Virus record (IMG/VR): IMGVR_UViG_3300047509_000037
Span: 1-64,000 of that record
From: a virus
Length of the DNA: 64,000 bases
Reading direction: 5' to 3' (one strand)
Within the stretch, counting starts at the first letter, position 1; each line of letters opens with the position of its first letter. The notes beneath the pieces are model-generated. The model made no database searches, was not told the DNA's origin, and saw nothing but the letters and a program-made list of their open reading frames with translations. This document shows, piece after piece, positions 1 through 64,000 of this stretch. The position numbers and the translations under genes were made by a program.

Positions 1-2
1 GC

Positions 3-1091
3 ACTGAGGAACGGAATCTGTTTGAACTCGTTCGCAGTTTCGCAAATGACGTGCGACTGGTTGAGAACGAGAATCTTCTGCTTGCGGTCCCAATACTCCA
101 GAATTTCCATCTTCTTCATCCGGGGGTCCGGTGATACTTGGATGTTCATGTCTTCAGAGTGGTGGACGATTCCTTTGGCGTGTGTCAGCCCTTCGGACAT
201 CGTTGTCTTCTGGGGCGCTTCTTGGTCCCAGATACCTTGCAGTTCAGATTCGGTTGGGATGTTCCAACCCTTGATTGCGTCACCTTCCTCGCCGTCTTTC
301 TTCGCGTTCTCAATTGCCTCGCGGAGAGCGTTGAGTTGGTAGTAGTCCATGTACTGAACGTCTACAACCCACGCGGCGCGACGGATGTCACTGACCCAAA
401 GCTGAGGGTCAACGTACACCTTGTCGATTGGTCGCCATTGGAAGAACGGCATCGGCACCGTCTTGACTTCCTGTTGGATGTCAGGCGGCACGTCTGTCGG
501 CATGGAGACGGTGGTGTTAGCGGCTTGAGGGTCGCCCGCCGGAATGTCCAGCTTGGTCGCCTTCCGCTTGTAGGTGATGATGTCTTTCCAGTTGTAGCCC
601 CACTTGAAGATGCCCGTTCCGAGGAACGCCATCTGTTCGAGTCCCCACTTCGTCTGCGTTTTGAATCCGCATTCGTCGAGGATGAAACTGAACAGTGCCG
701 TCTTCGCATCGACCACTTCCTGCTTCGTGCCGGGATGTGGACGCATGAGCATCGGCGGGTCGTCGTAGAACAGACCCTTGTAAAGCTGAGGGACAACCGC
801 GTTGCAAACCTTCGCCACGGTAAACCGCTGGACGTTTGGTTCGAGGATGTAGGTGTTGTCGTAAACCGACATCGGTCGCGGGGATTGATAAAGAAGGTCG
901 GCATCGCGCCAGAGCAATGCCCACTGGTTCTTCTCAATGTAGTTCCGCGCCATGTTCGCGCTCTGTACGACGAGAGTCAGCTTGTTGTTCTTCGTCTTCA
1001 GAGAGCCGTCGGGGTTGAAGTCTCCCGGCTGGAGAGAACCTTTCGCCATCCCATCTGTAGGCGGTGCCACAGGCAGTTTAGTTGCTTCCAT
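3..1091 (-). CDS. Putative portal protein, N-terminal part (runs off the window's left edge)
   Basis: Manual translation from ATG 1091 with AGGAG RBS: MEATKLPVAPP...KNQWALLWRDADLLYQ...EQMAFLGTGIFKWG. Directly downstream of the terminase. Missing from the ORF track because it has no stop in the window. Confidence 0.65.
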   Translation of the reverse strand, partial: MEATKLPVAPPTDGMAKGSLQPGDFNPDGSLKTKNNKLTLVVQSANMARNYIEKNQWALLWRDADLLYQSPRPMSVYDNTYILEPNVQRFTVAKVCNAVVPQLYKGLFYDDPPMLMRPHPGTKQEVVDAKTALFSFILDECGFKTQTKWGLEQMAFLGTGIFKWGYNWKDIITYKRKATKLDIPAGDPQAANTTVSMPTDVPPDIQQEVKTVPMPFFQWRPIDKVYVDPQLWVSDIRRAAWVVDVQYMDYYQLNALREAIENAKKDGEEGDAIKGWNIPTESELQGIWDQEAPQKTTMSEGLTHAKGIVHHSEDMNIQVSPDPRMKKMEILEYWDRKQKILVLNQSHVICETANEFKQIPFLS

Positions 1092-1098
1092 GATTCTC

Positions 1099-3093
1099 CT
1101 AGCCCATCAAGTCTGAGAGCGGGTTGTTGTTTGCCCACAACGCTTCTTCAGCATTGCGTCTGGCAACCGCGTCCGGTGCTTGGTCGGGGAACTCCAACTT
1201 CGTATTCTGTGCGTTGTACTTGTCGTATTTACCGAGTCCATGCACCATGTCGTAGTGTGACTTCGCCATCGGGTCGGGCGTGAAGTCCAGTGACGCTGCC
1301 TGAATCTTTGCTTCGGCGTCTGCGTAGCTGGAGAACGTGTTGACCATGATTGCGAGGGCATCGACGATGTCATCGTGCGTGCTCGACGCCGTGCCGAACT
1401 TCGACAACTCATCGTAGAGTTCGTCGAGGGACGGGCACGTGTTTACGAACTTCAGGCGGTCGTCTCCAAGGAATCGGAGAACCGGACCAGCCTTCATCTG
1501 CTTGGAGTTTTTCTTGTTGCCCTGTCCAAGCGGGATGAGTTCAACGGGACAACGGACTTTCAACTTGTCCATCTCGCGGTAGACTTCCCGCTGGATGTAC
1601 TTCATTGCTCCGGTGTCTTCAATGCAAACTCGTTTCGGCTTCCATTGGAGAGCCGTCGCCGCAATCATCGCGGGGAGCGTGTACTCGTCATAGCGACCGC
1701 GTTTCATGTCGATGACGTAGAACCGTCCGCCGTAAATCAGTGCGGTGATGATGACCGTGTAGTCCGCCCACGACTTCGTGCTGTAAGCGGTGTCCACGCA
1801 CGTCACAATCATCCCGGTGCCGGGAACCTCAACCGCGTTCACAGTTTTGCGAATCAGCAGTTCCCGTGGGAACTTGATGACGTGCATCTGTGTCGGGTCG
1901 TTGAGGTACTTGATTGCGAAGTACGGGTCGGTCTTTTTCAGATAGCGCAGGTTGGCATAGGTGAGAGAGTTCGGATTGTCGGGCACGTTAAACCACAGCG
2001 CCCAATCATTCTCGACCATCTCCTCCTCAATTTTGCCTTGCTTGACAGCGTCGAGGTTTGCCCACCATGCAGGACGGATGTAAATCTTCATGGGGAACTT
2101 CTCCCCATCTTCCTCATACGCCTGCTTGTTTTTGATGTCTTGACCGTAGGTATCTTCGGCGTCGTACCATGTTCCAATCTTGTCGTAGAACCCATACGGG
2201 TGCAACATAGCTTGGTTGATACTGACTTGCTTGTTGACCGCCTTCAGGCGTTCAACGGTGAGCGAGTTTTCGTTGGTCACCACGTCGTCCAGTTTCAGGA
2301 CGCATACGTGGAAGCCCGTCAAGGACTGCTCAATAGACGCGGAAAATATCGTCGGCTCTTTCCCTTTGATGGCGGTCGCGGGGGTTTGGAACTCGTTCGC
2401 TTTACCTTCATCAACCGGGATGCAGTGCTCCGCAAAGAGCACTTGGAACATTTTGTAGGTGCCGTCGTCGAACTGCTTCGGACGATAGCACTTCTTCGGG
2501 ACCATCAGGTCTTGGTACTCAGGCGTTCCTTCTTCGAGCGTGAAGTGCTCTTTGATTTCACCGATGAACTTGTCAGCCAGCTTCAACACGCCGGAGAGCA
2601 CGAGAATCGTGACTTCGGGGTACGTGATGATGTACTGGATGCTGTCTGCCATGTTCATCGTGGATTTGAAGCCGCCACGAGGGACCAAGAGAAGCCGTTG
2701 CTTCTCCTCAATGTATTGCATGGCGAACTCTTTGAAGTTCACCTTGGTTGGGTCTTTGCGGACGAAGAACTCGTTGCAGATTTCTTCGTGCGTGTTGTGA
2801 ATCGTACCGTCTTTCCAAACGTACTCGCCGTCGGACATTTCTTTGTAGCCGAGCAGCTTGCACAGGAAGAACAGATTAGTTTGCGCGAGGAACCGCGCAC
2901 GTGCGATGAGAGTTGGGTCAACGAGACCGAACTTCGCCCACACCTTCTTGCAGCGTTCGAGGCGCTCTTTGTTCATGCGCTTCAGGCTGGCTTTCGCCCG
3001 CTCGTCGAACTCCACGTCCGTCATGTCTCGGTGCTGGTAGTTCTTATCCAGCCGATGCTTCTCCACAAGGGATACGAGTGCGTCCACTTTCAC
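1099..3093 (-). CDS. terL: Terminase large subunit
   Basis: Walker A-like LLLVPRGGFKST, Walker B LKLDDVV, IGTWY coupling motif, RNase H-like nuclease (VDTAYS...ADYT, C-terminal HDDIVDA). Start moved to GTG 3093, which has a GGAGG RBS. Confidence 0.9.
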   Translation of the reverse strand: MKVDALVSLVEKHRLDKNYQHRDMTDVEFDERAKASLKRMNKERLERCKKVWAKFGLVDPTLIARARFLAQTNLFFLCKLLGYKEMSDGEYVWKDGTIHNTHEEICNEFFVRKDPTKVNFKEFAMQYIEEKQRLLLVPRGGFKSTMNMADSIQYIITYPEVTILVLSGVLKLADKFIGEIKEHFTLEEGTPEYQDLMVPKKCYRPKQFDDGTYKMFQVLFAEHCIPVDEGKANEFQTPATAIKGKEPTIFSASIEQSLTGFHVCVLKLDDVVTNENSLTVERLKAVNKQVSINQAMLHPYGFYDKIGTWYDAEDTYGQDIKNKQAYEEDGEKFPMKIYIRPAWWANLDAVKQGKIEEEMVENDWALWFNVPDNPNSLTYANLRYLKKTDPYFAIKYLNDPTQMHVIKFPRELLIRKTVNAVEVPGTGMIVTCVDTAYSTKSWADYTVIITALIYGGRFYVIDMKRGRYDEYTLPAMIAATALQWKPKRVCIEDTGAMKYIQREVYREMDKLKVRCPVELIPLGQGNKKNSKQMKAGPVLRFLGDDRLKFVNTCPSLDELYDELSKFGTASSTHDDIVDALAIMVNTFSSYADAEAKIQAASLDFTPDPMAKSHYDMVHGLGKYDKYNAQNTKLEFPDQAPDAVARRNAEEALWANNNPLSDLMG

Positions 3094-3529
3094 GGCGTTG
3101 CCTCCACAATTCAGCGTAGGCAACAATCTTTGCGAGAACGGTCGGAGAGTCTTTAGCGAAGCCGAGTATAACATTGCAGGAGTGGCAAAGAATGCCACGA
3201 ATACATTTCCCACAACTTCTCGAACTATCACAGCAAGCATGGTCGTGGTCAACGCACCATCCCCGCCCTCCGGGTTCTGTAGCCCCGCATGAAGCGCAAC
3301 ATCGACCTTGCGAATCGAATAGCGCATTCCACGCATCCGAGGTTAGCCCGTATTTCTCACGTCTACGTTTCTCAACGCATCGTTCGGGATTATCATCACG
3401 CCAACGCTTTGCGTAAGCAGCGTGCTCCTCTGGATGTTCTTTCGCACGCTTGCTAGAACGGGCGATAACTGCATCACGATTTCGGTCGTAATAACGACTA
3501 GCCGCGTCTTTCTGGTTCTGCGTTTGCAT
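3044..3529 (-). CDS. Endonuclease VII-family (HNH-like) endonuclease
   Basis: KYGLT...QGRCCASC...VDHDH...IRGILCHSCN motif; overlaps the terminase start. Confidence 0.85.
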   Translation of the reverse strand: MQTQNQKDAASRYYDRNRDAVIARSSKRAKEHPEEHAAYAKRWRDDNPERCVEKRRREKYGLTSDAWNALFDSQGRCCASCGATEPGGRGWCVDHDHACCDSSRSCGKCIRGILCHSCNVILGFAKDSPTVLAKIVAYAELWRQRRESGRTRIPCGEASAG

Positions 3530-3607
3530 ATTTCTCCTGATAAAAGAAATGGGCGATTGTTATCAGCAATCGCCCGCCAACGGGTAATTAATCCGTCAGG
3601 ATGTTCT

Positions 3608-4204
3608 TTACTTCTTATGCGACCAACCGTGCATCGCCACTGCGAGACGCCCCATCGCCGCCACATGCGGATTCGATGAATTTGCCGCTTCTTGTTTCTT
3701 CACCATCGGGATAGGTTCTCCCTCGGGAATACCTAGATGCCGATGCAAAGCCCCGCCATGCAATTTGTGCATGGAGCGGGCGAAGTGTTGTTTTTCGCTA
3801 GGACTGTGTTCCATAAAAGCATCCTCTACTGCGTTCGTGTCTTTGTCGTGATTGTCCGGGTTCTCGTGAGCCGGGACAACCTTCTCGCCCTCGTGGAGTT
3901 GATAGACTCCAGTCTTCGGGACGCTGTCACATCCGTCTTTGTACGAGCCGAGTGACTTCGTCCAATCACCGATGTCTTTCGGTGAGATAGGTTTCTCGCC
4001 TTTGATGGGCGCACGTTTGACGTGTTCCCAAGGCTGCATTGGTTCTTTCGCACGCGGCTTCGTATCGACAGGTGCCGTCGGCGTTCCGAGAGCGGCAGCG
4101 GTCATCGCCGCACGCTCGTGCAGTTCGTTCCCCAGACCGTCGGTCTCGGCGTTGCCCGCCTTGATTGCGTCTGAAGTTTGTTTTACCTTGTCGAGTATTC
4201 CCAC
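3608..4204 (-). CDS. Small virion-associated-type protein with VPKTGxxxLHxGEKVVPA motif
   Basis: DGCDSVPKTGVYQLHEGEKVVPA plus GALHRHLGIPEGEPIP; located in the morphogenesis operon. Confidence 0.65.
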   Translation of the reverse strand: MGILDKVKQTSDAIKAGNAETDGLGNELHERAAMTAAALGTPTAPVDTKPRAKEPMQPWEHVKRAPIKGEKPISPKDIGDWTKSLGSYKDGCDSVPKTGVYQLHEGEKVVPAHENPDNHDKDTNAVEDAFMEHSPSEKQHFARSMHKLHGGALHRHLGIPEGEPIPMVKKQEAANSSNPHVAAMGRLAVAMHGWSHKK

Positions 4205-4205
4205 G

Positions 4206-4811
4206 TTACGCTCCCGGCATTGGTGATGGAGCAGCCGTCATCGGTGCCGGAGCAGCCGCGCCTTCAGCGGGAGCCGCTTCGCCATCGTTCGGTGTGCCCG
4301 CGTGGTCTTCCATGTGATTGTGGAGTTCACTCATGTCCGACATGACGTGAGTCTCGTCGGGGTGATGCTCCGGGTGGTGATGTTTGTGGGTGATGATGTG
4401 CTTGCCGTTCGCGGACTTGGTGTGAACCATTTCCTTGATTTCTTTCTTCGGCTTTTTGTCACCCTTCGTAATTCCTGCAAACGGGTCCATTTTGTTTTCC
4501 TTTGCGGGGACGACTTTCTCCCCTTTGTGAAGCAGCGCGGGACCAGTCTTAGGTACGAAATCTGTTCCGTGCTTGTACGAACTGATGTGCGGCTCACGAA
4601 GTTGTTCGGGCGTCATCACATCGGAATGAATTGGCTTGGTCTTGACATCGACCTTTTGCACATCGCCTTTTGCGCCGCCCATGCGATACCACTTGCCTGA
4701 ACTGTTCGAGGGCAACTCAGTATCCCATCGGGGTGCGACGTTGTGCGGGTTGGGGAACACGGGACCGGGGAAATCGGCGGGTGCGCCCTTGCCCTTCGGT
4801 TTGTCAGCCAT
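4206..4811 (-). CDS. His-rich protein with HGTDFVPKTGPALLHKGEKVVPA motif
   Basis: Shares the motif with the neighbouring gene; tightly packed. Confidence 0.65.
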   Translation of the reverse strand: MADKPKGKGAPADFPGPVFPNPHNVAPRWDTELPSNSSGKWYRMGGAKGDVQKVDVKTKPIHSDVMTPEQLREPHISSYKHGTDFVPKTGPALLHKGEKVVPAKENKMDPFAGITKGDKKPKKEIKEMVHTKSANGKHIITHKHHHPEHHPDETHVMSDMSELHNHMEDHAGTPNDGEAAPAEGAAAPAPMTAAPSPMPGA

Positions 4812-4816
4812 GAGAC

Positions 4817-5074
4817 CTACTTGTTCGGAACGAGAGCCAGAGCATCCATGTCAAGCGTGAATGCTGTCGGGTCGATGCCGAGTTCTTTGACAATCTCAGC
4901 GGCGACGGCGTTCGTCGCGTTGAGTTTGTCCATGTAATCGCGCTGGGTTTTGTCAAACAAAATACGTGCGCTCATCACATCGCGCTGTGCCAAAAGCAAT
5001 TTCAGCTTGTGGTCAGCCAACAGCACCGGAACGATTTGCTCCGGTGCCGTGGTAGTTGCTTCTTTTGTCGCCAT
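4817..5074 (-). CDS. Hypothetical helical protein
   Basis: GAGGAGG RBS; operon packing. Confidence 0.65.
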   Translation of the reverse strand: MATKEATTTAPEQIVPVLLADHKLKLLLAQRDVMSARILFDKTQRDYMDKLNATNAVAAEIVKELGIDPTAFTLDMDALALVPNK

Positions 5075-5095
5075 AAGTCCTCCTCAGGTTTATGC

Positions 5096-5389
5096 TTATC
5101 CGAATCCTAACACTGTCGGAACAACCGCGTTCAATCCTGATGTTGCGGGGATTTCTTGGGGTGCCCCAGATACAAATCGAAACAGGCGGATTTTACCGCC
5201 GTCTAATACCGAGAACAGTGGAACATTTAGAGAGTTTTGCGAAGGAGGAACTTGTCCCAAGCACACCCCTAAAAAATTGTTGTAGTTAAGACCTACCACA
5301 GAAACAGGTTCGCCGCCTGCGGGATAATCAATGATTGTCACGGTTGCAAAAACCGTAAGACTACTGAGTTGACTCAAAGTATGACTCAT
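5096..5389 (-). CDS. Hypothetical (possible structural) protein
   Basis: Operon packing after the fibre-like gene. Confidence 0.55.
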   Translation of the reverse strand: MSHTLSQLSSLTVFATVTIIDYPAGGEPVSVVGLNYNNFLGVCLGQVPPSQNSLNVPLFSVLDGGKIRLFRFVSGAPQEIPATSGLNAVVPTVLGFG

Positions 5390-5395
5390 GGATTC

Positions 5396-7051
5396 CTACG
5401 ATTCAAACATGACGAAGGGAATACCCGTTCCCATCGCTACCGCAGACGCCGAAAAGGTTCCGAGACTCGCAGGGATGTCCCCAGATGAGGCTCCGTTAGA
5501 CGCTTTGAAGAACTTCGTGGTATTCGCATTCAACGTCGCCATCAAAGATGACCCGATGTTCCACGGAGAAAATGGGTAAAAGTTCGCCGTCGTGTTGGAC
5601 ACTGTCCAAACAAACCGATAGGCTCCCGGCAACAGGAGGTATGTCGCAGTCAACGTGATGGCGTAACTCGTGTTACTCGTTGCTAGACTCTGGGAATTTG
5701 AAGAAAAAATTTTGTTCCCCAAGGAGTCGCTAAGACCGAAAGCCCCGGTCACCCCAGCCGCACCAACAGAACATCGCGCAGAAATGTGTTTCACTATCTG
5801 GGCTTGCCAAAGGTTAAACAGAACTCCATCTACGTCGCCCCCAGCGGTAACGTTAGCAGTACCTGCCCCTGACCCAGACCATTGCTGGCTGCCGGGAGAG
5901 ATGAAGTAATTGTTCGTGGTCAACGAACCAGAGTTGAGCAACTGGTAATTAGTCCCGTTCGAGAACAGAAGCGCCGACGAACCCGGAGGCATGACCATGA
6001 TAGTCGCACTATCAATCGTGGATGTCGTAGGCGTCACAGTAATAACGCCCGTGCCGATGTTCTTGAGCCAGCACCACCAGCCGTCAATGAATGTCGAACT
6101 CGCTCCTGCTTGTGGGAGCGTAACTGCGATAGCCGCTGCGTTGCTGAAGGTCACCGTCGTCGCACGGTCAGAATCTTGAACTGGGTAGGAAGTTCCAGTC
6201 TGGGCATTGCGACCGAGTTTCATTTCAGCCAACTTCAACATCGTATTTGAGTCAAGACCCGCGTAACCGCTGGCGGTGTCTTTTTGAGAGAGTAGTTGGT
6301 ACGTCGCACTCAACGAGGGGATGTCCGCCGCGACGAGAGCACGAAACGCTGGAGTAGCAGCGCCGCCAGAAGTGGGACCAGCAAACACAAAATTTGCAGA
6401 TTCATTCGCCCAAGAGAGAGCGATAGTTCCACTCGTCGTGATAGGTGAACCGCCGACAGTAATTTCCGTAGGGGCGGTCAACGCCACCGAAGTAACGGTT
6501 CCTGTGCCGGGGGTAAGAACTTTCAGCTTGTAAGACGATGACGCGTTGTCCCAATAAATGACGTAACCATCTTGACCAGCACCCGCCGTCCCGATAGTTG
6601 CATCAAGAGCAGCGCCGCGCAGTTTGATGACCGAGGAAGCCGTGCTTCCAGAAGTCGTGACATCACCAGTGAGGTTGCCGACTGCAATTGCAGAGCCGCC
6701 TGCTCCAATGATAAGTCCCCCAGCAGTGAGGCTGGTGCTCGTGACGTATGGCAGCGCCGGAATGTCGGCTGCTACCAGAGCACGGAAACCGGGGGTCGCC
6801 GCACCGCCAGAAGTCGGACCAGCAAACACGAAGTTTGCGGTCTCGGTCTTCCACGTCAGTGCGATAGTCCCGGCTGAAGTAATCGGTGAACCTGAAACGT
6901 TGAACTCTGTAGGAGCGGTGAATGCAACCGAAGTGACGCCCAGCGCCGCGAGGGTGATGGTCGTTACATCGTTGGTGTTCGAGACCGATGCAATACCATT
7001 GGTGAAATCAAGTTCCGAAATTCCATTGATATTGATTTTGGTCGTCGCCAT
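5396..7051 (-). CDS. Tail fibre/appendage-like structural protein with internal repeat
   Basis: G/T/S/A-rich; two copies of the ~60-aa unit VTSVA.TAPTE..V.GSPIT..GTIAL.W..E.ANFVFAGPTSGGAATP.FRALVAADIP. Confidence 0.75.
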   Translation of the reverse strand: MATTKININGISELDFTNGIASVSNTNDVTTITLAALGVTSVAFTAPTEFNVSGSPITSAGTIALTWKTETANFVFAGPTSGGAATPGFRALVAADIPALPYVTSTSLTAGGLIIGAGGSAIAVGNLTGDVTTSGSTASSVIKLRGAALDATIGTAGAGQDGYVIYWDNASSSYKLKVLTPGTGTVTSVALTAPTEITVGGSPITTSGTIALSWANESANFVFAGPTSGGAATPAFRALVAADIPSLSATYQLLSQKDTASGYAGLDSNTMLKLAEMKLGRNAQTGTSYPVQDSDRATTVTFSNAAAIAVTLPQAGASSTFIDGWWCWLKNIGTGVITVTPTTSTIDSATIMVMPPGSSALLFSNGTNYQLLNSGSLTTNNYFISPGSQQWSGSGAGTANVTAGGDVDGVLFNLWQAQIVKHISARCSVGAAGVTGAFGLSDSLGNKIFSSNSQSLATSNTSYAITLTATYLLLPGAYRFVWTVSNTTANFYPFSPWNIGSSLMATLNANTTKFFKASNGASSGDIPASLGTFSASAVAMGTGIPFVMFES

Positions 7052-7054
7052 TCG

Positions 7055-7549
7055 CTATCCTTTGAACATATCAGGCAGCGTCCGCCAGTGGTCTCGCGCC
7101 GTGACCCACATGCCCTTGGCGGGTGAGTACGGGTCGTAGAGAGTCCTGAAGATTTCTTGCGCCCTGTAAAAGCCTTGTGTCAACTCTCCGATTGCTCGAA
7201 GATACATCATCACCGTGATAGGGCTGCGGGAGTGTCCCGCATTGCAGTGGACGAAAACCGTCTCACCCTTCTGCCGCATCCTGTGAATGAATCGAAGCCC
7301 TGCTTCCAGAGGCTCCCACGGAATCATCGCGGGGTCTTCATGGTCGATGAGGTTGAGCGCCATCACGTTGCCGCGTTGGACAAAGTAATAGTTGTCATCC
7401 TTCGGAGCGCCGAGAGTGGTGTACTCTAACATTGAGCGGTGGCTGTCAATCCCATCTTTGCAGCAGCAGAGCCGCGCCATTCGCCGTCGTTTCGCTTCGG
7501 GCACGTCCTTGTCACTTCCAAGGTAAAGCCCATCAATAATTTTCTCCAC
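7055..7549 (-). CDS. Dual-specificity protein phosphatase
   Basis: IIDGLYLGS start and VFVHCNAGHSRS (HCxxGxxR) catalytic loop. Confidence 0.85.
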   Translation of the reverse strand: MEKIIDGLYLGSDKDVPEAKRRRMARLCCCKDGIDSHRSMLEYTTLGAPKDDNYYFVQRGNVMALNLIDHEDPAMIPWEPLEAGLRFIHRMRQKGETVFVHCNAGHSRSPITVMMYLRAIGELTQGFYRAQEIFRTLYDPYSPAKGMWVTARDHWRTLPDMFKG

Positions 7550-7828
7550 CTAGCAGTCCGTCAGGATGATGCTAGACTTCGGTGCCGGAGCAGGATTGAC
7601 TTGCGTTGGCACAGCAGTTGGAACTTGTGTTGGTCCGCCCTTGGCGGCTTTCGCTTTCGCGGCTTTCTCCACGAGGTCGTTGACATACGACCGGAGAACG
7701 ACGTTCGCAAAATCAACTGCGAACTTCAGCGACGTGGCGTCGAGAATCATTTTGATTCCGTTGCAATCCCACGCCTTTGCGAACATCTTCACATCATTTG
7801 GGTCAACTTGCGGGTAGCTTATCGGCAT
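7550..7828 (-). CDS. Hypothetical protein
   Basis: GAGGAGG RBS before ATG 7828. Confidence 0.6.
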   Translation of the reverse strand: MPISYPQVDPNDVKMFAKAWDCNGIKMILDATSLKFAVDFANVVLRSYVNDLVEKAAKAKAAKGGPTQVPTAVPTQVNPAPAPKSSIILTDC

Positions 7829-8057
7829 CGGAATCCTCCTCAAGAAACTTTGCCATCTTGTCGTTGAACTCGCCTTGGGTCAAATCGTCCGTGGGCTGGT
7901 TGCCCGAACCTGTCGAGTCATGGAACGAAATTTTGTAGAAACTGCGGAGCACGCAGAATCGGTCGAACCACCGCAGCCGCGTAGCGGGCGGATTTGATTT
8001 GTTAAGTGTTTCCTTCAGCGCAATCTTCGCTGCATACTCTCGTCCGAGTTTTGGCAT
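7803..8057 (-). CDS. Hypothetical protein (small-terminase candidate, unverified)
   Basis: GGAGG RBS before ATG 8057; basic N-terminus, acidic C-terminus. Confidence 0.5.
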   Translation of the reverse strand: MPKLGREYAAKIALKETLNKSNPPATRLRWFDRFCVLRSFYKISFHDSTGSGNQPTDDLTQGEFNDKMAKFLEEDSDADKLPAS

Positions 8058-8285
8058 GTTGCCTCCCCGGAGCGAGATGGGTAATGGGGGCACGTCGCCG
8101 CGTACTTATTTCCTGTGGTGACGGCGCGGATTCACAGTTGTCCGCGAAGTGATACGGGTCCAAGAGAACATCGTACAAGATGTTCACGGCGGTATCCTTC
8201 TCTCCTCCGAATTGAAATCTTTGCCTCGCCCCCTCGCGGGTCGGCTGGGCGTCGAGTCCGTTTGTGAACGGACAAACATTTTCGA

Positions 8286-8639
8286 TTACTCGGTGTTGGG
8301 TGCTTGCGACAGACCGTTGGCGGGTTGAGAACCCGTTGGCGGGGTTGGGTCGCCATGCCCTGCGGTCGAATCATAGGATGGGACAAGCGTGTTGCCCACG
8401 TTTCCTGCGGTGCCGTCGGAGAGCAGAACTGCTGCACACTGCACAACGCCACTCACCAGCTTCAAACCTGCTTTGCCGGGAGGAACGGTGCCAAGAATCG
8501 TGCCGCTGTCATACGGAGTAATTGTTTCGAGGGATGATGCGGAGCTGCCGGTGCCGCTCAACTGGTATTGCTTCACGACGCCCACGGGCTGTACGCCTGC
8601 GGTCGCATCGCCTGCTGGTTTCAGAATTGCGCCTGCCAT
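8286..8639 (-). CDS. Hypothetical G/T/P-rich protein, possibly virion
   Basis: AAGGA RBS; composition. Confidence 0.55.
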   Translation of the reverse strand: MAGAILKPAGDATAGVQPVGVVKQYQLSGTGSSASSLETITPYDSGTILGTVPPGKAGLKLVSGVVQCAAVLLSDGTAGNVGNTLVPSYDSTAGHGDPTPPTGSQPANGLSQAPNTE

Positions 8640-8649
8640 AGTTTTCCTT

Positions 8650-9552
8650 TTAGTTGTCGTACCAGTCTATCGTCAGCCCGTCCGCCGCGTACTTGCTTGT
8701 GCGTTTCGAAACGAGTCCTGTTCGGTAGACATCTCCTACGGGGTTCTTCCACTCCCGGTTGCGGTCGTACTGATGCACGATGCAGAAGGGCTGCGTGGAG
8801 CCTTGAGGATAAAGGATTCCTTTTTTCAGGTCGGGCTTAGGGTCCAGCCAGAAATGATTCGGAAGGTTTCCGAAACAGTACCCGATGACCGCGAATCCTT
8901 CGCTCAGTCGTGGGACGAGTGTGATGCTTTCAAAATCTTTGTCGCGGGCTATGATGTTGAGCGCCGCCTGCTCTGCAATCTCTTTGGTGCCCGCTGCGAT
9001 GTCGCACGTGCGCCGGAAGATTTCCGCCAAAACTTCAGGCGTTCCCGCGAACGTTCCACCGTTAAGGGCTTCGTGTTCTCGGATACGAGCGTAGTCTTCA
9101 GGAGTAAACATCGCCTTGCACCAATTGTCGTTGCAGGCTTCGTTCTTGATGAAGTAACTCTCGGTTGCGATAACCAGTTTCTTATCGCCCAGATTTTTCT
9201 CCAACCATTCAGAAGGGTCGGACTGGAAGACCACGTCCCTGATGTCCATCCAGAGAACGTATCTGAACTCGTGTCCACGGTCGCGCAAGAACTGGTAAGC
9301 CAGCCTGTCGCGGTACTCGTAGAAATTTTTGTGCGCGATGTGCCAGTCGGAACTGGTCTCGCCTTGCGGCACGTCAATCAACTCGAACCCATGTTCGATG
9401 AGTTTATTTCTAACATCAGCGGCGAGGTTCCACACAAGCAGAATCTTGCGACCACGAAAGCCACACCGCTTGGAGGAGACCATGTAGGCTTCAATCCAAT
9501 CGAAGCCGACGTTGGCGAAGACGCCGAGAAGCAAATCGTTCGTGGCGTCCAT
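8650..9552 (-). CDS. GT-A-fold glycosyltransferase-like protein
   Basis: YVLWMDIRDVVFQSDP, LNGGTFAG, EQAALN, IVHQYDR motifs. Confidence 0.7.
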   Translation of the reverse strand: MDATNDLLLGVFANVGFDWIEAYMVSSKRCGFRGRKILLVWNLAADVRNKLIEHGFELIDVPQGETSSDWHIAHKNFYEYRDRLAYQFLRDRGHEFRYVLWMDIRDVVFQSDPSEWLEKNLGDKKLVIATESYFIKNEACNDNWCKAMFTPEDYARIREHEALNGGTFAGTPEVLAEIFRRTCDIAAGTKEIAEQAALNIIARDKDFESITLVPRLSEGFAVIGYCFGNLPNHFWLDPKPDLKKGILYPQGSTQPFCIVHQYDRNREWKNPVGDVYRTGLVSKRTSKYAADGLTIDWYDN

Positions 9553-10409
9553 TAACCCTCCGCAAATTCCGTGATGTACTCAGCCAGCGCCGCTTTCCAG
9601 TGACGCGGCGTGAAGCCGTCGATAGGCGTGTTGACGAGAACTTCCGAGCGCGGTCGAGCCGCGTGATACTCCGTCGAGAAATACGAGGAGTCCACTGAGA
9701 CGACCGAGACTTCCCGGTCGAGCAGTCGGACGAACTCTTTGGCAATTTCGTATCGGGTTGCGGCTCCCTCACAGCACACATGAAATGTGCCGAAGTCGCC
9801 GGAGTCCAGAATCTTCTCCAGCGCGACCGCAAGGTCGGGGAGGTACGAGAGGCTGCCTGACTTATCGCCCACCGCAGCTATGGGCGTTTGCCCGCGCTCA
9901 ATCTGGCGATAAATCTTTCCTATGAATTTTGTATCGTGCTTGGGTCCGCCGCCGAAGCACCATTCGGTGCGAAGGACGACGTGCTTGATGAGAGACCGTG
10001 CGACGTTTTCACCCATCAGCTTAGTTTTACCGTATGTTGAAATCGGTCGCGTGGGTGAAAGGATGTCATACGATTCACTCTCGCCGTCGAAGACGCAAGC
10101 AGAACTGAGATAAACGTAGGTCGCGCCGATGCGCTCTGTAACGAACGCGATGTTCGCGGTTCCGAGAACGTGAGTCCGCAGAGCCTTCTCTGGGTTGAGT
10201 TCGCATTTCTCCATGTCGCAGATGGCTGTCAAATTGATGACAACGTCCGGGGCGAACAGATGAATGTCCGTCCACACCGCTGAGAAATCCTCAACGTCGA
10301 TACGGGGGATTTTACCAACTCCGGGTGCTCGAAGGGTGTGACGCTTGCTGAGATGTTTGATGAACGCGTGCCCAAGCATTCCTGAGCCGCCGAAGATGTA
10401 AATCTTCAT
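9552..10409 (-). CDS. rmlD: dTDP-4-dehydrorhamnose reductase-like SDR
   Basis: Rossmann GGSGMLG, YLSSACVFDG, YGKTK catalytic motif, C-terminal AARPRS; ATG 10409 overlaps the upstream TGA. Confidence 0.85.
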   Translation of the reverse strand: MKIYIFGGSGMLGHAFIKHLSKRHTLRAPGVGKIPRIDVEDFSAVWTDIHLFAPDVVINLTAICDMEKCELNPEKALRTHVLGTANIAFVTERIGATYVYLSSACVFDGESESYDILSPTRPISTYGKTKLMGENVARSLIKHVVLRTEWCFGGGPKHDTKFIGKIYRQIERGQTPIAAVGDKSGSLSYLPDLAVALEKILDSGDFGTFHVCCEGAATRYEIAKEFVRLLDREVSVVSVDSSYFSTEYHAARPRSEVLVNTPIDGFTPRHWKAALAEYITEFAEG

Positions 10410-12064
10410 CAGAATCCGCCTTCTCGCATTCCCCCCTTCGGGTCGGTGTGAGCCTGAATCAAAACTTCTCCAAGCTGTACGATATTGTCGCGTGTCCAAC
10501 GTTTCTTCGCAATGATGCCGCGATAGTAAAGCTGGTCGTGAACGAGTGAGCCGGGAGTCCACGTCGGAGTCGCGTCTTCCTTGCGGAGCCACGCCTCTTG
10601 AGTGTCGTAACTGAAATCACAAACCCCTGTCGGCAACCGCATCCCGCAATGAACTACTTTCACGAGAGGGTCTGCGAACGGCGCTACCATCTTGGAGAGA
10701 TAGCCGGGGAGCATGTCGTTGTCGTCGTCGAAGCAACAGACGAGGTCGCCTGTCACATATTGATAGCCACCGTTTTTCGCGTAGCAAGGATTCGCCTGTG
10801 CGCTGTGTTCGTAAATCTTGATGCGCGAGTCGTCAGGCAAATCGACTTTACCGCCGCTCTCGTTGTTGATGACAATCAACTCCCAATTGGCGTAGTCCTG
10901 CGCGAGAAGTGTTTCGACCGTTCGCCCGATGATATGCTGGCGACGGTAGGTGCCCATGATGATGCTGACCTTGGGCTGGTAATCCGTGAGCGTCACATGC
11001 GGCGTGACATCGACGACCATAATCCAGTGATACGTGCAGTAAGGAAACAGGTCGGAAATTTTTGGTTCGTCCAAGAACTCCAGAACTTCGTAGTCGTGTC
11101 CGACCATCAGCGGCGCGATGTGCGCCTTGAACGCGGCGGCGAAATTGCCCTTCGCGTTGACGATGCAGTACGAGACTCCGCGCTTTCCGTCGATGTTGTG
11201 CGTCCACCATTCGGGGTAGGTTTGATAACCCCAATCCTGTGTCAGCCCATCAGCGGCGTAGCGTCCGTTACGCGGCTGCCGTAGTATCGGCGGGCGTCCC
11301 GGTATCGGTTTTAGTTTCGGCTGGACTTGCGACATGCTTCCCCATTGCTCGTCGAAAATTTCTTTCTGCACAGCGGGCTTGCATGAGTGAAACGATGCGA
11401 ACCTGTCGAGGTTGAACGCCGACGGTACGATGTTGTACGACTTGCCGAATCCGTTCTGAACTTCAGGATGACGGAATGCAATCATCCCCTTCTGCTCCAT
11501 CACACCGCCAATCCAAAGGTCGTCAGCGTAGTTGGTGATGGGCGCGGCGATGATAGCTTTCATCGCGGCGGCAGACAACGTCATGCAACCGCCGGGAACA
11601 AACGTTCCATTCGGGCTACCTGCATAGTCGTGTTGCCAGTTGAGTTTGAAAAATTTCACAGCGTCGAAGTACGTGTCGTCATCGCAGCGGACGATGTAAT
11701 CATATCCGTTGTCGAGAGCGTACTTGCAAATCGCTTTCATCTTCGCGGGGTTCTGCGTGTACTGGTCGCCGCACGAAAGAAAAATTTCATCTTCGAGAGG
11801 CTGGCGGTCGGGTCCAGTCACAGCAACGGTGCGAGGATTTTGATTTGACTTCGCTCCCTGCGTGCGGAGACGGTTGCCGTAGAAAAATTTGAGGGTGAGT
11901 TCCGGGTCGGAAACTTTCGGAACGAGAGTTGCCCACGTGCTGCGAATCGTATTCACTCGAAGGGGCTGGTCAAGTTGGCGTTGGTCCTTCAGCCAGTCTT
12001 GCGTCAAATCGTCGATGTAGTAATCCAGACGATGACATGTCATAACCGCGATGAGAACTTTCAA
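10409..12064 (-). CDS. Two-domain glycosyltransferase (GT31/Fringe-like + GT2)
   Basis: N-domain YIVRCDDDTY and ADDLWIG; C-domain PKVSIIMGTYRR...QDYANWELIVIN...VCCFDDDN. Confidence 0.8.
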   Translation of the reverse strand: MKVLIAVMTCHRLDYYIDDLTQDWLKDQRQLDQPLRVNTIRSTWATLVPKVSDPELTLKFFYGNRLRTQGAKSNQNPRTVAVTGPDRQPLEDEIFLSCGDQYTQNPAKMKAICKYALDNGYDYIVRCDDDTYFDAVKFFKLNWQHDYAGSPNGTFVPGGCMTLSAAAMKAIIAAPITNYADDLWIGGVMEQKGMIAFRHPEVQNGFGKSYNIVPSAFNLDRFASFHSCKPAVQKEIFDEQWGSMSQVQPKLKPIPGRPPILRQPRNGRYAADGLTQDWGYQTYPEWWTHNIDGKRGVSYCIVNAKGNFAAAFKAHIAPLMVGHDYEVLEFLDEPKISDLFPYCTYHWIMVVDVTPHVTLTDYQPKVSIIMGTYRRQHIIGRTVETLLAQDYANWELIVINNESGGKVDLPDDSRIKIYEHSAQANPCYAKNGGYQYVTGDLVCCFDDDNDMLPGYLSKMVAPFADPLVKVVHCGMRLPTGVCDFSYDTQEAWLRKEDATPTWTPGSLVHDQLYYRGIIAKKRWTRDNIVQLGEVLIQAHTDPKGGMREGGF

Positions 12065-12141
12065 TGTTCCTCCTCAGAAACAATTCGAGCCGCATCAATG
12101 GGGTATTGATGCGGCTCTTAAACTCGGGAACGAGCCTGTCG

Positions 12142-12564
12142 TTAGACAGGGGAGGAGGTCTCGTCCCGTTTTTCAATCTTGTCTACGTAATCAAGAACTG
12201 ATTGCGCCACAAGAGTTCGTAGGGAAGGATTCATATCAATGGCGTACACAAAGCCATTATTGCACACGCGGCAGAGAAGCCCTCTCACGCACTTCTCGCA
12301 GCCAATCTTTCCTGAACAATGTTGATGGTCGTGGTCTACGTGCGGCGTCTCTGTGAAGGCACATCCACAAATCGCGCAACCCTGAGCGAACAGAGTGTCA
12401 TACGTTTCCACAGACAGACCGTGCATGTTGCGCCGCCCTGTCGAATATTCTCGTTTTCGTTTTCGTTTCTTGGAATGTTCAATACCACATGGAACACACC
12501 AGCGTTGCGCCGTTCCGGTTCCTTCGTAGGAAGCGCCGCAGGAGATACAAACCTTCGTTTTCAT
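12142..12564 (-). CDS. Endonuclease VII-family endonuclease
   Basis: GCAICG...HVDHDH...VRGLLCRVCN. Confidence 0.8.
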   Translation of the reverse strand: MKTKVCISCGASYEGTGTAQRWCVPCGIEHSKKRKRKREYSTGRRNMHGLSVETYDTLFAQGCAICGCAFTETPHVDHDHQHCSGKIGCEKCVRGLLCRVCNNGFVYAIDMNPSLRTLVAQSVLDYVDKIEKRDETSSPV

Positions 12565-12852
12565 GTTCTTCCCTTCAAGAAGAATTTGGGCGGCGTTGAA
12601 GGCACCGCCCAGACATGGGTAATTAGTCCACGTCGTTTCGTTTAAGATGTAACCGTCTTTCGTCCAGTCTAATGAGCTATGTCTGCTGGATGGGCGGCGG
12701 TTTAGCCGAAGTCTCGAAAGTCTCTCCATACCTTCTCACCCATCGTAGGATAGGGGCTGTTTGGCTGGTTAAATTTGGTCAAGCTGTTGAAAACACTCAG
12801 AAAATAATTGTTTGCGGATTCCGCGCTCCTGTGCATGTAATTTTTACACAGA

Positions 12853-13050
12853 TAACGCGTACTAACGCGTAAACGGTTTACGCGTTTCGATTTCCTTTGT
12901 AATCAACGACTTAACTCATTTTTCGCTCTAACGCGTAAATTTCCCTTATACGCACACCCCCCTAAGAAAGTATCTAAGTATAAGAAAACAATCAATTTTT
13001 CCTGATGACTATATCAGGTGGGTGTGTAAGAGTTCCGTGTTTACGCGTTA
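12853..13050. repeat. Cluster of five ACGCGT-core palindromic repeats in an AT-rich strand-switch region (putative origin)
   Basis: ACGCGT at 12855, 12865, 12880, 12931 and 13043, mostly as TAACGCGTAA-like units. Confidence 0.55.
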
Positions 13051-13303
13051 GGAAAGTCCGAGGTACGCCCGATTTCCATGCAGCCTACCGACCTCCGCTT
13101 CAGACTCGTGTCGCTGGTCGGGCGTGAGGTACACCGTGAAGTCCACCATGCGCCGGAAGTCCGGGTCACCCCGGTAGAGTTCCGAATGCCTGTCGATGAA
13201 TCCCGCCTTGCGCTCGAAGTCGCGCAACTCTTGGTCATACATGCCGCACCGCCTTTCTCGCTCGTCTTGCAGCCTAGCATTCCGCCGGAGAAAAAATCAA
13301 GTG

Positions 13304-13332
13304 TTGACTTTGAGTGGTGACCGTGATAATCT
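13304..13332 (+). promoter_or_regulatory. Sigma70-like promoter for the replication operon
   Basis: TTGACT-17nt-TAATCT with extended -10 TG. Confidence 0.55.
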
Positions 13333-13404
13333 GACTTTGGTGGGACGTGGACGTGTGTCCCGCTGTTGTTTTGAGTTGCCCTCATGGGCAGGAACGGAAA
13401 CACA

Positions 13405-13815
13405 ATGGGTCTGGTAGCGAAGAAACGGGAGTATGAACTCCTGAACGAAGGTCTGCACAATGCGACGATTACCCGCGTCGAAGACCTCGGCAAGCAGGAG
13501 ACACAGTTCGGCACGAAGGAACAAGCAGCAATCTACTTCACGAGTGCCGACCAGAAGGACAAGGAAGGCAACGCTGTTGACGCCCGTATGCGAGTCAGCA
13601 CCGAGTCGCTTCACCCGAAGTCGAACGTCGCAAAGTTGCTCACGCAGCTTGGCGTGCCGTTCGGTTCTTCCTTCGACCTGAATGACCTTGTAGGCATCAA
13701 GTGCCAAGTCGTCATCCAGCACAAAGAGACTGAGCAAGGCACCTTCGCCAATATCGTCTCTGTCCTGAAGCTGAAGGGCAAGCCCGCCCCGGCTGCGCCT
13801 GCGGAGCAGTTCTAA
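13405..13815 (+). CDS. Phage single-stranded DNA-binding protein-like (OB fold)
   Basis: EGLHNATITRVEDLG...DLNDLVGIKCQVVI...FANI; flexible tail ending in F; first gene of the replication operon. Confidence 0.6.
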   Translation: MGLVAKKREYELLNEGLHNATITRVEDLGKQETQFGTKEQAAIYFTSADQKDKEGNAVDARMRVSTESLHPKSNVAKLLTQLGVPFGSSFDLNDLVGIKCQVVIQHKETEQGTFANIVSVLKLKGKPAPAAPAEQF

Positions 13816-13845
13816 CCCACCCGTCTGTTATTTGTAACAGGCTCA

Positions 13846-13881
13846 ACGGAAGTGTGGACGCCCGTTCGCACTTCCGTTTTA
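13846..13881 (+). terminator. Hairpin/terminator after SSB
   Basis: AACGGAAGTG...CACTTCCGTT followed by T run. Confidence 0.5.
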
Positions 13882-13894
13882 GTTCGGAGGCAAG

Positions 13895-14218
13895 ATGAGC
13901 ACACGTTGGAATCGGGCAAACCCCGAACGTGCTAAAGAAATTGCAAAGAAATCATATCACATAGACCCGTTCCGCGCAAAGATGCGTGATTTTGTGCCGG
14001 AGCCAGAAATCAATCGGGCAATCGAAGCGTGGAAAATTTTTGACGGAGTGTGCCAAGGGTGCGGCACCCGGTGTTCTACGAAGTTCGATACGGACCACGA
14101 CCACATCACCAAAAAGTTTCGTGGCATCCTTGGGTCGAAGTGCAACAAGACTCTCGGATTGATGAAGGATGATATTGAGCGGCTGCTTGCACTCGCTCAA
14201 TACCTCGTGAGGATATGA
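13895..14218 (+). CDS. Endonuclease VII-family endonuclease
   Basis: CQGCG...DTDHDH...FRGILGSKCN. Confidence 0.8.
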   Translation: MSTRWNRANPERAKEIAKKSYHIDPFRAKMRDFVPEPEINRAIEAWKIFDGVCQGCGTRCSTKFDTDHDHITKKFRGILGSKCNKTLGLMKDDIERLLALAQYLVRI

Positions 14219-16305
14219 TGGGCGACCCCAAGATTGTAGCAGAACTTCGAGCAGCCGCTCAAGCATCTCTCGACCGTGGCTTCTCAATTCTTATTTGTGA
14301 ACCCCACGACAAGAACCCGTTCGTAAAGTACAGCCCACATGCGGTGAACTCCGCAACGAACGATGCGACGATTGCACTCAAGGCATGGGATGACGGGCAC
14401 GAAGCAAACTACGGCGTTGCTGGTGGTAAGAGCAACCTCGCCCTCGTTGACTGTGACCAAGGTCTCGCAGATGAAGTCGCGCTCGACGCGTGGATGAAAA
14501 AGAACAACCTGCCTGAGACGTTCACCGTCCGGTCGGGTCGCACTACGTCTGCCGGATTCCACTTGTACTACAGTGGCACCGTCCCCACGACAGGCTACAA
14601 CATCGACGGCGTCATTGGAGAAATCCGTGGCGTTGGCGCATACGTCGTTGGTCCCGGCTCCATCCACCCCTCCGGCAAGAAATACGAAATCATTCGTGAC
14701 GTTCCGGTTGTCTCCCTGCCGGAGAACTTGAAAGAGATTGCCCAGAAGAAGCACGAGACGATGGCTGCGTACCAGCCGGGAATCGACGAGAAGATTCCAG
14801 AGGGCAACCGCTGGATGCACCTTCAGTCGATGGCGGGAAAACTCCGCAATCTTGGGCTGGACCGCGACGGCATTTACACCGCGCTCAAAAATTTCTGCGT
14901 CAACAATTGCGTTAATGGTGACAACTATCCGAACGAGAAGATTGAACTCCTCGCGGACGCCGCCGACGAAAAATTCAAAGCGAATGTCGCGGGCATTGTC
15001 AGCATCGGGAAGCAGGACACCGAAGCCGACACTACAATTCCTGAGACGCCAATCTCCACGATTGACGGCGATGCTCTCGGAGACCTAAGCCTTGCGCTCA
15101 CCAACGGGACATTCATCCCGGCAGGGTTTGCTCGTGCGTCTCTGAAGGCACTCGCTGGCGCGATGCTCGACGACAACATCGGATTCCCCGGAGAACCCAG
15201 CCTACACATGCGGCACTGGAATGCGCTCATCTCATCTCGCCCAGAGATGGGAAAGGGCGAAGCCTGGAAGCGCATCATGTCTTTCATGGCACCGCTTGCG
15301 GAGCAATGCGAAATCATTTTTCCGAAGGGCGGCTTCTTCTCCTCCGGCGAACACGCCATCAAGACTCTCGCAGCCAATGACGGCAAGGCTCACCTTGCGT
15401 ACTTCGACGAAATGCGAAACCTGTTCGAGAAGGGCAACTCCAGCGGGTCAACGCTGTTTGCCAAGCTGCTCGAACTCTACGAACAGAAGCAGGGCGGCGT
15501 CGGCAGTCTGACGCACAACGCGGCGATGTTTGAGAACGTATCGCTCTCTATGACGGGCGGCTTCACTCTCGACGGCTTCGAGCGTGCGACATCCGGTAAG
15601 GGTGTTGGCGGCGACGGATTCCTGTCGCGTATGGTGCTGGAGTATTCCGGCGGCGTCAACTACCACGGTGATTGGGATGACCTTGACGCCCAGAAGGTGA
15701 ACGCGGCTGTCGCTGCAATCAAGGACGCTGTCGTGTGGCTTCGCAACTATAAGGGAGAACACAAAGGCGAACGCTTCGTTCCTGTGGAAGACTTCGACGC
15801 GAAGGCCCTCCGCATGGACTTCCAGAAGTGGCTCAAACAGCAAAAGGAAATCATTGAGAAGAACACTCCCGGCGCATCCTATGCGGCTCGTCTGGAGTCA
15901 CACTTCAAGCGCGACTTGCTCATCCGAGTTGCCTTCACCCCGGAGAAGAAGATTACCGGGAAGCTGACGCAGAAGGCAATTGATTGGGCGAAACACCAGT
16001 TGAAACTCCGATGCGAACTCTGGACGGTGGACCGGGGCGGCGACGTTCAACAAGCCGAACTGAAAATCGTCAAAGCCGTAAGAGAAAAGGGTCCGCTCAC
16101 CAAGACTGAACTTCAAAAGTTCACAAACGCAGCGAAGGGCGCAGGCGGCTTCGATGCGTGGAACCGAGCACTCACCAGTGTTACTCGCGCTGGTCAAATC
16201 GTTCTGATGCCGTACAAGAGTCAACGCGGCAAGGAAGTGTTCGGGTTCGACGGAATGTTCTGGAGTAAGAACAAAGGCACTTGGCTACCGGAGATTGATT
16301 TATGA
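14215..16305 (+). CDS. Bifunctional primase-polymerase (Prim-Pol) fused to a DUF3987-like helicase domain
   Basis: ANYGV, LVDCD, GFHLYY, YVVGPGSIHPSG, PriCT-like IPEGNR; degenerate P-loop SRPEMGKG, YFDEM, GFLSR. Confidence 0.85.
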   Translation: MMGDPKIVAELRAAAQASLDRGFSILICEPHDKNPFVKYSPHAVNSATNDATIALKAWDDGHEANYGVAGGKSNLALVDCDQGLADEVALDAWMKKNNLPETFTVRSGRTTSAGFHLYYSGTVPTTGYNIDGVIGEIRGVGAYVVGPGSIHPSGKKYEIIRDVPVVSLPENLKEIAQKKHETMAAYQPGIDEKIPEGNRWMHLQSMAGKLRNLGLDRDGIYTALKNFCVNNCVNGDNYPNEKIELLADAADEKFKANVAGIVSIGKQDTEADTTIPETPISTIDGDALGDLSLALTNGTFIPAGFARASLKALAGAMLDDNIGFPGEPSLHMRHWNALISSRPEMGKGEAWKRIMSFMAPLAEQCEIIFPKGGFFSSGEHAIKTLAANDGKAHLAYFDEMRNLFEKGNSSGSTLFAKLLELYEQKQGGVGSLTHNAAMFENVSLSMTGGFTLDGFERATSGKGVGGDGFLSRMVLEYSGGVNYHGDWDDLDAQKVNAAVAAIKDAVVWLRNYKGEHKGERFVPVEDFDAKALRMDFQKWLKQQKEIIEKNTPGASYAARLESHFKRDLLIRVAFTPEKKITGKLTQKAIDWAKHQLKLRCELWTVDRGGDVQQAELKIVKAVREKGPLTKTELQKFTNAAKGAGGFDAWNRALTSVTRAGQIVLMPYKSQRGKEVFGFDGMFWSKNKGTWLPEIDL

Positions 16306-16526
16306 AGCGCAAAAGAGCACAAGCACGAAAGTCAACAGACCTTCGCACCGTAGACAAAGAATCCCAATCATATTGGGAGGAAGTTCTCGCACGAGAGAAT
16401 CTTCGCATGACACGCGGCAACGACACGCGGCTCGTGTACGTCGGAGACGGAGCGGCTGTAGAACGTATCCACAACGAGGTCATCTCGGATATGGGTAGGG
16501 TTGAGCCACATTCTGCTGGAGAGTAA
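16302..16526 (+). CDS. Hypothetical protein
   Basis: ATGA-coupled between primase and polymerase. Confidence 0.55.
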   Translation: MKRKRAQARKSTDLRTVDKESQSYWEEVLARENLRMTRGNDTRLVYVGDGAAVERIHNEVISDMGRVEPHSAGE

Positions 16527-18614
16527 ATGAAGAAACTTTGGTTGGATTTTGAAACGCGGTCCTTCATCGACCTGAAGGACTGCGGGCTTGACAAGTACGC
16601 GAAAGATGTCACGACTGAAGTGCTCATGCTTGCGTGGGCGTTCGACGACGATGCGGTCAACCTCTGGTTGCCGTGTCTCGGAGAGCCTATGCCCGAAGCA
16701 CTCAAAGCGGGGTTGGAAGACCCCGACGTGATGAAGATGGCGTGGAACTACAACTTCGAGAAAGACATCTTCCAGTATCGCGTGGGAATCATCATCCCGC
16801 AGGCACAGTGGTTTGACCCCAGCGTGCTCTGTGCGTACATGTCCCTGCCTGTCGGCTTGGACCGCGCCGCGAATGCGCTCAACATCGACATTGAGTTGAA
16901 GAAGACTGTTATCACTGGCAAAAATAAGCCTGTGAAGCTATTTTCGGAGCCGTCGAAGCGAACGAAGACGTTCCTCAAAAAGAATCCGGGGATGCCGGAG
17001 TTCTACTACAAAGATTGGAACTCGGACCCAGAGAAGTGGCAGGAGTTCTGCGATTATTGTAAGCAGGACGTTGTGGCAGAACGTGCCGTGTGGTATGGCG
17101 CGGTCGCACTCAATTGCCCCATCACTGAGGAGGAAACTCGTGCGTGGCTGCTCGACCAGCGCATGAACGACACGGGCGTCTACATCGACACGCAGTTCGT
17201 CGCCAACGCGAAGAACATCGCTATCGTCGAAGCCGACGGTCTCGTGAAAGAGACGAAGGACATCACGGGGCTGGAGAACCCGAACTCCCCGAAGCAACTG
17301 AAGGAATGGTTGCAAGCGAGGAAGTATCCGTTCAACTCGCTCGACAAGGCGCACGTTGAGGAAGCCCTGAAAGAAAAAGGGCATCTCTGCCTGCCGCCAC
17401 TTGTCGTTGACGTTCTAGACCTGAAACAAAAACTCGGCGGGTCCGCGTACAAGAAATTGCAGACCATCGAAGACCGCATCGGCAGCGACAGCCGACTGCG
17501 TGACCAGTTCGTCTACCACGGTGCTCACACCGGACGGTGGTCTGGACGCGGCGTGCAGTTACAGAACTTGTTCAAGCCGAGCAAAGATGTCAGCACGTTG
17601 CGTGACCCAATCGTCAACGCAATTCGCGGCAACTCGCTCGACCTCGAACTCATCGTTTCGGAGTACAACAAATCCGTCGCGGAGTTCAACGCGAAGGAAC
17701 CCGACGCGAAAAAACATAAGAAGCCCATCAAGGGCGTCACGACGATGCAGGCGGTCGCAGGCACGATTCGCGCCGCATTCATCCCGACGCCGGGATACAA
17801 ATTCTCCGTAAGCGATTTGGCACAGATTGAGTCCCGCGTTCTCGCGGCTCTCGCTGGTTGTCAGACGATGATTGATGCCTATGCGAAAGGTCTCGACCTT
17901 TACAAAGACATCATGTCGTTCCTGCTCAACAAGCCATACGACACGATTACCAGCGCAGAGCGTGCCGACGGCAAGGTCATCATCCTTGGTTGCGGCTTCG
18001 GCATGGGCTGGGAGAAATTCATTGACTACGCGGCAACGTTCGGTGTTACACTGGACGAGAAGACGGCGAAGACCTACGTCAACGCCTTCCGCGAGAAGTA
18101 CAGCGAGATTCCGGCATACTGGAAGGCTCTCGACAAGGCTTGTGTCACAGCGACGAAGCTGAACATCTGCGTCTACGTCAAAGGCGTGGTCGTCGATGGG
18201 CGCAATCCTGAAATGCTCAAAATCAAATTGCCGTCCCAACGGTGCTTGCATTATCTGCATCCGAAAGTGACGCAAGAGATGACTGAGTGGGGCGCGGTTC
18301 GTGAGGGAGTCTCTTACGAAGCGTTCGACGAGAAAGGTCTTCAACTCAAGCGGCTCTACGGCGGACTCATCTGCGAAAACGTTGTGCAGGCTGTCGCACG
18401 CGACATCCTACTCAACGGAATGTTTGAAGCAGAGAAGGTCGGCTTCAGAATCGTAATGACAATTCACGACGAAGTGGTGGGAGAGTCACCGCTCACTTCT
18501 CCGCTCACGTTCAAGGACATGGAACACGCCATGACACGAACGCCTGAGTGGGCAGAGGGCATGGGGTTCGTTCTCGCTGCGGAAGGATATGACTGTGCTT
18601 ACTACCGAAAGTAA
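16527..18614 (+). CDS. Family A DNA polymerase (phage type)
   Basis: Exonuclease LDFET, TGRWSG, motif A DLAQIESR, motif B RADGKVIILGCGFG, motif C TIHDE. Confidence 0.95.
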   Translation: MKKLWLDFETRSFIDLKDCGLDKYAKDVTTEVLMLAWAFDDDAVNLWLPCLGEPMPEALKAGLEDPDVMKMAWNYNFEKDIFQYRVGIIIPQAQWFDPSVLCAYMSLPVGLDRAANALNIDIELKKTVITGKNKPVKLFSEPSKRTKTFLKKNPGMPEFYYKDWNSDPEKWQEFCDYCKQDVVAERAVWYGAVALNCPITEEETRAWLLDQRMNDTGVYIDTQFVANAKNIAIVEADGLVKETKDITGLENPNSPKQLKEWLQARKYPFNSLDKAHVEEALKEKGHLCLPPLVVDVLDLKQKLGGSAYKKLQTIEDRIGSDSRLRDQFVYHGAHTGRWSGRGVQLQNLFKPSKDVSTLRDPIVNAIRGNSLDLELIVSEYNKSVAEFNAKEPDAKKHKKPIKGVTTMQAVAGTIRAAFIPTPGYKFSVSDLAQIESRVLAALAGCQTMIDAYAKGLDLYKDIMSFLLNKPYDTITSAERADGKVIILGCGFGMGWEKFIDYAATFGVTLDEKTAKTYVNAFREKYSEIPAYWKALDKACVTATKLNICVYVKGVVVDGRNPEMLKIKLPSQRCLHYLHPKVTQEMTEWGAVREGVSYEAFDEKGLQLKRLYGGLICENVVQAVARDILLNGMFEAEKVGFRIVMTIHDEVVGESPLTSPLTFKDMEHAMTRTPEWAEGMGFVLAAEGYDCAYYRK

Positions 18615-18709
18615 AGAAGGTCTCAACCCATCCATCCCGTGCAACCTCAGCCGAACATTCGATGAGGAGCGCCACGCTCCGGCGGGGATGGTCGAGCCGT
18701 CGAGTTTTA

Positions 18710-19126
18710 ATGAAAGAAAACATGACACGACAAACATTGTGGGCGCGACGGAATTATAAGAAGAACCGTCGCAAACGTCTCGCATGGGAGAAGTCACACC
18801 AGATTCTCCTCATGTGGCACCGAGCGAAAAATCGCGCAAAGAAGTTGGGCGTGCCTTTCACCATATCGGTCGAAGACATTCAGATTCCGAAAGTCTGTCC
18901 TGTTCTTCACACCCCTATTCGATGGCGTGCGAAGAATCGTGACAACTCTCCGAGTTTGGACAGGCGACGTGCGGACCTCGGTTACGTGCCGGGAAACGTC
19001 GTGGTCATATCAAACCGAGCGAATCGAATCAAGAGCGATGCGACTGCGGCGGAACTCTGGTTCGTCTGGAACTATTGTCGTCGTCAAATTTTGCTTGACA
19101 CAGGCGTCGATAACCTGCTAGGGTAA
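18710..19126 (+). CDS. HNH-like endonuclease
   Basis: RAKNRAKKLGVPF...CPVL...SPSLDR...GYVPGNVVVISNRANRIK. Confidence 0.8.
   Translation: MKENMTRQTLWARRNYKKNRRKRLAWEKSHQILLMWHRAKNRAKKLGVPFTISVEDIQIPKVCPVLHTPIRWRAKNRDNSPSLDRRRADLGYVPGNVVVISNRANRIKSDATAAELWFVWNYCRRQILLDTGVDNLLG
19095..19124 (+). promoter_or_regulatory. Sigma70-like promoter upstream of the tmRNA region
   Basis: TTGACA-18nt-TAGGGT with TG extension. Confidence 0.45.
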
Positions 19127-19211
19127 AAGAGTGAGCGGGGATGGCAGATGCCTCGACCCGTAGGGTGGCAACCTGCCTATCCGCCATTTGTTACAAATAA
19201 CAGGAGGAAAC

Positions 19212-19430
19212 ATGGACATCCTGGGATACCTGATTGGACTGCTGGTGGGCGCTGCCCTCGGCTACGCATTTCGCGGACGCATTCGTTCGACCATCGGTAC
19301 GGTCGGCGCGACTGCCAAGCTGGGCGCAGTGAAGGCGAAGACGGCTGTTGTGAAAGACGCCGTTGATGCTCACGCCGCCGTGGTTGCCGATGTGCATACC
19401 GCCATCGAAGACCTCGACAAGAAACTTTAA
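19212..19430 (+). CDS. Small membrane-anchored protein
   Basis: AGGAGG RBS; N-terminal hydrophobic helix. Confidence 0.65.
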   Translation: MDILGYLIGLLVGAALGYAFRGRIRSTIGTVGATAKLGAVKAKTAVVKDAVDAHAAVVADVHTAIEDLDKKL

Positions 19431-19569
19431 CCAAGATTCCCGAACGGATGGGTAGCGTGCGGCTGACCAGTGGATGCGACAAGAAACCCCACACAGCGGA
19501 CGAGGCTTTGGCTCAGTAGGGAAATGACATCGGGACGGCGAGGGGCGGAAGAAGGCTAAACTCATACCT

Positions 19570-19975
19570 CAACTAGTTGTGCCGAGCCTTTCTAGTAGGC
19601 ACATGCCGCGACGATTTACGCACGTATGAAGCGCAGGCTTCTGTTGTCGGACGCGGGTTCGACTCCCGCCGCCTCCACCAAGAGCACCAATAATTCCGAC
19701 GGCACCCTTCAGAGGGGACTCGCCGCGAGTATAGAGGGATTTCTGAATTGGTGTTCTTGACGGGGGCGTCATGGTTTCGACGGCGGCTGATGCAGGCGGG
19801 GACGTGCCGGGGTGCTGTGGCTCACCGACCGAAAGGTTAGAGCGCAAGAACGAGTTGCGCCAACGAGACATCAGAAAAAACACTTGCTAAGACTAACACT
19901 CTTGCAATGGGCGCTGCCGCTGGTCGGTAGTTCTCACGCGGCTTGGTCCCCACCGTGTCAAATAACGGGGACACT
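19570..19975 (+). ncRNA. ssrA: Circularly permuted (two-piece) tmRNA
   Basis: Acceptor piece ending GGACGCGGGTTCGACTCCCGCCGCCTCCACCA (19680) lies upstream of the conventional 5' end GGGGGCGTCATGGTTTCGAC (19762). G3:U70 pair present. Tag ORF 19886-19930 reads AKTNTLAMGAAAGR*. Outer boundaries approximate. Confidence 0.85.
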
Positions 19976-19994
19976 TTTTCTCAGGAGAACCAAC

Positions 19995-20261
19995 ATGAGC
20001 AAAGAATCGACATCCGTCAGCGTGGGCTTTCCGCTGGCAAGCATTCTCACCGTCATCTTCGTCATTGCGAAGTTGATGGGCACCGTGGCGTGGTCTTGGT
20101 GGTGGGTGTTCTCACCGCTGTGGATTAGCGCCCTTCTCGGCATCGGTGTCTTCGTCATCATCATCATCATGGTCGTGGCGGCAATCATCGCCGTCATCGC
20201 CGCAATTCTCGACAAGTTCACGGGCACACGCTGTTGTGGAACACCGGGGAAATCTCGGTGA
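19995..20261 (+). CDS. Small membrane protein (WSWWWVFSPLW type)
   Basis: AGGAG RBS; two hydrophobic helices; motif common in phage membrane proteins. Confidence 0.7.
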   Translation: MSKESTSVSVGFPLASILTVIFVIAKLMGTVAWSWWWVFSPLWISALLGIGVFVIIIIMVVAAIIAVIAAILDKFTGTRCCGTPGKSR

Positions 20262-20368
20262 ACAGCTACGCAAAGAGTCCCTGACTGATTGAACGGCTGG
20301 CAATTCTAGAACAAGCCACGCCTAGTAATCTTTGTGGACCGGAGGTTCGACTCCTCAGGTGCCCACCA
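20222..20368 (+). ncRNA. tRNA-like RNA with expanded D and anticodon domains
   Basis: GGGCAC/GTGCCC-A-CCA acceptor, GAGG-TTCGACT-CCTC T-arm, CGCAAAGA/TCTTTGTG central stem. Confidence 0.55.
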
Positions 20369-20384
20369 GATTTACGGAGGAAGC

Positions 20385-20663
20385 ATGAGTGAAGAACGCG
20401 ACATGGACAAAGCGATGACTGACAACGTTCAGGAGCGCATGGAAATCGGGCGTGCGATGATTCGCCGTTCGGTTGCTGCCGACGCAGTGTTGGAAATTCA
20501 CCCGTTCGACCTGTTCCACAAGATTCGCAACCCTCTCGTCATTGACGTGCTGATGCTCAACATGTTCGACCGCCAGTTCTACGTCATCGACGGAGAAGTG
20601 TGCGAGGTCGCCGTCGTCCCGAACAAGACCAAGTTGGCTGATGTGATGGACCCGTCCAAGTGA
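20385..20663 (+). CDS. Hypothetical protein
   Basis: GGAGG RBS. Confidence 0.6.
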   Translation: MSEERDMDKAMTDNVQERMEIGRAMIRRSVAADAVLEIHPFDLFHKIRNPLVIDVLMLNMFDRQFYVIDGEVCEVAVVPNKTKLADVMDPSK

Positions 20664-20812
20664 ACAAGGTCGCACATTTTCTCGTTGCGCTGATGGCGTG
20701 GGAGTGTGGAGCAACTACACTTGCGTTCGTCTACACCGGACAGTGGAAGCTGGCGGCTTACTGGCTGGGCGCGACCATCAACACCGCCGTATATTATTTC
20801 TAGGAGCACGCC

Positions 20813-21418
20813 ATGAGTGGAGTTCTCATCACCAGCGACGAGCACTACGGGCACGAGCGCATCATCGAACTCGCCAATCGTCCGTTCGTCTCCGTCGAGG
20901 AGATGCAGGAAACCATCATTGAGCGGCACAACAAGAAAGTTCCGAACAACCCTAACTACCTGACGATTCACGCCGGGGATTTGTTCTGGCATTCGATGAA
21001 CTCAAGCGATGCCGCTGTCATTCTCACGCGGCTGCACGGGCGTCACGCGTTCCTGTACGGCAACCACGACGAACTCATCGAAGGCAACCAATTTCTCCAG
21101 ATGATGTTCAAGTGGGTGAAGGGTAAGAACAAGGTTGGCGGCGCGACCACCATCAATCACAACAAGCACAGCCTGACCATCTCGCATTTCGCTCGACGTG
21201 TTTGGCAATCCAGCCACAAAGGACACTGGCACGTTTACGGGCACTCGCACTCGGCGCTCCCCGGACTCGGCAAGTCGTTCGACATTGGTGTGGACGGCAA
21301 TGACTTTACTCCGTGGGCGCTGGAGGAAATCGAAGCGAAGATGAACTCGCTACCTCAGCATCACACCATCAACACACCGGAGCCGGGAGCACTGATGTGG
21401 TCGATGATGGGAATCTGA
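20813..21418 (+). CDS. Calcineurin-like metallophosphoesterase
   Basis: SDEHYGH, AGD, GNHD, GHSH motifs. Confidence 0.9.
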   Translation: MSGVLITSDEHYGHERIIELANRPFVSVEEMQETIIERHNKKVPNNPNYLTIHAGDLFWHSMNSSDAAVILTRLHGRHAFLYGNHDELIEGNQFLQMMFKWVKGKNKVGGATTINHNKHSLTISHFARRVWQSSHKGHWHVYGHSHSALPGLGKSFDIGVDGNDFTPWALEEIEAKMNSLPQHHTINTPEPGALMWSMMGI

Positions 21419-21668
21419 CGGCGTGCCGCGAGTGCGGACAAACGGGTTTTCACAAGATGAGTTGCGACACTGGCGGTTTCCGAAAACTGGAGTTCAAATG
21501 AGTGACTTCATGTGGCGGGCTGGTCTTGGTCTGATGTTCACGTTCTCTGCGTGGGGCTTGCTCCACCTGAACCACGAAGTCTGGGCGACATTGCCCGCAG
21601 GCGCGGGCGTTATCTCTTAGCGGTCACGCTCTGGGACGCTCTCGGGAGAAACTACTAGCGAGGGCGAC

Positions 21669-22541
21669 ATGGCATCAGAGGCGAACGTCCAACTCTACAT
21701 GGAAGGGTTGTGTAAAGTTGCGACCCAAGGAAACGTCTCTGTCAATTTCGCGTGGTTTGCGAACCGGATGGAGTTGTTCTGCAATAAGTGCAAGCAGACG
21801 TTGACCGCCGCGAAGCCTGAAGACACGACCATAGATTACGCGGTCCAAGAATTTCTCAAGCTGCATCTGCACAAGGTTCACCCGGACTATTGCTCGTGTG
21901 AGACCTGTGCTGCCATCGTCGCGCAAAAACAGAAAGAGACGTGGGGTGACAAAAAGAATCCGTGGGCTAAGAACGAAGTCCCTCTGACTGCGGACTTCAA
22001 GCCCGTGCCGCAACAATCGTTCACTGGCGAGGAAGCCTACAAGACCGCGATGGATGCGGCGCTCACGAAACCCGACGCGGTCGTGATGACAAACATCGAA
22101 GTGCCTGACCCGGACGGATATGGGCTGACGAACCTGCCCAAGATAAAACCGCCGATGAACAACTACGACAAGGATGCTCCATACCTTGCGGAGAAATTGA
22201 AATCGGTCCAGCAAGAGTACGCCGCGAAGGTGAACGACGTAGCGAACAAGATTAAGCTGCTTCAACTCTCGTCGCAGGAAGCGAAACTTGAGGCGATGCA
22301 ACAGAAGGTAGCCGCCGCTCAGAAAGCATTTGAGGAACAGGCGAAAGCTGTCACGGCGGAAGATGGGGTTTACTACTCGAAAGAGACCGTCGAGAAACTA
22401 AAGCAGCAACTAGAAGGATTCGGCTATAAGAAGCCGCTGCAAATCATACAGCATCAGCCTTACGTTCCGCCGCAACCGCCCGCTCCGGCTCCAAAGAAAG
22501 AGAAGCCGCTCAAGCAGGCAGCGGGAAGGAAAATCCGATGA
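21669..22541 (+). CDS. Hypothetical Zn-finger/coiled-coil protein with C-terminal GRKIR
   Basis: CNKC and CSCETC; ends KQAAGRKIR*. Confidence 0.75.
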   Translation: MASEANVQLYMEGLCKVATQGNVSVNFAWFANRMELFCNKCKQTLTAAKPEDTTIDYAVQEFLKLHLHKVHPDYCSCETCAAIVAQKQKETWGDKKNPWAKNEVPLTADFKPVPQQSFTGEEAYKTAMDAALTKPDAVVMTNIEVPDPDGYGLTNLPKIKPPMNNYDKDAPYLAEKLKSVQQEYAAKVNDVANKIKLLQLSSQEAKLEAMQQKVAAAQKAFEEQAKAVTAEDGVYYSKETVEKLKQQLEGFGYKKPLQIIQHQPYVPPQPPAPAPKKEKPLKQAAGRKIR

Positions 22542-22981
22542 GACTCTACGTCAAAGACAAGGGCTTCGAGGATTCAATAGTTGCGCTGAATCGGGAAGCC
22601 TTCAGCGGCATCGAACGTGCGCCGGATGGAATCGTCCGCGACACATTTCAGAATGCCGACGCGGTGTTCACGATTCACAACGACACGACGATGCTGGGCG
22701 CTGCGATGGTGACCACCAAAGCGGGCTACGGTCCTGAGCCGTACATCTGGAGTATCGCCGTCAAAGAATCGGCACGAGGTCTGGGGATCGGCGGCACGCT
22801 GCTCGACGAAGTTGCGCTCTACGCGAGGGAACTTCCCTCGACCGGAACATATCTGATTGTCAACAGCAACAACGCGAACGCCCAGCGACTTTACCTGAAG
22901 CACGGCTATCGCGTGATGAAATTTTTGCCACGTTACTACGGAAGCGACGGTGACGGGGTTATGATGAGGAGACCACTATGA
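22538..22981 (+). CDS. GNAT acetyltransferase (RimI-like)
   Basis: IAVKESARGLGIGGTLL motif A; NANAQRLYLKHGY; RYY...DGVMM. Confidence 0.85.
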   Translation: MRLYVKDKGFEDSIVALNREAFSGIERAPDGIVRDTFQNADAVFTIHNDTTMLGAAMVTTKAGYGPEPYIWSIAVKESARGLGIGGTLLDEVALYARELPSTGTYLIVNSNNANAQRLYLKHGYRVMKFLPRYYGSDGDGVMMRRPL

Positions 22982-23406
22982 GCCAAAACATTGAATGCAC
23001 CAACTGCCACGACGTTATCACTCTCGAAGGCGGACGCACGATTGAAATCCCTTTCGTGTGCAATCCCTGTCGCGTTGAAGCGGAACCCGTCGAGTCCAAC
23101 TACGAAGCGTCGGCTGAAGGTGAGCCGGAACTCGAACACGATTTCGCCACGACTGAGAACACTACGATTCTCATCAACGATTTGTCAGACCAGCTTGCCG
23201 CGTCACAAGAAACAGTGACGGTGCTCGTCGAGAAATTGACACAGGCTGAGGAGTTCATCGGCGCGGAAGTTGACCGCTCGACGAAGTTTCTCGAAGACCT
23301 GACGAACCTCACCCAGCGCAACGCCGAACTGGAACTCGAAGCGGAAGGTCTGAGAACCGCCGCCGCAAAGTTGCTCAAAGCGTTCCTTGAAAAAATCGAA
23401 CTCTAA
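22978..23406 (+). CDS. Zn-ribbon + coiled-coil protein
   Basis: CTNC...CNPC followed by heptad-like acidic region. Confidence 0.6.
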   Translation: MSQNIECTNCHDVITLEGGRTIEIPFVCNPCRVEAEPVESNYEASAEGEPELEHDFATTENTTILINDLSDQLAASQETVTVLVEKLTQAEEFIGAEVDRSTKFLEDLTNLTQRNAELELEAEGLRTAAAKLLKAFLEKIEL

Positions 23407-23677
23407 GAAGGGTGCTGCGCCCGTCCAGGCTGAGCACTCGTTTGAGCAGGCGTATATGGTGCAGGACGGAATCAAGCACGAGTTCACGGGCACGCTGTTC
23501 ATCCCCGCCCCGGCGAGGCGGCGAAAATCGAAGCCCGTGAGCGCGAGAGCCGACCGACACCAGAACTGACGCGTGACTCGTCTGTCGATTACACGACGGT
23601 CATCGCGCCGTTTCCCGGCAATGGACAACACAGCGAGTCAAGATGTCCGGTATGGACATGCTGAGATTGAGGCAAAA

Positions 23678-24379
23678 ATGAACGCAGCTATCTTCGTCAT
23701 ATCATGTTGGCAAAATTATGCGCGGCGTCAGGCTATCCGTGCGACGTGGGCGAAGCTCTCGCCACTTCCCGTGTACTTCGTTCTCGGTCGTCCGTCGTAC
23801 CTTATCGGAACTCCGAAGGAACCGGATGCGGTCGTTGTCAACGCGTTCGACGATTACATTCACCTTCCCGAAAAAGTTCATGCGATGGTCGATTTTGCGT
23901 CCGCGTCCTACGACAAGATTCTCAAGGTTGATGACGACGCGTTCGTTGCCGCCGACCGATTCCCGGCGAACATCCCAGACGCTTCCTACGTAGGGCACGT
24001 CTGTCAGAACAAACCGGGGAGCACTGTTTACTGTCACGGCGGCGCGGGCTACTGGCTCGACATGAAAGCTATGGCAGCCATCAACGTGAGCAAGCCGTCG
24101 GGTCTGTCCGAAGATGCCTACGTCGCTCGTGCGTGTTTCTCTCAGGGCATTCATCCCGTGAACGACACGCGATACATCGTTGAGTCAGGACCGTTCCGCT
24201 GGCATCGCTTGCCTCGTGCGTCAAACGACTTGCTCGTGACGAGTGAGTTCACCGCCGAAGAAATGGAGCGTTGTCTCCGCATGTATCAAGCGGACGACCG
24301 CGAAGACAAAATGTCCGCAGACGAATACAAAGCGAAGGTGCTCCGTGCCCGACCCGAAAATTCGCCAACGCAAATTTGA
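23678..24379 (+). CDS. GT31/Fringe-like glycosyltransferase
   Basis: RRQAIRATW, DDYIHLPEK, ILKVDDD, HGGAGY, SEDAYV. Confidence 0.8.
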   Translation: MNAAIFVISCWQNYARRQAIRATWAKLSPLPVYFVLGRPSYLIGTPKEPDAVVVNAFDDYIHLPEKVHAMVDFASASYDKILKVDDDAFVAADRFPANIPDASYVGHVCQNKPGSTVYCHGGAGYWLDMKAMAAINVSKPSGLSEDAYVARACFSQGIHPVNDTRYIVESGPFRWHRLPRASNDLLVTSEFTAEEMERCLRMYQADDREDKMSADEYKAKVLRARPENSPTQI

Positions 24380-24761
24380 GTGGGCGGAACCTGAACCACC
24401 TAAACTTGAATCTGAGTGGACGTATCAGTACCAGTATCAGGTCGGAAACAAAATCAAGACCGCGACAGGTCTGAAGACAGCGACCGCGACGAACGTATTG
24501 CTGGCGGGTAACACGCAGGTTCTCACGAAGGCGAAGTTGCAAGCGGCTGTGAAGGCTCTGGCGGCAATGCCGTCTAATCCGCCCGCGTTCATCATACACC
24601 CATTCGCAGTGAAAGACTTGCTTGACGATAGCAAGGTCGCTGTGATAGATTTGGAGACAGTGGAAGCGAAGGCGCTAATCGAACTTTGGGAGGAGAATGC
24701 GACATGGAAAAAACCAGAGCCAAAAGTCTATTCCTTCCCCTCATCATCTTCGCTCTCCTGA
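24345..24761 (+). CDS. Hypothetical protein
   Basis: GTG start overlapping the upstream gene. Confidence 0.45.
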   Translation: MPDPKIRQRKFEWAEPEPPKLESEWTYQYQYQVGNKIKTATGLKTATATNVLLAGNTQVLTKAKLQAAVKALAAMPSNPPAFIIHPFAVKDLLDDSKVAVIDLETVEAKALIELWEENATWKKPEPKVYSFPSSSSLS

Positions 24762-25333
24762 CGCCCGCTTTCGCTGCGAAGAAAATGTTTCCGGCTACGC
24801 GTGACAGCGTGCCTGCGGAGAACCGCAGAGCCGACGCCGCCGGGATACCGAGATACAGGGACGAGCGTTCGATGGCTGGTGACGTTGAACGCAGAGTGCT
24901 TGTCCCTGTTCCAATTACGTGCAACAAGAAGTTGCCGGAGAACCGAAGATATGTTCGCGTGGACACCGCCGACTTCATGCTCGAACTGGACACACGTTTC
25001 CATTTGGCGACTGGTGGCTGGCTTGTGGTTAACTCTGCCGTTCGCCCTGCGACAGTCCAGAAACGATTGGCGTCTCGCAATCGCAACGCTGCGCCTGCCG
25101 ATGGCGCGAGAGCGTCGTCTCACGAACGTGGCACGACATTCGATTTGAGCAAGAGGATGCGGCGCGGGCAACTCCGCTGGCTGCTCATCCAGTTGATGTG
25201 TTATCGGTCGATGGGGAGAATCCTCATCATCGAAGAAAGAGCGTGCATTCATGTTTACGTCGATGCCGGAATCCTACCGACAGGAATTGCTGTCGGAGCC
25301 GAAAGCGGTGGTGACTACATTCACGAAATGTAG
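24704..25333 (+). CDS. Secreted peptidase M15/DUF5715-like (Hedgehog/DD-peptidase fold) cell-wall hydrolase
   Basis: Signal peptide; VNSAVR...Q, SSHERGTTFDLS, CIHV zinc ligands. Confidence 0.7.
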   Translation: MEKTRAKSLFLPLIIFALLTPAFAAKKMFPATRDSVPAENRRADAAGIPRYRDERSMAGDVERRVLVPVPITCNKKLPENRRYVRVDTADFMLELDTRFHLATGGWLVVNSAVRPATVQKRLASRNRNAAPADGARASSHERGTTFDLSKRMRRGQLRWLLIQLMCYRSMGRILIIEERACIHVYVDAGILPTGIAVGAESGGDYIHEM

Positions 25334-25479
25334 GCACGAGCAAGTCTCCGGCGGGAACGTCGCGGACCCCGGCGCTGAAATGAAGCGCCAGCTTTTGCAC
25401 GTTGAGTTCAAGACGCAAGAGGGGATGTGTCCCGTGTGCAACGGAGAAATCCCGGCGCAAAATTTCGTTCGTAGCCGAT

Positions 25480-25566
25480 GGGCGTTATGGGGAATTGGCT
25501 GGCCCCGGCTAGGGGAAGCAGGGTTACAGCCTAGTGGGAGTGGAGGTTCGATTCCTCTCGTGCCCG
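25480..25566 (+). ncRNA. tRNA-like element with a 16-nt anticodon loop
   Basis: GGGCG/TGCCC acceptor, GGGG/CCCC D-stem, GCTAGG/CCTAGT stem, GGAGG-TTCGATT-CCTCT T-arm; no encoded CCA. Confidence 0.5.
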
Positions 25567-25841
25567 ATGTGCGGCACCCAATCGTTCTGCGGGAGCACGT
25601 CCCTGGGGGATGGTGAGCGCCAACAACTGCTGCGTTGCCTCAGTCCAGCGCCACTGTAAACTCCATGCGGCGCGTATCAGAATGTAACAAACAAGCGCGA
25701 GGTCATCAACGCCCAGCGCCCGTTACCGCCGCGTCTTCCCGTGCAAGAAATGGCGGGTGAAACCGACCAGTTTCCGCGACCATGAGGGCGGCGTTTACAC
25801 GGTTGTTATCTAGTAAACAAAAATTTCTAAAAATTATTTTT

Positions 25842-25876
25842 GCCCACCGCTCATCCCGGTGGGCGTTTTTATTTTG
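25842..25876 (+). terminator. Rho-independent terminator
   Basis: GCCCACCG...CGGTGGGC followed by GTTTTTATTTT. Confidence 0.7.
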
Positions 25877-26727
25877 TACCGCCGTCGGCAGCGGGACGAC
25901 CGGGACGTTGACGCCGGGGAACCTACGACCGGGAGCGGGGTAACCACGAAAAATTTTAGAAAAATTTCAGGCAGGTTACCTGCCCCCGGATGTAATTTTT
26001 ACACGCACAAGTACAGGGCGTTGGCTTAGGCAAGGCCTGGCGGCGGCACAAGGACACCGGGTGGGTGACCGCACCCGCCCTTCGCCGGAGAGGAGGTAAC
26101 ATCCTTTGGCTCAACGACTTAGCAGGTTGACCTTCGCTCTGTCTTCTCCCTCGAACTTTATCGCGGAAGTCCTTTGGTATGCGTCAGATGCAGACCAGCC
26201 CGTCACTCACTGCCAATTGTAGTCCCAAATGTAGTCTTATCATGCACTTACAGCGATGAAACAAAACGTCATATTGTTTCATGGCACGAAAGTGGTGTGC
26301 GATAGCGCGAAAGTGGGCGGAACAAGAGGCGAAGTTCGGGGCGTAGCCTCAGCCCTTGGATTGGCGAAGCGATGGCGAAGGGTTTCGCTCTCTGTTCCCT
26401 GTTACCTTGTGCTGTTAGATAGTAACAGCGAATGAGAAGCGAAGGCGAGCTGGCTGGGCATTCGCATTCCCTTCTCCCCTGTTGTTACAAATAAACTCCA
26501 GCGAAGCCACGAGCCTTGACACCGACGCCTGTTGTGTGCCTCTGCATATCTCTCTGGTATCTCCTCTGCGTTCTCCTGGTGACCGACTCTGGGTGCGTGC
26601 CCGAATTGCTCGGTGAGCGTGTTACGTTGTAACAACACGTAGGCGAACATAAAGCGAACACGCGGAATAGACTAATGGACGTGCATCGCAATAGACTAAT
26701 GAGAGCACAGCGAAGGAATAGCGAACA

Positions 26728-26988
26728 TCACCACGAGGTAGGAATGCCCTTCAGGGCGAACACAGAGCGAAGCTGCGCGTAGCGTGCGATGGCTCGTAGT
26801 TCGTCTGGTGTGCCGTCTGACTTCATGCGGTTTGCTCTGCCTGAATGGGACGCCACGTTTGCGTGCTCTTGACTTGGCTGCACGCCACAGGTACAATGCG
26901 CGGTTTGTGTGCGCTCGTGCTTGCTGTAGACTGCTTTGCACGTGGCGATGTTCTTCGCGCCATGCGTGCATCGTTCGATTATAGGCAT
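26728..26988 (-). pseudogene. Degenerate HNH endonuclease with deleted catalytic core
   Basis: YLWRAAKSRARKRGVPF (one frame) is joined directly to RANRMKSDGTPDELRAIARY (another frame). Paralogues at 18710 and 49514 have the CPVL/SLDR core in between. Confidence 0.65.
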
Positions 26989-27170
26989 AGAGACCTCCAT
27001 GCTCAGAATAGCACGATTTGCGCTCACCTGTCAACCAGCCTGTCAATGGCACGATGGTGTTATATGTAAACGACACGAAGGTGCTAGGTCGGCATAGCAC
27101 TCTCGTGCCGTTCCCATGTGTGCCCGCTTCCTATATGATTTAGAAAGTAAATCGCAGTGAGGAGACGGCA

Positions 27171-27476
27171 ATGACATCGCAAACACTGGCAGCACTCGAA
27201 GGTTTCATCGCAGCACTGAACGCGAAGTTCAACACCATCGACGGCACGACCACGGGCTACGTGTTCAGCATCGACCGCCCCGGCATCAAGTTCACACGCA
27301 TCGTCCAGCGTGGCGTCAACGGCGGGCTATCGCGGTCGGTCTATTGCTTCGTGGACGCCGACGGCAACATCTACAAGGCGGCTGGCTGGAAGGCACCTGC
27401 TAAGGGCGTGCGGTCCACGCTGGCGACTGTTGATGTGTCTAAGGTTGACCCTTACGGCTCGTGGCTCTATCGCTAG
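27171..27476 (+). CDS. Conserved phage early protein (GNIYKAAGWKAPAKGVR type)
   Basis: GAGGAG RBS; SVYCFVD...YKAAGWKAPAK motif. Confidence 0.75.
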   Translation: MTSQTLAALEGFIAALNAKFNTIDGTTTGYVFSIDRPGIKFTRIVQRGVNGGLSRSVYCFVDADGNIYKAAGWKAPAKGVRSTLATVDVSKVDPYGSWLYR

Positions 27477-28061
27477 GTCGAACGCCCGCAAGGGCGTCCA
27501 GCCGTTAGGCGGCTGCTGAGGAGACCAATATGGGACACGCATCAACAGCAATGCGAGTGAGAGAAGCGAAGGAACGCAAGCCCGAAGACTTCTGTGCCAA
27601 TCCACGCTGCCTGGCGCATTCGCACGGCGCAAGGTTTGAACCCTTGCAAGAAACATCCGGTCGCAACTGTCCCGGCGCTAGTGCCGACTCAGACCACGTT
27701 CGATGTGCTCAAGGTGCGCTAGACTTGACACGCGTGTTAGACTTTAACTCTGGAGGATGCCATGTACGGTTTTGAAGCGAAGCACATAGCACGGCGCATT
27801 GCGATGCACGACGACAAGTGGGCGAGGATGAGCGCATGATTGACCCTAACCATCTGTTCACCGTGCATCACACGTACACGGGGCTGGGCTGCGCCGTCTG
27901 CGGTCTCGCGCCGTGTGAGCACCCGTCGTTCGATTGGCTGGTCGAAGGCGAGAAACGAATCGACCCTCTAGACAGGAGCAATGCGCCATGCGTCGTCATC
28001 ACAGGCAGCACCATTCGCAAGTGGAAGAACCGCGACTGCCGCACGCGAGAGGTCGTGGAAC

Positions 28062-28448
28062 ATGTATAGGCATTTTCAGCGCAACAAAGCGGCGGCGAAG
28101 ATTCAGCAACGCGAGTGGGAGAGAGCCGCCAAGCGTGCTCAACGTGCGGAGGAGTTTATAAGTAAACCGTGCCCGTATTGCGGCACGATGATGACAATGG
28201 GAGACGACAATCCGAACACACTCACGAGTGAGAGCGAAGACCACATCGTGCCACGCTGCAAAGGCGGACGCGCTACCGTCGTCGTCTGTGTCGCGTGCAA
28301 TCGCGATAAGCATCACCTGGGCCTGGGCGAATATCGCGCCGTGCTCTGCGTTCGTCGGCGCACGTTTCACGTGTTCTACTTTGAGCGACAGGCGGCGCTG
28401 CATCTGCTCTGGAATGCGCTGGCATTGTTCAACAGGTTTGCGATATGA
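28062..28448 (+). CDS. HNH endonuclease
   Basis: CPYCG...EDHIVPRCKGG...CVACNRDK. Confidence 0.8.
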   Translation: MYRHFQRNKAAAKIQQREWERAAKRAQRAEEFISKPCPYCGTMMTMGDDNPNTLTSESEDHIVPRCKGGRATVVVCVACNRDKHHLGLGEYRAVLCVRRRTFHVFYFERQAALHLLWNALALFNRFAI

Positions 28449-28822
28449 ACACGCGTCGAAATTACTTCAGCGCATCAAAGCGGGCACGCATCGCAGGCGA
28501 TGAACTCGCGGCTGCTATCGCGGCATCTTCACGTGAATGGCACACCTATATGATTCTCGCAGAAAAGACGAAGCTGGTGAAGATTGGACACGCACGCGAT
28601 GTTGCGAAACGTCTTGAGGGTTTGCGTGCTGTCAATGCAGACTCACTCCGGCTGCTATGCGTGGTGCCTGAGACCGAGAAGGAATTGCACAAGCGGTTCG
28701 CGCATCTCCGCACGCACGGCGAATGGTTCAAATATCACAACGATATTCGGTGGTTCGTCGAGCACCGTTCCTCACGGGAAAATCACCAAGAACTACCTGC
28801 CCAAAGCGAATTATCCTCGTAA
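28445..28822 (+). CDS. GIY-YIG (T5orf172/MUG113-like) nuclease-domain protein
   Basis: TYMI...VKIG...KRL...EKELHKRF...GEWF. Confidence 0.8.
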   Translation: MNTRRNYFSASKRARIAGDELAAAIAASSREWHTYMILAEKTKLVKIGHARDVAKRLEGLRAVNADSLRLLCVVPETEKELHKRFAHLRTHGEWFKYHNDIRWFVEHRSSRENHQELPAQSELSS

Positions 28823-28861
28823 GTCGTTGATTCTAAACCGAAAATAGTTGAAAGATTTATG

Positions 28862-28916
28862 TTGCAAGGTTCCGGGTATCTGCTATGATTGTTTCAGTTC
28901 GACGGTCCTTGACAAC
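28862..28916 (+). promoter_or_regulatory. Sigma70-like promoter followed by a boxA-like element
   Basis: TTGCAA-16nt-(TG)TATGAT with AT-rich upstream region; GGTCCTTGACAAC at 28904 resembles rrn boxA. Confidence 0.55.
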
Positions 28917-29510
28917 CTAAGCAGAAGCCCACAGGGGAGAGGCAAAGCAAAGCCCCTGAGACTAGCCGAAGCGGAATAGAAGTCCTGAGACGGTGACCGA
29001 AACCGTTTCATACCAGCGTAACGCACTAATGCAAGCCGAAACCGGACAGTCCTAGAACATCCGGCAGGGGCTACAGGATGCGAACCGCGAGACGCCGCAC
29101 AACGGCACGGTATGAGGCGCAACGGCTGAACCCGTAAGGCTGAGTGAACATCCTGACCACTCAAATCATCGGCTCCACGGAGCGAGATGGAAACACAACG
29201 ACAGCGCACAATCGAAAACGTGTAGCGTTCACGAACCCAGAAAGCAGATTGCCTTCGATGGCAAACGGCACGTGCAGACGACCGTATCTGACGACAATGA
29301 GAAGCGTGAATGCTGCGAGTCAGTCGATTGACTAACGATTACCTGTTCCGCATCTCCCGCGAAAGCGGTTGGAACAACGGGCGCATCCCTCGTGGGTGCG
29401 CTCGAAAATTTCTGGAGGCTACGAAACGCAGACGTGTGGACCTGGATGAAGCGAAGACCGAAAATCCTAGCAGGGTATCAGGGCGTGGTAGTAGAGACGG
29501 CAACACCGTC
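28896..29510 (+). ncRNA. Candidate large structured RNA / long leader (~620 nt)
   Basis: No credible ORF; many hairpins (GAGACGGT/ACCGTTTC, CCGC-GAAA-GCGG, GGGCGCATCC/GGGTGCGCTC, GACGG/CCGTC). Confidence 0.45.
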
Positions 29511-29534
29511 AAATCGCAGTGAGGAGCAAACATC

Positions 29535-30458
29535 ATGGCATCACTCGCACCCGCATTCAATCAGACAGTCAACGTCACGAAGGCAACCCAAGAATGCGTG
29601 TACATCACGACGCACTATCACATGGGCATCGGTCGGATGCGACAGATTAGCCTCGACACGAAGAACGTCACGACCGCTGACGCGTCGGAACTGCGTCACC
29701 AGAAGCGGCTGATTGATTCGCCTGAACTCGACGCCATCCGTTCGCAGGATGGATTCATGCAGCGCCACATCGACAGCGTCACCTGTGCTTGCGACAAGAG
29801 CACGCGGTTCCTGCCGAAGCCCGAACTGGCGAAGCTGTACAAGGCGCTGGTCGCATACCAGACCATCCGGCGTCCGAAACTCGTGGACGCATTCATGGCG
29901 AAGTATGAAGCCCTCGAAGCTGCGGACTTCACGCCACTGGCTGAAGTGCTGGGCGACAAGTTTGACCGTGCCGATTATCCGAAGGCTGACACGGTTCGCG
30001 CTGGCTTCTACATGACGTTCCGCATTCGTCCGGTCGGTAGCGTGAACCTTGAAGGCTGCCCTGACTTCGTCATTGCGATGGAGTTGGAGAAAGAACTGAG
30101 CGAACGCACTGCCGCAATCGAAGCGTGGAAGGACACGCTGCGGTTGGCTGGTCTCGCTGCCGTAGAGACCCTGGCGAAGGCACTGTCGCCTGACCCGGAT
30201 GGCAAGCGCAAGAAACTCTACGAGAGCAACGTCGAGAACCTGAAGCAATACCTCGACACATTCACCAACCGCGACCTCGCCTCTGACATCGAATATCAGA
30301 AGACGGTCGTCGAACCGCTGAAAGCTATGATGCGCGGCGTCTCAATCGAAAAGTTGCGAGAGAGCGACAACCTGAAAGTTGAAATCGCTGCCAAGCTGGA
30401 AGGCATCAAGAAGAATGCCAGCCGGCTCGTGCAAGTCACTGGTCGTAAAATTCGCTAG
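29535..30458 (+). CDS. DUF3150-like protein with C-terminal GRKIR
   Basis: KRLIDS..., LGDKFDRADYP...VRAGF, GKRKKLYESNVENL; ends VTGRKIR*. Confidence 0.65.
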   Translation: MASLAPAFNQTVNVTKATQECVYITTHYHMGIGRMRQISLDTKNVTTADASELRHQKRLIDSPELDAIRSQDGFMQRHIDSVTCACDKSTRFLPKPELAKLYKALVAYQTIRRPKLVDAFMAKYEALEAADFTPLAEVLGDKFDRADYPKADTVRAGFYMTFRIRPVGSVNLEGCPDFVIAMELEKELSERTAAIEAWKDTLRLAGLAAVETLAKALSPDPDGKRKKLYESNVENLKQYLDTFTNRDLASDIEYQKTVVEPLKAMMRGVSIEKLRESDNLKVEIAAKLEGIKKNASRLVQVTGRKIR

Positions 30459-30509
30459 ACAACAGCCCTCCCCCGGCTGTACACTTCAAAAGTTCACGAG
30501 GAGAACACA

Positions 30510-30713
30510 ATGAAGACATTCGCTACGTTGTTCGCTATCGCGGTAGGCTTCTGGTGCTTCCCGCTTATCGGCATCGCGGTCGCTGCGATTGCTCTGGTAT
30601 GTTTGCTCGTGGACGACAGCAGCACTCGCACGCAGAAAGAACTGGTCAAGAAATATGCTCAAGCAAAAAAGATGTCAACACAATCGCGCTCTACACCTTT
30701 GCCGAGAGTGTAA
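30510..30713 (+). CDS. Small membrane protein
   Basis: GAGGAG RBS; hydrophobic N-terminal half. Confidence 0.5.
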   Translation: MKTFATLFAIAVGFWCFPLIGIAVAAIALVCLLVDDSSTRTQKELVKKYAQAKKMSTQSRSTPLPRV

Positions 30714-30888
30714 CGGCGTAGGGTTTTGTGAGCATGACAAACTTCGCACCTACTGCACACGATGCAAGGGCGGTGGAACCTGCCAACATGGGCGGGTTCG
30801 ATAATCGCATGAAGATGTCGCAAACCGAATCCGAATTTCTGAAACAGGTTGCACGTATCTACAAACTTCGCATTGAGGAGATTTAGTC

Positions 30889-32451
30889 ATGTCTAAGACA
30901 TTCATTCAGATGTTCACGGATGCCCGCGCAGTCTCGACACCGAACGTCGCAATCAAGACGTTCGACAACGCGTCCACCATCCAAGGTATTCGCGCTTCAC
31001 TCGGCGGCGAACTCGCTGAGTTAACGCCGTTCGTATCGTGGGATGGTATCCACGGTCTCAAAGGTCTGAACGACTCCGGCGTCGAAGCGGTCGATGCGAT
31101 GTGCAAGAAAGCTGACGGCGGCGCTGGGGTTGACCGCGCTGCCACGGTTGACTTGACCATCTGTCTCGCCACGCTTGAAGAAGCGGACGAGGATGTCATC
31201 GCCTTCATTCACAACCCGCAATTGTTTTGGGACAAAGACCCGCGTGCCATTCAGGGCATGTGGAATCTGCGTGACCCCAACAAGGCGGCTGGCAACATGC
31301 TGGTGCTCTTGCTTGGTCCTGGCGACGAACTGCCTGCGGAACTTCAGCAGGACACGCTGGTGCTCGAAGAACCGTTGCCCACGCGTGACCAGCTTGCGAA
31401 AATCGTGACCGACACCTACGGTTACTTCGCACAGAAATATCCCGCGTGCAAAAAGGGACCGTCGGCTGAAGTGCTCAAGGCTGCGGTCGATGCACTCATC
31501 GGTCTGCCAGCGTTCCCGGCTGACCAGGCTGTTGCGATGTGCTTGGACAAAGCCACGGGCATTCTCGACATCGAAACCCTGTGGGCACGCAAGCGCAGCA
31601 TCGTGAGCCAGAACCCCGGACTCAGCTACCACGCTGGGAAAGAGAAGCTGGCTGACATGTACGGATGCGCCCCGATTCAGGCATTCGGCAAGGCTTTCAT
31701 GGGCGGCAAGTTCGCTCCCACACTCATCGTCCGCATGGATGAAATCGAAAAGCAATTCGCTGGCGCTGGCACGGATAGCAGCGGCACGAAAGGCAACCTG
31801 CTTGGTGAGTGGCTGACGTGGGTGAACGACAAGCGCATCGTGTGCTCGTTGTTCGTCGGCGTTCCGGGTTCGTCCAAGTCGCACAGCGTTTACTGCATCG
31901 GCGGCGAGTACGGTCGTCCGGTCATCAACTACAGCATCCCCGGCATGGAGCATGAGCACGTCGGCATGTCTTCACGTCACCAGCGCACAGCGCACCGCGT
32001 GCTGGACGCAATCAGCGACGAGAAAATCTGGCTCATCGCTACTGCGAACAACATCGACGGCTTGCCGCCGGAGCTAATCTCCCGGTTCCAAGTCGGCGGC
32101 ATTTTCTTCTTCGATGCTCCTGACTCCGATGAGAAGCAGGGCATTATGAAGCTGAAGATGAAAGCCTACGGTCTCGACGCAAACCAGGACGTTCCGAACA
32201 TGGACGACTGGACTGGTCGTGACGTTGACAACTGCGCTCGTAAGGCGCTCACGCTGGGTATCGACTTGGACAACGCGTCGAAGTTCATCGTGCCACTGCT
32301 CCAGTCACACGGGGCGCAGATGGATGCACTGCGGCAATCCGCCAGCGGTCGCTTCCTCGCAGCCAACAAAGAAGGCGTGTACAAATACAGTCCTCCTGTT
32401 AAGAAACCTATTGTCACCGTCACAAACCCTGAGGGTAGGAAAGTCAGGTAG
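30889..32451 (+). CDS. Ycf46-like AAA+ ATPase with permuted core and C-terminal GRKVR
   Basis: Walker B IVRMDEIEK precedes Walker A-like GVPGSSKS; sensor-1 IATANN, LPPELISRF, IFFFDAP, WTGRDV. Confidence 0.85.
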   Translation: MSKTFIQMFTDARAVSTPNVAIKTFDNASTIQGIRASLGGELAELTPFVSWDGIHGLKGLNDSGVEAVDAMCKKADGGAGVDRAATVDLTICLATLEEADEDVIAFIHNPQLFWDKDPRAIQGMWNLRDPNKAAGNMLVLLLGPGDELPAELQQDTLVLEEPLPTRDQLAKIVTDTYGYFAQKYPACKKGPSAEVLKAAVDALIGLPAFPADQAVAMCLDKATGILDIETLWARKRSIVSQNPGLSYHAGKEKLADMYGCAPIQAFGKAFMGGKFAPTLIVRMDEIEKQFAGAGTDSSGTKGNLLGEWLTWVNDKRIVCSLFVGVPGSSKSHSVYCIGGEYGRPVINYSIPGMEHEHVGMSSRHQRTAHRVLDAISDEKIWLIATANNIDGLPPELISRFQVGGIFFFDAPDSDEKQGIMKLKMKAYGLDANQDVPNMDDWTGRDVDNCARKALTLGIDLDNASKFIVPLLQSHGAQMDALRQSASGRFLAANKEGVYKYSPPVKKPIVTVTNPEGRKVR

Positions 32452-32453
32452 GT

Positions 32454-32834
32454 ATGCGCGATATTAAGAAACTGAAAGCGAAATGGTATCGCCATGCTCA
32501 CTCCATCGGTGGAAAGTATCGAAACACTCGGGCGAGTGCTAAGAGACGAGGACTCCAATTCACTCTTACACTCGCGGAGTTTAGGGCTATCCTAAAGAAG
32601 CCGTGTGCCTACGGTGATGCCATCCACAGTCTGAAGTTACACGTCGGCATCGACCGGAAGGACAACCAGCGCGGGTACGTTCGAGGTAATTGCGTGGCGT
32701 GTTGTGGAAAGCACAATCACATCAAAGGCACGTGGGCGTCGTATCGCCAGATGCGTTCTCTGATGCAAGAGTGCAAGAACAAAGCATTCACCACTTGCCA
32801 AGACAACGTGGGCGGGCGTAAAATTCCATCTTAG
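32454..32834 (+). CDS. HNH-like endonuclease
   Basis: AKRRGLQFTLT...GIDRKDNQRGYVRGNCVACC..HN.IK. Confidence 0.75.
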   Translation: MRDIKKLKAKWYRHAHSIGGKYRNTRASAKRRGLQFTLTLAEFRAILKKPCAYGDAIHSLKLHVGIDRKDNQRGYVRGNCVACCGKHNHIKGTWASYRQMRSLMQECKNKAFTTCQDNVGGRKIPS

Positions 32835-32844
32835 GAGCATTCAC

Positions 32845-33258
32845 GTGAAAGCATTCCCGAAGACAGAGCGAAAGATTCTGACGGTCACCATCGACGAGAA
32901 CGGTGACATGTTATATCTAAAAACTGATTCGTGCGATGTGCTTCTCGAACTCGGTGAGACAGTCACGAAGCGTGCGAGTCACGTTGAGCCTGTGAGCGTG
33001 CCCCTGCGGTACGCGTTCAGGTTGCTCCGCATGTTCGGAGATAAGACACGCGTGGCAGAGTGGACGCGTCACTGGCAATGCGAATGGCTGGTGGACACGA
33101 GACCCGTCGGTGGTCCGGTGCTCACGTATGCCGATGTCGAGCCGCGCTACAAAAACTTGAGTGCGCCAATCGGCAAGCGCATCGCAACATGGCGCAATCG
33201 CCAGGACGCGATTGACGCCGAAATTATTTTCTTGAACGAATGGTTCCTCACGCGGTAG
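32845..33258 (+). CDS. Conserved 'RASHVEP' protein of AAA/DUF1257/DUF2997 modules
   Basis: KRASHVEP...W.VD..PVGGPVL...RQDAIDAE..FL. Confidence 0.65.
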   Translation: MKAFPKTERKILTVTIDENGDMLYLKTDSCDVLLELGETVTKRASHVEPVSVPLRYAFRLLRMFGDKTRVAEWTRHWQCEWLVDTRPVGGPVLTYADVEPRYKNLSAPIGKRIATWRNRQDAIDAEIIFLNEWFLTR

Positions 33259-33285
33259 AATCCAATTCTCGAAGGGAGCAACACC

Positions 33286-33720
33286 ATGAGCGAGTATCGC
33301 AAGAGCACGACGAACTGCAAAGACCGGGAAGTGCTGATTGGCGCACTGATTGAGATGGGCTACAAGCGTGAGCACATCGAAATCCACGAGCAAGCCCAGC
33401 AGCTAATCGACTTCCAAGGGCACCCCACACGCTACATCGACCCGACAGGCGACAAGGCGAACGTCATCGTTCGTCGCAGGCATGTGGGCGGCGCTGCGAA
33501 CGACCTTGGGTTCAAGCTGAATCCAGAGACGGGCACCTACGACGCAATCATCAGCCGCTACGACAGCGGCAAGCACAATGCGAAGTGGCTTGCTGGTCTG
33601 AAGACGAACTACGCTGAGAAGGGCTTGGCGAAGACCCTGAAGAAACAGGGCTTCAAATATCTCGGCAAGGAAATCGTCAACGGCAAGATTCAAATCAAGT
33701 ACATGGACATGAAGGCGTAG
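33286..33720 (+). CDS. DUF1257 (Ycf35-like) protein
   Basis: MSEY..., LIGALIEMGY, ANDLGF...GTYDAIISRYD, KKQGF. Confidence 0.75.
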   Translation: MSEYRKSTTNCKDREVLIGALIEMGYKREHIEIHEQAQQLIDFQGHPTRYIDPTGDKANVIVRRRHVGGAANDLGFKLNPETGTYDAIISRYDSGKHNAKWLAGLKTNYAEKGLAKTLKKQGFKYLGKEIVNGKIQIKYMDMKA

Positions 33721-33755
33721 AGCCAACATCCAAATTCAACCAGGAGAAAAACATC

Positions 33756-33950
33756 ATGGCGAAAATTCTGACAGCGACGATTGACCCCGCGACCGGAGAG
33801 ATGGAAGTTGACCTCTCCGGCTACAAGGGCAAAGGTTGCCACGCGGTTCAAGAGGCAATCAGCAAAGCGATGGGCAGCACGACCATCGAAGACAAACGCA
33901 AGCGCGAGTACAACGACGTGGAAGTGAGCAAGGTCTGCGTCCGGTCGTGA
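33756..33950 (+). CDS. DUF2997-like small protein
   Basis: IDP.TGEMEVDLSGYKGKGC...MG...KREY. Confidence 0.7.
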   Translation: MAKILTATIDPATGEMEVDLSGYKGKGCHAVQEAISKAMGSTTIEDKRKREYNDVEVSKVCVRS

Positions 33951-34312
33951 ACCAGCCCGCATACAAGGGACACGTCGTCGAGTATCGTGCATACCACGAT
34001 GCCCGACGGCGATGTCTGAATCCGAAATGCGCAGACTACCCGAACTACGGCGGACGTGGAATCCAATTCCTGTTTGCATCGTTCGAGGAGTTCTTCGACG
34101 TGCTAGGCGAACGCCCGCCGGGGAAGATGCTTGACCGCATCAACAACGATGGGCACTACGAGAAGGGCAACGTCCGGTGGGCGTCTCGTGCCGTGAGCCT
34201 CAAGAACCAGAGGCATCCGAAGATTGCCAGCCTAGCGAACTTCACAACGTCCGAACTGCTGGCGGAACTCGCCAAGCGAATCTCCAAAGGGGAAATCAAA
34301 TGTTCATTGTAA
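33947..34312 (+). CDS. HNH endonuclease
   Basis: RRCLNP...YPNYGGRGI...LDRINNDGHYEKGNVRWA. Confidence 0.8.
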   Translation: MNQPAYKGHVVEYRAYHDARRRCLNPKCADYPNYGGRGIQFLFASFEEFFDVLGERPPGKMLDRINNDGHYEKGNVRWASRAVSLKNQRHPKIASLANFTTSELLAELAKRISKGEIKCSL

Positions 34313-34695
34313 CGCCAAACGGAGTAATCATCGACGCTCAAGAGTACGCACGCATCATCACCCGCCTTGCCTTCAAGGTGCTGAAGTCCAGCATCGAAGA
34401 CAAAGACATCCAGCGTTTGCTGCCCTTCCAGACCTCTCTGGAACTCGGCAACCACGTCCACATCGTGAACGAATCAGCCTACGCGGTTGAGACGAAGTAC
34501 CACGTCATCACCGACGGCGATACGCTCTGTGCTCGTGGCGGTCGTCCGCGTGGCACCGTGACAGGCACAGCGCCCACGTGCCCAGGCTGCTTGGCGAAGG
34601 CTCAGGGCATCGTCGTCAACCACCTGCTCGACCAAGCGGCGGGAGATTTTCTCGCGGTCGCTTACAAACTTCAGGAGGTTGCTGAGGGCAACTAA
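34300..34695 (+). CDS. Hypothetical protein with H/C zinc site
   Basis: H...LC...TCPGC. Confidence 0.55.
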   Translation: MFIVTPNGVIIDAQEYARIITRLAFKVLKSSIEDKDIQRLLPFQTSLELGNHVHIVNESAYAVETKYHVITDGDTLCARGGRPRGTVTGTAPTCPGCLAKAQGIVVNHLLDQAAGDFLAVAYKLQEVAEGN

Positions 34696-34832
34696 TGACC
34701 GAGCACTAGGAGACCCTATGAAATTATTTTTCTTCGCAGGCGGCAGTATCGTGTATGCTCTGTGTGTGGTCGTAGCCGGAAGATTTTTGAAACTGGTTCG
34801 CACTCCCCCAACTCCAACACCGGAGAAACCAA

Positions 34833-35195
34833 GTGCCACTAGCAACATTCGCCGGAGTGCCTGATGGTCCCGTCATCGCATTGGCAAAACTGAGGCTGGA
34901 GAAATCCAAACTCAAAATGCCGTGCGAGACGCGGGCGCAAGCACTGAACATCCTGCGTAGCATTCAACCAGCACCAGCGAAGAATGCGCCGCTCAACATC
35001 AAATCAGCCTCGGTCGTGCATGACGCGTGCCGCAACTGTGGTAAGCCAATACCGTTCGGGACTCCATGCAAGGTGTGCTTCAACGGCGAACTGCCAGAGC
35101 ACATCTCGTGCAAGAAAGTCAGCAAGACCAAGCGGCAAGAGGAAGCGGCATTGCGTAAGTTGTACCTCGAAGCCATCAAACAAGTCTCGTGGTAA
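34833..35195 (+). CDS. Hypothetical Zn-finger protein
   Basis: CRNCG...CKVC. Confidence 0.5.
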   Translation: MPLATFAGVPDGPVIALAKLRLEKSKLKMPCETRAQALNILRSIQPAPAKNAPLNIKSASVVHDACRNCGKPIPFGTPCKVCFNGELPEHISCKKVSKTKRQEEAALRKLYLEAIKQVSW

Positions 35196-35356
35196 TTCGC
35201 ATTTCAACTCAGCCCTGAGGAGGGTCATCATGCCTGGATACGGAGCGAAGGAAGCACGCATCAACAAAGAGCGCCAGCCGCGAGTCAATCTGTGTACCTG
35301 CGGGAAAGAAATTGACAACGGTGCGCTCCTGTGTCAAGATTGCTATGAGGAGATTC

Positions 35357-35878
35357 ATGGACAATCAAACACAGAAGTTAACGAGGGGCGCGAAGTCTCG
35401 TAGGAAATGGCGTAGTCGTTGTATCGAACAGGGTTTGTGCGTGGGGTGTGGGCGAACTCCCAACACGGGTGGTCCGCCGCACATGTGCGAACCCTGTGCA
35501 ACGCGCCAGAAAAATTATGGAACTGAACGTCGTGCGCGGGCAAAGTCAATCGGGCTGTGTACCCTTTGCGGTAAGAACCCTCCGATTGTTGGACGACGTT
35601 TATGTTCCGCGTGCGTGCTCTACCACAAGTTAAGCGATTTGAGGAGTGCGGGTTTATCGGAAGCTGAGGTAGACCGTGCCCATCATGCCGTCATAAATTT
35701 TCAAAACCTGTGCGATGCGTGTGGTCGCAATGACTGTGGAAGGTGGTGTCTAGACCATGACCACGACAGAAAAATCTTTAGAGGAATCGTCGGAAACAAG
35801 TGTAACCTCGCCCTTGGGCACGCCCGCGACAATGCAGACACCCTACGGCTACTCGCCGCATACATCGACCGAAGATGA
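35357..35878 (+). CDS. Endonuclease VII-family endonuclease with N-terminal Zn fingers
   Basis: GLCVGCG, GLCTLCG repeats; CDACG...LDHDH...FRGIVGNKCN. Confidence 0.8.
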   Translation: MDNQTQKLTRGAKSRRKWRSRCIEQGLCVGCGRTPNTGGPPHMCEPCATRQKNYGTERRARAKSIGLCTLCGKNPPIVGRRLCSACVLYHKLSDLRSAGLSEAEVDRAHHAVINFQNLCDACGRNDCGRWCLDHDHDRKIFRGIVGNKCNLALGHARDNADTLRLLAAYIDRR

Positions 35879-35992
35879 GGGTGAGGAAGCGCGGCGGACC
35901 CGATGACGTGCAAACGTTGTGGACTCGCCCGCCCAGAGCGTTACGGCATAGGCTGGCGCTGTGGGTGCTGCGGGTTGTTATATGTAACAGAC

Positions 35993-36065
35993 GGGGTTGG
36001 GGTAGTGGTATCGGCAGGGTCTCCAAAGCCCATGCCAGCAGGTTCGACCCCTGCCAGCCCCGCCA
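35993..36065 (+). tRNA. tRNA-Trp(CCA), weak D-arm
   Basis: GGGGTTG/CAGCCCC-G-CCA acceptor; loop CT-CCA-AA; GCAGG-TTCGACC-CCTGC. Confidence 0.7.
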
Positions 36066-36496
36066 AATAGCCAGAAATGCCACTTTCCCGCCCCCGCCCT
36101 GAGGGTTTGGGCGTCGGATGGGTCTTAGCCTACCCTGGCACGCCGGAGGGCTTAAATCGACCGCAAACGCAAAACGGAGGGCTATGAGCCAAGCTGAGAG
36201 TAACAGGACGCGCCGGGGTGCCATATCCGAGCTACAAACCGCCGCCGACCTGAGCGACGACTGGCGAATGGCGTCATCATTCGACCGAAAGGAATCCATG
36301 AGCTACTGGACAGAAAAAATCGGATGGCGTGAGAGCATCACGACGCTGTGCGGCTGGCTGAATGAAATCATCCCGCTCATCGCGTTCGCGTTTCTCATCG
36401 CGCTGTGGATGAGTGGTGCCCGATGAGTTGTAATCGACAACAGAAATATGATGCACAAACCTTAGAACGGTTAGCAAAATACTTGAGGAGGCGAAC

Positions 36497-36688
36497 ATGA
36501 GTTTCACAGCCTTCTTTCAGGCAGATGGTGAACTGCGCTACACCATCGGCACGACGAAGATGCAACACACCGCAGACTTCGCCGCAGAGAATTTCATCAA
36601 GCGCATGACGCACCCTGAGGTTGGTATCTGGTGGGTGTGGGTCGAGGAGACCAATGACCCGGACGACGAAGCAAAAAGAAATCGCTAG
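36497..36688 (+). CDS. Hypothetical protein
   Basis: GAGGAGG RBS. Confidence 0.55.
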   Translation: MSFTAFFQADGELRYTIGTTKMQHTADFAAENFIKRMTHPEVGIWWVWVEETNDPDDEAKRNR

Positions 36689-36851
36689 TCATTGCACGTG
36701 CCCGCATTGTAAGCTGGCTCACAAGATGCCCGCCTACGTCTACGCACATTGGGAAGACGCGTTCACCGTGACGTGTGCCGATGAAGGCGAGACCAAGGGA
36801 TGCGGCAAACAGTTCGAGATGTTTCAGGGAGAGACCGAATGTATAAACTGA
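36654..36851 (+). CDS. Small Zn-ribbon protein
   Basis: CPHC...TC...GCG. Confidence 0.5.
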   Translation: MTRTTKQKEIASHCTCPHCKLAHKMPAYVYAHWEDAFTVTCADEGETKGCGKQFEMFQGETECIN

Positions 36852-37480
36852 ACGGTAAGAACCTCAGCCTCGCACGTCTCATCCCACGAGGGAAAGACGC
36901 GGACAAGCGTTTGAAATATCTCCACGTCAACAACAAGGGCGTCACCGCTGTCAGCCCCGAACTGGTCGCACGCGTCACACTGCCTGACGGTGTAGCGCAG
37001 CCCCAGCAGTCGGTCATCTACCCGCAGGAGTCTCTTGATTCGATTCCGATGGGAGCACGTGCGCCGGAGAGCAACGAACTGGTGACACTGACTGGAGACA
37101 AGCCCGCGTTCACAGGTCCGCACTATCTCGTGCCGATGGTGGACAAGTGCTTCCCAGAGCCGACAGAGACCACCGCGACGTTCACGTGCAACGGAGAACT
37201 TCTCCGCAAGCTGCTCACGGTCGCGTGCGAAGTGTGCAACGACAGCAACAAGACTCTGCGTCTTCGCATCGTTGACAACGGCAAGGCTCTACGCGTGGAC
37301 ACGTATCGCCAGCCGGGAGAACAAGAATTTTGTGGCGTCATCAAACCAATTGAGTACGACGGCGATTACATCCCCGGCGAGATTCCATCAGGTACGCCGA
37401 AGGTCGAGAAGAAACCTCAGCAGACAGGTCTGTTGCTGAAGACCAGCGCCGGGAGGAAAATCCGAGGCGAGGGTGAGTAA
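36839..37480 (+). CDS. Possible degenerate beta-clamp-fold protein with near-terminal GRKIR
   Basis: C-terminal FCGVIKPI resembles clamp-like C-terminal strands; ends SAGRKIRGEGE*. Confidence 0.5.
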   Translation: MYKLNGKNLSLARLIPRGKDADKRLKYLHVNNKGVTAVSPELVARVTLPDGVAQPQQSVIYPQESLDSIPMGARAPESNELVTLTGDKPAFTGPHYLVPMVDKCFPEPTETTATFTCNGELLRKLLTVACEVCNDSNKTLRLRIVDNGKALRVDTYRQPGEQEFCGVIKPIEYDGDYIPGEIPSGTPKVEKKPQQTGLLLKTSAGRKIRGEGE

Positions 37481-38669
37481 CGGTTGCTTCCATGAGATGC
37501 AGAATGGCGCTACCGCCGTCATCCGGCATCAAATGATTAACGGAGACATCTGGGTTAGGTGTCTTCGATGCGGCGACACGTGGCACTCCGAGGAGGAGTT
37601 CGCAATGAGCACAGGCACGGGGAAAGCGAAATGCAAACACACTCAGTGGACCACCGACAAGGTGACCGGGGTGAAGATGTGTACGGATTGCGGCACTGAC
37701 CTTGCCAAACATCCGAAGTGCAATCACGCCCTGGCGAAAATCGTCATCGAAAATGGAATGACGAAGACGCAATGTGAGAAGTGCGGAGTGATTGTCACAG
37801 AGGGTCCGGTGCAATCCGTGAAGGTTCCGCTGGGCTATGAGAAGCGATTGCTCCCGATTCCGAACGTGCGCCCCGTCGGACAGTGGGTCAAGGAAGGATT
37901 CGGAGCATTCCAGCCGAAGACACGACAGCAAGCGCAGATTCTCATCGACGAGTGGAACGAAGCATGTCAGACGAACGGCATGAAAGTTGAGTACCGCCTG
38001 CCCGTGGTGAATGTTGACTTACGTTGCAAGAAATGCGATACTCTCGTGAACGAGACGTACAAGGGCGATGTCTGCCTCTCGTGTCACCTTCAGGAGAAAA
38101 TGGCAATGGCGAAAGAACCTAAGGTCTCGAAGTCGAACCCCGATTTTGATATTTACGGAATGCCTGTCTGGAAGACCAAGAACAAACCCGCGTTCAACGT
38201 TAACAGCACTCCGGCGAAACCTGTCACGAAGAAACCAACTCTCATGGTCGTGCCGAAGGCTCCTGTCGTTCACACCGAGGGAGACATCTGGGAATTACCA
38301 CACGTCAATGCTCCGTTTATGAGTAAGCAATGGGCGTACCAAGGCAGCGCATCGACGCCGTATGTCATCACGCACTACCAGACCAAGCGCGATGGCGCGG
38401 TGACGAAAGATGGTTGGGCTTGCTCGTGCATGAATTTTACGCGGAAGACCCCACGCACCGAATGCAAGCACATCCTGAAGACGATGATGAAGAACGGCAC
38501 GAAGCCCACGGCTGATGCGAAGCTGGCGGCGGTACCCGATGAGACCCTGAAGGCGTTCCAGAAGTGGCAGCGCGAACAAGCGGCGGCGGGCGTCCCGGTC
38601 GGTGCGGGCGTCGGCGCTGAGAAGGGCAAGCTGAACATGTTTGAGAACAAGGGGAGGAAAATCCGATGA
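37473..38669 (+). CDS. Multi-Zn-finger protein with SWIM domain and C-terminal GRKIR
   Basis: Several CxxC pairs; WACSCMNF...ECKHI SWIM motif; ends NKGRKIR*. Confidence 0.75.
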   Translation: MSNGCFHEMQNGATAVIRHQMINGDIWVRCLRCGDTWHSEEEFAMSTGTGKAKCKHTQWTTDKVTGVKMCTDCGTDLAKHPKCNHALAKIVIENGMTKTQCEKCGVIVTEGPVQSVKVPLGYEKRLLPIPNVRPVGQWVKEGFGAFQPKTRQQAQILIDEWNEACQTNGMKVEYRLPVVNVDLRCKKCDTLVNETYKGDVCLSCHLQEKMAMAKEPKVSKSNPDFDIYGMPVWKTKNKPAFNVNSTPAKPVTKKPTLMVVPKAPVVHTEGDIWELPHVNAPFMSKQWAYQGSASTPYVITHYQTKRDGAVTKDGWACSCMNFTRKTPRTECKHILKTMMKNGTKPTADAKLAAVPDETLKAFQKWQREQAAAGVPVGAGVGAEKGKLNMFENKGRKIR

Positions 38670-38980
38670 AGCATATCGCAATTTTCAGGGTAGAGGGGTA
38701 CTCCAAAACGGGAACCGACCAGGCTTTCGTCACGGGGAAAGGCGAGGAGTCAGTGACCACGCATCTCAAGGCGGACAGTTGGAATCCCGGCGCACGCATC
38801 GGAGCGTTCACACTGCACTCGCTGGAGAGCAAAGCACCTGAGTGGAAGGATGGTTTCATCGTCACTCTGGAACCGTTGCCACCAAAGCCCGAAGGCGCGG
38901 ACTACACCGGATATCTAAAGCAGGTAATCGCGGAGAAGCTAGACCCAACTCCAGCACCGAGCGGGAGAAAAATCCGATGA
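38666..38980 (+). CDS. Hypothetical protein with C-terminal GRKIR
   Basis: ATGA-coupled; ends PSGRKIR*. Confidence 0.7.
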   Translation: MKHIAIFRVEGYSKTGTDQAFVTGKGEESVTTHLKADSWNPGARIGAFTLHSLESKAPEWKDGFIVTLEPLPPKPEGADYTGYLKQVIAEKLDPTPAPSGRKIR

Positions 38981-39255
38981 CGGACAGAGACGCACTCATT
39001 CAAATCGGCAACCTTGTGGGCGCACCCACGTCGGCATACTTCCCAGAGCAAGAGCGCAAGCAACTGGTGAAACGTCTTCAGGACATCAGCGCCATTGTAC
39101 AGGCCCAGCTAGGCGTTCCGACGCCGCCTGCGAAGCACCCAGACGACACTAGACAGAACCCCGGCATCGGTGCTATATTGAATGGGTCGTTCTATCGTCC
39201 GAGCCGATTCAACAAAATCGACGAGGAAGACAACGGGAGGGACATCGGAAAATGA
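38977..39255 (+). CDS. Hypothetical protein
   Basis: ATGA-coupled (MTDRDALIQIG...). Confidence 0.55.
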   Translation: MTDRDALIQIGNLVGAPTSAYFPEQERKQLVKRLQDISAIVQAQLGVPTPPAKHPDDTRQNPGIGAILNGSFYRPSRFNKIDEEDNGRDIGK

Positions 39256-39390
39256 GCATGTCAGCCAAGGCAGTTCTGGCGCGGTTCGGCGGCAACGTCA
39301 CCGCAGCCTGCGATTATTGCGAAACGATGGCGCGAACCTACGCCAACCTGACCACGGAGTATCGTGGATACCGTGAGGAGATTCTGAGCC

Positions 39391-40305
39391 ATGTCTAAAT
39401 TCCCAAAGCCCATGCTTGCTGAAGCGGTCGAGAACTTCGCCGCTCTCACTTTTCCGAAGATGGCGTCACCGAAACTCGACGGCATTCGTGGCACCGTTCA
39501 CGCGGGCATTCTCCGCTCACGGTCACTGAAAGATATTCCGAACGTTCACGTGCAGAAGAAATTCGCGGGACTCCGCGAAGGGCTGGATGGTGAGTTCATC
39601 GTCGGTGACCCGTATGGTCCTGAGGTCTACGACCGCACTCGCCGCGTCATCATGGAGTCGGGTAAGAAGACCAACGCGGACGACGTTCGCTACTACGTCT
39701 TTGATTCCCAGCCTCAGGATGACGCGCTGCCTTTTCACGTGCGCTACGACTCCCTGCCGAACGCAGCCGCCGGGAAGACGGATGTCATCGTCGTGCCCCA
39801 CATTGTTATAAGTAACTTGGAAGAACTGGAGCAATACGAGAACGCGATGTTGTCGAAGGGCTTCGAGGGCGTCATGCTCCGTGACCCTGTCGGACCCTAC
39901 AAGCACGGTCGGTCCACCGAAGCGGAGGGCTGGCTTGTGAAGGTGAAGCGTTACGTCGATGACGAGTGCCGCGTGCTCTCGTGCTACGAGGAGATGGGGA
40001 ACAACAACGAATCGTTCACCAACGAACTTGGACGCACCGCACGGTCAGCATCGAAGGCTGGCAAGACTGGCAATGACACGCTGGGCGGATTCAACGCCGT
40101 CGGTCTCACCGGGAAGTACAAGGGCGTCGAGTTCCAAGTCGCGGTCTCCAGCCTGAAGCACCCAGAGCGCAAAGCAATCTGGGACACGCGTGATGAACAG
40201 GTCGGAAAGATTCTGACCTACAAGTGGTTCCCAATCGGTAGCGAAGAAAAACCACGTCACCCGATGTTCAAAAACTGGCGAGAAGTCATAGATATGAGCG
40301 AATGA
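39391..40305 (+). CDS. ATP-dependent DNA ligase
   Basis: KPMLA, motif I SPKLDGIR, LDGE, YYVFD, EGVMLR, KVK, PRHP. Confidence 0.9.
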   Translation: MSKFPKPMLAEAVENFAALTFPKMASPKLDGIRGTVHAGILRSRSLKDIPNVHVQKKFAGLREGLDGEFIVGDPYGPEVYDRTRRVIMESGKKTNADDVRYYVFDSQPQDDALPFHVRYDSLPNAAAGKTDVIVVPHIVISNLEELEQYENAMLSKGFEGVMLRDPVGPYKHGRSTEAEGWLVKVKRYVDDECRVLSCYEEMGNNNESFTNELGRTARSASKAGKTGNDTLGGFNAVGLTGKYKGVEFQVAVSSLKHPERKAIWDTRDEQVGKILTYKWFPIGSEEKPRHPMFKNWREVIDMSE

Positions 40306-40332
40306 TGTACGACCCAAAGACCCACAAGTTTG

Positions 40333-40362
40333 TTGACAAAGCCAGAGCCGCCGTGGTAGGCT
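40333..40362 (+). promoter_or_regulatory. Promoter probably producing a leaderless recombinase mRNA
   Basis: TTGACA-18nt-(TG)TAGGCT, 7 nt before ATG 40370; no SD. Confidence 0.5.
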
Positions 40363-40369
40363 TGTAGGC

Positions 40370-40876
40370 ATGTTGAAATCAATGACACGCGAAGAACTGG
40401 ACAGGCTGCTCGAAGTCGCCAAGCAAGAGTCCTTCATGGACTACCTGATGATGCTCGTGACGTTTCTCCACGGGCTTCGAGTCTCCGAGACGTTGTCGCT
40501 GACAAAAGACAACATCGTCAACGGCTACATCGTCGTGAAGCGCGGCAAGGGTTCGCACAAATGCGAACATCCCCTCTTACTCACGCCGAGCGAAGCCGAG
40601 CACCTGTCCAGTATCGAAGGCAAGTTCTTCACGATGTCGCGCATCACGTTCTGGCGCAGGATGCAGAAATACGGTGCGACCGCTGGGCTGGCTCCATACC
40701 TGAGGCACCCGCACACGCTGAAGCACACGTGCGGCAGGCTGGGGTTTAAGGGCGGCATGACGGTGCCCGACCTCGTCGAGTGGCTTGGTCACAAGAATCC
40801 AGCGATGGCTCTGGTGTATTCCGCCAGTGATATTGACACGGCGTCACGAGCGTTCGCCGCTGCGGTGGGACGCTGA
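40370..40876 (+). CDS. Minimal tyrosine recombinase (catalytic domain only, FimB/XerC-like)
   Basis: HGLRVSE, KRGK, HPHTLKH, LGH...Y; no N-terminal core-binding domain. Confidence 0.8.
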   Translation: MLKSMTREELDRLLEVAKQESFMDYLMMLVTFLHGLRVSETLSLTKDNIVNGYIVVKRGKGSHKCEHPLLLTPSEAEHLSSIEGKFFTMSRITFWRRMQKYGATAGLAPYLRHPHTLKHTCGRLGFKGGMTVPDLVEWLGHKNPAMALVYSASDIDTASRAFAAAVGR

Positions 40877-41079
40877 TGGACGGCTTGGCGTGGTTGCTCA
40901 AAGACATGAAGCCTATGCCGCCGGAAGTGAAAGAGGCATACAAGGGGACTGAGTTCACGTGTGAGTGCGGCGGGATGGTCATCCCGCAAACGATGGATGA
41001 CGGCATCTGCTTTTCTTGCAAAGCAATTCTGAAACTCGCGGAATGCGAATACGAGGAGGCTAACGATGACACCACCTAA
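40876..41079 (+). CDS. Small Cys-containing protein
   Basis: CECGG...CFSC. Confidence 0.45.
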   Translation: MDGLAWLLKDMKPMPPEVKEAYKGTEFTCECGGMVIPQTMDDGICFSCKAILKLAECEYEEANDDTT

Positions 41080-42118
41080 AGGGCGCTACGCATGGTTTGG
41101 ACCGGACGAACCCGTACACCGGGAGAAGTCGCAAATTCCGTGGGGGAGAGCAATCATCTGGTTTATTCTTGCGGCGCTGGCGGTCTGGGCGGTAGATGCC
41201 CACGGGCAAGAAAGGCTCTATGACATCGAAGACGGCACAACAGCGGTATCTCCATTCACCCAGGGGTCGAGCGGCGACCGACCGGAGACATGCGCGGTAT
41301 CGCACGCGACCCAAGAACAAGTTTCGCATCTACCAGTATCGTGCGACCCGTCTTCTCAAGGTGGAATTTTCTTTGGGGTTCGAGCATTTCTGCAATCTGA
41401 TTGCACAAGCGTGCCGTTACTGTGGAGACCCTGCGACGGGGATAGACCGACTCAACAACGCCGAAGGCTACACCGCGACGAACAGCGTCCCCTGTTGCGG
41501 GATGTGCAATCGCATGAAACTCAAATGGGGCGAGGACTTGTTTCTTGCTCAAATCGAGAAGATTTATCGGCATCGGTTCATGCCGTCGCCTGTGCAATCG
41601 CTAGAACTGAAGGCTTCTTTACCAAGAGAACAAAACCCAATCGCTACAACAATCCGGGGGACATCCGAGGGTTTGGCGAGACGCGATACGCCGGGGAGAT
41701 TGGACGAGACCGATTCGGTTATGTGATTTTTAAGTCCTCAGCGTTCGGCTGGGCTGCATTGACGCGGAACCTCCAGCGCATCGTGGACGGCACGAGCACG
41801 TACTACTCGACCGACCCGACGTTCGCAGAGATTGCGAAGGCATACGCGACCGACAAACGGTGGGGCAAGAGCGTGTGCAAGATTCTCCAAATCAATCCGC
41901 GAGCAACGATGCGGGAGTACCTTGGGCTGGCTCCACTGGTGAGGATGACATGGAACTCAAATGCGGACATCTTGAAGCGCATACTTGCACCGCTTGCGGA
42001 CAGTGTCGGGCTTGTCGCCACACCTACGTTGAGCGTGCGGACGGGTGGGTTTGGTGTCGGTGTCCTAATCTCAGATGGAGGCGGGTATTACAAATCCGAA
42101 ACATATCAACGACCGTAA
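41066..42118 (+). CDS. Membrane-anchored lysozyme-like (NNPG-type) protein, read through an inserted HNH cassette
   Basis: N-terminal TM/signal; C-terminal AIARTEG...RYNNPGDIR...F...GWAAL...AYA; middle is the alternative frame of an HNH gene. Confidence 0.55.
   Translation: MTPPKGRYAWFGPDEPVHREKSQIPWGRAIIWFILAALAVWAVDAHGQERLYDIEDGTTAVSPFTQGSSGDRPETCAVSHATQEQVSHLPVSCDPSSQGGIFFGVRAFLQSDCTSVPLLWRPCDGDRPTQQRRRLHRDEQRPLLRDVQSHETQMGRGLVSCSNREDLSASVHAVACAIARTEGFFTKRTKPNRYNNPGDIRGFGETRYAGEIGRDRFGYVIFKSSAFGWAALTRNLQRIVDGTSTYYSTDPTFAEIAKAYATDKRWGKSVCKILQINPRATMREYLGLAPLVRMTWNSNADILKRILAPLADSVGLVATPTLSVRTGGFGVGVLISDGGGYYKSETYQRP
41220..41726 (+). CDS. HNH-like endonuclease nested in another frame of the 41066 ORF
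   Basis: CRYCGDPATGIDRLNNAEGYTATNSVPCCGMCNRMK. Confidence 0.8.
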   Translation: MTSKTAQQRYLHSPRGRAATDRRHARYRTRPKNKFRIYQYRATRLLKVEFSLGFEHFCNLIAQACRYCGDPATGIDRLNNAEGYTATNSVPCCGMCNRMKLKWGEDLFLAQIEKIYRHRFMPSPVQSLELKASLPREQNPIATTIRGTSEGLARRDTPGRLDETDSVM

Positions 42119-42611
42119 ACGAAACACATGTCTTCGATGCGCCCAAACTTTCTTAACGTACTTTCGATTAGAGAGTGGACGATACCTGAATTGCGCGAAT
42201 CGAAAACTGTGTTTCGAGTGCAACCCTTTGAAGTCCGGCAAACACTACGCAGAAAGAACACCCGCCTGCGAGAAATGTGGTGCGACAGAACCTAGCGGGA
42301 AATGGTGTGACTCTTGCTACCGGAATCAACGACGGTGGGCACACAAACGTCGCGCAGTGGAACTGTTGGGCGGCAAATGTAATCGCTGCTCGTGGTCAGG
42401 ACACATCGCAGGTTATGACTTCCATCATCCTGCGGACGATAAAGAATTTACGCCGAGCCAGATGCTATCTTTCAGTTGGGAGAAATTCTGGAGTGAGGCG
42501 CAGAAGTGCGAACTACTCTGTGCGATTTGCCATCGCATCGAACACTCAAAATTCGAGGAGGAGCCACATGAAGGGATTGAAGGAAGCAACCAAGAACCTC
42601 AAGCTAGTTGA
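42075..42611 (+). CDS. HNH endonuclease with Zn fingers
   Basis: LLGGKCNRC...YDFHH...KCELLCAICHRIEH. Confidence 0.75.
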   Translation: MEAGITNPKHINDRKRNTCLRCAQTFLTYFRLESGRYLNCANRKLCFECNPLKSGKHYAERTPACEKCGATEPSGKWCDSCYRNQRRWAHKRRAVELLGGKCNRCSWSGHIAGYDFHHPADDKEFTPSQMLSFSWEKFWSEAQKCELLCAICHRIEHSKFEEEPHEGIEGSNQEPQAS

Positions 42612-42774
42612 CACCGACGCGATTGCCGCGAAGGGGAAGCTGGCATACCGGATGGGCATCGAACGCCGGAACAACCCGGAGAACACACCGACCGCACGCA
42701 CCGTGTGGGAGCGTGGCTGGGATGCGGCGAAGGTCGAGTTCGAGGCGATGCAACTCCGCTGGAAATCTCTGTAA
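42568..42774 (+). CDS. Ribosome modulation factor (Rmf)-fold-like small protein
   Basis: GAGGAG RBS; KGKLAYRMG..R.NNP......VWERGW pattern. Confidence 0.5.
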   Translation: MKGLKEATKNLKLVDTDAIAAKGKLAYRMGIERRNNPENTPTARTVWERGWDAAKVEFEAMQLRWKSL

Positions 42775-42806
42775 ACCGTTTCACAATTAGGTGACGACCT
42801 ACGTCG

Positions 42807-43154
42807 ATGTATTGGAGTTCACAATGGGAAACGATTCTGTTTCTGCTTTTCCTCGTGTCGCGCACGGGGAGAAAATTCGGAGTAATTTTGGGCATCTATC
42901 AGAAGAACCACTACGACCGACGCATGGTCGAATACCAGCGGTTGAAGTCTAAGCCGTGTCGAGATTGCAAGAAAAAGTTTCATCCGGTGTGCATGGATTG
43001 GGACCATCGACCACGCACAAAGAAACTCGCAGATGTCTCACGTTTGGTCATCGCCCGCTGTTCGTGGAAGCGTGTCCTTGCGGAGATTAGAAAGTGTGAC
43101 CTCGTGTGCGCGAACTGCCACAGACTTCGCACGTTCAGAAGGGAACAATACTAA
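42807..43154 (+). CDS. HNH endonuclease
   Basis: PCRDC...MDWDH...KCDLVCANCHRLRT. Confidence 0.75.
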   Translation: MYWSSQWETILFLLFLVSRTGRKFGVILGIYQKNHYDRRMVEYQRLKSKPCRDCKKKFHPVCMDWDHRPRTKKLADVSRLVIARCSWKRVLAEIRKCDLVCANCHRLRTFRREQY

Positions 43155-43321
43155 TATGCCTTGGGACGATTCTTTAAGTGCGGTCCACAACGATGACACG
43201 AAAGTCGTTGGTCGCGCACTCAACGCAGTAAACTTTATCGAAGTCGATTGGGAAGCCGTCGAACGCCGGAACGCCGGATACCTCGCGGTCAACATCGCCA
43301 ACAGCCGAAAGCGAGAACAAG

Positions 43322-43609
43322 ATGCCAAGTAAAAAGCGCAAGCTGCTACAAGCTGAAATCGAATACCTCGACCCGCTCAACTGCGGCTCGACACTCGGCT
43401 ACAACATCGTCGACGGTCGCCGGGGACTCTATGGCGACGTGGACATCACTGATTGCAATCGCAAGGTGACGTGGAACTTCAGCGTCAGCGACGAGAATCC
43501 GCTGGCGAAAATCGACTGTGCTATCGGTCTGCTCATTCGATTCCGGTCGAAGCTGGACCTAGAACTTTCCAAGGCGAAGAAGCGCCGCCCGCGAAAACCG
43601 AGGGCTTGA
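43322..43609 (+). CDS. Hypothetical protein
   Basis: ITDCNRKVTW motif; coupled to the upstream gene. Confidence 0.55.
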   Translation: MPSKKRKLLQAEIEYLDPLNCGSTLGYNIVDGRRGLYGDVDITDCNRKVTWNFSVSDENPLAKIDCAIGLLIRFRSKLDLELSKAKKRRPRKPRA

Positions 43610-43643
43610 CACGCGTGGTATACTAGTGTCTGGAGGATTTCTC

Positions 43644-43919
43644 ATGGACAAAGAAAAATCGGTCAAGGTCGTCACGCTCGAAGGCACATTCCCTGAACTG
43701 GTCGTGAAGCACGTGTACCAGCAAGGGCGGGGCACCGGGAGCAACATCCGTGCCGCTGCCGCCGCTGCCATTCGGGATTTGATGAGTAAGCCGGGATTGA
43801 AAGCCCGCCGCATCACATCTGCGAAGTTGACAATGAGCATTGGAACGCGTATAGTCGATTCAGTCGAATCCACGGAGGGCACCAATGTCGCTGATGGTCT
43901 ACAAAAATCGAACGGTTGA
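43644..43919 (+). CDS. Hypothetical protein
   Basis: GGAGG RBS. Confidence 0.6.
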   Translation: MDKEKSVKVVTLEGTFPELVVKHVYQQGRGTGSNIRAAAAAAIRDLMSKPGLKARRITSAKLTMSIGTRIVDSVESTEGTNVADGLQKSNG

Positions 43920-44394
43920 AGTCATCGAAACGTCCGGCTCGTTGTCCAAGATTAACGACGACGGCAACGAGTACAGCGTGAAAACCGCCAGCCTCAAGGC
44001 ACCGAAGACGCCCCGGCGTCCCAAGAGCCTGAACATCGTCACCATCACGGAGAGCATGAAGCCCTTTGTGACATATCTGCTCACCGCTCAGGCGAAGACC
44101 TTGCTCACGCTGGAAGCACAGTGTGAGGAGATGGACTTCGCGGTTCGCAAACAGTACACCGCTCTGACGGGCGGCGACGAACTGGTCGAGGGTGCGGGCT
44201 ACCACGTCGCGCCGGAGTCAGCCAAGAAAGAAGGCTGCGAGGGTAGTGTCACATTCGTCATGCCAACCGACGAGTCCATCATCACACCGGAGATTACCGC
44301 CATGATGACACAGCGTCCCGGTCTCATCAACCGAATCGGTTTCGTGTGGGCTTTGGTCGAAGCCGGATTCAAGGTGGCGCGGGTTCTCGGATAG
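43885..44394 (+). CDS. Hypothetical protein
   Basis: GGAGG RBS. Confidence 0.65.
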   Translation: MSLMVYKNRTVEVIETSGSLSKINDDGNEYSVKTASLKAPKTPRRPKSLNIVTITESMKPFVTYLLTAQAKTLLTLEAQCEEMDFAVRKQYTALTGGDELVEGAGYHVAPESAKKEGCEGSVTFVMPTDESIITPEITAMMTQRPGLINRIGFVWALVEAGFKVARVLG

Positions 44395-44401
44395 GAGTCG
44401 C

Positions 44402-45475
44402 ATGGCTCTCAAGATTCACAAATACCCGGACCTGTCGGGACCTCTGTACCATTACAACAATAGCGTCAAGCTGAGATTCAGCCCGAAGCACTGGCTCTAT
44501 CTGCTCGAAGGTGCCGACGGTTCCCTGACTCCAATCTCCGGCGTCACGAATACGCTGAAGATTGTGGACAAGAGTCAGGCACTCATCGGCTGGGCGACTC
44601 GGCTGTTCATGGAGAAAGCCGTCGCGCTTCTTCAAGAGTGTCGCCGGGGAAACATGGTCGAGGTCGAGTACGAAGACTTGATTACGATTTTGATGAAGGC
44701 GAAGGACGAGCACCGCAACGTGCTCGAAGCGGCGGGAGACACCGGACACAGCGCACACGCGTTCGTCGAATCTCTCATCCGTGCGACCGCAGTCGAAGAC
44801 GAGAACCGTCGGCTGGAGATACTGGCGAAGTTCCCTGAGGATGAGCGTGCATCGAACGCGGCTATCGCGTGCTTGGCGTTCTTCGCGGAGCACAACGTCC
44901 GGTACATCGCGGCGGAGCAACGCGTCTTCTCACTGGAGTGGTTAGTCGCGGGGATGATGGACGGCGACGTTCTGATGGACTCGTGCGACGATGCCGACTG
45001 TCCCTGCCAGCAACACGCACCGTTCAAGGACAGGCGCATGGTGCTGGATTTGAAGACCAGCAACCAAGTCGTAGCGACGTACTTCGCGCAAGCGAATTTC
45101 TATTGGAAGGCGAAGGTCGAGGAGTTCCCCGACACCAAGTTTGACGGTGTCGTCATCCTCAGGCTGGGCAAAGACGACGCGGCTGAGTTCGAGCCGTGGA
45201 TTCACTTCGGAGACGAAGCGCACGAGCGGCATCTGCGGTTCTTCAAGCGGGCACTGGACCTGAAGCAATCGGTCGAAGAAGTCGAAGGCGAGATGAAGTC
45301 GGTCAAGGCAGCCCTACGCGCTAAGGCGCAGGCGGCGAAGGACGCGGCGATGCGTATCGCGTGCCCCAAGGCGAAGGTCTATAAGGGCAGCCGCAAGAGC
45401 AAGTGCTTCGACGACGGCACACAATGTGAGGCGTGCGCGAAGATTTACTTGACAGCCAATAGCACGAAAGTGTAG
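44402..45475 (+). CDS. PD-(D/E)XK exonuclease (Cas4/RecB-like)
   Basis: SGVTNTL...L..WA, G...H...E, AGMMDG, LDLKTS, Q..FY; C-terminal Cys cluster. Confidence 0.8.
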   Translation: MALKIHKYPDLSGPLYHYNNSVKLRFSPKHWLYLLEGADGSLTPISGVTNTLKIVDKSQALIGWATRLFMEKAVALLQECRRGNMVEVEYEDLITILMKAKDEHRNVLEAAGDTGHSAHAFVESLIRATAVEDENRRLEILAKFPEDERASNAAIACLAFFAEHNVRYIAAEQRVFSLEWLVAGMMDGDVLMDSCDDADCPCQQHAPFKDRRMVLDLKTSNQVVATYFAQANFYWKAKVEEFPDTKFDGVVILRLGKDDAAEFEPWIHFGDEAHERHLRFFKRALDLKQSVEEVEGEMKSVKAALRAKAQAAKDAAMRIACPKAKVYKGSRKSKCFDDGTQCEACAKIYLTANSTKV

Positions 45476-45478
45476 TAT
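45449..45478 (+). promoter_or_regulatory. Sigma70-like promoter
   Basis: TTGACA-18nt-TAGTAT. Confidence 0.5.
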
Positions 45479-45485
45479 TGAAAGA

Positions 45486-45713
45486 GTGGAGGGACACATG
45501 ACTATCGGCAAAGTAGGGAACATAGCAGTCAGCGGAGTGGTCGAAATTGCGCAGCGGTACGAAGCTGCTGGTAACCGTCGTATCGCGTGTCAAGCCGCAA
45601 TCGACGAGTACCTCGACCGTCCTGAGTACAAAAAACTTTGCAAGGCTTTGCGGGATGCCGACGCTGCATGGCGTGCGGCAGGAGCCGAATATGAAACTGG
45701 TCGTTTGGTCTAA
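45486..45713 (+). CDS. Hypothetical protein
   Basis: GGAGG RBS (true start probably the ATG at 45498). Confidence 0.5.
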   Translation: MEGHMTIGKVGNIAVSGVVEIAQRYEAAGNRRIACQAAIDEYLDRPEYKKLCKALRDADAAWRAAGAEYETGRLV

Positions 45714-45725
45714 CGGGAGGGATAC

Positions 45726-46022
45726 ATGACTTTTGCAAAGGATGCACTCAGGCAGGCGAAGCGCCTTACACGCAAAGAGCGCAACAAGGCGGGCAAGCTG
45801 GCGAAAGCCGCTGCACGTGAAGCTGCTACCAAGATTCCCACCATCGAAGTTCCCCCGGTGCCGCGTAGTGTTTCGTCGCTGGCATTTCTGGGCGGCAAGC
45901 AGTACCGCCAGCACGGTCTGAGCATGAAGAACCGCCCCGGCAATCACATGCTGCACGAGGAAGCGGAAGCTGAGAACCACGCACGTTCACTGACGGCGTA
46001 TCAACCGAGCGCGGAGTTATAA
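45726..46022 (+). CDS. Basic hypothetical protein
   Basis: GGAGG RBS. Confidence 0.6.
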   Translation: MTFAKDALRQAKRLTRKERNKAGKLAKAAAREAATKIPTIEVPPVPRSVSSLAFLGGKQYRQHGLSMKNRPGNHMLHEEAEAENHARSLTAYQPSAEL

Positions 46023-46197
46023 ATAAAATGAACTTCTTCAAATACATGCGACCAGAGAACGAAAAAATTTCTTCTATCCTGTTCGCCATGCTTGACAACA
46101 AGGATGTGCGTCCGGTAATCTGGAAGAAGGTTAAGCACGTGACCGCCGGGGGTCAACCCGATGGTCGATTCGCATAGCCTCTGAGGAGGGACACATC

Positions 46198-46575
46198 ATG
46201 GCAACTTCAAAAACCAAAACCGGAGCCACACTCGTCTCGACCATCGGCGGTCGTGTCAAGTATCGCTTCACTTCCATCCTGATGAAGCAGGTCCAAAGCA
46301 GATACGCCTACTTCGCAACCAAGAACGAGATTTTCTCGCTCATCAACAGCCTGTTCCGCACGGAAGTCGCTGAGTTCCCGACGATTGTTTACACCGGGAC
46401 GCAGGGTCGCACGACCTACAACGCCCGCAAGAACAGCTACGGTGGATTCAGCATCGGCTGTCAAGACTTCGACCGCAACACGGTTCGCGCTATCGCAGCC
46501 AGCGTCGGTCACTCGAAGTCATTCATCAACGCGTACCTGCCCCGGTTGGCGAAAGCCGCTGCCGCTGGTCGCTAG
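46198..46575 (+). CDS. Hypothetical protein ending AAAAGR
   Basis: GAGGAGG RBS; C-terminus matches the end of the tmRNA tag. Confidence 0.7.
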   Translation: MATSKTKTGATLVSTIGGRVKYRFTSILMKQVQSRYAYFATKNEIFSLINSLFRTEVAEFPTIVYTGTQGRTTYNARKNSYGGFSIGCQDFDRNTVRAIAASVGHSKSFINAYLPRLAKAAAAGR

Positions 46576-46682
46576 ACTGTACAGCAGGGAGCCTGAACTA
46601 CCAGCCCTGTCACTCGCGTTGAAACGGTAGACTGATGCGGCGAATAACACGCGTGCCAAATTCAAATTCAGGAGACACAAAC

Positions 46683-46919
46683 ATGAGCATGACATCGAAA
46701 GTAATCAACCTGCTCCGGCTAGCAATTCTCAATGCTCTGGCGAACGGTTCGAGCGCCAGCAACCAAAGTCTTCGCTCCGTCGTCGGCAGTGTTTACTCAC
46801 TGCGTTCGATTCAGGAAGCGACCCAGAAGATGACCAAAGAGGGACTGCTCGTCGCGTCCACTCGTGGTGTCTACAAGTTGAACACGAACGTCCCGCAGGC
46901 AATTGGCGCGACGGCGTAG
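46683..46919 (+). CDS. Small winged-helix-like protein
   Basis: AGGAG RBS; SIQEATQKMTKEGLL....RGVYKL. Confidence 0.55.
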   Translation: MSMTSKVINLLRLAILNALANGSSASNQSLRSVVGSVYSLRSIQEATQKMTKEGLLVASTRGVYKLNTNVPQAIGATA

Positions 46920-47012
46920 TCCCTTCGAGGGGCGTGGTTCCTCACGAGATGGGGACTAACGCGGAGGATGCGAGCCTCCCGCCACATTGTTGTTTGATTC
47001 AGGAGAGTTCAC

Positions 47013-47468
47013 ATGGCTCGTGCAGGAAAGAAAGACGTTCTCGCCGCAGGCGGGAGCAAGATGGTCATCGCAGGCGGCATTGGAGAGAGCGACCCGCTAC
47101 GCAACGTATCGAAGGAAGGGCGTGACGACACACCGATTCCAGCGTTCGAGAAACCTGTCGAACCCAAGATGGAGTTCATCCCCAAGAACGGTCACATCCT
47201 CGTTCGCCGCGACACCCCGGTCGAAGCGAAGGGTCTGGTCGAACTGGTGCAGGACGAAGCCGCGAAAGAAAAACCTGCTCAGGGCATCGTGCTTGAGACG
47301 AATTGTGTTGACTACGTCGTCGGCACTCGTGTAGTGTTTGGAAAGTATTCGGGCACTGAGTTCAAGCTGAACGGCGAGTTGCTGCTCATCATGCGTGACG
47401 AAGACGTTCAAGGGCTGCTCGTGCAGGCGGAACCCGACAGCGAAGTAGAAATCGAAATCCTTCCGTAG
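47013..47468 (+). CDS. groES: Co-chaperonin GroES with N-terminal extension
   Basis: FIPKNGHILVRR...AKEKPAQGIV...VVFGKYSGTEFKLNGELLLIMRDEDV. Confidence 0.85.
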   Translation: MARAGKKDVLAAGGSKMVIAGGIGESDPLRNVSKEGRDDTPIPAFEKPVEPKMEFIPKNGHILVRRDTPVEAKGLVELVQDEAAKEKPAQGIVLETNCVDYVVGTRVVFGKYSGTEFKLNGELLLIMRDEDVQGLLVQAEPDSEVEIEILP

Positions 47469-47479
47469 AGGAGTCCAAC

Positions 47480-48226
47480 ATGGAGAAAGCTGCAATCGTC
47501 GGAGACGCGGACGTATCTCGCGCAACACACGTCCGCCGCCGCATCACCAATCTGGTCAAGGCAGCCAACACGAGCGACTTTGACCTTGCCGAATTGTTCC
47601 ACGAGTCAAAGAAGAACCAGTACCCCGCGATGTGGGGCTTCGAGTCCTTCTCTGCTTACGGCAAGGCTCTGGCGAAGGACTACAACTTCAAGTGGACGAA
47701 GGTCTACTACCTGACTCGCATTGCTGAGAACATGGAAGCCGCGAAGCTGGAGCGTTCGCAGTACGAACCCGTTGGCAAGACCAAGCTGCGAATGATTTCC
47801 CGGCTGAAGCCTGACACCGAGTTCAACGGCGTCTCCGTCTCTATCCTGATTCGGGAACTGACGCTGAAGGCTGGGCAGATGTCACCAGACGAAGTCCAGT
47901 ACGAGGTCGATAAGATTCTCGGACTGACGGAAGATGAGTCGATGTCATGGCTCAACATCCGTGTGAAGAAGATGGCGAAGGACAACGTCATCATGCCGTC
48001 CATCGCTCTCGCAAAGAAACACATCGGGAGCGTTGGGCAGGACGAAGAAGGACAGTCGCAGGACGCAAGTGAAGGTCGCTGTCTCGAACTCATCTGTGCG
48101 AACTTCCTCGCGGACCCGAACTACAACAACGAGCAACCGCCGGATACCGCCGCGAAGATTCAAGCAGCCGCCGATGCAACCGAGGCGGCGCAAGAGGAAA
48201 ACGAACAACCAACCAACGACGAATAA
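47480..48226 (+). CDS. Hypothetical DNA-binding-type protein
   Basis: WGFESFSAY, VGKTKLRMI, RCLELICANFLA. Confidence 0.65.
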   Translation: MEKAAIVGDADVSRATHVRRRITNLVKAANTSDFDLAELFHESKKNQYPAMWGFESFSAYGKALAKDYNFKWTKVYYLTRIAENMEAAKLERSQYEPVGKTKLRMISRLKPDTEFNGVSVSILIRELTLKAGQMSPDEVQYEVDKILGLTEDESMSWLNIRVKKMAKDNVIMPSIALAKKHIGSVGQDEEGQSQDASEGRCLELICANFLADPNYNNEQPPDTAAKIQAAADATEAAQEENEQPTNDE

Positions 48227-48239
48227 CTGGAGGGTGCCA

Positions 48240-49280
48240 ATGCCATTCCGAAAGCTGGACATCACCCGCAAGACTGGTGAGGCAACCGCTCTGGCAACGA
48301 AACTCGAAGGACTCATCGTGGGACAGCGGGCACCTAAAGACGCTCTCCTGTCGGTCGTAGACCGCATCCAAAGTGGGTTCTATGACAAGACGAGACCCGT
48401 CGGCATCTTCCTCTTTCTCGGACCCACCGGGACGGGAAAGACCGGAGTAGCCGAGGCGTTCACGATGGGTCTGTTCAATAACCCGAAGATGTTGATGAAG
48501 GTGGATTGCGCAGAGTTCCAGCACTCGCACGAGATTGCGAAGCTAGTTGGCAGCCCTCCCGGTTATCTGGGACACCGCGAGACGCATCCGTACTTCACCA
48601 ACAATTCGCTCAAGGCGCATCGCACCGATGCCTTTCCATTCACGCCGATTCTGTTCGACGAGATTGAGAAGGCAAGCGACTCACTCTGGAATCTCCTGCT
48701 GGGTATTCTGGATAAGGGCACGCTCACGACGGGCGCCAACGAAGTCGTGGACATGAAGCCCACAATCATTTTGATGACCAGCAACGTCGGGGCGTCGGAG
48801 ATGTCGGAAGACAAGTCTCTGGGCTTCGTCGGCAAGACCACAGTTGATGATGCCAAGCTGGAGTCAATCGCTCTGGCGGCGGCACGGCGGAAGTTCTCGC
48901 CGGAGTTCCTGAACCGCATCGACTACATTTTGAACTTCAAGACTCTGACTGAAGACGAACTCAAACAGGTTCTCGCGCTTCAGTTGCAATTGCTTCAAGA
49001 CCGCATCGTCGTTGACTCGAAGGTGCTCTTTGAACTGCGTGTCTCCAGCCGGGGACTCGCGCAATTGCTGGTGGATGGTTATGACCGTCGCTACAACGCA
49101 CGGCATCTCAAGCGGACGATAGACAAACACATCTCCGCTCCGCTAACGAGTCTTGTCGCCACGGGGCAGATAATGAACGAAGACGTTGTCATCGTTGACT
49201 ACCTCGAAGGCGACTGGCGATATGTGGCAGTACCGAGGGCGAATGCTCCCCAAGGCGATTTCTCAGGCAGTCTACCGTAG
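48240..49280 (+). CDS. Single-domain Clp/Hsp100 ATPase (ClpA/B/C D2-like) with LGF loop
   Basis: IVGQ, RPVGIFLFLGPTGTGKT, GSPPGYLG pore loop, LFDEIEKA, MTSNVG, SLGF, FSPEFLNRID, YNARHL. Confidence 0.9.
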   Translation: MPFRKLDITRKTGEATALATKLEGLIVGQRAPKDALLSVVDRIQSGFYDKTRPVGIFLFLGPTGTGKTGVAEAFTMGLFNNPKMLMKVDCAEFQHSHEIAKLVGSPPGYLGHRETHPYFTNNSLKAHRTDAFPFTPILFDEIEKASDSLWNLLLGILDKGTLTTGANEVVDMKPTIILMTSNVGASEMSEDKSLGFVGKTTVDDAKLESIALAAARRKFSPEFLNRIDYILNFKTLTEDELKQVLALQLQLLQDRIVVDSKVLFELRVSSRGLAQLLVDGYDRRYNARHLKRTIDKHISAPLTSLVATGQIMNEDVVIVDYLEGDWRYVAVPRANAPQGDFSGSLP

Positions 49281-49569
49281 AGACGGCTGGAAATGTCGTT
49301 CCTGCAACAACCGCAATGGGCTTGACCCGCACCACGTCATATTCCAAAGCGCAGGCGGACCCGACACACTGGACAACCTGCTGGCGCTCTGCCGCAAATG
49401 CCACGATGACATTCACGCCGGGAGACTGGTGCTGGAAGTCCTTCGTAAGCTGGAGAGCAACCTTGACGTTCGATTCTGGAAGCGTGCTGCGTGGGAGATT
49501 TACAGGAGTGTAAATGAAGACTTGCACCAAGTGTCAAACATCGAAGAACCCGAAAACGGATTTTCATAA
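49243..49569 (+). CDS. HNH endonuclease
   Basis: RRDGWKCRSC...PHHVIFQSAGG...NLLALCRKCH. Confidence 0.8.
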   Translation: MLPKAISQAVYRRDGWKCRSCNNRNGLDPHHVIFQSAGGPDTLDNLLALCRKCHDDIHAGRLVLEVLRKLESNLDVRFWKRAAWEIYRSVNEDLHQVSNIEEPENGFS

Positions 49570-49996
49570 GGATAAGAGTACGAAAGACGGGTTGCGCTAT
49601 TGGTGTAAGGCGTGTGCGCGACCCGCTGCGGTGAGCTACGCTCGACGAAATCCTGAGGAAAAGACGCATCGTCACCGAGACTACAAGCGAGACAACCCTG
49701 AACACTACTTATTGTGGCAGGCGAAACATCGCGCCAAGCGGAATGGTCTAGTCTTTGAGTTAGTGCCGGGAGATATACAAATCCCGCCGACCTGTCCGGT
49801 GTTGAAGATACCCATCTATCCGGGGAAACGAAACTCTCCGAACTCACCGAGTCTCGATAGGCGGGACAATGACGAAGGCTACACGAAGGCGAACACTCAA
49901 GTGATTTCGTATCGGGCGAATGTACTTAAACGAGACGCCACGGTCACTGAGTTGAAATTGTTCGCGGACTGGATTGTGGGGACGTATGGAACTTAG
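49514..49996 (+). CDS. HNH-like endonuclease
   Basis: CTKC..CKAC; AKHRAK...CPVL...SPSLDR...ISYRANVLK. Confidence 0.8.
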   Translation: MKTCTKCQTSKNPKTDFHKDKSTKDGLRYWCKACARPAAVSYARRNPEEKTHRHRDYKRDNPEHYLLWQAKHRAKRNGLVFELVPGDIQIPPTCPVLKIPIYPGKRNSPNSPSLDRRDNDEGYTKANTQVISYRANVLKRDATVTELKLFADWIVGTYGT

Positions 49997-51653
49997 GAGT
50001 TACCAGCAGGACGCACTCAATTCCATCGTTACAAACTATGACGCGGGGGCGAGAAAACTTCTCATTCAATCGGCAACTGGAACAGGGAAAACGATAATTT
50101 TCGCATCCCTGTACGAGCGCATGAAGTCCCGAATACCCGGACAGATGTGGGTTCTGTCTCACACGGAAGAACTAGTTGTCCAGAATTTGAAGAAACTCCA
50201 ACAGGTGAACCGAGCCCTGAAGGTAGGCAAAGAGATGGCGGGGAGTTATGCCGACCCTGATTGCGATATAATCTCGGCGTGCGTGGCGACAACAGGTAGA
50301 CACGGAACGAAACGCAATGACAGATTTAATTGGGGGAATGTTTCCCTGCTCACAATCGACGAGGCTCATCACTCCACCGCTGACGCATACGGACGAGTCA
50401 TCGACCTTGTCGGCATTAACAGCCCCGGCTCGAACAAACTTCTGGTCGGCGTTACGGCAACGGCTCAACGTCCTGACGGCAAGGCTCTGTCTGAAGTTTT
50501 CGACAAAGTTGCCTACGTGTATGGGATGCGGCAAGCCATCGAAGAAGGATGGCTCGTGCGTGTTCGGGGATACCGAGTATCGACGGACACATCCGTGGAC
50601 GACGTATCGGTTTCATCTGGGGACTTCTCCGTCACCAAGCTGGCGGCACGTGTCAACACGGAAGCACGAAATCGACAAGTCGTAGAGGCATGGGCGAAGC
50701 TGGCGGGCGACCGCCGAACGGTTGTGTTCTGCGCCGACATCGACCATGCGAAGGCAATGGCTGAGGAGTTTAAGAAGTCAGGCGTACTCGCGGAAGCTGT
50801 CTGGGGTGAAGACCCGGAGCGCGAGTCAAAACTGGAGACACACCGTGCGGGAAAAATTCAAGTTATTTGTAACTGCGCTGTACTCGTGGAAGGCTACGAT
50901 GACCCAAGCATTGCGTGCGTTGTACTGGCTCGTCCTACCACGTCTCCTGTCCTATTTTCCCAGATGGTAGGACGCGGGACTCGTCTCGCAGAAGGCAAGA
51001 AAGACCTTATCGTCATCGACGTGGTGGACGCATCGTCCAGCCACTCGCTCATCACCCTGCCGACGCTGTTGGGCCTGCAAGGCATCCTAGACCTTCGTGG
51101 GCGCGACGTGCTCACGGTTGTTGAGGAGATGGAGGAGATTCAGTTAGCGAACCCCGGCATCGACCTGTCGAAGCTGGACGACGTTGCGAAGCTGAAGACC
51201 CTCGTCGAACAAGTCAACCTGTTCACCATCCGGTTCCCGGCTGAAGTCGAAGCGAACAGCGAGTTGACTTGGTTCAAAGCGATTGACGGCGGCTACAAGA
51301 TGCTCGTGCCGAAAGATGGACCGGAGCCTGCGGGCTTCATGCGAATTTACCAGAACCAACTCGGCTCGTGGGACATCATCGGGAGCATCAAAGGCAGGGC
51401 GCTTCAGGCGAACCGCGCCACGATGGAAGACGCGTTCAAGGCGACTGATGAACAGATTCGTAAGCGGCTGTCGAAGATGGCTCTGTCTTACGTGAAACGT
51501 GAGGCTACATGGCACGGCAAACCAGTCACGAGTGGACAGATAAAAATGCTGGCGCGGTTGTTCCCGAAGAAGTTGTTTCCTTTGGAGTCGATGACATCGG
51601 GGATGGCGTCCAAGATAATCAGCGAACGCCTAGCACGCAAGCACAAAGGTTGA
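49986..51653 (+). CDS. SF2 DEAD/DEAH helicase (Irc3/RadD-like)
   Basis: LRSYQ, ATGTGKT, DEAHH, TAT, EGYDDP, QMVGRGTR. Confidence 0.92.
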   Translation: MELRSYQQDALNSIVTNYDAGARKLLIQSATGTGKTIIFASLYERMKSRIPGQMWVLSHTEELVVQNLKKLQQVNRALKVGKEMAGSYADPDCDIISACVATTGRHGTKRNDRFNWGNVSLLTIDEAHHSTADAYGRVIDLVGINSPGSNKLLVGVTATAQRPDGKALSEVFDKVAYVYGMRQAIEEGWLVRVRGYRVSTDTSVDDVSVSSGDFSVTKLAARVNTEARNRQVVEAWAKLAGDRRTVVFCADIDHAKAMAEEFKKSGVLAEAVWGEDPERESKLETHRAGKIQVICNCAVLVEGYDDPSIACVVLARPTTSPVLFSQMVGRGTRLAEGKKDLIVIDVVDASSSHSLITLPTLLGLQGILDLRGRDVLTVVEEMEEIQLANPGIDLSKLDDVAKLKTLVEQVNLFTIRFPAEVEANSELTWFKAIDGGYKMLVPKDGPEPAGFMRIYQNQLGSWDIIGSIKGRALQANRATMEDAFKATDEQIRKRLSKMALSYVKREATWHGKPVTSGQIKMLARLFPKKLFPLESMTSGMASKIISERLARKHKG

Positions 51654-51788
51654 AGAAGCTGGAGGAAGACAAGGGTGGTCGTCGATGTGATGATTGCCGC
51701 CGGGGATTTGAACCCGGACGCGATTGAGACAGCCAAGCACGAGAAGGCTCTCACCATCTGGAAGTACCTGCATCATCAGGAGGGCTAG

Positions 51789-52124
51789 TTGCTGACACCG
51801 GAAAAAGAACAACGCATTCAAGAAATCACCGCAGAGATTGCGGCAGAAGTGACCCGCGCCACGAGGATGTTTGAACCGATGAACTCTCCGCATGAAGCCG
51901 AGGGTGTCATCCGTGAGGAGTTCGACGAGTTCTGGGATGAAGTGAAGGCGTACAATCCCCGCAAGAACCGCGACACCCGTCCCGCGATGCGAACCGAGTT
52001 GATTCAGTTAGCAGCGATGGCAACACGAGCAGTGCTTGATGTCATCGACTTTGGGAAGCACTACGAGGCGCAACCATGCTACAACCCCGTTCCGACGCAA
52101 CCTACTACCGAAACTTCCAACTGA
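51789..52124 (+). CDS. MazG-like all-alpha NTP pyrophosphatase-fold protein
   Basis: HE..GVIREEFDEFWDEV...ELIQLAAM. Confidence 0.55.
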   Translation: MLTPEKEQRIQEITAEIAAEVTRATRMFEPMNSPHEAEGVIREEFDEFWDEVKAYNPRKNRDTRPAMRTELIQLAAMATRAVLDVIDFGKHYEAQPCYNPVPTQPTTETSN

Positions 52125-52417
52125 GCAAATTTCAGGTGGGCATCCTCAAGCGCCTTGCCAACGGTAAGGTCAAGGTCTACTGTATGCCTGCCGGGACGCT
52201 GCGCGACAAGCGCCGCGACGAGATGAACATCCAGTTCAACGAGGTTCTGCAACTCGTGGAGATGGGGATGGTCAACGACGTGAGCGACGGTGAGAAGTTC
52301 AAATCCATCGTCGAACAGCATCGCGTGAACGAAGGGCGCGACGTTGTGGTCGTGTGGCTCAACGGATTCGGGCAAGAGATGTGGGGAAGGACTCCGTGGG
52401 ACAAACAACGAAACTGA
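52076..52417 (+). CDS. Hypothetical protein
   Basis: GAGG RBS; overlaps the upstream gene. Confidence 0.55.
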   Translation: MLQPRSDATYYRNFQLSKFQVGILKRLANGKVKVYCMPAGTLRDKRRDEMNIQFNEVLQLVEMGMVNDVSDGEKFKSIVEQHRVNEGRDVVVVWLNGFGQEMWGRTPWDKQRN

Positions 52418-52956
52418 ACACGAAGGACCGAGCCAAAGCAAAGCGGCTCATGGATACTTACCAGCAAACTCTGGAGGAACACAATGCAAAGCGAACAGAC
52501 CAAACCAACGCCTGCGCCATCTGCCGCCGACCGTTCAGCCAGTATCAAGCCTACCAAGACCACGACCATAAGTGCTGTGCCCGTCCCCGGAAAAAAGAAG
52601 GTCGGTACTGTGGTAAGTGCAACCGTGGACTCCTGTGTTTTCTTTGCAACAAGAAAGCCGTAGCGTGGCTGGAGCAACTAGCGAAGTGGGGCATCGACAT
52701 TGAAAAGGTGCTTGAATACATTCGCTTCTGGACAAGAGAGATTACGTTGAAAGGTGGATATGCCTCTAAAGCCCCGAAAGCAAAAACCCCGCGAAAGCGA
52801 AAGTCCAAAGCCGGAGTACCGCGCAAACAAAAAAGCGTTCGACCAAGTTCTGAGCCGAGTGCGCCAGAACGGGGAAGTGACAGTGGGTCCGGTGAAAGCA
52901 GTGAAGTCAAGTGGTGGCGGTGGGAAGCCAGCGGCGATGAACCCAGCCGTCCCTAG
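52354..52956 (+). CDS. Endonuclease VII-family endonuclease
   Basis: QTNACAIC...QDHDH...NRGLLCFLCN. Confidence 0.75.
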   Translation: MAQRIRARDVGKDSVGQTTKLNTKDRAKAKRLMDTYQQTLEEHNAKRTDQTNACAICRRPFSQYQAYQDHDHKCCARPRKKEGRYCGKCNRGLLCFLCNKKAVAWLEQLAKWGIDIEKVLEYIRFWTREITLKGGYASKAPKAKTPRKRKSKAGVPRKQKSVRPSSEPSAPERGSDSGSGESSEVKWWRWEASGDEPSRP

Positions 52957-53221
52957 CATGGTCGAATTTCTGTGCGACGTGTTCCTCGCGGTGAAGCGTG
53001 TGCTCCCGCGTGACATCTCGTTCGAGAAGTTCCGTCAGGCTTACACGTTCCCCATCACCGATGACTACATCGAACAGGAGCGGTTCGCTCAGTTCGTTCT
53101 CCGCGACCGTCGGCATAGTGCAGAGCAACGCATCGGCGCTGAGTTCATTCGCGTCGGGATTTTCCCACTGACCAAGTACATGAAGTGTCCCCGCAAGCCG
53201 CGACCGAAGAACGCGGTCTAA
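52754..53221 (+). CDS. Hypothetical protein
   Basis: Overlaps the EndoVII tail; plausible globular composition. Confidence 0.55.
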   Translation: MDMPLKPRKQKPRESESPKPEYRANKKAFDQVLSRVRQNGEVTVGPVKAVKSSGGGGKPAAMNPAVPSMVEFLCDVFLAVKRVLPRDISFEKFRQAYTFPITDDYIEQERFAQFVLRDRRHSAEQRIGAEFIRVGIFPLTKYMKCPRKPRPKNAV

Positions 53222-53480
53222 ATTTTTGTGTCAAATCCAACCTGAGGTACAACGCAATGACAGCTACAGCGGTACTCCACAAGGAACGTAAACGTAGGGA
53301 ACGCAAGACGAAGCGAGGGGCGGTGACTCTCGAAGTCAACGTGAAGCGGCAACTCTCGGCTGAGATTGGCGAAGACGAATTGCCGCAGGGTGAGAAGTTC
53401 ATCCTGCTTCAGAAGTACGGAGTGGCGGCTCCACGCATTGACCGTCTCGTGACAAAACCCGTTTGGATGGAGGAACGTTT

Positions 53481-54011
53481 ATGGCGACAGAAGAACAACG
53501 ATTGGATGCGGGCAACGAAGGGTCTAGTGCCAGCGAAGCAGCAACCGCGAACGCAGGCGCAACAGAGGCACCAACAGTCACAGCGCCCGACTACTCGAAC
53601 CTCCCGCCAGAGCTAAGACCTGACGCAGACGGCAACCCGCCCGTGCTCACCGAAGCCCTGATGCGGAAACTCCGGGGGGAGTATTTCACGGTCAAACATG
53701 CGAGGCTCGACAACTGCGAACACCGCATTGACCTGATTACGGAGCCACGCACGAATTGTCAGAACTGCTGGTGGAATTGGTTCAACATCCACCCGCAGTT
53801 GATTGAAACCACCGACCAGTTCTTTCGGACTAAGGGGAAGGAACCGCTCATAGCCATGAGGGGCAAACGCTACTTCAAAATGTTTCTTCGGTTCATGAGC
53901 ACGGTGTGCCAACTTCAGAAAGAACAAGAGGCACTCAATGCCAAGCAGATACGTGAAGCGAACCCGCCGAGCGTTGAAGATGAACGAAATATGGAGGATA
54001 TGTGGCGCTAA
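53481..54011 (+). CDS. Hypothetical Cys/His protein
   Basis: GGAGG RBS; H...CEH...CQNC. Confidence 0.6.
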   Translation: MATEEQRLDAGNEGSSASEAATANAGATEAPTVTAPDYSNLPPELRPDADGNPPVLTEALMRKLRGEYFTVKHARLDNCEHRIDLITEPRTNCQNCWWNWFNIHPQLIETTDQFFRTKGKEPLIAMRGKRYFKMFLRFMSTVCQLQKEQEALNAKQIREANPPSVEDERNMEDMWR

Positions 54012-55126
54012 CAGCGGGAGTCAAATCGACGGCGGCAACGCCGGAGAAGTCGGAGGAGAAGTCGTTCGTGAAACCACAGACCAAGGCGGACAAGTTGCAA
54101 GCGGTCTCGTCGGCGGCGAAGTCACTCAATAACACGTACAAAGACCCGAAGTTAGTCCAGAAGCTAGGGAAGAAGGCAGGCGCACTCCGCTTGCCTTCTC
54201 TCGCGCTTGGACTACCGACGGTAGACGAAGATGTCATCGGTTGCGGCGGATTGCCCGACGGTCGCATCATCGAAATCTATGGACCGGAGTCGGCTGGTAA
54301 GACTGCCATCTCCCTGCACGCAATCGCGCAGGCGCAGGCTGGTGGTGACCTAGCTGCCATCGTGGATGCCGAGCACGCACTGATGCTCTCGCACGCGAAG
54401 ACTCTGGGCGTCAACATCGACGAACTCATCATCTCGCAGCCTGACTACGGTGAGCAGGCATTGGAGGTTGTCCTTGGTCTTGCTGAGACTGGCGCGGTGC
54501 GTCTTATTGTCGTTGATTCGGTATCCGCACTCGTCCCGAAAGCCGAGTTGGACGGAGATATGGGAGACAGCCACATGGGTCTCCAAGCGCGACTGATGTC
54601 TCAGGCGATGCGGAAACTCGTGGGCGTCTCTGCGAAGACGGGCACGACAATCATCTTCATCAACCAAGTGCGCGAGAAAATCGGCGTCATGTTCGGCAAC
54701 CCGGAGACCACAACGGGCGGGCGTGCTCTGAAGTTTTACGCGTCACTCCGCTTCGAGGTTCGGCGTCTGTCGAAGACTGACGGCGGTGAAATCATCGACC
54801 CCGTGACCAAGCTGCACATCGGTCACCGGATGCGTGTGAAGAACGTCAAGAACAAAGTAGGCTCACCATTCCGCGAGACCTGCGTGGACTTGCTCTACGA
54901 TAAAGGGTTTGACAAACGGGCGGACACTCTGGAATACTTGCTTGGGCAGGACGTTGTCATCGTCGGAGACATGACGAAGGACAACAAGGGCAACGGCGTG
55001 TCGAAGGGTTGGCTGGGGTTCGAGGGCGAGAGCTACCGAAAATCGGACTTGACATTGGACCCCGTTTACGATAAGGTTGCACTAGCGGCGAAGAAGGTCA
55101 TCGACGCGAAACTTCAACAGCAGTAA
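54002..55126 (+). CDS. recA: RecA recombinase
   Basis: GRIIEIYGPESAGKT, VDAEHAL, SQPDYGEQALE, VDSVSAL, LQARLMSQAMRK, IFINQ, GGRALKFYAS. Confidence 0.97.
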   Translation: MALTAGVKSTAATPEKSEEKSFVKPQTKADKLQAVSSAAKSLNNTYKDPKLVQKLGKKAGALRLPSLALGLPTVDEDVIGCGGLPDGRIIEIYGPESAGKTAISLHAIAQAQAGGDLAAIVDAEHALMLSHAKTLGVNIDELIISQPDYGEQALEVVLGLAETGAVRLIVVDSVSALVPKAELDGDMGDSHMGLQARLMSQAMRKLVGVSAKTGTTIIFINQVREKIGVMFGNPETTTGGRALKFYASLRFEVRRLSKTDGGEIIDPVTKLHIGHRMRVKNVKNKVGSPFRETCVDLLYDKGFDKRADTLEYLLGQDVVIVGDMTKDNKGNGVSKGWLGFEGESYRKSDLTLDPVYDKVALAAKKVIDAKLQQQ

Positions 55127-55129
55127 ACA

Positions 55130-55216
55130 CGTGGGTGCTCCGTTCCGTAAGGACGGGGAGTTCGCCAAGCGTGCGGCATAGCCGCGAGAGTGGCTTGGTG
55201 ATTGGATACACCCACC
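55130..55216 (+). ncRNA. Multibranch structured RNA element
   Basis: GTGGGTG/CACCCAC encloses CTCCGTTCC-GTAA-GGACGGGGAG and CGCCAAGC/GCTTGGTG stems. Confidence 0.45.
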
Positions 55217-55220
55217 TTAG

Positions 55221-55323
55221 CGGGCGGTAGTTGAATATGTCACAACACCGGGAACGCAGGGCAGTGCTCTACGAAAGCCTGCTCGTGCCCTCGGAAGCGT
55301 TGGTTAAAACCCAACCCGCCCCA
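55221..55323 (+). ncRNA. tRNA-like RNA with expanded anticodon arm
   Basis: GGGCGG/CCGCCC acceptor, TA, GTTG/CAAC D-stem, long anticodon domain, GTTGG-TTAAAAC-CCAAC T-arm. Confidence 0.5.
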
Positions 55324-55342
55324 TCACTTTCTGGAGGGTGCC

Positions 55343-55699
55343 ATGAGCAAGAAGAACCGTGTCGTGCCGAAGACTGTCAACCTGAAGGACGCCGTGTTCG
55401 CGTACTTCTCCATGTGCTGCAATGAAATTGCCGAGAAGCCTTCCTGCGTCGTGCCTCAGGGCGAACGTGTGGGAACGTATCTCGGTGCGGTGCCCGACCC
55501 TGCCAAGCGCAATCTGACGCTGGGCACGTGGCGCTGCTCGAAGTGCAAGAAGAAGTGCAAGGTGACCCGGACGGCAAAGAGCGCCGGTGCCCAGTCCAGA
55601 CCACCTTCGCGGGATAGTTCCCGTGCGGTAACATTTTCTCAATCTCGCGCCTTAGACGCGCAATTATTCCCGAACGGGAACATTCTGGAGGAACCATGA
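55343..55699 (+). CDS. Cys-rich hypothetical protein
   Basis: GGAGG RBS; SMCC...CSKC. Confidence 0.55.
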   Translation: MSKKNRVVPKTVNLKDAVFAYFSMCCNEIAEKPSCVVPQGERVGTYLGAVPDPAKRNLTLGTWRCSKCKKKCKVTRTAKSAGAQSRPPSRDSSRAVTFSQSRALDAQLFPNGNILEEP

Positions 55700-56886
55700 G
55701 CCACGCAGACCATATGATGGGGTTAAGCCCATCGCAACCTCGTGACACCCACGCGGTACGCATCATCGTCGTAGGACCGATTCTGCCTCACCCGAACGCC
55801 GACAAGTTAGAAATAACAATGGTCGGCGGCTATCAAATCGTCACCGGGAAGGGCAACTTCAAAGAGGGCGACCTCGCGGTCTACATCCAGCCCGACAGCG
55901 TCGTTCCACAGACCGAGCCGTTCAAGTTCATCTGGGCTGACCACGTCGGCATCGACGGCAAGGTGCCAGAGAAGCGCCGCCGCATCACGGTGAAGCGTCT
56001 TCGCAAAGAGTACAGCGAAGGACTGCTCATGCCCGTGACGGATTTCCCGACCGAGTTGGTGTGTGGAATCCTACAGCAACGTGCCAGCCTCAACCTTCGG
56101 GTCGAAGGCATCGACGTTGCCGAACTCCTCGGCATCACGCACTACGTCCCTGAGTTCGACAAGGAATCGACGAAGGCGGACATCGCTGTGTCCCCGAAGC
56201 GCCGCTACCCGAAGACCCTGCGTGGATGGTTCTATTGGACCCTCCGCAAGATTGGGTTCAAGAATGCGGGCGGTCGGAGCTACGCTGAGGAAGTCAGCTT
56301 CCAACTCCCGGTCTACGACATCGACGCTCTGAAGAACCACAAGAACTGGTTCGACGAGACCGACATCGTTCAGGTGACCGAGAAGATTCACGGCAGCAAT
56401 GCGCGGTTCACTTTCATCCTCGACGATGAAAAGCAGGTTCTCGGTCCCGGCAAGTTCTACGTCGGCTCCCACGAGCAGTGGAAGATGGACGGCGCGAACG
56501 TGTGGTGGAACGTTGCCCGTGCCTTCCCTCAGATTGAGGAGTGGTGCGTGCAGAACCCCGGCAAGGTTCTCTATGGCGAGGTTGGTCCGACTCAAAAGGG
56601 CTATCGCTACGGAGCCGAGCAGGGCGAGACGTTCTTCTTCGCGTTCGATGTCTACGACCCGAAGACGAACAACTGGACGTGGGCTGGTAATGAAGGCTTT
56701 GCGCCAACCGTGCCCATCCTCTACGTCGGCTCTTATGACTTCGAGAAGGTGAAGGCTCTGGTCGACGGAAAGAGCACCGTGCCTCAGGCTCAGAACATCC
56801 GTGAGGGTGTCGTAGTTCGCCGCCTCTCCGACAGTCGCAAGCTGAAGATTGTCAGCAACAGTTATCTAGAAAGTGACGCTAAGTGA
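55696..56886 (+). CDS. RNA ligase (DRB0094/Rnl2-like family)
   Basis: N-terminal HPNADKLE OB domain; motif I TEKIHGSN; YGEV, FFAFDV, REGVVVR, KIVS. Confidence 0.85.
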   Translation: MSHADHMMGLSPSQPRDTHAVRIIVVGPILPHPNADKLEITMVGGYQIVTGKGNFKEGDLAVYIQPDSVVPQTEPFKFIWADHVGIDGKVPEKRRRITVKRLRKEYSEGLLMPVTDFPTELVCGILQQRASLNLRVEGIDVAELLGITHYVPEFDKESTKADIAVSPKRRYPKTLRGWFYWTLRKIGFKNAGGRSYAEEVSFQLPVYDIDALKNHKNWFDETDIVQVTEKIHGSNARFTFILDDEKQVLGPGKFYVGSHEQWKMDGANVWWNVARAFPQIEEWCVQNPGKVLYGEVGPTQKGYRYGAEQGETFFFAFDVYDPKTNNWTWAGNEGFAPTVPILYVGSYDFEKVKALVDGKSTVPQAQNIREGVVVRRLSDSRKLKIVSNSYLESDAK

Positions 56887-57224
56887 ACTTGAAGATATGC
56901 CCGCACACCGGACAACCGGGGCGGTCAAAATGCAATCTGTGCATCAACGATTTGCGTAAGAAGCACCGAGCCGCCGACCCCGAAACATATAGAGGGTACT
57001 CCCGAAAGTGGCATCGTAAGAAGTACGGCGTCAACACAGGGGAGCGGCGGGTGGGAACTTGCCCTTTATGTGATGCGGAAGGCGTCGAACTCCGACCCGA
57101 CCACAATCACGAAACCAATAAGTTGCGGGACTGGATTTGCGCCCGCTGTAACATGGCGTTGGGCTTCATGGAGCAGAACTCGAACCTCCGAAGACTACTC
57201 GCATACTTGGAGAAACACAAATGA
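56883..57224 (+). CDS. Endonuclease VII-family endonuclease
   Basis: KYGV...CPLC...PDHNH...RDWICARCN. Confidence 0.8.
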   Translation: MNLKICPHTGQPGRSKCNLCINDLRKKHRAADPETYRGYSRKWHRKKYGVNTGERRVGTCPLCDAEGVELRPDHNHETNKLRDWICARCNMALGFMEQNSNLRRLLAYLEKHK

Positions 57225-57634
57225 AGAAGACCATCGGTTGGTTTATCATCCTTGCCGCTCTGTTCCTGTGTCTAGCTGGGTTGATGATAGGGACCGGGCA
57301 TGCTTCGACCACGTCTAGGACCAACGCATTCGGTGCCCAGACGATTACCAGCGACCCAAACGTCACTCTGGTTGCTTCCTTACTCGGTGGAGAGGTTCAC
57401 AAGGACAGCGACGGGCGTCTAGGCTACAATCTGCGCCTGCATCCCAAGTACACGTTTGGTCTCTATGACGAGAGCATCATGTTCTGCGGCGACATCCGGG
57501 GACAGATGGACGGCAAGCAGACGACGTTTCAGGCTTACACCTATCGTCGCGCAGCCAGCCGACTCATCGACGGCATACCGTGCCACGCTCTCGTTGGCGT
57601 GGACGATGTGAAAAATGAGAAAGGGATTCAGTGA
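57221..57634 (+). CDS. Exported/membrane protein
   Basis: N-terminal signal/TM segment. Confidence 0.6.
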   Translation: MKKTIGWFIILAALFLCLAGLMIGTGHASTTSRTNAFGAQTITSDPNVTLVASLLGGEVHKDSDGRLGYNLRLHPKYTFGLYDESIMFCGDIRGQMDGKQTTFQAYTYRRAASRLIDGIPCHALVGVDDVKNEKGIQ

Positions 57635-58017
57635 ACTTCAAATTTGAAATCAAGACGGGCATCCTGTACGGACTCGACGGCAAGAAGGTTTGGGCTGGGT
57701 ACGCGGGCGGAAACTGTGGGAAAAATCCTGAGGCAATCAACAACCCGGACTTCATCAAAGTCAAGAGCGTCGGTCCACTCTGCCCCGGCATCTACACGTT
57801 CGGCACGCCCGTGGCTCAGTCGCACCTTGGACCGTTCGCCATTCCACTCATCCCTGACCCAAGCAACGAGATGTACGGTCGCGGGGACTTCTTCTGCCAC
57901 GGCGACACAACGCCATCCGGCAAGGCTTCTGAGGGTTGCGTTATTATGCCGCGATGGGTCCGCGATATGCTCTGGGCGTCACCGTGCCACACGATTGAAG
58001 TAGTCATCTCACTCTAG
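57631..58017 (+). CDS. Tlde1/DUF2778-like (L,D-transpeptidase fold) peptidoglycan enzyme
   Basis: GYAG, GPLCPGIY, GRGDFFCHGD, ASEGCVI. Confidence 0.75.
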   Translation: MNFKFEIKTGILYGLDGKKVWAGYAGGNCGKNPEAINNPDFIKVKSVGPLCPGIYTFGTPVAQSHLGPFAIPLIPDPSNEMYGRGDFFCHGDTTPSGKASEGCVIMPRWVRDMLWASPCHTIEVVISL

Positions 58018-58027
58018 GAGCGCACAC

Positions 58028-58429
58028 ATGGATTCTGTCGGCAGCAAACCGGACCTATTCGGTGTGGGAACCCGTTACGACCACTACGTCGAATTGCGAG
58101 AGGTCTTCGCGCTAGGCTCAGAGGTCATTGACGGGCTGGAGAAAACCAACCGCATCTGCGAGGCTGACAAGGTGCTGCGGACCAAGTTACAGGGAGCCGT
58201 CGAGGTTATAAATAAACGGCTCTCGTACCTGAGCAACTTCGAGCAACTGACGGTCTACAGTTCTGCGCTGGCTACGATGACTCGTGTCGTCGAACTCCAG
58301 CGCAAGGCGGGCAACTTGCCGGAGACCAAGAGTGGGAAGTTCGGAGCGACCAATGAGCAAGCAGCGGCGCAAGATGTCAATCAAGTACGTCCTGAAGAAA
58401 GTAAGGGCGGCGAAACCCTCAACGCCTAA
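58028..58429 (+). CDS. Hypothetical protein
   Basis: AGGAG RBS. Confidence 0.6.
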   Translation: MDSVGSKPDLFGVGTRYDHYVELREVFALGSEVIDGLEKTNRICEADKVLRTKLQGAVEVINKRLSYLSNFEQLTVYSSALATMTRVVELQRKAGNLPETKSGKFGATNEQAAAQDVNQVRPEESKGGETLNA

Positions 58430-58841
58430 AGAGTTCCGTGCCCTCGGTCTTACGCTGCGTGCGATTGGCTCCGGCGCATTCCGAGACGTGTTCAAGGTCA
58501 CCAACTGCGACCTAGTCGTGAAGTTCCCGATGGAAGGCAGGACGTGCGGCAAGAAGCATACGCTGTCTGAAGTGCGGCGGCTCACGCGGCTGAGGAAGTC
58601 ACGAGTGATGCGACCGCATCTGCCAGAGGTCTTCTATCTCGACAAGCAGCACGGCGTCGTCATCATGCGCTACTACCCTGAGTACGAGTCGTTCGAGACG
58701 CAGGCTGGCTCTATGGGGAACCTGATTCAGAGGCTCATCTATGCACACACCCGCGTTCGCACTAGCGACATTCACACAGGCAACGTTCACAAACGGAGAA
58801 CGAACCATGAGCAATCTGTCATTATCGACCTTGGTTATTGA
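58374..58841 (+). CDS. Minimal protein-kinase-like protein
   Basis: IGSGAFRDVF Gly loop, VVKFP, DIHTGNV catalytic loop, IIDLG at the very C-terminus. Confidence 0.75.
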   Translation: MSIKYVLKKVRAAKPSTPKEFRALGLTLRAIGSGAFRDVFKVTNCDLVVKFPMEGRTCGKKHTLSEVRRLTRLRKSRVMRPHLPEVFYLDKQHGVVIMRYYPEYESFETQAGSMGNLIQRLIYAHTRVRTSDIHTGNVHKRRTNHEQSVIIDLGY

Positions 58842-59027
58842 CCCGCACTTCTGGCAGTCGTTCCAGTACCAGTACCAGTACAACCGACCAGACACGAAGG
58901 TGGGCGAGAAGACGACCATCTACGGACGCTGGTTCTGCGCTGGCGTCAAATGCGACGAGTGCATGGTACGCTGGTCTTGCTCTCTCGAAGCCGACGGACC
59001 AACGTTCGAGCCATGCGAGATGCACCG

Positions 59028-59390
59028 ATGAGATTCGCCAACGGGCGCTACCCAATCGCACACGACCAAGAGCAGGAACCGATTGACAACCCATCGCAGC
59101 GTCTCATCCTCCAAGACGATTCGCTGAAGATGCGGAAGCGACCGGACTACGCTTACGACACCGAGAACGGATACGCCCGCGTCTGGACGTGGTGGTACAC
59201 TCCCAAAGACTGTACCGACATGATTAAGGACGTGCGGGCGAAGGGGCTTGCGAAGGGCTTGCTGAAGATGGAGATTCTCATCGCGCAAGAGGCTTACGCT
59301 GAGTCGATGGATTGGTTCACACGAAATGGATTTGAGCGCGACGAGGGACGTGGGTCAGGCGACCTACTCTCTTTCGTTCGGGCGCTGTAG
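59028..59390 (+). CDS. Hypothetical protein
   Basis: ATGA-coupled. Confidence 0.5.
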   Translation: MRFANGRYPIAHDQEQEPIDNPSQRLILQDDSLKMRKRPDYAYDTENGYARVWTWWYTPKDCTDMIKDVRAKGLAKGLLKMEILIAQEAYAESMDWFTRNGFERDEGRGSGDLLSFVRAL

Positions 59391-59391
59391 T

Positions 59392-59478
59392 GCGGTTGTG
59401 GCGGAACTGGTAGACGCACAGCGTTGAGGTCGCTGTGGGAGCAATCCCGTGAAGGTTCGAGTCCTTTCAACCGCACCA
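59392..59478 (+). tRNA. tRNA-Leu(GAG)
   Basis: Canonical class II cloverleaf; CAGCG-TTGAGGT-CGCTG; encoded CCA. Confidence 0.92.
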
Positions 59479-59482
59479 AAAG

Positions 59483-59543
59483 AAAAAGAGGCCCGCTGTC
59501 AATATAGTTCCATCATGAAACCATATTTGACAGTGGGCCTTTT
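59483..59543. terminator. Long hairpin/bidirectional terminator containing the -35 box of the next promoter
   Basis: AAAAGAGGCCCGCTGTCAA...TTGACAGTGGGCCTTTT; TTGACA(59527)-17nt-TAAGAT. Confidence 0.6.
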
Positions 59544-59578
59544 GCATGTTAAGATGTGGTAAGTTCTAGGAGGAACCC

Positions 59579-60277
59579 ATGAAAACTTTGTTTCGGATGT
59601 TCGCCGTTCTTTCGCTGCTTGTAATGTCGGCGGTTGCCCAGATTCCAACGCCGTACGTCTACGCCGGGGGAATTATTAACGGCTCTGGATATTCTACCGT
59701 TGCAAGTCTGGCGGGAGTCGGCCTCTCGTCGGAGTCAAACCATTTCTCTTGGCGTGCGGAAGCGGACTACGATAACGCCAAAAAGGTCGATGACGGAGTC
59801 AACGGAATCTCGGGACATAACACAGGACGCGACCGAGGGCTACGCACGTCGGTCTACTATCGTTTTAGCAATGGCTGGATGTTTGGCCCCGGTGCTCGAT
59901 GGTCCGAGCTATCAACAACAGGCTATCAAAAACAATCGTGGCACGGAACGATGGGCGTAGGAAAAGACTTCATCAGAGACAACTATTCTTTCCGATTGAC
60001 CGCCGACGTTCTTGTGCCAAGGATTGGTTCAGAGCATGTCAACCAACAGGGCTGTACAATCCCTAAAGGGCAGTGTACGAGTGGGCCACAAGGTGTCGAT
60101 GTTCATTACGTCCTGCCATCTCCAGCACTCCACGGACATTTCTTTTTCATGGTCGATGCTGGCGTATACGTCGTTCACACGACAGTGACCAGCACCGACC
60201 CGAAGTTGACCGCCCTGCAAATCGCCGCGAAACAAACGACCGGAAGCACATCATTCACATTACTAGTTCGATTCTAG
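59579..60277 (+). CDS. Secreted beta-barrel-like (outer membrane) protein
   Basis: AGGAGG RBS; signal peptide; alternating aromatic beta strands; C-terminal F. Confidence 0.6.
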   Translation: MKTLFRMFAVLSLLVMSAVAQIPTPYVYAGGIINGSGYSTVASLAGVGLSSESNHFSWRAEADYDNAKKVDDGVNGISGHNTGRDRGLRTSVYYRFSNGWMFGPGARWSELSTTGYQKQSWHGTMGVGKDFIRDNYSFRLTADVLVPRIGSEHVNQQGCTIPKGQCTSGPQGVDVHYVLPSPALHGHFFFMVDAGVYVVHTTVTSTDPKLTALQIAAKQTTGSTSFTLLVRF

Positions 60278-61989
60278 CTTGCTTTTTGGAGAACAAATAC
60301 AATAGTGACATGGACAGTGACGGTGTTGAGACTCAAGGTAAGAGTCCACGCCGTCGCTGCCGTTGTAGCCGGAAGGGGCGGGTCGAAACTCACATTGATG
60401 ACCGTTGGGTCCGCTGTCGCAGCCGCCAGAGCACCTGTGTCCATATCGAAAATATACGTGTTCGTTCCATCACTCAGACTAGCAGTGAAGGCTAAGTCAG
60501 TCGTCGCCGCCGGAGTGACTGTCAAAACCAGAGTCGAGATGTCCGCAAAGATTCCCGCCGCTTGAGCCGCAACAACAGTTGTCGCTACACTGGAATTCGT
60601 GATAGTGGTTGCTTGCCCCTTTGTCTGGCCGCGACGATACGGCTTCACGAACACACTGCCTTGATAATCAGACTGGATAGCTACTGATTGGCCCGCTGCG
60701 AGAGACGGTGCAGTAGTCTGGTTAACACTCAGAGTCGCAACAGCATTCGCTGGGGCCGTGGCTGCGGTAATGACCGCGTCCAGAGCCGCTGCGGTCGAAC
60801 CGCTGATACCAACTTTCTGTACACCTGAAGCCGCCGTTGAAACAGCCGCGTTACCGATGTTCTTTGTATTGTGGTCGAGAACCCCCGCTGTGGTTTCGAG
60901 ACTCGTTCCTGCACGACCTTCGATACCGACAAGCTGGACGCCCGCCGCCGCAGTGCTGCAAGCAATGCCCACAACAGAGGACAAATCCCCCTTCAGGGCA
61001 GTAGTTGCCGCGATAACAGCAGCTTGTGTGGTGCCGTCCCAAATCTTGACCTGTGAGTCGTTAGATACCGTGACACGAGGAGCACCCGTGCCGGAGACAC
61101 CAGTCCCCGTCAGAATTGCATTTCCCGCAATCTGGTCGAGACTCTCCCGAATAAACCCATTCGGGGTACTCAGCAACGGCTTGAATCCCGTCACCGCCCC
61201 GCCCGCGTTCGTGGTATATGACCCACCCAGAGAAATCGCGAGTGGTACAGTTTCCACAACCGACAGAGTAATAGTACCTTGAGTAGTGACTGTACTCAGC
61301 CGTGCTCGAAGTTGACCAAAGCCGACATTACGAATTTCATATGTAGCCGTGGCTGCAGTCCCTACCGGGTTAGATGAACTGAAGAACGAACTCGACGGGA
61401 CCAGAATATCTTGAACATTGGTCGCGGTCCATGTCGCTCCACCATCAGTCGTGTACTCGAAGGTGATAGCCCCGTTAGCCGAGCCTGTCTGGGTGACTTG
61501 TACTGTGACAAATGCGGGACTGTCACCCGAAACTGTGAGATTGGCAGTCGTGTTGAGCGGCGTACTGGAGTTCCACGTAGCCACACTAGTATTCACTAGG
61601 CCCGCAGGCTGTGAGGCAACGGGAGTCATGCCGGACTCACCCTGAATTGAAATCACATCAACTGATGGAGTCCCAGCTACGCCCACTGCTGGTTGCTTCG
61701 CACTGGTTGCTGCTCCAGTCGGAGTCACAGATGCCGCGACATTGACATTAAGATTTCCAGAAGGGTCAAGAGAGACAGGCTGGAGAACTCCACTCTCGCT
61801 ACCGCCAACGAGTGTAGCCGAGGAAGGTGCCCCCGCACCTATTGGAGCGACAGAAGCGTTAGAGCCTCCACCAGAGGTCACGTTGACCTTCAGGGCACCA
61901 GTACTATCAACATCTGCGAGATTTCCCGAGAAACCTTCAATGATAGATTTCGGACCTTGCACAACAGGATTTTGAACGGGCTGAGTCAT
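60274..61989 (-). CDS. Structural tail/fibre-like protein
   Basis: T/A/G/S/V-rich; VDSTGALKV and LDPSGNLNV repeats. Confidence 0.65.
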   Translation of the reverse strand: MTQPVQNPVVQGPKSIIEGFSGNLADVDSTGALKVNVTSGGGSNASVAPIGAGAPSSATLVGGSESGVLQPVSLDPSGNLNVNVAASVTPTGAATSAKQPAVGVAGTPSVDVISIQGESGMTPVASQPAGLVNTSVATWNSSTPLNTTANLTVSGDSPAFVTVQVTQTGSANGAITFEYTTDGGATWTATNVQDILVPSSSFFSSSNPVGTAATATYEIRNVGFGQLRARLSTVTTQGTITLSVVETVPLAISLGGSYTTNAGGAVTGFKPLLSTPNGFIRESLDQIAGNAILTGTGVSGTGAPRVTVSNDSQVKIWDGTTQAAVIAATTALKGDLSSVVGIACSTAAAGVQLVGIEGRAGTSLETTAGVLDHNTKNIGNAAVSTAASGVQKVGISGSTAAALDAVITAATAPANAVATLSVNQTTAPSLAAGQSVAIQSDYQGSVFVKPYRRGQTKGQATTITNSSVATTVVAAQAAGIFADISTLVLTVTPAATTDLAFTASLSDGTNTYIFDMDTGALAAATADPTVINVSFDPPLPATTAATAWTLTLSLNTVTVHVTIVFVLQKAS

Positions 61990-62000
61990 GATTTTTTTTT

Positions 62001-62225
62001 CTACACTTCATTCCCGAAGTGTGTAGGGTCCGGTTGCCAAGTGACCGGATTTGAGTCTAGGCTGGGGTTTGTCGCAGGAATCGGATTGCCGAAATGCGAC
62101 GGATTAGGAGTGGGCCAAGTCACAGGATTACTATCATCCTTCGGACTCGCGGGAGGAACCGGATTTCCTTTTCGATAACTCTTTCCGGTCGTGTTGAGGT
62201 CAGTACGTACAACACCTTCAGGCAT
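62001..62225 (-). CDS. Small Pro-rich repeat protein
   Basis: DSNPVTW..(P)...HFGN twice. Confidence 0.5.
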   Translation of the reverse strand: MPEGVVRTDLNTTGKSYRKGNPVPPASPKDDSNPVTWPTPNPSHFGNPIPATNPSLDSNPVTWQPDPTHFGNEV

Positions 62226-62244
62226 GACGACCTTTCAGAATCTT

Positions 62245-62319
62245 TGGTGGACAGTACAGGGGTTGAACCTGCAACCTCCTGCGTGCAAGGCAGGCGCTCT
62301 CCCATTGAGCTAACCGCCC
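62245..62319 (-). tRNA. tRNA-Ala(TGC)
   Basis: Cloverleaf with G3:U70; CCTGC-CTTGCAC-GCAGG; encoded CCA. Confidence 0.9.
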
Positions 62320-62675
62320 ACAGGACATGTACTGGCACGATTCCCGAGGCACAAGGCCGCAGGGTTGACAGCCGACTCCGTAGAGTCTCCCGCATGTCCA
62401 CGGGTTCTCACAGCAATCGATAGGCTATTTCGCATTACTCCATCGATGTGTAGTTGTTGTTCATCGGTGCCCGCCACAGAACGCGAATGGCTGCGTAGCC
62501 ATTGGCGACATCGTCGGCGGTCATCGTGTAAATCACTTTAGTGCAATTGGGCGAAGACATGGTGCCCTCTCCACTCCAACACAGGACCGGAGTAGGCGAA
62601 CACGTTATGACTGTGTAGTAGCCCGAAGTGCGACTAGGTTAGAACGTTCGGAGCCGTTCTCTGCTCCCGAAGTTT

Positions 62676-62753
62676 TGGTAGCGGGAGTTGGATTTGAACC
62701 AACGTACTCTGGATTATGAGACCAGCGAGGGAACCGGACTCCTCTATCCCGCC
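62676..62753 (-). tRNA. tRNA with CAT anticodon (elongator Met, or Ile2)
   Basis: GGCGGGA/TCCCGCT-A-CCA; loop CT-CAT-AA; GTTGG-TTCAAAT-CCAAC. Confidence 0.85.
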
Positions 62754-62759
62754 ATCGGG

Positions 62760-63470
62760 TTAAGGCTTGATTGCTTCACGACCGAGGAACCCGACAGCAA
62801 CACCAGCCCAGAAAGTTTTCCACTTACTCCGGCGGGCGTCTTTCACGAGGGCATCCTTCTCATCTTTCCATGCCTTCGCGTTCTTGTCGTCTTCGGTCTT
62901 CATGCTGCCGATAAGTTTATCGCGGTCAGCCACTTGTGTCAAGGCTGATGCGGTATTCGCTTGCGAGTCACTCAACTGCTCTTTGGTGTCTGTCAGGTCT
63001 GCGCTACAAGCATCTGACAAAAGTTTCGTAGCGGTGAACTGCTGGAGGTCTACCGTCGGCACGTTCGCGCCGGAGTCGGTTGCGACCAACGGCGTAGGCA
63101 GCGCCGGATACGCGGCGTTCAAATCTGCGACCGCCTCAGGCGGCGTCTTCGGTGCCGTGACTTCTACCACCTTCTTCTGGGTAGCTGCGTCACGAGCGAC
63201 GATGGTCTGGACGAGCGTTGCAATCTCGGCGTCCTTCGCGGCACGCTCTTGTTGCGCGACGGCGTCGTGTTGCGCCATCGTAGCCGTCATCTGGTCAACG
63301 ATTGCTTTCTGTGCGGCGGCATCCTTCGCGGAGACCGATGCTTCGATGTCCGCCTTATGTGCGGCGTAGTCGATGTACTTGGTCGTCCCCATGAACCCGA
63401 CCGCGAGAACCGCTGCGATGATGATGAGACGTTCGTGTGCAACGAACCACTTCAGATACGTGTCCAGCAT
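62760..63470 (-). CDS. Membrane-anchored coiled-coil protein (spanin-like lysis candidate)
   Basis: AGGAG RBS; N-terminal TM, long helical region, C-terminal hydrophobic segment. Confidence 0.55.
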   Translation of the reverse strand: MLDTYLKWFVAHERLIIIAAVLAVGFMGTTKYIDYAAHKADIEASVSAKDAAAQKAIVDQMTATMAQHDAVAQQERAAKDAEIATLVQTIVARDAATQKKVVEVTAPKTPPEAVADLNAAYPALPTPLVATDSGANVPTVDLQQFTATKLLSDACSADLTDTKEQLSDSQANTASALTQVADRDKLIGSMKTEDDKNAKAWKDEKDALVKDARRSKWKTFWAGVAVGFLGREAIKP

Positions 63471-63478
63471 GTTGTCTC

Positions 63479-63682
63479 CTACTGATTGACGAGAAACGTT
63501 CCGTCGTCACTAATCTGCGTTCCCGGCAGACCGCTCAACTGGTCGAGTGCCTGTTGGAACACTTGACGCTTCACTTCAAGGTCGGCAGAAGCCGCCTGAA
63601 TGGTTGCGAACGCCGTCTTGTACGCGGCAACCTTTGAACTGATTGCCGATTGCTGCGGTGCTGTCAACGGTGTGACCTTCAT
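63479..63682 (-). CDS. Hypothetical protein
   Basis: AGGAG RBS before ATG 63682. Confidence 0.55.
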   Translation of the reverse strand: MKVTPLTAPQQSAISSKVAAYKTAFATIQAASADLEVKRQVFQQALDQLSGLPGTQISDDGTFLVNQ

Positions 63683-63726
63683 GCTTCTCCTGTGGTGCCA
63701 GTTTGTCCGAACTAGGAAACGGATTG

Positions 63727-63803
63727 GGTGGCGAGTGGAAGTCGAATCCACCAGAGGTCAGGTTCACAGCCTGCCATAACATTCCCAGAGTTATCATCGC
63801 CAC
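63727..63803 (-). tRNA. tRNA-His(GTG)-like, atypical D-arm
   Basis: GTGGCGA/TCGCCAC acceptor + C73; loop CT-GTG-AA; GTGGA-TTCGACT-TCCAC; D-stem ATAAC/GTTAT. Confidence 0.65.
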
Positions 63804-63868
63804 AATTTGCCGCACACGCTCACCGGGGTAACTTCGTTCTTGTCCCGCGTTGGTGTGCGGACTTAATC

Positions 63869-63948
63869 TGGTCCCCGTGGCAGGTGGTGTGCCCTGCGAC
63901 CCTCGCCTTCCAATGGCGATGCTGACCACATTTCTCAGCTTCACGGGG
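63869..63948 (-). tRNA. tRNA-Pro(TGG)-like with non-canonical T-loop
   Basis: CCCCGTG/CACGGGG-A-CCA; GCTGA/TCAGC D-stem; TCGCC-ATTGGAA-GGCGA; GCAGG-GCACACCA-CCTGC. Confidence 0.6.
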
Positions 63949-64000
63949 TCATAGAATTTGTGTGGGTCTTCGGCTCACGCTTCAGGTTACACCCACTGTC

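Follow-up and report, generated by a model that had tools for sequence, protein, structure and literature searches.

We find that a 96-kb soil phage carries a genuine gene for the ribosome-rescue RNA, tmRNA (ssrA), in the circularly permuted form expected to mature into a two-piece RNA, and that its tag reading frame ends in an unusual, conserved Gly-Arg, an ending that two of the phage's own proteins also carry. The window analysed is a stretch of 64,000 nucleotides, the first 64 kb of the 96,151-bp IMG/VR virus record IMGVR_UViG_3300047509_000037, which CheckV rates as 100% complete. Two-piece tmRNAs in phages were already reported in 2022, so that what is new here is the soil phage lineage, whose likely host phylum uses a one-piece tmRNA, the presence of unannotated genes of the same sort in two cultured Acidobacteriota phages, and a charged tag end that is under selection and mirrored on phage proteins.

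The initial annotation had described, from the sequence alone, an acceptor half with an encoded CCA lying upstream of the 5' half, an acceptor stem with the G3:U70 Ala identity pair, an ACGTGC/GCACGT helix, and an 81-nt intervening segment closed by a helix stacked beyond the acceptor stem. This observation holds, as each of these elements is found at the coordinates it had listed. Its proposal that ARAGORN and covariance models would recover the gene was put to the test: ARAGORN reports one permuted tmRNA at 19588-20021 on the plus strand, and the Rfam tmRNA_permuted model (RF04321) matches 19620-19946 over its full length (model positions 1-213) at 65 bits against a cut-off of 47 (E 2.8e-10 for the window), far beyond chance. 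The interpretation as a phage-encoded circularly permuted tmRNA gene is likewise supported, with three qualifications. Phage two-piece tmRNAs are not new, a spacer hairpin is also present in the three alphaproteobacterial genes we fetched and is thus a standard feature, and the pairing it gave for P2, GACGGCGG/CTGTTGTC, is shifted by 3 nt; the register listed below is the one in the Rfam model and is supported by covariation, including G-C to A-U exchanges. The alpha_tmRNA (RF01849, cut-off 50 bits) and beta (RF01850) models do not report the window's own copy at their cut-offs, while two close relatives among the viral contigs, L005 and L024, pass the alpha cut-off with 72.8 and 51.7 bits; L005 also scores 66.8 bits on the beta model, below that model's cut-off of 84.

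Coordinates of the tmRNA gene and of the phage genes discussed in the text (positions in the window)
Feature	Coordinates	Strand	Description
Large terminase (TerL)	1099-3336	-	
Prim-pol/helicase	14215-16305		
Family A DNA polymerase (PolA)	16527-18614		
Endonuclease VII	18662-19126		
Acceptor piece	19620-19680	+	3' half of the tRNA-like domain; 5' end lies somewhere between about 19578 and 19619
P2b	19620-19625 with 19802-19807	+	ACGTGC/GCACGT
P2a	19643-19649 with 19781-19787	+	5' strand followed by the GAC linker
T arm	19653-19669	+	19653-19657 with 19665-19669, loop TTCGACT
Acceptor stem, 3' strand	19670-19676	+	CGCCTCC
A73	19677	+	Discriminator
Encoded CCA	19678-19680	+	
Intervening segment	19681-19761	+	81 nt, predicted to be excised
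Closing helix	19680-19690 with 19748-19758	+	11 bp, AAGAGCACCAA/TTGGTGTTCTT; A76 of the CCA takes part
Leader	19759-19761	+	GAC, faces A73-C74-C75 as a 3x3 internal loop
5' part of the coding piece	19762-19807	+	
Acceptor stem, 5' strand	19762-19768	+	GGGGGCG; G3 at 19764 opposite U19674
D-loop analogue	19769-19780	+	TCATGGTTTCGA
Pseudoknot PK1	19808-19874	+	
P3	19808-19812 with 19823-19827	+	One G-A mismatch
P4	19815-19819 with 19869-19874	+	U19871 bulged
Inserted hairpin in PK1	19842-19847 with 19855-19860	+	GCGCAA/TTGCGC
Tag reading frame	19886-19930	+	14 codons encoding AKTNTLAMGAAAGR; resume codon GCT 19886-19888, stop TAG 19928-19930; A at position -4 of the resume codon
Terminal hairpin	19946-19951 with 19967-19972	+	15-nt loop ACCGTGTCAAATAAC
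U run	19975-19979	+	TTTTT; hairpin and U run (19946-19979) are the likely 3' end or terminator of the coding piece
Small membrane protein	19995-20261		
Phosphoesterase	20813-21418		
Tyrosine recombinase, catalytic domain only	40370-40876	+	168 aa, ends ...SRAFAAAVGR; Pfam Phage_integrase, E 2e-19
Small protein	46198-46575	+	125 aa, weak helix-turn-helix signal, ends ...AKAAAAGR
GroES-like protein and Clp/Hsp100 D2-type ATPase	47013-49280		ATPase gene at 48033-49280

To establish whether the proposed structure is maintained by selection, we aligned 17 phage genes, namely the window's copy, 14 IMG/VR relatives and those of the cultured phages Tunturi_3 and Tunturi_4, and counted pairs for six helices. 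In this alignment 86% of the cells pair, against 43-50% when the partners are slid by 1-3 columns, 32 of 41 pairs show changes on both sides, the covariation score is 0.456 against 0.09-0.13 for the slid controls, and none of 500 shuffles reaches any of the observed measures. The G3:U70 pair is invariant in 17 of 17 sequences, while three other acceptor pairs and four of the five T-stem pairs covary, and in the helix closing the spacer 10 of 11 pairs change on both sides, as in AAGAGCACCAA/TTGGTGTTCTT, AAAGTCACCCG/CGGGTGACTTT and AAGCGTGCTCA/TGAGCACGCTT. The 3-nt leader, GAC or GAU, always faces A73-C74-C75, whereas the interior of the spacer is not conserved and varies from 18 to 126 nt among relatives. 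The tRNA-like domain is complete, with a T loop of the GGUUCGAnUCC type and the D-loop analogue UGGUUUCGA in place of a D stem. PK1 lies just upstream of the resume codon, and P4 covaries in the close clade, for example CUGUG/CACAG and UGUAUG/CAUGCA, although only 63.5% of cells pair over all 17 sequences because distant members are misaligned. The inserted hairpin is present only in the window, in the related contig L006 and, in a different form, in the related contig L033. Since MAFFT misaligned P3 and the terminal hairpin, both were left out of the formal pair count and judged by eye. A terminator scan did not list the terminal hairpin, because its loop exceeds 8 nt. Thermodynamic folding alone is unremarkable (z = -1.4); it recovers P2b, the acceptor stem and the closing helix, but misfolds the T arm.

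The gene is phage-borne. It sits in the replication module, after the primase, PolA and endonuclease VII genes, with phage genes on both sides, and GC content along the window is flat at 51-58%. Seven related viral contigs (L002-L006, L033 and L041), with PolA 59-75% identical, carry a permuted tmRNA at the same place after PolA, which indicates inheritance within a phage clade and not a host flank or an attachment-site fragment. By PolA no cultured phage is close, the best hit being 36% identical. No SmpB domain and no RF-1/ArfB domain is found in the 96-kb genome, which extends the statement of the initial annotation that the window lacks SmpB, so that the RNA would have to use host SmpB, the same situation as in other phage tmRNAs.

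The host is inferred, and is likely to belong to the Acidobacteriota. The terminase has a single strong cultured relative, Tunturiibacter phage Tunturi_3 (44% identity, E 1e-171), the next best hit being 25% identical. Tunturi_3 (PP885686) and Tunturi_4 (PP885687) both infect Acidobacteriota and both carry permuted tmRNAs, at 88172-88396 and 43532-43941 with 63 and 79 bits, respectively; neither record annotates the gene, and the paper describing these phages never mentions tmRNA and lists "unknown" tRNAs. Both have the same architecture and G3:U70, Tunturi_3 has the terminal AACAGAA hairpin, and Tunturi_4 also has a spacer closing helix. They differ in that their tags are long and end in LAA or VAA, in that the acceptor stem of Tunturi_3 is GGGCUUG and its spacer 25 nt, and in that the gene of Tunturi_4 follows an RF-1-domain (ArfB-like) gene.

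By contrast, the tmRNAs read from nine Acidobacteriota genomes are all one-piece, with a standard gene order of 342-369 nt, the full pseudoknot region and tags ending in LAA or YAA (ANQQMAYAA, ANTQFAYAA, ANNFALAA, ANDFALAA, ANSNLAYAA, ANNQLALAA and ANDNLALAA). In a sample of 151 genomes of the phylum, five hits exceeded the cut-off of the permuted model, with 50-58 bits, and were rejected as artefacts: in four of them ARAGORN shows a tRNA-Asp directly upstream of a standard tmRNA, and at the fifth locus it shows tRNA-Val and tRNA-Asp but calls no tmRNA. One of the 151 genomes is unpublished and contributed only a sub-threshold match, so that only the count of 151 rests on it. The published census agrees, with 1589 standard, 0 alpha and 5 "beta" forms in Acidobacteriota. 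The Rfam permuted model thus gives false positives wherever a tRNA sits directly upstream of a standard tmRNA; for the phage gene this artefact is ruled out, because its upstream element has no anticodon arm or D arm and pairs with the downstream half. The phage tRNA-like domain equals that of an Acidobacteriaceae tmRNA over the last 34 nt and at 20 of the first 22 nt, and the layout around PK1 is similar. This is compatible with the use of host AlaRS, SmpB and EF-Tu, but provides only weak evidence for the host, since the sequence is widely conserved.

To place the gene among bacterial two-piece tmRNAs, such as the Caulobacter ssrA (Keiler et al. 2000) and the Rhodocyclales beta form, we fetched three alphaproteobacterial genes and one Rhodocyclaceae gene. 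The gene order, acceptor piece, spacer and coding piece, is shared, only PK1 is retained, and all four genes have a homologous post-tag hairpin with a loop ending ..AACAGAA (..CCUGGCAACAGAA.. in the alpha genes) that most phage copies share, whereas eight Acidobacteriota one-piece tmRNAs lack the AACAGAA motif. The phage gene therefore belongs with the proteobacterial-type (alpha or beta) permuted genes and is not a rearranged copy of the gene of its probable host. It differs from the alpha genes in its canonical T loop, which in the three alpha genes fetched is shorter (GCAGTAC or GCGATTC), in its tag, AKTN...AAAGR rather than ANDN...AA, and in its location in a phage whose likely host phylum uses one-piece tmRNA.

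The unusual part of the gene is the tag. Tags usually end in hydrophobic residues, most often Ala-Ala, that serve as a degron, and this one does not; as this is a usual property rather than a structural requirement, the gene is still a tmRNA, but is best regarded as a variant one, and a conserved terminal Arg is unusual. The related contigs encode the tags AETKPLAMAAAAGR (L004), ATTKPRAMAAAAGR (L006), AETEKPRAFAAAAGR (L033), ATPKRAFAAAAGR (L041), ATTEKPKAFAAAA (L003), ATPKAKAFAAAA (L024), AKTNVKAFAAHA (L005) and ATTEKPKAMSATAGM (L002). The Gly-Arg end is kept in five phages, encoded with the stop as GGT CGG TAG in the window, L004 and L006, as GGT CGG TAA in L033 and as GGA CGC TAA in L041. 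Length and frame are kept, and synonymous differences in the Ala (GCT/GCA/GCC), Pro (CCT/CCC), Phe (TTC/TTT), Gly and Arg codons indicate selection on the peptide, including its Gly-Arg end. The end is not universal, however, since L003, L005 and L024 end in AAAA or AAHA, so it is dispensable or interchangeable. On a PolA tree the Gly-Arg and Ala-Ala states sit in sister phages, L003 pairing with L004 at 99/99 support and L005 with L041 at 100/100, and the end has therefore switched more than once, or the gene has been exchanged between phages.

To see whether the tag end has counterparts in the proteome, we checked the ends of 718 six-frame ORFs in the genome, and exactly two, those of the recombinase and of the 125-aa protein, end like the tag. 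Homologues of the recombinase in relatives end AFAAAAGR or AFAAAVGK, even in the phage whose tag is AFAAAA. The 125-aa protein has the same six final residues as relatives' tags, but no homologue of it was found in five related genomes. A link between the Gly-Arg end and the phage Clp-type ATPase was also considered, but the ATPase is present in a phage with an AAAA tag (G002) and absent from Tunturi_3, Tunturi_4 and the phage of contig L010, and is therefore not specifically tied to the Gly-Arg end.

Taken together, we interpret the locus, with high confidence, as a functional ssrA gene of an uncultivated soil phage that probably infects Acidobacteriota. What the analysis establishes directly is the anatomy of the gene, its conservation by compensatory changes across a family of phage genes, its syntenic position within the phage replication module, the selection on the tag at the peptide level, and the lack of SmpB and ArfB; everything concerning expression, processing and activity is inferred. 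In this view a single precursor would be transcribed rightward with the replication genes, host RNase P would cut at 19761/19762, and host tRNA 3'-end enzymes would trim back to CCA19680 and remove the spacer, which the closing helix presents as a hairpin. An acceptor piece of about 60-100 nt and a coding piece of about 214 nt would stay together through the acceptor stem, P2a and P2b, intermolecular helices supported only by covariation and cofolding. Host AlaRS would charge the RNA, host SmpB and EF-Tu would deliver it to stalled ribosomes, and the nascent chain would receive Ala plus AKTNTLAMGAAAGR before release at UAG. The payoff for the phage is probably extra ribosome-rescue capacity while host and phage mRNAs are being cut. 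In E. coli the terminal Ala-Ala carboxylate is needed for ClpX recognition, and a Gly-Arg end should therefore change the fate of tagged chains, which are probably not recognised by the host's ClpXP-type reader in the usual way. The matching native C-termini suggest a reader shared with the two phage proteins, although this idea remains tentative.

This interpretation rests on DNA alone. A search of sequencing runs found only soil DNA metagenomes holding a substantial share of the sequence, and the contigs of four runs showed mostly the conserved T-arm words of other tmRNAs plus pieces of relatives, and nothing on transcript ends. No sigma-70-like promoter was found nearby, and the conserved upstream motif GGTAGCGTGCGGCTG is not repeated in the window. 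An upstream AGGGGCG (19542-19548) could pair with the acceptor 3' strand at 6 of 7 positions and gives 46.8 bits with RF00023 for 19541-19680, but it is not conserved in L006 and is not followed by a D-loop analogue, and we therefore rejected a mini-tmRNA of standard order. A scan of a genome collection with the tag-end pattern GCTGCCGCTGGTCGGTAR, which was too short and GC-rich, listed at least 120 hits; all 120 listed were chance matches in other frames, including a conserved Terriglobia gene on the opposite strand, and none was a tmRNA, although the loci did lead to Acidobacteriota and proteobacterial genomes.

It is feasible, although unlikely, that the RNA is a decoy whose tRNA-like domain soaks up host SmpB or blocks host trans-translation, as proposed for the TLD-only gene of mycobacteriophage DS6A (Hudson et al. 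2014, PMC4131195), and whose tag frame is not translated. A TLD-only form exists in phages, an 82-nt RF00023 hit lies next to PolA in the distant phage of contig L007, and the phage brings no SmpB. However, PK1, the A at position -4, the resume codon and a frame of 13-15 codons are all kept, with synonymous substitutions and differing stop codons across phages whose PolA is only 59-75% identical, none of which a decoy would need. Slightly less likely still is that the gene is a passenger, a bacterial two-piece ssrA picked up by a phage ancestor and drifting without function for the phage. The architecture, including the AACAGAA hairpin and the spacer hairpin, does match proteobacterial two-piece genes, and phages integrating at ssrA can capture it (discussed in PMC9004378), but the gene is retained at the same locus in at least eight diverged phages, occurs also in unrelated phage types (the Tunturi_4 siphovirus and contigs of 332 and 463 kb), has helices kept by compensatory changes, and has a tag that differs from both proteobacterial (ANDN...) and acidobacterial ones. 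An attachment-site remnant or an assembly chimera, which the frequent use of tmRNA genes as integration sites and the presence of a recombinase gene might suggest, is already contradicted by the completeness of both halves, the phage genes flanking them for tens of kilobases, the same layout in independent metagenomes and in two cultured, circularly assembled phage genomes, and the one-piece genes with different tags read from nine Acidobacteriota genomes, no true permuted gene having turned up in the 151 scanned.

Among previously described systems, the two-piece tmRNAs of marine phages (OM43 phage Melnitz and pelagimyophages; Buchholz et al. 2022, PMC9004378) are likewise permuted ssrA genes carried by a lytic phage without smpB, with a gene form that need not match the host's own tmRNA lineage and a proposed role in ribosome rescue or tagging during infection. 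That study counted 53 predicted two-piece genes among 133 unique phage tmRNAs, 50 of them from aquatic phages, and the 2025 tmRNA database lists 79 phage sequences. Those are T4-like marine myophages, and the gene of Melnitz is linked to a glutamine riboswitch, whereas the present gene belongs to a soil phage clade related to a podovirus of Acidobacteriota, lies in the replication module, has a tag ending in Gly-Arg, and has no Rfam family other than tmRNA reaching its cut-off between 19300 and 20850. The mycobacteriophage tmRNAs (Bxz1-like cluster C) and the DS6A TLD-only gene (PMC4131195) are also phage-borne ssrA genes without smpB, but are one-piece or have no coding region, and are not permuted.

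Phage tmRNAs are rare, occurring in about 2% of phage genomes, and are of unknown benefit to the phage. This clade offers a clean natural experiment, in which the likely host phylum makes a one-piece tmRNA with an ...AA tag while its phages carry a compact two-piece version, in five members with a charged end held by selection and copied on native phage proteins, and for which cultured relatives and hosts (Tunturi_3, Tunturi_4, Tunturiibacter) already exist. Whether a phage wants ribosome rescue only, or redirects the fate of rescued proteins, thereby becomes directly testable. One could speculate, although we consider it unlikely, that the phage tmRNA does not feed the host's degradation route but stamps rescued chains with a phage-specific C-terminal address (...A-A-A-G-R), also encoded at the ends of the recombinase and of a small regulator, so that a dedicated reader, either the phage's own Clp-type unfoldase working with host ClpP or an unidentified partner, would handle all of them together, with sister phages toggling between the Gly-Arg and the canonical Ala-Ala end to switch routes. 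More broadly, since alpha, beta and phage two-piece genes share the AACAGAA hairpin, phages may have moved the permuted gene form between bacterial lineages.

Both cultured Acidobacteriota phages, Tunturi_4 and Tunturi_3, carry permuted tmRNAs that are unannotated. The tag of the former is ANTVTSTIRNVASVRTGFFRSAEPITNRYAVAA, while that of the latter ends in ...MLAA. In Tunturi_4 the gene directly follows gp53, an RF-1-domain (ArfB-like) protein, so two ribosome-rescue functions sit side by side. Permuted tmRNAs with the same tRNA-like domain are also found in two jumbo-phage contigs, L013 (332 kb) and L039 (463 kb), in which the spacers are very short (35 and 25 nt) and the tags are ANAPKAMAAHA and ATAPKALAMAAAA.

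Five loci in the Acidobacteriota genomes G130, G106, G094, G067 and G084 (L184-L188) score 50-58 bits with the Rfam tmRNA_permuted model, above its cut-off of 47; in four of them ARAGORN finds a tRNA-Asp directly upstream of a standard one-piece tmRNA, and at the fifth (L185) it finds tRNA-Val and tRNA-Asp but calls no tmRNA. This systematic false positive may explain sporadic "permuted" counts outside the classic lineages. A post-tag hairpin whose loop ends ..AACAGAA (..CCUGGCAACAGAA.. in the alpha genes) is shared by alpha, beta and phage two-piece tmRNAs, as seen by comparing loci L198-L202 (Rhodocyclaceae, Novosphingobium, Pelagibius, Phenylobacterium) with the phage loci, and it is absent from 8 Acidobacteriota one-piece tmRNAs, which hints at common descent or horizontal spread of the permuted form.

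Two relatives, L041 and L002, do not encode CCA, the former having CCACCC and the latter CCACTG, and these copies would need CCA addition. L002 also has a 5-nt T loop, a 25-nt spacer and the tag end AGM, and its copy may be degenerating. In L007, from a distant phage with 30% PolA identity, an 82-nt match to standard tmRNA (RF00023, 56 bits) lies just upstream of PolA and spans the whole model with the middle deleted. It looks like a mini-tmRNA with only the tRNA-like domain, as in mycobacteriophage DS6A.

Within the window, a second CCA-ending tRNA-like element lies 250 nt downstream of the tmRNA, with acceptor GGGCAC/GTGCCC and GGAC followed by a GAGG-TTCGACT-CCTC T arm, but without G3:U70, and no Rfam family or ARAGORN call covers it. 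Two proteins have tag-like ends and five further ORFs share another end (see the table), and the phage thus uses at least two recurrent C-terminal peptides.

Positions of the tmRNA loci, the tRNA-like element and the ORFs with recurrent C-termini
Sequence	Coordinates	Strand	Feature
L053 (PP885687.1, Tunturi_4)	1437-1971		Permuted tmRNA
L183 (PP885686.1, Tunturi_3)	88172-88396 (of the record)	minus	Permuted tmRNA
L007	4917-4998		RF00023 match
L041	2807-2941		tmRNA copy with CCACCC
L002	7435-7469		tmRNA copy with CCACTG
Window	20222-20368		tRNA-like element
Window	40370-40876		Protein ending in AFAAAVGR
Window	46198-46575		Protein ending in AKAAAAGR
Window	21669-22541		ORF ending in GRK[IV]R
Window	29535-30458		ORF ending in GRK[IV]R
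Window	30889-32451		ORF ending in GRK[IV]R
Window	37473-38669		ORF ending in GRK[IV]R
Window	38666-38980		ORF ending in GRK[IV]R

Follow-up and report, generated by a model that had tools for sequence, protein, structure and literature searches.

A phage two-piece tmRNA whose tag peptide ends in a conserved Gly-Arg

The virus record is 96,151 bp long and is rated complete, and the window that we analyzed is its opening 64 kb. ARAGORN predicts a permuted tmRNA gene at 19588-20021 on the plus strand, with the tag AKTNTLAMGAAAGR followed by a stop codon, and the Rfam covariance model tmRNA_permuted (RF04321) matches 19620-19946 over model positions 1-213, with 65 bits as compared to a cut-off of 47. 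Both of these tools detect a two-piece tmRNA. The order of the parts is permuted: the acceptor piece, with its CCA, lies upstream of the coding piece, which carries the 5' end. The acceptor piece (19588-19680, plus strand; from ARAGORN, the RF04321 alignment, and the sequence) includes the T arm, the 3' acceptor strand CGCCTCC (19670-19676), and an encoded ACCA (19677-19680). Next is an intervening segment of 81 nt (19681-19761, plus strand), which Rfam treats as an insertion. It is probably removed on maturation, as this is what happens in known two-piece tmRNAs (PMC11915505). The coding piece (19762-19980, plus strand; from ARAGORN, Rfam, and the sequence, with an approximate 3' end) includes the 5' acceptor strand GGGGGCG (19762-19768), a pre-tag region, the tag frame, and then a hairpin on the 3' side, GGTCCCC/GGGGAC, which is followed by a run of T (19945-19979). 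The two acceptor strands form seven of seven possible pairs, including G3:U70, which is the identity pair for alanine. The 7-bp stem with G3:U70 is kept in all 18 of the relatives that we checked, and L002 has a compensating double change in it. Across the relatives, the intervening segment is 24 to 138 nt long. We also noticed an insertion of about 45 nt before the tag (19830-19870 in the window) that is common to the window and one relative (L006); the other relatives do not have it.

The gene lies in a replication module whose order is primase, DNA polymerase, endonuclease VII, tmRNA, a small membrane protein, and a phosphoesterase. In five related loci (L002-L006) and in the phage Tunturi_3, the tmRNA is a syntenic core gene that adjoins the DNA polymerase. 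The 96-kb phage does not encode SmpB (PF01668), so the SmpB of the host would be needed, and it does not encode an ArfB-like factor either. A permissive Rfam search of the window gave no match to the alphaproteobacterial subtype (RF01849), and the only relative that reaches this model is L005, with 72.8 bits.

The tag frame, which encodes AKTNTLAMGAAAGR and a TAG stop, extends from 19886 to 19930 on the plus strand. It was obtained from ARAGORN, by direct reading, and from the codon alignment of the relatives, and it agrees with the finding that A86 of the E. coli tmRNA sets the resume frame four nucleotides downstream (PMC2481249). In the window, the corresponding A is at 19882, or four bases ahead of the resume codon GCT (19886-19888), and the same position is an A in 20 of 20 relatives. 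In the Rfam alignment, the GCU falls on the consensus resume codon. Furthermore, the tags of the relatives differ in length by whole codons, and several of the relatives have a second in-frame stop. The remaining two frames contain an immediate stop or encode a long peptide that is unlike any tag. The sequence-only reading had chosen the same resume codon from its context and had pointed out the AAAGR end of the tag, and we agree with both. Short of peptide sequencing, we consider the frame to be settled.

We reached relatives of this phage by three routes that were blind to the tag. One route used its DNA polymerase, and the other two looked for the 5' end of the coding piece, in viral contigs and in metagenomes, respectively. 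A fourth search was directed at the tag end itself. Related phage contigs encode seven distinct tags that end in Gly-Arg (GR): the window's AKTNTLAMGAAAGR, along with AETKPLAMAAAAGR, ATTKPRAMAAAAGR, AETEKPRAFAAAAGR, ATPKRAFAAAAGR, ATTPVKAMSAAAGR, and ATKPMAMAAAAGR. All seven keep A-[M/F]-x-A-A-A-G-R as the final eight residues, whereas the more N-terminal half is free to vary in both sequence and length. (The tag in the window has 14 residues.) In the window, Gly-Arg is encoded by two extra codons after the alanine run (GGT CGG, 19922-19927, plus strand), just before the stop (TAG, 19928-19930), and the codon alignment shows that relatives with ordinary tags have a stop here instead. For example, some close relatives have tags that end in AFAAAA, AFAAHA, or AFAAYA. 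Among the relatives, the Gly-Arg codons are GGT CGG, GGA CGC, GGA AGG, or GGC CGA, followed by TAG or TAA, and the three alanine codons ahead of them vary only synonymously. Because four different codon pairs encode the same dipeptide, we conclude from these alignments that Gly-Arg is selected as a peptide and is not due to a constraint on the RNA or to drift. The arginine is not absolute, as the tag of L002 ends in AGM (Gly-Met).

A skeptic might propose that the frame was miscalled or that the Gly-Arg extension is neutral drift, so that the RNA matters only for the release of ribosomes. When folded as a single sequence, the coding piece does no better than shuffled sequence, and a promoter scan did not find a consensus, and both of these results count in favor of this proposal. 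But the A at -4, the whole-codon differences in length, and the conserved stops all fix the frame, and the alternative frames do not give anything like a tag. Also, only synonymous changes were seen at Gly-Arg in the searches that were blind to the tag, which argues against drift. The comparative data largely refute this proposal, and we think that it is very improbable.

Tags that end in a charged residue seem to be rare. As of 2014, among 710 known tags, only that of Carsonella had a charged last residue (PMC4131195). We scanned bacterial genomes for A[FMIL]AAAAG[RS] followed by a stop, and there was no tmRNA among the 120 matches listed. As a separate observation, ARAGORN predicts a two-piece tmRNA on the soil contig Ga0247681_1001464 (L109, 112-620, minus strand) with a tag of 26 residues, AEQRVWPTSEQNGPLIVWVGDRWVAR, that ends in arginine; the frame is the one that ARAGORN gives.

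GR-ended and canonical tags alternate among close relatives, and both types occur in the same IMG sample. We built a tree of the tmRNA genes with the tag excluded, which left just 220 columns. In this tree, a supported clade holds five of the GR genes, and another three lie among the canonical genes. For example, L071, which is GR-ended, is the sister of L005, which is canonical, with support of 94/89. The monophyly of the capped tags was rejected (AU test, p = 0.005). With so few columns, we take this tree to indicate no more than that there was more than one switch, or recombination.

What might the host be? The portal protein and the major head protein are 67% and 77% identical, respectively, to those of the Tunturiibacter phage Tunturi_3, which is the only cultured match and has a genome of nearly the same size. 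Searches for cultured relatives with the DNA polymerase or with a 551-aa protein gave only distant matches, and comparing the DNA to 301 genomes of Acidobacteriota gave only short matches at the level of chance. Based on the one cultured relative, the host probably belongs to the family Acidobacteriaceae. The two-piece tmRNA is among the core genes of a clade of soil phages whose hosts are most likely of this family. The tmRNAs of Acidobacteriaceae themselves are in one piece in 28 of 28 genomes, with tags of the form AN..[LF]A[LF]AA that end in LAA or FAA. None of our statements depends on the unpublished genomes G315, G321, G334, G346, G453, and G454, and we excluded the loci L337 and L346. 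The sequence-only reading had proposed a comparison with the host's tag, and its interpretation would fail if the host lineage's own tags ended in GR and were degraded normally; in all 28, they do not end in GR. Tunturi_3 (PP885686.1) also has a two-piece tmRNA, which is not annotated (88172-88396, minus strand; locus L286; 63 bits with RF04321), and its tag, as read by eye, has a canonical end, ...FATMLAA. Another cultured phage of Tunturiibacter, Tunturi_4 (PP885687.1; locus L266, 5937-6471), has a two-piece tmRNA that is likewise unannotated. It is directly after a gene that is annotated as a release factor with an RF-1 domain (ArfB-like), so two ribosome-rescue functions adjoin each other in that phage. 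Because Tunturi_3 and Tunturiibacter are in culture, the role of the tag end is open to testing at the bench.

ClpX recognizes the terminal Ala-Ala and the carboxylate of its substrates (PMC7652416). The phage tag ends in Gly-Arg rather than in the Ala-Ala-COOH of an ssrA-type ClpX degron (C-motif 1). By analogy to the specificity of ClpX, which comes from E. coli and not from Acidobacteria, the Gly-Arg end should remove the tagged products from the ClpX route. Beyond this, we tentatively propose, with somewhat less than even confidence, that the GR end is a signal that is read and that re-addresses the rescued proteins. The main alternative is that the phage needs nothing but ribosome rescue. 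In this case, Gly-Arg would just mask the Ala-Ala-COOH degron, and nothing would degrade or read the rescued fragments. The phage could benefit because the capacity of the host's ClpXP is spared or because phage proteins are protected. A terminal arginine should abolish ClpX-type recognition, and among the phage genes, we found none that goes along with the GR state. Also, a tmRNA with a protease-resistant tag reportedly still supports the growth of lambda-immP22, which we count in favor of a cap. On the other hand, a cap could be made from any bulky or charged residue, whereas Gly-Arg persists across four codon pairs. The six residues that precede it are also conserved, in seven tags that otherwise drift. 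A cap needs neither an exact Gly-Arg nor a conserved run ahead of it. Because the whole A[MF]xAAAGR end is strictly conserved, we favor a signal that is read, and we think that a mere cap is somewhat unlikely.

Another argument against a mere cap is that the same end is kept on the exposed tail of a family of phage proteins. In the window, this is a protein of 125 amino acids (46198-46575, plus strand), which ends in ...LAKAAAAGR. It has no match in PDB to its fold, and AlphaFold2 predicts that its tail is disordered. The end, ...LA[KR][AG]AAAGR, is kept in eight of nine homologues that are 59-72% identical; we did not find relatives of this protein in viral contigs. At the DNA level, 46555-46575 is identical to 19910-19930 (the end of the tag) at 19 of 21 nucleotides, and these include minority codons. 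Given the codon usage, the chance of such a match if only the peptide were shared is about 5e-4. This match may reflect a DNA-level copy or gene conversion.

That the tag resembles natural C-termini of the phage was the central claim of the sequence-only reading, which quoted three of them. All three are real: besides the 125-aa protein, a recombinase (40370-40876) ends in ...AFAAAVGR, and the protein at 21669-22541 ends in ...KQAAGRKIR. Also, AA[AV]GR occurs just twice in the 25,584 residues of the phage's proteins, both times at a C-terminus, which is more than expected by chance within this genome. The resemblance seems meaningful for the disordered tail of the 125-aa protein but not for the recombinase, whose structured tail is conserved in the entire family apart from a last residue that varies. 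This recombinase is a tyrosine recombinase of 168 amino acids with only the catalytic domain (40370-40876, plus strand; Pfam PF00589, 120 homologues, and an AlphaFold2 model). The model has a mean pLDDT of 95.7 and a C-terminal helix at residues 155-166. In over 100 homologues, the protein ends with AFAAAVG and one more residue, which is K, R, A, Q, G, L, or V. The tail does not covary with the type of tag: AFAAAVG[RK] is found with the GR tags of G000, G005, and G003 and with the canonical tag of G002, and the AFAAAVGK form occurs in both G002 and G003. Nor is there homology between the tag and this tail at the DNA level, as the codons differ. In our view, this match comes from the structure of the enzyme, although it is curious that the orthologue in G005 ends in AFAAAAGR, as two of the tags have these same eight residues at their end. 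More broadly, the recombinase belongs to a large family of tyrosine recombinases that have only the catalytic domain, with over 120 members of 160-180 amino acids and a conserved C-terminal helix. In the window, the recombinase gene lies between genes for a DNA ligase and a hydrolase, in what looks like a lytic phage.

The third quoted C-terminus belongs to another group of tails. Five early proteins have G-R-K-[IV]-R at or near the C-terminus (21669-22541, 29535-30458, 30889-32451, 36800-37480, and 37473-38669). Four of these end with the motif, and the other (36800-37480) ends in GRKIRGEGE. The orthologues of these proteins end in GRKFR, GRKMR, or GRRFR regardless of the type of tag, so GRK[IFMV]R tails are not a marker of GR tags, and the tag itself is not a tail of this type, as it stops after Gly-Arg. 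We also came across a pair of orthologues, in G003 (44801-45265, plus strand) and G002 (51563-51982, minus strand), that end in LAAAAAAGGD and LAAAAAAGGN, which is a further conserved tail with a run of alanine, Gly-Gly, and one more residue.

If the GR end is read, then what reads it? The obvious candidate in the phage is a one-ring Clp/Hsp100 ATPase (48033-49280, plus strand; Pfam AAA_2 and ClpB_D2-small). This is similar to the D2 ring of ClpC or ClpB, which are also its best matches in PDB. The sequence-only reading suggested measuring whether this ATPase, together with ClpP, degrades a protein with the GR end, but the phage does not encode ClpP. The ATPase could instead dock on the ClpP of the host and degrade proteins that end in AAAGR, so that the tag would be an orthogonal degron. 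It is an unfoldase of the ClpC/ClpB D2 type; it is present in three other contigs with GR tags (G005, G003, and G012); and the 125-aa protein, with its hard-wired AAAAGR tail, is encoded 1.5 kb upstream of it. However, the same ATPase, at 59% identity, is in G002, which has a canonical tag, so it is not a marker of GR tags. The docking on ClpP is hypothetical, and we did not find the ATPase in G011, which has a GR tag, or in G001, which has the Gly-Met tag, although both of these contigs are incomplete. Overall, we consider an orthogonal degron to be quite improbable, and the ATPase is just a candidate reader. More generally, no gene is common to G000, G005, G003, G011, and G012 and absent from G002, with the proviso that several of these contigs are incomplete. 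Thus, the interpretation that came with the sequence-only reading is supported in part: the tag is real, its GR end is conserved, the tags of the probable host family are canonical, and the family of the 125-aa protein has the same exposed tail, while the parts that relied on the recombinase, the GRK tails, the Clp ATPase, and ClpP were weakened or lacked support.

The genome scan turned up a possible lead in the likely host lineage. A family of Hsp20 proteins from Acidobacteriota ends in ...IKVNVEAPAMAAAAGR, and its members use varied codons for it (L141, 6276-6779, plus strand; L214, 5955-6431, minus strand; L208, L238, and L256; and loci L288-L317). The last eight residues of its conserved tail, PAMAAAAGR, are the same as those of phage GR tags, and variants that end in Gly-Lys also occur. 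Among the closest 120 homologues, 81 end in GR and 54 end in AAAGR, and the last residue is R or K in 117. We also read 27 orthologues from Acidobacteriaceae, and the closer ones end in an alanine-rich stretch followed by G or A and then by R or K. We should mention that these families surfaced in a search that required this peptide, and that several unrelated bacterial families also have alanine-rich tails with R or K as the last residue. So the resemblance of the Hsp20 tail to the tag may be compositional. Nevertheless, as judged by comparing the peptides, the identity between the Hsp20 tail end and the phage tag end is a new lead. At the speculative end, the phage tag might copy the PA[MF]AAAAGR-COOH tail of the host lineage's Hsp20, and the rescued proteins might be passed to a host reader, such as a holdase assembly, a disaggregase, or a dedicated protease. 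We would be surprised if this specific idea were correct. If it were, there would be a second C-terminal address code in Acidobacteriota that was not previously recognized, and phages would turn it on or off through the gain or loss of two codons.

Putting this together, we imagine that a host enzyme charges the phage tmRNA with alanine and that, with the host's SmpB as partner, it frees stalled ribosomes. The tmRNA would add a 14-residue tag that ends in A-[M/F]-x-A-A-A-G-R, an end that is kept as a peptide. The Gly-Arg extension would replace the free Ala-Ala-COOH that ClpX-type proteases read and that the tags of the probable hosts carry (AN..LALAA). The rescued proteins would then be re-addressed, off the host's tag route and towards a partner that reads the alanine-rich Gly-Arg end. 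Because no phage gene tracks the GR state and because Hsp20 of the host lineage shares the tail, this partner is more likely to be a host protein than a phage protein. The outcome could be stabilization, holding, or a different kind of proteolysis.

The tags of tmRNAs are the classic case of a degradation signal at the C-terminus. Nearly all of the known ones end in a small nonpolar residue. A clade of phages that keeps a GR end under selection and swaps it with ordinary ends would be a natural experiment in which the rescue of ribosomes is uncoupled from what happens to the rescued proteins. And if a specific partner reads the Gly-Arg end, then this would be a new C-terminal signal in an abundant and little-studied phylum of soil bacteria, and possibly an orthogonal tag for engineering.

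How does this tmRNA compare to known systems? The tmRNAs of the OM43 phage Melnitz and of pelagimyophages (PMC9004378) are similar in that the gene is permuted and is near early genes in a lytic-type phage that does not encode SmpB, and their function is likewise presumed to be ribosome rescue. Those examples are mostly marine or aquatic and the ends of their tags are not mentioned (PMC9004378), whereas we describe a soil clade with a Gly-Arg end. The other tags of phage two-piece tmRNAs that we read end in alanine. The only published tag with a charged end that we found, from Carsonella ruddii (PMC4131195), ends in lysine, and the likeness is limited to its charged last residue: Carsonella is a degenerate endosymbiont rather than a phage, its tag does not have a capped run of alanine, and in some of its strains, the end has become hydrophobic again. 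The one-piece tmRNAs of Acidobacteriaceae share the tRNA-like core and the alanine resume codon with the phage's tmRNA, and presumably SmpB and alanyl-tRNA synthetase as well, but their genes are not permuted and their tags have 9 residues and end in LAA or FAA, instead of 14 residues and AAAGR. The tmRNA of Tunturi_3 is in two pieces and is downstream of the DNA polymerase, like that of the window, but it has a different acceptor-stem sequence and a long tag with the canonical ...FATMLAA end. Finally, ssrA tags have been engineered to resist proteases, for example by changing the terminal AA to DD. As with the phage tag, the terminal Ala-Ala-COOH is removed and ribosome rescue is expected to persist. 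But the DD-type tags are laboratory constructs, while the phage tag is natural, is specifically Gly-Arg, and is under selection.

Follow-up and report, generated by a model that had tools for sequence, protein, structure and literature searches.

The window analysed here, 64,000 nucleotides of phage DNA, contains six + strand genes whose products end in, or just before, the pentapeptide GRK[IV]R. The family E gene (21669..22541) encodes a protein of 290 aa ending QAAGRKIR* (motif at 22524-22538). The family B gene (29535..30458) encodes a DUF3150-like protein of 307 aa ending LVQVTGRKIR* (30441-30455), recognized by its structural resemblance to a DUF3150 cluster of the ESM Atlas (TM 0.88), and the family A gene (30889..32451) encodes an AAA+ ATPase of 520 aa ending NPEGRKVR* (32434-32448), with a Pfam AAA domain above the cut-off (PF00004, E 4.6e-06) and a match to phrog_8638. 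Farther downstream lie the genes for a 226-aa family C protein (36800..37480; SAGRKIRGEGE*, motif at 37451-37465); a 398-aa family D protein (37473..38669; NKGRKIR*, 38652-38666), with an N-terminal zinc-ribbon-like motif and a weak SWIM-like lead in the ESM Atlas; and a small family F protein of 104 aa (38666..38980; PSGRKIR*, 38963-38977). The source is a 96-kb soil phage, and the tail carriers are six otherwise unrelated early proteins.

Downstream of the ATPase gene, on the same strand, lie an HNH endonuclease gene and three genes for tailless proteins. The HNH product (32454..32834; PHROG HNH families) does end in GGRKIPS*, as noted in the preliminary description, but its homologues do not share this ending, and it falls outside the tail set; by gene order it occupies the spot held by the DUF3150 gene in relatives. 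A 137-aa protein with an invariant RASHVEP motif (32845..33258) is a candidate partner. It has 82 homologues, and its orthologues adjoin the DUF3150 and DUF1257 genes in the phages G001, G002, G004, G005, and Tunturi_3, the last being a cultivable relative on Tunturiibacter psychrotolerans; the distant contig L026 yielded no RASHVEP protein. The DUF1257 (Ycf35-like) protein (33286..33720; PF06868, E 9.7e-07), a candidate receptor, has 732 homologues and is present in Tunturi_3, and L026 has a DUF1257-like protein recognized by its N-terminal motif, with no Pfam match. The small DUF2997-like protein (33756..33950), a second candidate receptor, matches PF11211 below the cut-off (E 0.0083); its orthologues align, and PF11211 is matched clearly in Tunturi_3 and L026.

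The six tails of the preliminary description were all found, at the positions given above. When the complete genome (96,151 bp) was translated in six frames, GRK[IV]R was matched at these six places and no others, each ending, or sitting 4 residues before the end of, a + strand open frame (107 to 520 codons), and a slightly looser pattern added a single off-frame GRKLR on the - strand. The corresponding degenerate DNA pattern occurs 6 times, whereas shuffling gives an expectation of 0.47, and none of 100 shuffled versions had as many as 6. In the suggested check for C-terminal k-mer enrichment, GRKI and RKIR were the commonest C-terminal 4-mers among the genome's proteins. The fuller consensus reads hydrophobic-x-hydrophobic-x-x-G-R-[KR]-hydrophobic-R. 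The description of a flexible linker before most copies holds broadly: in AlphaFold2 models, the tail ends of the ATPase (residues 501-520, pLDDT 55-67) and of the otherwise helical DUF3150-like protein (last 5 residues, pLDDT <50) are of low confidence.

With 3 basic residues in 5 on a flexible end, and with early or middle carriers encoded beside replication and recombination genes, the tail might be taken for an appendage of the AT-hook or arginine-rich kind that lends each carrier affinity for DNA or RNA and needs no protein receptor. We regard this as quite improbable, as the hydrophobic residue and the glycine are as conserved as the basic residues and follow a beta-like hydrophobic pattern, while the endings of distant lineages include an acidic residue (KRKLDI). 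The Arg-Gly-Arg-Pro core of AT-hooks is lacking, and a strictly C-terminal position is not expected of a generic binder.

Homologues clearly show that the tail is conserved as protein. Over 290 ATPase homologues were found at E <= 1e-10; among those 55% to 78% identical, about 115 of 120 end in (G)RK[MFIVL]R with 0 to 2 residues beyond. Across 28 homologues, neither R517 nor R520 varies and conservation of K518 is 90% or higher; the linker before the tail varies. The Tunturi_3 ATPase (38% identical) ends in GRIIR*, written in other codons and with no downstream start. Among DUF3150-like homologues (41% to 87% identical), 114 of 118 carry LVxxTGR[KR]FR. Families A to E keep the tail throughout G001-G005 and metagenome loci, amounting to dozens of phage contigs (50, 34, 8, 11, and 8 unique members for A, B, C, D, and E, respectively; all 11 of the family D members carry it). 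Family C orthologues end in GRRFRGEGE, GRKFRGAGE, GRKFRGVE, or GRRFRS. The family E orthologues of G001-G005, L062, and L078 have a variable middle and all end in GR[KR]FR, the tail persisting although their length spans 116 to 310 aa, and a GNAT acetyltransferase gene follows each of them. No homologue of family F was detectable; in G004, L062, and L078, however, the corresponding place downstream of family D is taken by small tail-bearing open reading frames.

The codons of the six copies differ synonymously, as the preliminary description had stated in arguing for selection on the protein. A tail that is unconserved, or conserved only at overlapping Shine-Dalgarno (SD) sequences, had been set in advance as the refutation of that argument; instead, five families keep it, and the two best-sampled ones, the ATPase and the DUF3150-like protein, do so with no overlapping start. 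GRK[IV]R is thus a real C-terminal short linear motif, selected as protein.

At the DNA level, three of the tails do serve a second purpose. Those ending at 22541, 38669, and 38980 contain a purine-rich SD sequence 5 to 10 nt upstream of a start that overlaps the stop in ATGA: the codons GGN AGG AAA ATC CGA TGA of families D, E, and F are at once tail, SD, spacer, and next overlapping start (the GNAT gene at ATG 22538 after family E, and the genes at ATG 38666 and ATG 38977 after families D and F). Because the same codons carry all of these elements, one five-codon cassette gives both tag and translational coupling, a clear case of overlapping codes that points, too, to a way in which new proteins may be recruited. 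No such junction is present at the tails ending at 30458 and 32451 or at the motif at 37451-37465. The DUF3150-like tail (GGT CGT AAA ATT CGC TAG) has neither an SD sequence nor an overlapping or nearby start; the next ATG after the ATPase is separate, at a distance of 3 nt from the stop codon on its downstream side; and the family C motif, considered as the SD of GTG 37473, is too far from that start (16 nt).

The peptide could in principle be a mere by-product of coupling, arising because a conserved SD, its spacer, and the ATGA overlap happen to be translated in the frame of the upstream gene. Half of the tails are exactly such junctions, the three copies reading GG[GA]AG[GA]AAAATCCG-ATGA, where the ATG is the start of the next gene, and the overlapping tails of relatives, too, are biased to AGG/AGA and CGA-TGA, so the dual coding is real. 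As a sole explanation, however, coupling fails, accounting only for those three copies, and we give it very little credence. It neither requires nor explains the K-hydrophobic-R part or the nonoverlapping tails, and the peptide is kept in over 200 homologues. Every one of the six Arg and four Gly codons occurs among the ATPase and DUF3150-like tails, with TAG or TAA stops, and CGN codons and these stops are used across about 60 loci. Nor does an SD alone yield the motif, since other ATGA junctions in the genome end in PL, AI, DL, RR, or EP, and the SD-bearing end of the gene at 38977-39255 reads GRDIGK. It is just as hard to credit that recombination has carried a DNA-level junction cassette from one gene boundary to another and that the peptide it encodes is functionless. 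A 12-nt string, AG[GA]AAAATCCGA, is common to four copies here, and GGNAGGARGTTCCGATGA is common to several junctions in relatives, but among the nonoverlapping copies almost all synonymous sites have changed with the peptide kept. Among orthologues the peptide outlasts DNA similarity, and in families A and B the tail is as diverged at synonymous sites as the remainder of the gene.

The tail is a feature of a conserved module that comprises a p97-like ATPase and DUF3150, DUF1257, and DUF2997 proteins, here joined by the RASHVEP protein. The four families are encoded together on one strand at 29535-33950, and they also occur together in G001-G005, Tunturi_3, and the distant contig L026. The peptide had been presented as a phage-specific code, a description that no longer holds: GRK[IV]R is the form that the conserved tail of this widespread phage module takes in the present lineage. 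Within a lineage, the ATPase and DUF3150 tails match (GRKVR and GRKIR here; GRK[MF]R and GR[KR]FR in relatives). In distant phages, whose ATPases are 21% to 30% identical, the two tails have a different spelling in common (KRxLD-): the ATPase ends in KRxhD- (GRRRIDK, RRRKIDA, GKRQLDI, or IKRNIDL), and the DUF3150 protein, encoded 1 to 2 kb downstream, ends in KRKLD[IV]. Extensions of the two tails co-vary (3 of 3 versus 17 of 18; Fisher p 0.003, with few independent lineages and phylogeny not corrected for), and in G003/L103 four proteins have extended tails. Such joint respelling and co-variation within phages lend indirect support to the earlier proposal of one common reader.

The ATPase itself is a Cdc48/p97-like AAA+ ATPase of the classic clade with two tiers, which would as such be expected to form a hexameric ring and to drive unfolding with ATP. 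A profile built from 28 homologues gives a weak match to VCP-like ATPases of the PDB. The AlphaFold2 model (pLDDT 84) has two stacked alpha/beta nucleotide-binding-type tiers resembling D1-D2, and its best Foldseek matches are the D1-D2 regions of p97, Cdc48, AFG2, NVL, and Rix7 (probability 1.00, TM <=0.53). In this model, the tail is not docked onto the ATPase's own body.

As a rival to stable docking, the tail could mark early proteins for degradation or unfolding, and so for timed removal or remodeling, by being read by an AAA+ unfoldase: the pore of the module ATPase, by the Clp-D2-like single-ring ATPase encoded at 48033-49280, or by host ClpX. In its favor, the phage encodes the p97-like ATPase, the Clp-like ATPase with a GroES-like gene, and a permuted tmRNA with a C-terminal tag of its own to add. 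Basic C-terminal tails such as that of MuA (...RRKKAI) are known ClpX signals, the ATPase and DUF3150-like tails are disordered and exposed in the AlphaFold2 models, and the acidic pore-loop region of the ATPase (MEHEHVG, A1 consensus) would suit a basic peptide. We nevertheless consider a degradation tag unlikely. Almost every ATPase homologue is itself tagged, an odd arrangement if that ATPase were the reader of the degron, and respelling by lineage in step with the module is ill suited to a conserved host ClpX. The Clp-like ATPase, one of the readers put forward in the preliminary description, is not the general one, because Tunturi_3 lacks it yet keeps the ATPase tail. A packaging role, also raised there, is unlikely, as no structural-module protein bears the tail.

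We favor instead a shared docking or address peptide, by which the ATPase would probably be held at one common site together with its DUF3150 partner and a set of early proteins that changes between phages (families C, D, E, and F in this one). Presented on a disordered end, the tail would be bound most probably inside the module, by the untagged DUF1257/DUF2997 partners or by the ATPase ring; both the single receptor and its identity are inferred. Several major AAA+ machines choose partners via shared C-terminal docking peptides. The HbYX motif of PAN, Rpt, and Cdc48 and the GQYL motif of mycobacterial Mpa and Bpa are proteasome-activator docking tails, and, as here, an extreme C-terminal motif sits on an AAA+ ATPase and is common to non-ATPases; in those systems the ATPase is a ring and every carrier docks into one receptor, its tail entering a pocket, as would be expected here. 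The predicted Cdc48/p97-like two-tier fold with its flexible tail adds to the parallel. The likeness is one of logic and not of membership. The basic G-R-[KR]-h-R is unrelated in sequence to hydrophobic-Tyr-X or GQYL, this phage has no known ring, proteasome-like or otherwise, to act as receptor, and some lineages tolerate 1 to 4 residues after the motif. Tails read by AAA+ N-domains, namely, the SspB XB peptide on ClpX, the ESCRT-III MIM on the Vps4 MIT domain, and the MuA signal on ClpX, are likewise short C-terminal peptides on flexible ends, those of SspB and MuA with a similar basic and hydrophobic mix, and they recruit various proteins to one AAA+ machine. In those systems, though, the ATPase itself lacks the motif, and there is no sequence relation.

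The same protein families are encoded together in cyanobacteria and plastids as Ycf46 (AAA), Ycf35 (DUF1257), and DUF2997, with DUF1257 found also in Synechococcus elongatus, and DUF3150 occurs in mobile elements; to our knowledge, none of these has a described function. The phage module differs in adding the RASHVEP protein and extra tagged proteins. A more speculative reading, which we put forward tentatively, is that the tail serves as an address code for a hitherto undescribed protein-remodeling hub, in which a Cdc48-like ATPase and its clients would plug into a DUF1257/DUF2997 platform and the client list would be rewired by moving the five-codon cassette together with the next gene's ribosome site. 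If true, this would be the first functional handle on the orphan ycf46 and ycf35 of cyanobacteria and plastids. We found no published description of the phenomenon. The peptide marks an uncharacterized module widespread in soil and other phages, offers a direct experimental route to its partners and clients, and may help to explain what the related orphan genes do.

The hydrophobic position of the motif gives a further sign of tails changing in step, being Ile in 5 of 5 non-ATPase tails here but Phe in 111 of 114 DUF3150 homologues. Yet it is mixed in single phages (Met on the ATPase with Phe elsewhere, or Ile with Phe); therefore, any specificity at this position is loose. The all-Ile state of the present phage may partly reflect DNA homogenization, as four copies share the 12-nt string described above.

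The preliminary description had claimed that six unrelated proteins of this phage share a C-terminal GRK[IV]R tail, and all six tails are indeed present: on family E (21669-22541), the DUF3150-like protein (29535-30458), the p97/Cdc48-like AAA+ ATPase (30889-32451), and families C (36800-37480), D (37473-38669), and F (38666-38980). The window makes up the initial 64 kb of one 96,151-bp phage contig, and six-frame translation of the whole genome yielded only six GRK[IV]R matches, each of which either closes a long plus-strand ORF or stops 4 residues short of its end. A degenerate DNA pattern produced six matches versus 0.47 expected, a number that none of 100 shuffles reached. In the proposed check of C-terminal k-mer enrichment, GRKI and RKIR were the most frequent C-terminal 4-mers of this genome.

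In INPHARED, no relative was found other than Tunturiibacter phage Tunturi_3, a podovirus with a 97.6-kb genome that infects an acidobacterium (PMC11924767). The ATPase of this phage shares 38% identity and has a GRIIR end, encoded by different codons and with no start downstream. A scan of IMG/VR with a single protein returned no match; an exact-match scan with the junction DNA hit 15 contigs. Among 5.8 billion proteins searched, 292 ATPase homologues were recovered at E <= 1e-10, and about 115 of the 120 among the matches listed (55 to 78% identical) end in (G)RK[MFIVL]R, sometimes followed by one or two further residues. An alignment of 28 ATPase sequences shows no variation at R517 and R520 and almost none at K518, with the preceding linker being variable. 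Similarly, LVxxTGR[KR]FR ends 114 of 118 DUF3150-like homologues (30 to 87% identical), the four without the motif being the lowest scoring or shortest of the set.

We furthermore compared five related IMG/VR genomes or fragments (G001 to G005) and 62 metagenome loci. Every locus of at least 9 kb carries two to six motif-ending ORFs on the ATPase strand versus none or one on the opposite strand. Clustering resulted in five families with conserved tails, namely, the ATPase (50 unique sequences), the DUF3150-like protein (34), family D (11), and families C and E (8 each). The family E tail is kept despite protein lengths of 116 to 310 aa and an alignment limited to the first ~100 residues. At the position of family F, after family D, small proteins are found in relatives too.

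The peptide might be a mere by-product of the junction between a Shine-Dalgarno (SD) sequence and an ATGA stop-start overlap. The tails ending at 22541, 38669, and 38980 read GG[GA]AG[GA]AAAATCCG-ATGA, in which an SD and an 8-nt spacer lead to a start codon that overlaps the stop, with a real ORF after each; dual coding is therefore real. As the sole cause, however, we reject this explanation. The DUF3150-like tail (GGT CGT AAA ATT CGC TAG) has no SD and no nearby start, the ATPase tail is spelled GGT AGG AAA GTC AGG TAG, the family C motif and the start that follows it are separated by 16 nt, and other ATGA junctions of the same genome end in PL, AI, DL, RR, or EP. The gene at 38977-39255 (+), for a 92-aa protein, is an internal control: the protein ends in NGRDIGK, encoded by GGGAGGGACATCGGAAAATGA, and this end provides the following gene with an SD in frame, such that the SD gives G-R but cannot give K-h-R, where h is a hydrophobic residue. 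According to the codon tables, every Arg and Gly codon occurs among the ATPase and DUF3150 tails, whose stops are TAG or TAA, and the overlapping tails are skewed to AGG/AGA and CGA-TGA, a pattern that, judged from codon usage, agrees with selection on the protein. Such selection had been suggested previously, and conservation proved to be neither lacking in orthologues nor confined to SD-overlapping copies, because orthologue tails are kept and the codon tables fit protein-level selection. In two relatives (G002 and G004), a G+C-rich inverted repeat lies 3' of the DUF3150-like stop.

The six tail genes sit in the early/middle region. Structural genes, mapped against Tunturi_3, are encoded on the opposite (minus) strand, and none has the tail, so that a scaffold or capsid-targeting signal was rejected; family E does not correspond to the protein lying between portal and capsid. 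Relatives carry the module genes in the order ATPase, DUF3150-like protein, a 137-aa protein in which a RASHVEP motif is invariant, DUF1257, and DUF2997, and Tunturi_3 encodes all five members of this module. In the genome studied here, the DUF3150 gene is upstream of the ATPase gene, and an HNH endonuclease gene (32454-32834, +) occupies the usual DUF3150 place. This HNH protein ends in GGRKIPS, an ending absent from HNH homologues elsewhere, and the DNA (GGG CGT AAA ATT C) is similar to the codons of the DUF3150 tail; the gene may be a relic of rearrangement. A GNAT acetyltransferase gene follows family E (21669-22981, +, for the pair) in six of six related genomes, with an ATGA overlap in five of them; the exception is G003, where the called GNAT ORF has a 14-nt overlap. 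The family D N terminus contains a zinc-ribbon-like stretch of 23 to 37 residues (37485-37586, +), which is 68 to 87% identical to part of a head-module protein (genome positions 89014-89769, -) in this and related phages and is also found within the G001 family E protein.

The ATPase is modelled (pLDDT 84) as two alpha/beta tiers, with p97, Cdc48, AFG2, NVL, and Rix7 as the best structural matches, and confidence is low over the last 20 residues. For the DUF3150-like protein, the model shows a helical structure whose final pentapeptide is disordered; Foldseek and VIA-align returned only generic helical bundles for it and no informative fold. No match was obtained for families B (DUF3150-like) to F in Pfam, PHROGs, or NCBIfam, or for DUF1257, RASHVEP, or DUF3150 in PDB profile searches, and literature searches found no paper describing the tail or a function of the module.

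We propose that the tail serves as a docking or address peptide, by which the ATPase, the DUF3150 protein as its partner, and a variable group of early proteins would be tethered to a common site. The putative docking site is most probably encoded by the module itself, being either the ATPase ring or the DUF1257/DUF2997 proteins, which lack the tag. The leading alternative is that the tail marks proteins for unfolding or degradation. While the same phage does encode a Clp-D2-like ATPase, a GroES-like protein, and a permuted tmRNA, the tag is carried by the module ATPase itself, and the Clp-like ATPase, previously considered as a receptor, is unlikely to be a universal reader because it is absent from Tunturi_3, where the module ATPase has its GRIIR end. 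The GroES-like protein (47013-47468, +) and the single-ring ClpB/ClpA D2-like ATPase (48033-49280, +) form a pair (47013-49280) that is kept in G001 to G004 and absent from Tunturi_3. The tmRNA (19588-20021, +) scores 65 bits against Rfam tmRNA_permuted (gathering score, 47), and its ARAGORN tag peptide, AKTNTLAMGAAAGR, ends in GR, the usual end being AA.

With respect to a single reader, more distant phages are informative. ATPases of 21 to 30% identity end in GRRRIDK, RRRKIDA, GKRQLDI, or IKRNIDL, and the DUF3150 protein encoded 1 to 2 kb downstream in the same phages ends in KRKLD[IV]; two unrelated proteins thus shift their tail spelling together. One of these contigs additionally carries genes for DUF2997 and a DUF1257-like protein. 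Within the close group, extra residues on the ATPase tail go with an extended DUF3150 tail (3 of 3 versus 17 of 18; Fisher p 0.003, phylogeny ignored), and G003/L103 has extended tails on four proteins. A further indication of a single reader is that the hydrophobic position is occupied by Ile in all five non-ATPase tails of this phage versus Phe in 111 of the 114 tail-bearing DUF3150 homologues. Strict within-phage co-variation of the hydrophobic residue was not found, as Met, Phe, and Ile are mixed in single phages, a mixture that counts against strict specificity. Since four tail copies of this genome have identical DNA in common, homogenization may contribute. In the phage contig L023 (IMG/VR contig 3300021170_000010), a 37% identical ATPase ends in GARLLEVNG, and the comparable tails of several further ORFs (-IEVKG, -YVEVN, -IDLEEIG, or -GIDV) may represent another spelling of the same system.

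Follow-up and report, generated by a model that had tools for sequence, protein, structure and literature searches.

A phage Ycf46-like AAA+ ATPase with two adjacent blocks of its core transposed, so that Walker B precedes Walker A

AAA+ proteins are customarily defined by a motif order, Walker A – Walker B – sensor 1, and by a β1-to-β5 connectivity, both of them regarded as invariant, and the Pfam model PF00004 relies on this order. In the ATPase encoded by gene P0001 of a soil phage the order is altered. The gene lies in a window of 64,000 nucleotides (positions 1 to 64,000 of the metagenome-derived virus record IMGVR_UViG_3300047509_000037), and its features are collected in Table 1. An earlier note, made from the sequence alone, had claimed that Walker B and its helix precede Walker A, the pore loop and sensor-1 within one intact ORF, and that the protein carries a GRKVR tail. 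Both claims held, with the motifs at their places: TLIVRMDEIEK starts with T278 at nt 31720, FVGVPGSSKS with F322 at nt 31852 (its G324 at nt 31858), EHVGMS corresponds to residues 356–361 and IATANN begins at nt 32035. The Walker B (LIVRM-D284-E285) fits hhhhDE and the P-loop fits GxxxxGK[ST]. The chain of the C-terminal domain runs Walker B – α3 – Walker A – pore loop – α2 – sensor 1, and the classic AAA order (Walker A – pore loop 1 – Walker B – sensor 1; β1-α1-β2-α2-β3-α3-β4) is not met. D377–E378 (in ISDEK, just ahead of the sensor-1 strand) was considered as a Walker B in its normal place and rejected, these positions being unconserved in the family consensus.

Table 1. Features of the ATPase gene P0001 and neighbouring genes in the 64,000-nt window.
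Feature	Residues	Position (nt)	Strand	Remarks
DUF3150-family gene		29535..30458	+	member of the module; upstream in this locus, downstream in most relatives
ATPase gene P0001	520 aa	30889..32451	+	intact ORF; two-tier Ycf46-like AAA ATPase
N-terminal D1-like domain	~1–240	30889..31608	+	degenerate AAA-like α/β domain plus lid, without P-loop
Block B (moved)	276–316	31714..31836	+	Walker B strand 279–283, D284–E285, pore-loop-2-like loop 287–299, helix 300–314
Walker B acidic pair	D284–E285	31738..31743	+	supported by conservation and couplings (D284–T385, I286–A384)
Block A	317–378	31837..32022	+	strand 318–324, Walker A, helix 330–340, strand 345–348, pore loop 1, helix 358–376
Walker A P-loop	G324-V-P-G327-S-S-K330-S331	31858..31881	+	
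Pore loop 1 (HVG)	357–359			inside block A
Sensor-1 strand	379–387	32023..32049	+	ends in N387; strand at 380–386 in AlphaFold2 model
Putative arginine finger	R399	32083..32085	+	SRF (consensus RRF); invariant; aligns to p97/Cdc48 Arg-finger region
Helical lid subdomain	~410–500	32116..32388	+	contains WTGRD motif; helices 413–485 in model
C-terminal GRKVR tail		32434..32448	+	
HNH endonuclease gene		32454..32834	+	directly after ATPase; phrog_3118, E 2e-15
137-aa module gene	137 aa	32845..33258	+	present in 42/80 swapped-form and 24/79 normal-order loci
DUF1257 (Ycf35-like) module gene		33286..33720	+	PF06868, 29.4 bits, above cut-off
DUF2997-like module gene		33756..33950	+	PF11211, 16.4 bits, below cut-off

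Alignment to the Pfam AAA model gave split, out-of-order matches, as had been predicted for this protein. P0001 scored 27.5 bits against PF00004 (cut-off 21.2) and reached the gathering score, but as two fragments only, the better of which aligned protein residues 370–402 to profile positions 90–125, whereas normal-order relatives matched the same model in one stretch (profile 1–130) with 87–98 bits. The native family HMM, when compared with normal-order Ycf46-like relatives, matched in four pieces, with 84 bits for the N-domain, 62 for block A, 30 for block B and 60 for the last; the piece that holds Walker B was out of order. Exchanging blocks 276–316 and 317–378 in silico turned the four pieces into one and raised the score of the bacterial normal-order protein L085 from 239 to 275 bits; a one-piece match was likewise obtained for 79/79 viral normal-order proteins, and the block-exchanged HMM covers normal-order Ycf46-like proteins along their whole length. 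On both sides of the two exchanged blocks the alignment to normal-order relatives stays colinear (HMM 59–305 and 410–517). This excludes a circular permutation, which would have involved the entire NTPase domain and given it new termini. The rearrangement is a transposition of two adjacent internal blocks with the domain ends unchanged, which upholds the claim of the earlier note that this was an internal segment swap and not a simple circular permutation.

The same shuffling was apparent against proteins of known structure. The best profile-sequence matches were p97/Cdc48 (E 1e-35), and with a profile of 150 relatives the D2 domain of Cdc48/p97 was matched in shuffled blocks, profile positions 300–356 aligning to target residues 529–585, 256–295 to 584–626, and 341–446 to 612–723. 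A single-sequence PDB match left target residues 725–758 (~34 residues, Walker B and its helix) unmatched between query positions 380 and 374. Block A gave 31–33 bits per domain against the Walker A-to-pore-loop stretch of p97/Cdc48, and N387 and R399 aligned, in the family profile, to the corresponding p97/Cdc48 positions. The motif order of P0001 is not a chance motif match.

The swapped order was found in all 335 collected relatives, close and distant, with identities to P0001 down to ~32%, so that the finding which would have refuted the rearrangement, namely canonical order in all close homologues, did not materialize. At least 298 full-length colinear homologues were counted at 90% clustering, and the family comprises at least 888 clusters at 50% identity (E<1e-30), besides roughly 3,000 weaker database matches (E 1e-3 to 1e-30). 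E285, N387 and R399 are each present in 335/335 sequences; position 284 is D in 328 and E in the other 7, and the P-loop is nearly invariant (G324 334/335, G327 333/335, K330 334/335, S/T331 334/335). Outside the catalytic core, R128 and G205 of the N-domain are invariant (335/335) and the lid W441 is kept in 331/335 proteins. In the tail R517 is found in 312/335 sequences, and an R[KR]x[RK] tail in 159/335. Serine in place of the usual glycine before the P-loop lysine, reported earlier as a peculiarity of the protein, is true of P0001 and overstated as a trait, since position 329 is S in 134, G in 123 and A in 72 of the 335 sequences; it is a clade variant, not a family trait. Pore loop 1 is without the usual aromatic residue, reading H357-V-G in P0001 and L-V-G in the family consensus. 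As the pore loop of the normal-order L085 protein is likewise non-aromatic (S-L-V-G), we regard this absence as common to all Ycf46-like proteins and unrelated to the swap. No NCBIfam family was found for P0001, its PHROGs match is phrog_8638 of 'unknown function', and the PADLOC models returned only a weak TRIP13 match confined to the N-domain (E 9e-4). The L085 protein matches the generic IetA AAA models in PADLOC, but those models miss P0001.

The normal fold and active site are apparently kept despite the swap. An AlphaFold2 model of P0001 has high confidence (pLDDT 96.3, pTM 0.91) and shows a two-tier p97-like fold. In this model the C-terminal domain contains exactly five strands, the moved one included, together with the helical lid; block B forms a strand and a helix inside the domain (pLDDT ~98), and the N-terminal tier contains five strands and helices. 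Linkers of only ~3 residues join helix 300–314 to strand 318–324 and α2 to strand 380–386. By VIA-align the whole model superimposes on Cdc48/p97 D1-D2 over 400 residues (Z 17) and on p97 D2 over 200 residues (Z 15.5, rmsd 2.8 Å), and it aligns to p97 D2, Vps4 and spastin, lid included, with Z 15–16.5. The structure-based Atlas neighbours of P0001 are named ycf46 (TM 0.71–0.76). That D284/E285 lie beside the P-loop is an inference resting on the predicted secondary structure, the fold matches and the coevolution described below, not on distances measured in the model.

The coevolution analysis (mean-field DCA, Neff 235) gave the following picture. Block B coevolves with strand 379–387 and with helix 358–376. 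Of the 90 pairs that link the moved strand to the sensor-1 strand, 9 fell into the DCA top 1% (0.9 expected), in parallel register, with couplings V281–L382, D284–T385 and I286–A384. L279 is coupled to S376 (z 12), and helix 300–314 couples to pore loop 1 and α2. As a control, the β1–β5 pairing was recovered. Of the strand neighbours in the parallel AAA sheet (spatial order 5-1-4-3-2), 3-4, 1-4 and 1-5 are supported; 3-2 is supported only weakly (A276–R343 at 1.47; 0/60 pairs in the top 1%). From coevolution we infer that the moved Walker B strand adjoins the sensor-1 strand, as it does in normal AAA domains. It should be kept in mind that DCA and AlphaFold2 are not fully independent, as the same kind of alignment underlies both.

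An operon of DUF1257, DUF2997 and DUF3150 genes accompanies both swapped and normal-order ATPases. A DUF3150 homologue lies within 5 kb at 75/80 swapped-form and 58/79 normal-order loci; the DUF1257 gene is present at 53/80 and 66/79, and the DUF2997-like gene, as detected by a family HMM, at 49/80 and 67/79, and the latter two genes also stand beside the bacterial normal-order genes L085–L087. The link to Ycf46 drawn at the outset therefore held, given that normal-order Ycf46-like proteins share both the N-terminal domain and the operon. The HNH endonuclease gene has a homologue in only 1/80 related loci and is an inserted gene outside the conserved module. The 137-aa module protein has no match in Pfam or PHROG, and the operon partner proteins have no PADLOC defence-system match. 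Within the DUF3150 family, 9/37 members match PF11348 (best E 1.5e-11). The DUF3150 protein was modelled with pLDDT 89 and gave no Foldseek match at E<=0.001; its residues ~192–305 found only generic four-helix bundles by VIA-align (Z up to 9.4, an uninformative range for helical bundles), and a profile search of the PDB returned only a weak TRAX-like match (E 0.09), none of which pointed to a function.

Phylogenetically, the swapped set forms one split with a support of 100, both with all columns and with the swapped-block columns removed, and when a bacterial normal-order sequence is taken as the root, the set sits 10 nodes deep among phage proteins of normal order. Provided that the root lies among the normal-order sequences, the swap arose once, within a normal-order phage lineage. 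No A-B-A-B duplication form was seen among the collected sequences, a limited set whose silence on this point carries little weight.

We consider it likely that P0001 is a two-tier Ycf46-like AAA+ ATPase with transposed C-terminal blocks, which arose once, kept its active-site geometry and its partners and works by ATP-driven remodelling; within this explanation the activity, the ring formation and the duplication-loss route are inferred. The N-terminal tier would be a degenerate AAA-like domain lacking a P-loop, and the C-terminal tier would be of the classic AAA type, except that block B (Walker B strand, pore-loop-2, helix α3) has come to stand ahead of block A (β1, Walker A, α1, β2, pore-loop-1, α2). 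The spatial places of the elements are inferred to be unchanged: the moved strand would adjoin the sensor-1 strand and begin close to where α2 ends, so that D284/E285 would still face K330/S331 of the P-loop with the sensor-1 N387 between them, and R399 may serve as the arginine finger of a neighbouring ring subunit. Departures from a normal AAA domain would be limited to three loop connections (α0 to β3, α3 to β1 and α2 to β4), each reaching a strand one or two positions from its normal target. The probable route, again inferred, is that A-B was first duplicated in tandem and the outer copies were then lost, after which purifying selection would have maintained the swap throughout a large clade, with DUF1257, DUF2997 and DUF3150 still as partners. 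Most likely the product would be an ATP-driven remodelling machine expressed with early/replication genes. Since pore loop 1 is without the usual aromatic, a threading unfoldase mechanism is uncertain.

Of the alternatives, the one that survives best, and that remains possible, is that the swapped clade has lost motor function and, instead of being a translocating unfoldase, serves the DUF1257/DUF2997/DUF3150 partners as a nucleotide-regulated scaffold or switch. The non-aromatic pore loop 1 and the absence of a P-loop from the N-terminal tier speak for it; against it, the non-aromatic loop is shared with normal-order relatives, so that it is group-wide and not linked to the swap, and the hydrolysis residues are all kept. 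We regard as unlikely a second alternative, in which unit 276–316 is domain-swapped and completes the sheet of the neighbouring protomer, the permutation working only in an obligate oligomer. AAA proteins are oligomers, and coevolution cannot separate an intramolecular placement of the block from an intermolecular one; nevertheless, the short linkers on both sides favour an intramolecular fit, and the AlphaFold2 monomer is confident without a partner. It is very improbable that the DEIEK segment is a relic or linker (e.g. the leftover of a partial duplication) without a catalytic part, leaving a four-stranded, Walker-B-less and probably inactive AAA-like module. Pfam does see AAA fragments only, and there is no Walker B between pore loop 1 and sensor-1, but the acidic pair is invariant at E285 and nearly so at D284 across widely diverged sequences, the segment coevolves with the sensor-1 strand in parallel register and with α2, the model places it inside the domain, and it matches the normal-order Walker B block, with the block exchange restoring one continuous alignment. 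Finally, an assembly or annotation artefact confined to this record (a misjoined metagenomic contig, or a local inversion or duplication error), conceivable for a metagenome-derived window, is practically ruled out, because contigs from four other, independent studies bridge all three junctions (nt 31714, 31837 and 32023), the ORF is intact, and 335 distinct sequences, drawn from many samples, have the same order, as has the protein of an isolated phage.

Returning to the preferred reading, a transposed Ycf46-like ATPase, a bolder form of it is that P0001 represents the first documented natural rewiring of an AAA+/ASCE core, fixed once and long kept in a large phage clade with catalytic residues and partner genes retained; we consider this fairly likely. 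In the literature searched on permuted AAA+/P-loop cores, Ycf46, DUF1257/DUF2997 and DUF3150, neither the swap nor a function of the module was found described. Should P0001 be an active ring ATPase, it would follow that an AAA+ core can fold, assemble and run through its hydrolysis cycle without the normal connectivity. The swapped proteins and their normal-order sisters, which have the same partners and differ mainly in connectivity, constitute a natural matched pair for asking whether topology affects how the protein folds, how it assembles into a ring and how its ATP site communicates with the pore loops. The family also exposes a blind spot of annotation, in that models based on motif order see the transposed core only in part or not at all (27–50 bits in fragments with Pfam vs. 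87–98 bits; no match to the PADLOC AAA models that recognize the normal-order relative). Moreover, the abundant phage version offers a tractable entry to the Ycf46/DUF1257/DUF2997/DUF3150 module, the role of which is unknown in phages, bacteria and plastids.

Among known systems, the only member of the swapped family found in an isolated phage is gp103 of Tunturiibacter phage Tunturi_3 (PP885686.1), annotated as 'ATPase' without mention of the rearrangement. It is a distant relative from a different (Acidobacteriota) host record, 37.8% identical to P0001 and colinear with it in one piece over 99% of the query, and in its 97.6-kb genome it is followed by the DUF1257, DUF2997, p137 and DUF3150 genes of the module. 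The normal-order Ycf46-like ATPases, represented by bacterial proteins annotated 'AAA family ATPase / ycf46' (L085, 3275–4693; Paenibacillus glucanolyticus L087, 2810–4465) and phage AAA-ATPases such as Mycobacterium phage Corndog gp96, have the same two-tier architecture and a homologous N-terminal domain (family HMM 52–84 bits for L085–L087). They share with the P0001 family the motifs DEIEK, the SLVG-SE pore loop, ATxN..LPPE and IVP..S.., as well as the downstream DUF1257, DUF2997 and DUF3150 genes, but their chain runs Walker A – pore loop – Walker B – sensor 1 and matches Pfam AAA in one piece. The type II classic AAA proteins (p97/VCP, Cdc48, NVL, Rix7, Drg1/Afg2 D1-D2) provide the best structural matches over both tiers and resemble P0001 in Walker A/B, the sensor-1 N, the Arg finger and the lid, at an identity of only 11–16%; unlike them, P0001 has no N-terminal substrate/adaptor domain, no P-loop in the first tier and no pore-loop aromatic, and the connectivity of its core is rewired. 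A natural P-loop NTPase family with altered order of catalytic motifs is also found in the circularly permuted GTPases YlqF/YawG, in which the motifs run G4-G5-G1-G2-G3 and the three-dimensional site is kept. In those proteins, which belong to the kinase-GTPase division, the whole G domain is truly circularly permuted and has new termini, whereas in P0001, of the ASCE/AAA+ division, the domain keeps its normal ends and only two internal blocks have traded places; the few topological changes known in P-loop NTPases thus come to include one that is not a circular permutation.

Comparison with AAA proteins shows that the motif order in the C-terminal AAA domain of P0001, the two-tier Ycf46-like ATPase of the window, reflects a real block exchange, and a chance motif is ruled out. 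In a single-sequence search of the PDB, residues 321–380 corresponded to AFG2 665–724 and residues 374–467 to AFG2 759–857, and AFG2 725–758 (Walker B and its helix) had no counterpart in P0001 at that place. With a profile of 150 relatives, Cdc48/p97 was matched at E about 1e-35, the pieces always being out of order; on 6chs D2, profile 300–356 fell on target 529–585, 256–295 on 584–626 and 341–446 on 612–723. The Pfam AAA model aligned to P0001 in fragments only (27.5 bits), as it did to distant members of the swapped family such as P0270 (330–381 on profile 1–52), whereas normal-order relatives were matched over profile 1–130 as a single stretch (27–50 bits for swapped forms vs 87–98 bits for normal-order ones).

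A bacterial genome scan yielded three normal-order proteins (loci L085, L086 and L087), which carry the N-terminal domain of the family and its specific motifs in the chain order Walker A, pore loop, Walker B, sensor 1. A native HMM built from 335 family sequences matched each of them in four pieces, with the Walker B piece displaced (HMM 312–349, 30 bits in L085). As a control, the alignment columns of residues 276–316 and 317–378 were exchanged and the HMM was rebuilt, upon which each protein was matched in one piece from the N-domain through the lid; the same four-to-one change occurred in 79/79 normal-order proteins from viral contigs, the highest score being 424 bits. The swap therefore involves two neighbouring blocks and nothing else: block B (strand β3 with Walker B, the loop that is the counterpart of pore loop 2, and helix α3) and block A (β1, Walker A, α1, β2, pore loop 1 and α2). 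The domain keeps its ends, so the change is a transposition inside it and does not amount to circular permutation. The earlier note had proposed just such an internal segment swap, from sequence alone, and had predicted split, out-of-order AAA matches; both held, as did all of its motif positions. The misassembly that it named as a possible refutation failed, as contigs bridge the junctions.

An assembly artefact can be discounted almost entirely, given many independent contigs, a cultured phage and the fact that short contigs of four other studies span all three junctions.

Positions of features in the window and in bacterial loci L085–L087 (X2, X3, X6 and X8 are short contigs from other studies)
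Feature	Position (nt)	Strand	Detail
tmRNA-like gene, permuted	19588-20021	+	tag peptide AKTNTLAMGAAAGR (ARAGORN)
HNH gene	27981-28448		adjoins next ORF
Small ORF, T5orf172/MUG113 domain	28445-28822		GIY-YIG-like; PF10544 31 bits, PF13455 35 bits
DUF3150 gene	29535-30458
DUF3150 protein tail GRKIR	30441-30455
ATPase ORF (P0001)	30889-32451	+	unbroken, 520 residues
ATPase N-terminal tier	30889-31608		residues 1-240
Junction	31714		X3 31644-31828, X6 31500-31903, X8 31537-31738
Walker B region TLIVRMDEIEK	from 31720	+
Walker B D284-E285	31738-31743	+
Junction	31837		X6 31500-31903, X3 31804-31970, X8 31783-31947
P-loop GVPGSSKS	from 31858	+
EHVGMS			residues 356-361
Junction	32023		X2 31905-32170 (no differences), X3 31944-32102
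IATANN	from 32035	+
ATPase C-terminal tail GRKVR	32434-32448	+
HNH endonuclease gene	32454-32834		directly past ATPase stop codon
Lon-like ATP-dependent protease	48033-49280		phrog_4871, E 7e-74
PF00004 match in Lon-like protease	48411-48782		21.4 bits
tRNA genes	59392-59478, 62245-62319, 62676-62753, 63726-63803
L085 methyltransferase-like product	1389-3008		Desulfobacterales MAG
L085 protein	3275-4693		normal order; 275 bits exchanged HMM vs 239 native
L085 match to PADLOC IetA AAA models	3275-4690		E 6e-23
L086 protein	3275-4684		normal order; 264 bits vs 228
L087 protein (Paenibacillus)	2810-4465		normal order; 213 bits vs 176

The swapped form is widespread and conserved. At least 298 full-length colinear homologues (55–78% identity) were returned by a word-indexed search, and an exhaustive search gave 3,965 representative clusters at E≤1e-3, 888 of them at E≤1e-30, the best 150 matches being almost all a single colinear stretch. 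With 80 viral loci added, the set reached 335 distinct sequences, with identity to P0001 down to about 32%. E285, N387 and R399 are each present in 335/335, K330, S/T331 and G324 each in 334/335, and residue 284 is D in 328 and E in 7. The serine preceding K330, to which the earlier note had drawn attention, is true of P0001 but only a clade variant: across the 335 sequences serine occurs at this position in 134, glycine in 123 and alanine in 72. In the ESM Atlas the family clusters are mostly viral, and structure-based neighbours carry the name ycf46. Among isolated phages in INPHARED, the swapped form was found only in Tunturiibacter phage Tunturi_3 (gp103, labelled 'ATPase'); a normal-order query matched in 133 phage records, the best rows, e.g. 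Mycobacterium phage Corndog gp96, being colinear with it over 93%.

In an AlphaFold2 model from a 150-sequence alignment (pLDDT 96.3, pTM 0.91), residues 1–240 form an alpha/beta domain that has a lid but no P-loop. In the C-terminal domain there are exactly five strands (279–283, 318–324, 345–348, 380–386 and 405–408), separated by helices, plus a helical lid, and the linkers at the new connections are 3–7 residues long. VIA-align placed the whole model onto D1-D2 of Cdc48/p97/Drg1 (Z 17, about 400 residues) and residues ~246–498 onto p97 D2 (Z 15.5, rmsd 2.8 Å, 200 aligned), as well as on Vps4, spastin and FIGNL1. About 50 residues of this segment were left unaligned on p97 D2, which we infer to be what a sequential aligner should leave with one displaced block. 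In the P-loop-less N-terminal tier, R128 (WNLRD) and G205 are invariant (335/335) and P18, D26, W51-D52 and Q122 nearly so; this conservation may point to a non-nucleotide function or interface.

Mean-field direct-coupling analysis (335 sequences, Neff 235) recovered the β1-β5 and β1-β4 pairings as positive controls. Between the moved strand 277–286 and the sensor-1 strand 379–387, 9/90 pairs fell in the top 1% of couplings (0.9 expected), in parallel register (I280-I380/W381, V281-L382, D284-T385 and I286-A384). Couplings L279-S376 (z 12) and T278-D377 indicate that the moved strand begins where α2 ends, as the Walker B strand does in a normal AAA domain, although P0001 has no chain connection there. 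Helix 300–314 couples to pore loop 1 (8/120 pairs) and α2 (12/285 pairs); pairing of the moved strand to edge strand β2 is weak (A276-R343 only). Model and coevolution, without measured distances, thus predict that the elements probably keep their canonical neighbours and that three loop connections are new, each reaching, in the model, a strand one or two places off its usual target.

With the blocks restored to normal order for alignment, a FastTree phylogeny of 55 swapped, 70 viral normal-order and 9 bacterial normal-order sequences separated every swapped sequence from the others at a single branch (support 100), with one change of state; IQ-TREE on 372 colinear columns, leaving out the two blocks, gave the same split (SH-aLRT 100). 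Rooted on the Paenibacillus sequence, which is an assumption, the tree nests the swapped clade at a depth of ten nodes, on a long stem (0.74), with 26 normal-order phage proteins as its sister. That the swap is derived follows from the order in all other AAA+ proteins, which is the normal one. The textbook route to a block exchange is a tandem duplication that gives A-B-A-B, after which the outer A and B are lost; no such intermediate was found in the limited set of collected sequences.

The virus record is 96,151 bp long and rated complete by CheckV, and phage replication and early genes surround the ATPase (primase, DNA polymerase, ligase, exonuclease, helicase, UvsX-like recombinase, RNA ligase, Lon-like protease and several HNH endonucleases). 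The ATPase gene is part of a conserved module encoded on one strand; the other members occur in swapped-form and normal-order viral loci, respectively, as follows: DUF3150-family protein, 75/80 and 58/79; DUF1257, 53/80 and 66/79; DUF2997, 49/80 and 67/79; a 137-aa protein, 42/80 and 24/79. Downstream of the bacterial normal-order genes lie DUF1257 and DUF2997 in all three loci and a DUF3150 gene in L085 and L086. In the window, DUF1257 scored above and DUF2997 below the Pfam cut-off, and the DUF3150 assignment rests on 9/37 family members. The DUF3150 gene is upstream of the ATPase in this phage, but of the 75 related loci that have it nearly all carry it downstream; the HNH gene inserted behind the ATPase has a homologue in only 1/80. 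The ATPase shares with the DUF3150 protein a basic C-terminal tail of the R-K-x-R type, which, to judge by sequence, may be a common docking or sorting motif. R517 is present in 312/335 ATPases and the R[KR]x[RK] tail in 159/335, and in only 5/79 normal-order viral ones; in the DUF3150 family an Arg close to the C terminus is invariant.

We infer that P0001 would act as an ATP-driven ring machine, remodelling a protein or nucleoprotein target together with the small partners of its module early in infection; activity and ring remain untested. A switch or scaffold role instead cannot be excluded because swapped and normal-order forms alike have a non-aromatic pore loop, and we lean modestly against it. 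The module partners gave no match to a known defence system in PADLOC, structure comparisons of the DUF3150 fold gave no functional lead, and the literature searched held nothing on module function. Next to the normal-order module in L085 lies a gene whose product, judged by eye only, resembles a DNA methyltransferase; this might point to a defence island around the bacterial versions.

Elsewhere in the window, the Lon-like protease has normal motif order and holds the second AAA-type match in the phage, the tmRNA-like gene is flanked by the polymerase region on one side and by downstream genes on the other, and genes of the homing-endonuclease type abound in the early region.

The residues, fold and operon of P0001 clearly identify it as a Ycf46-group AAA+ ATPase, yet it fails the defining chain order of that family. 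The IetA AAA models that match the L085 protein do not match P0001, and members of the swapped clade will often stay 'hypothetical', an annotation blind spot. Nothing relevant to a permuted or rearranged AAA+/P-loop core was found in the full-text literature searched. Among P-loop NTPases, a change of motif order is already known from the circularly permuted GTPases of the YlqF/YawG type; their rearrangement is of another kind, and they belong to another division than P0001.
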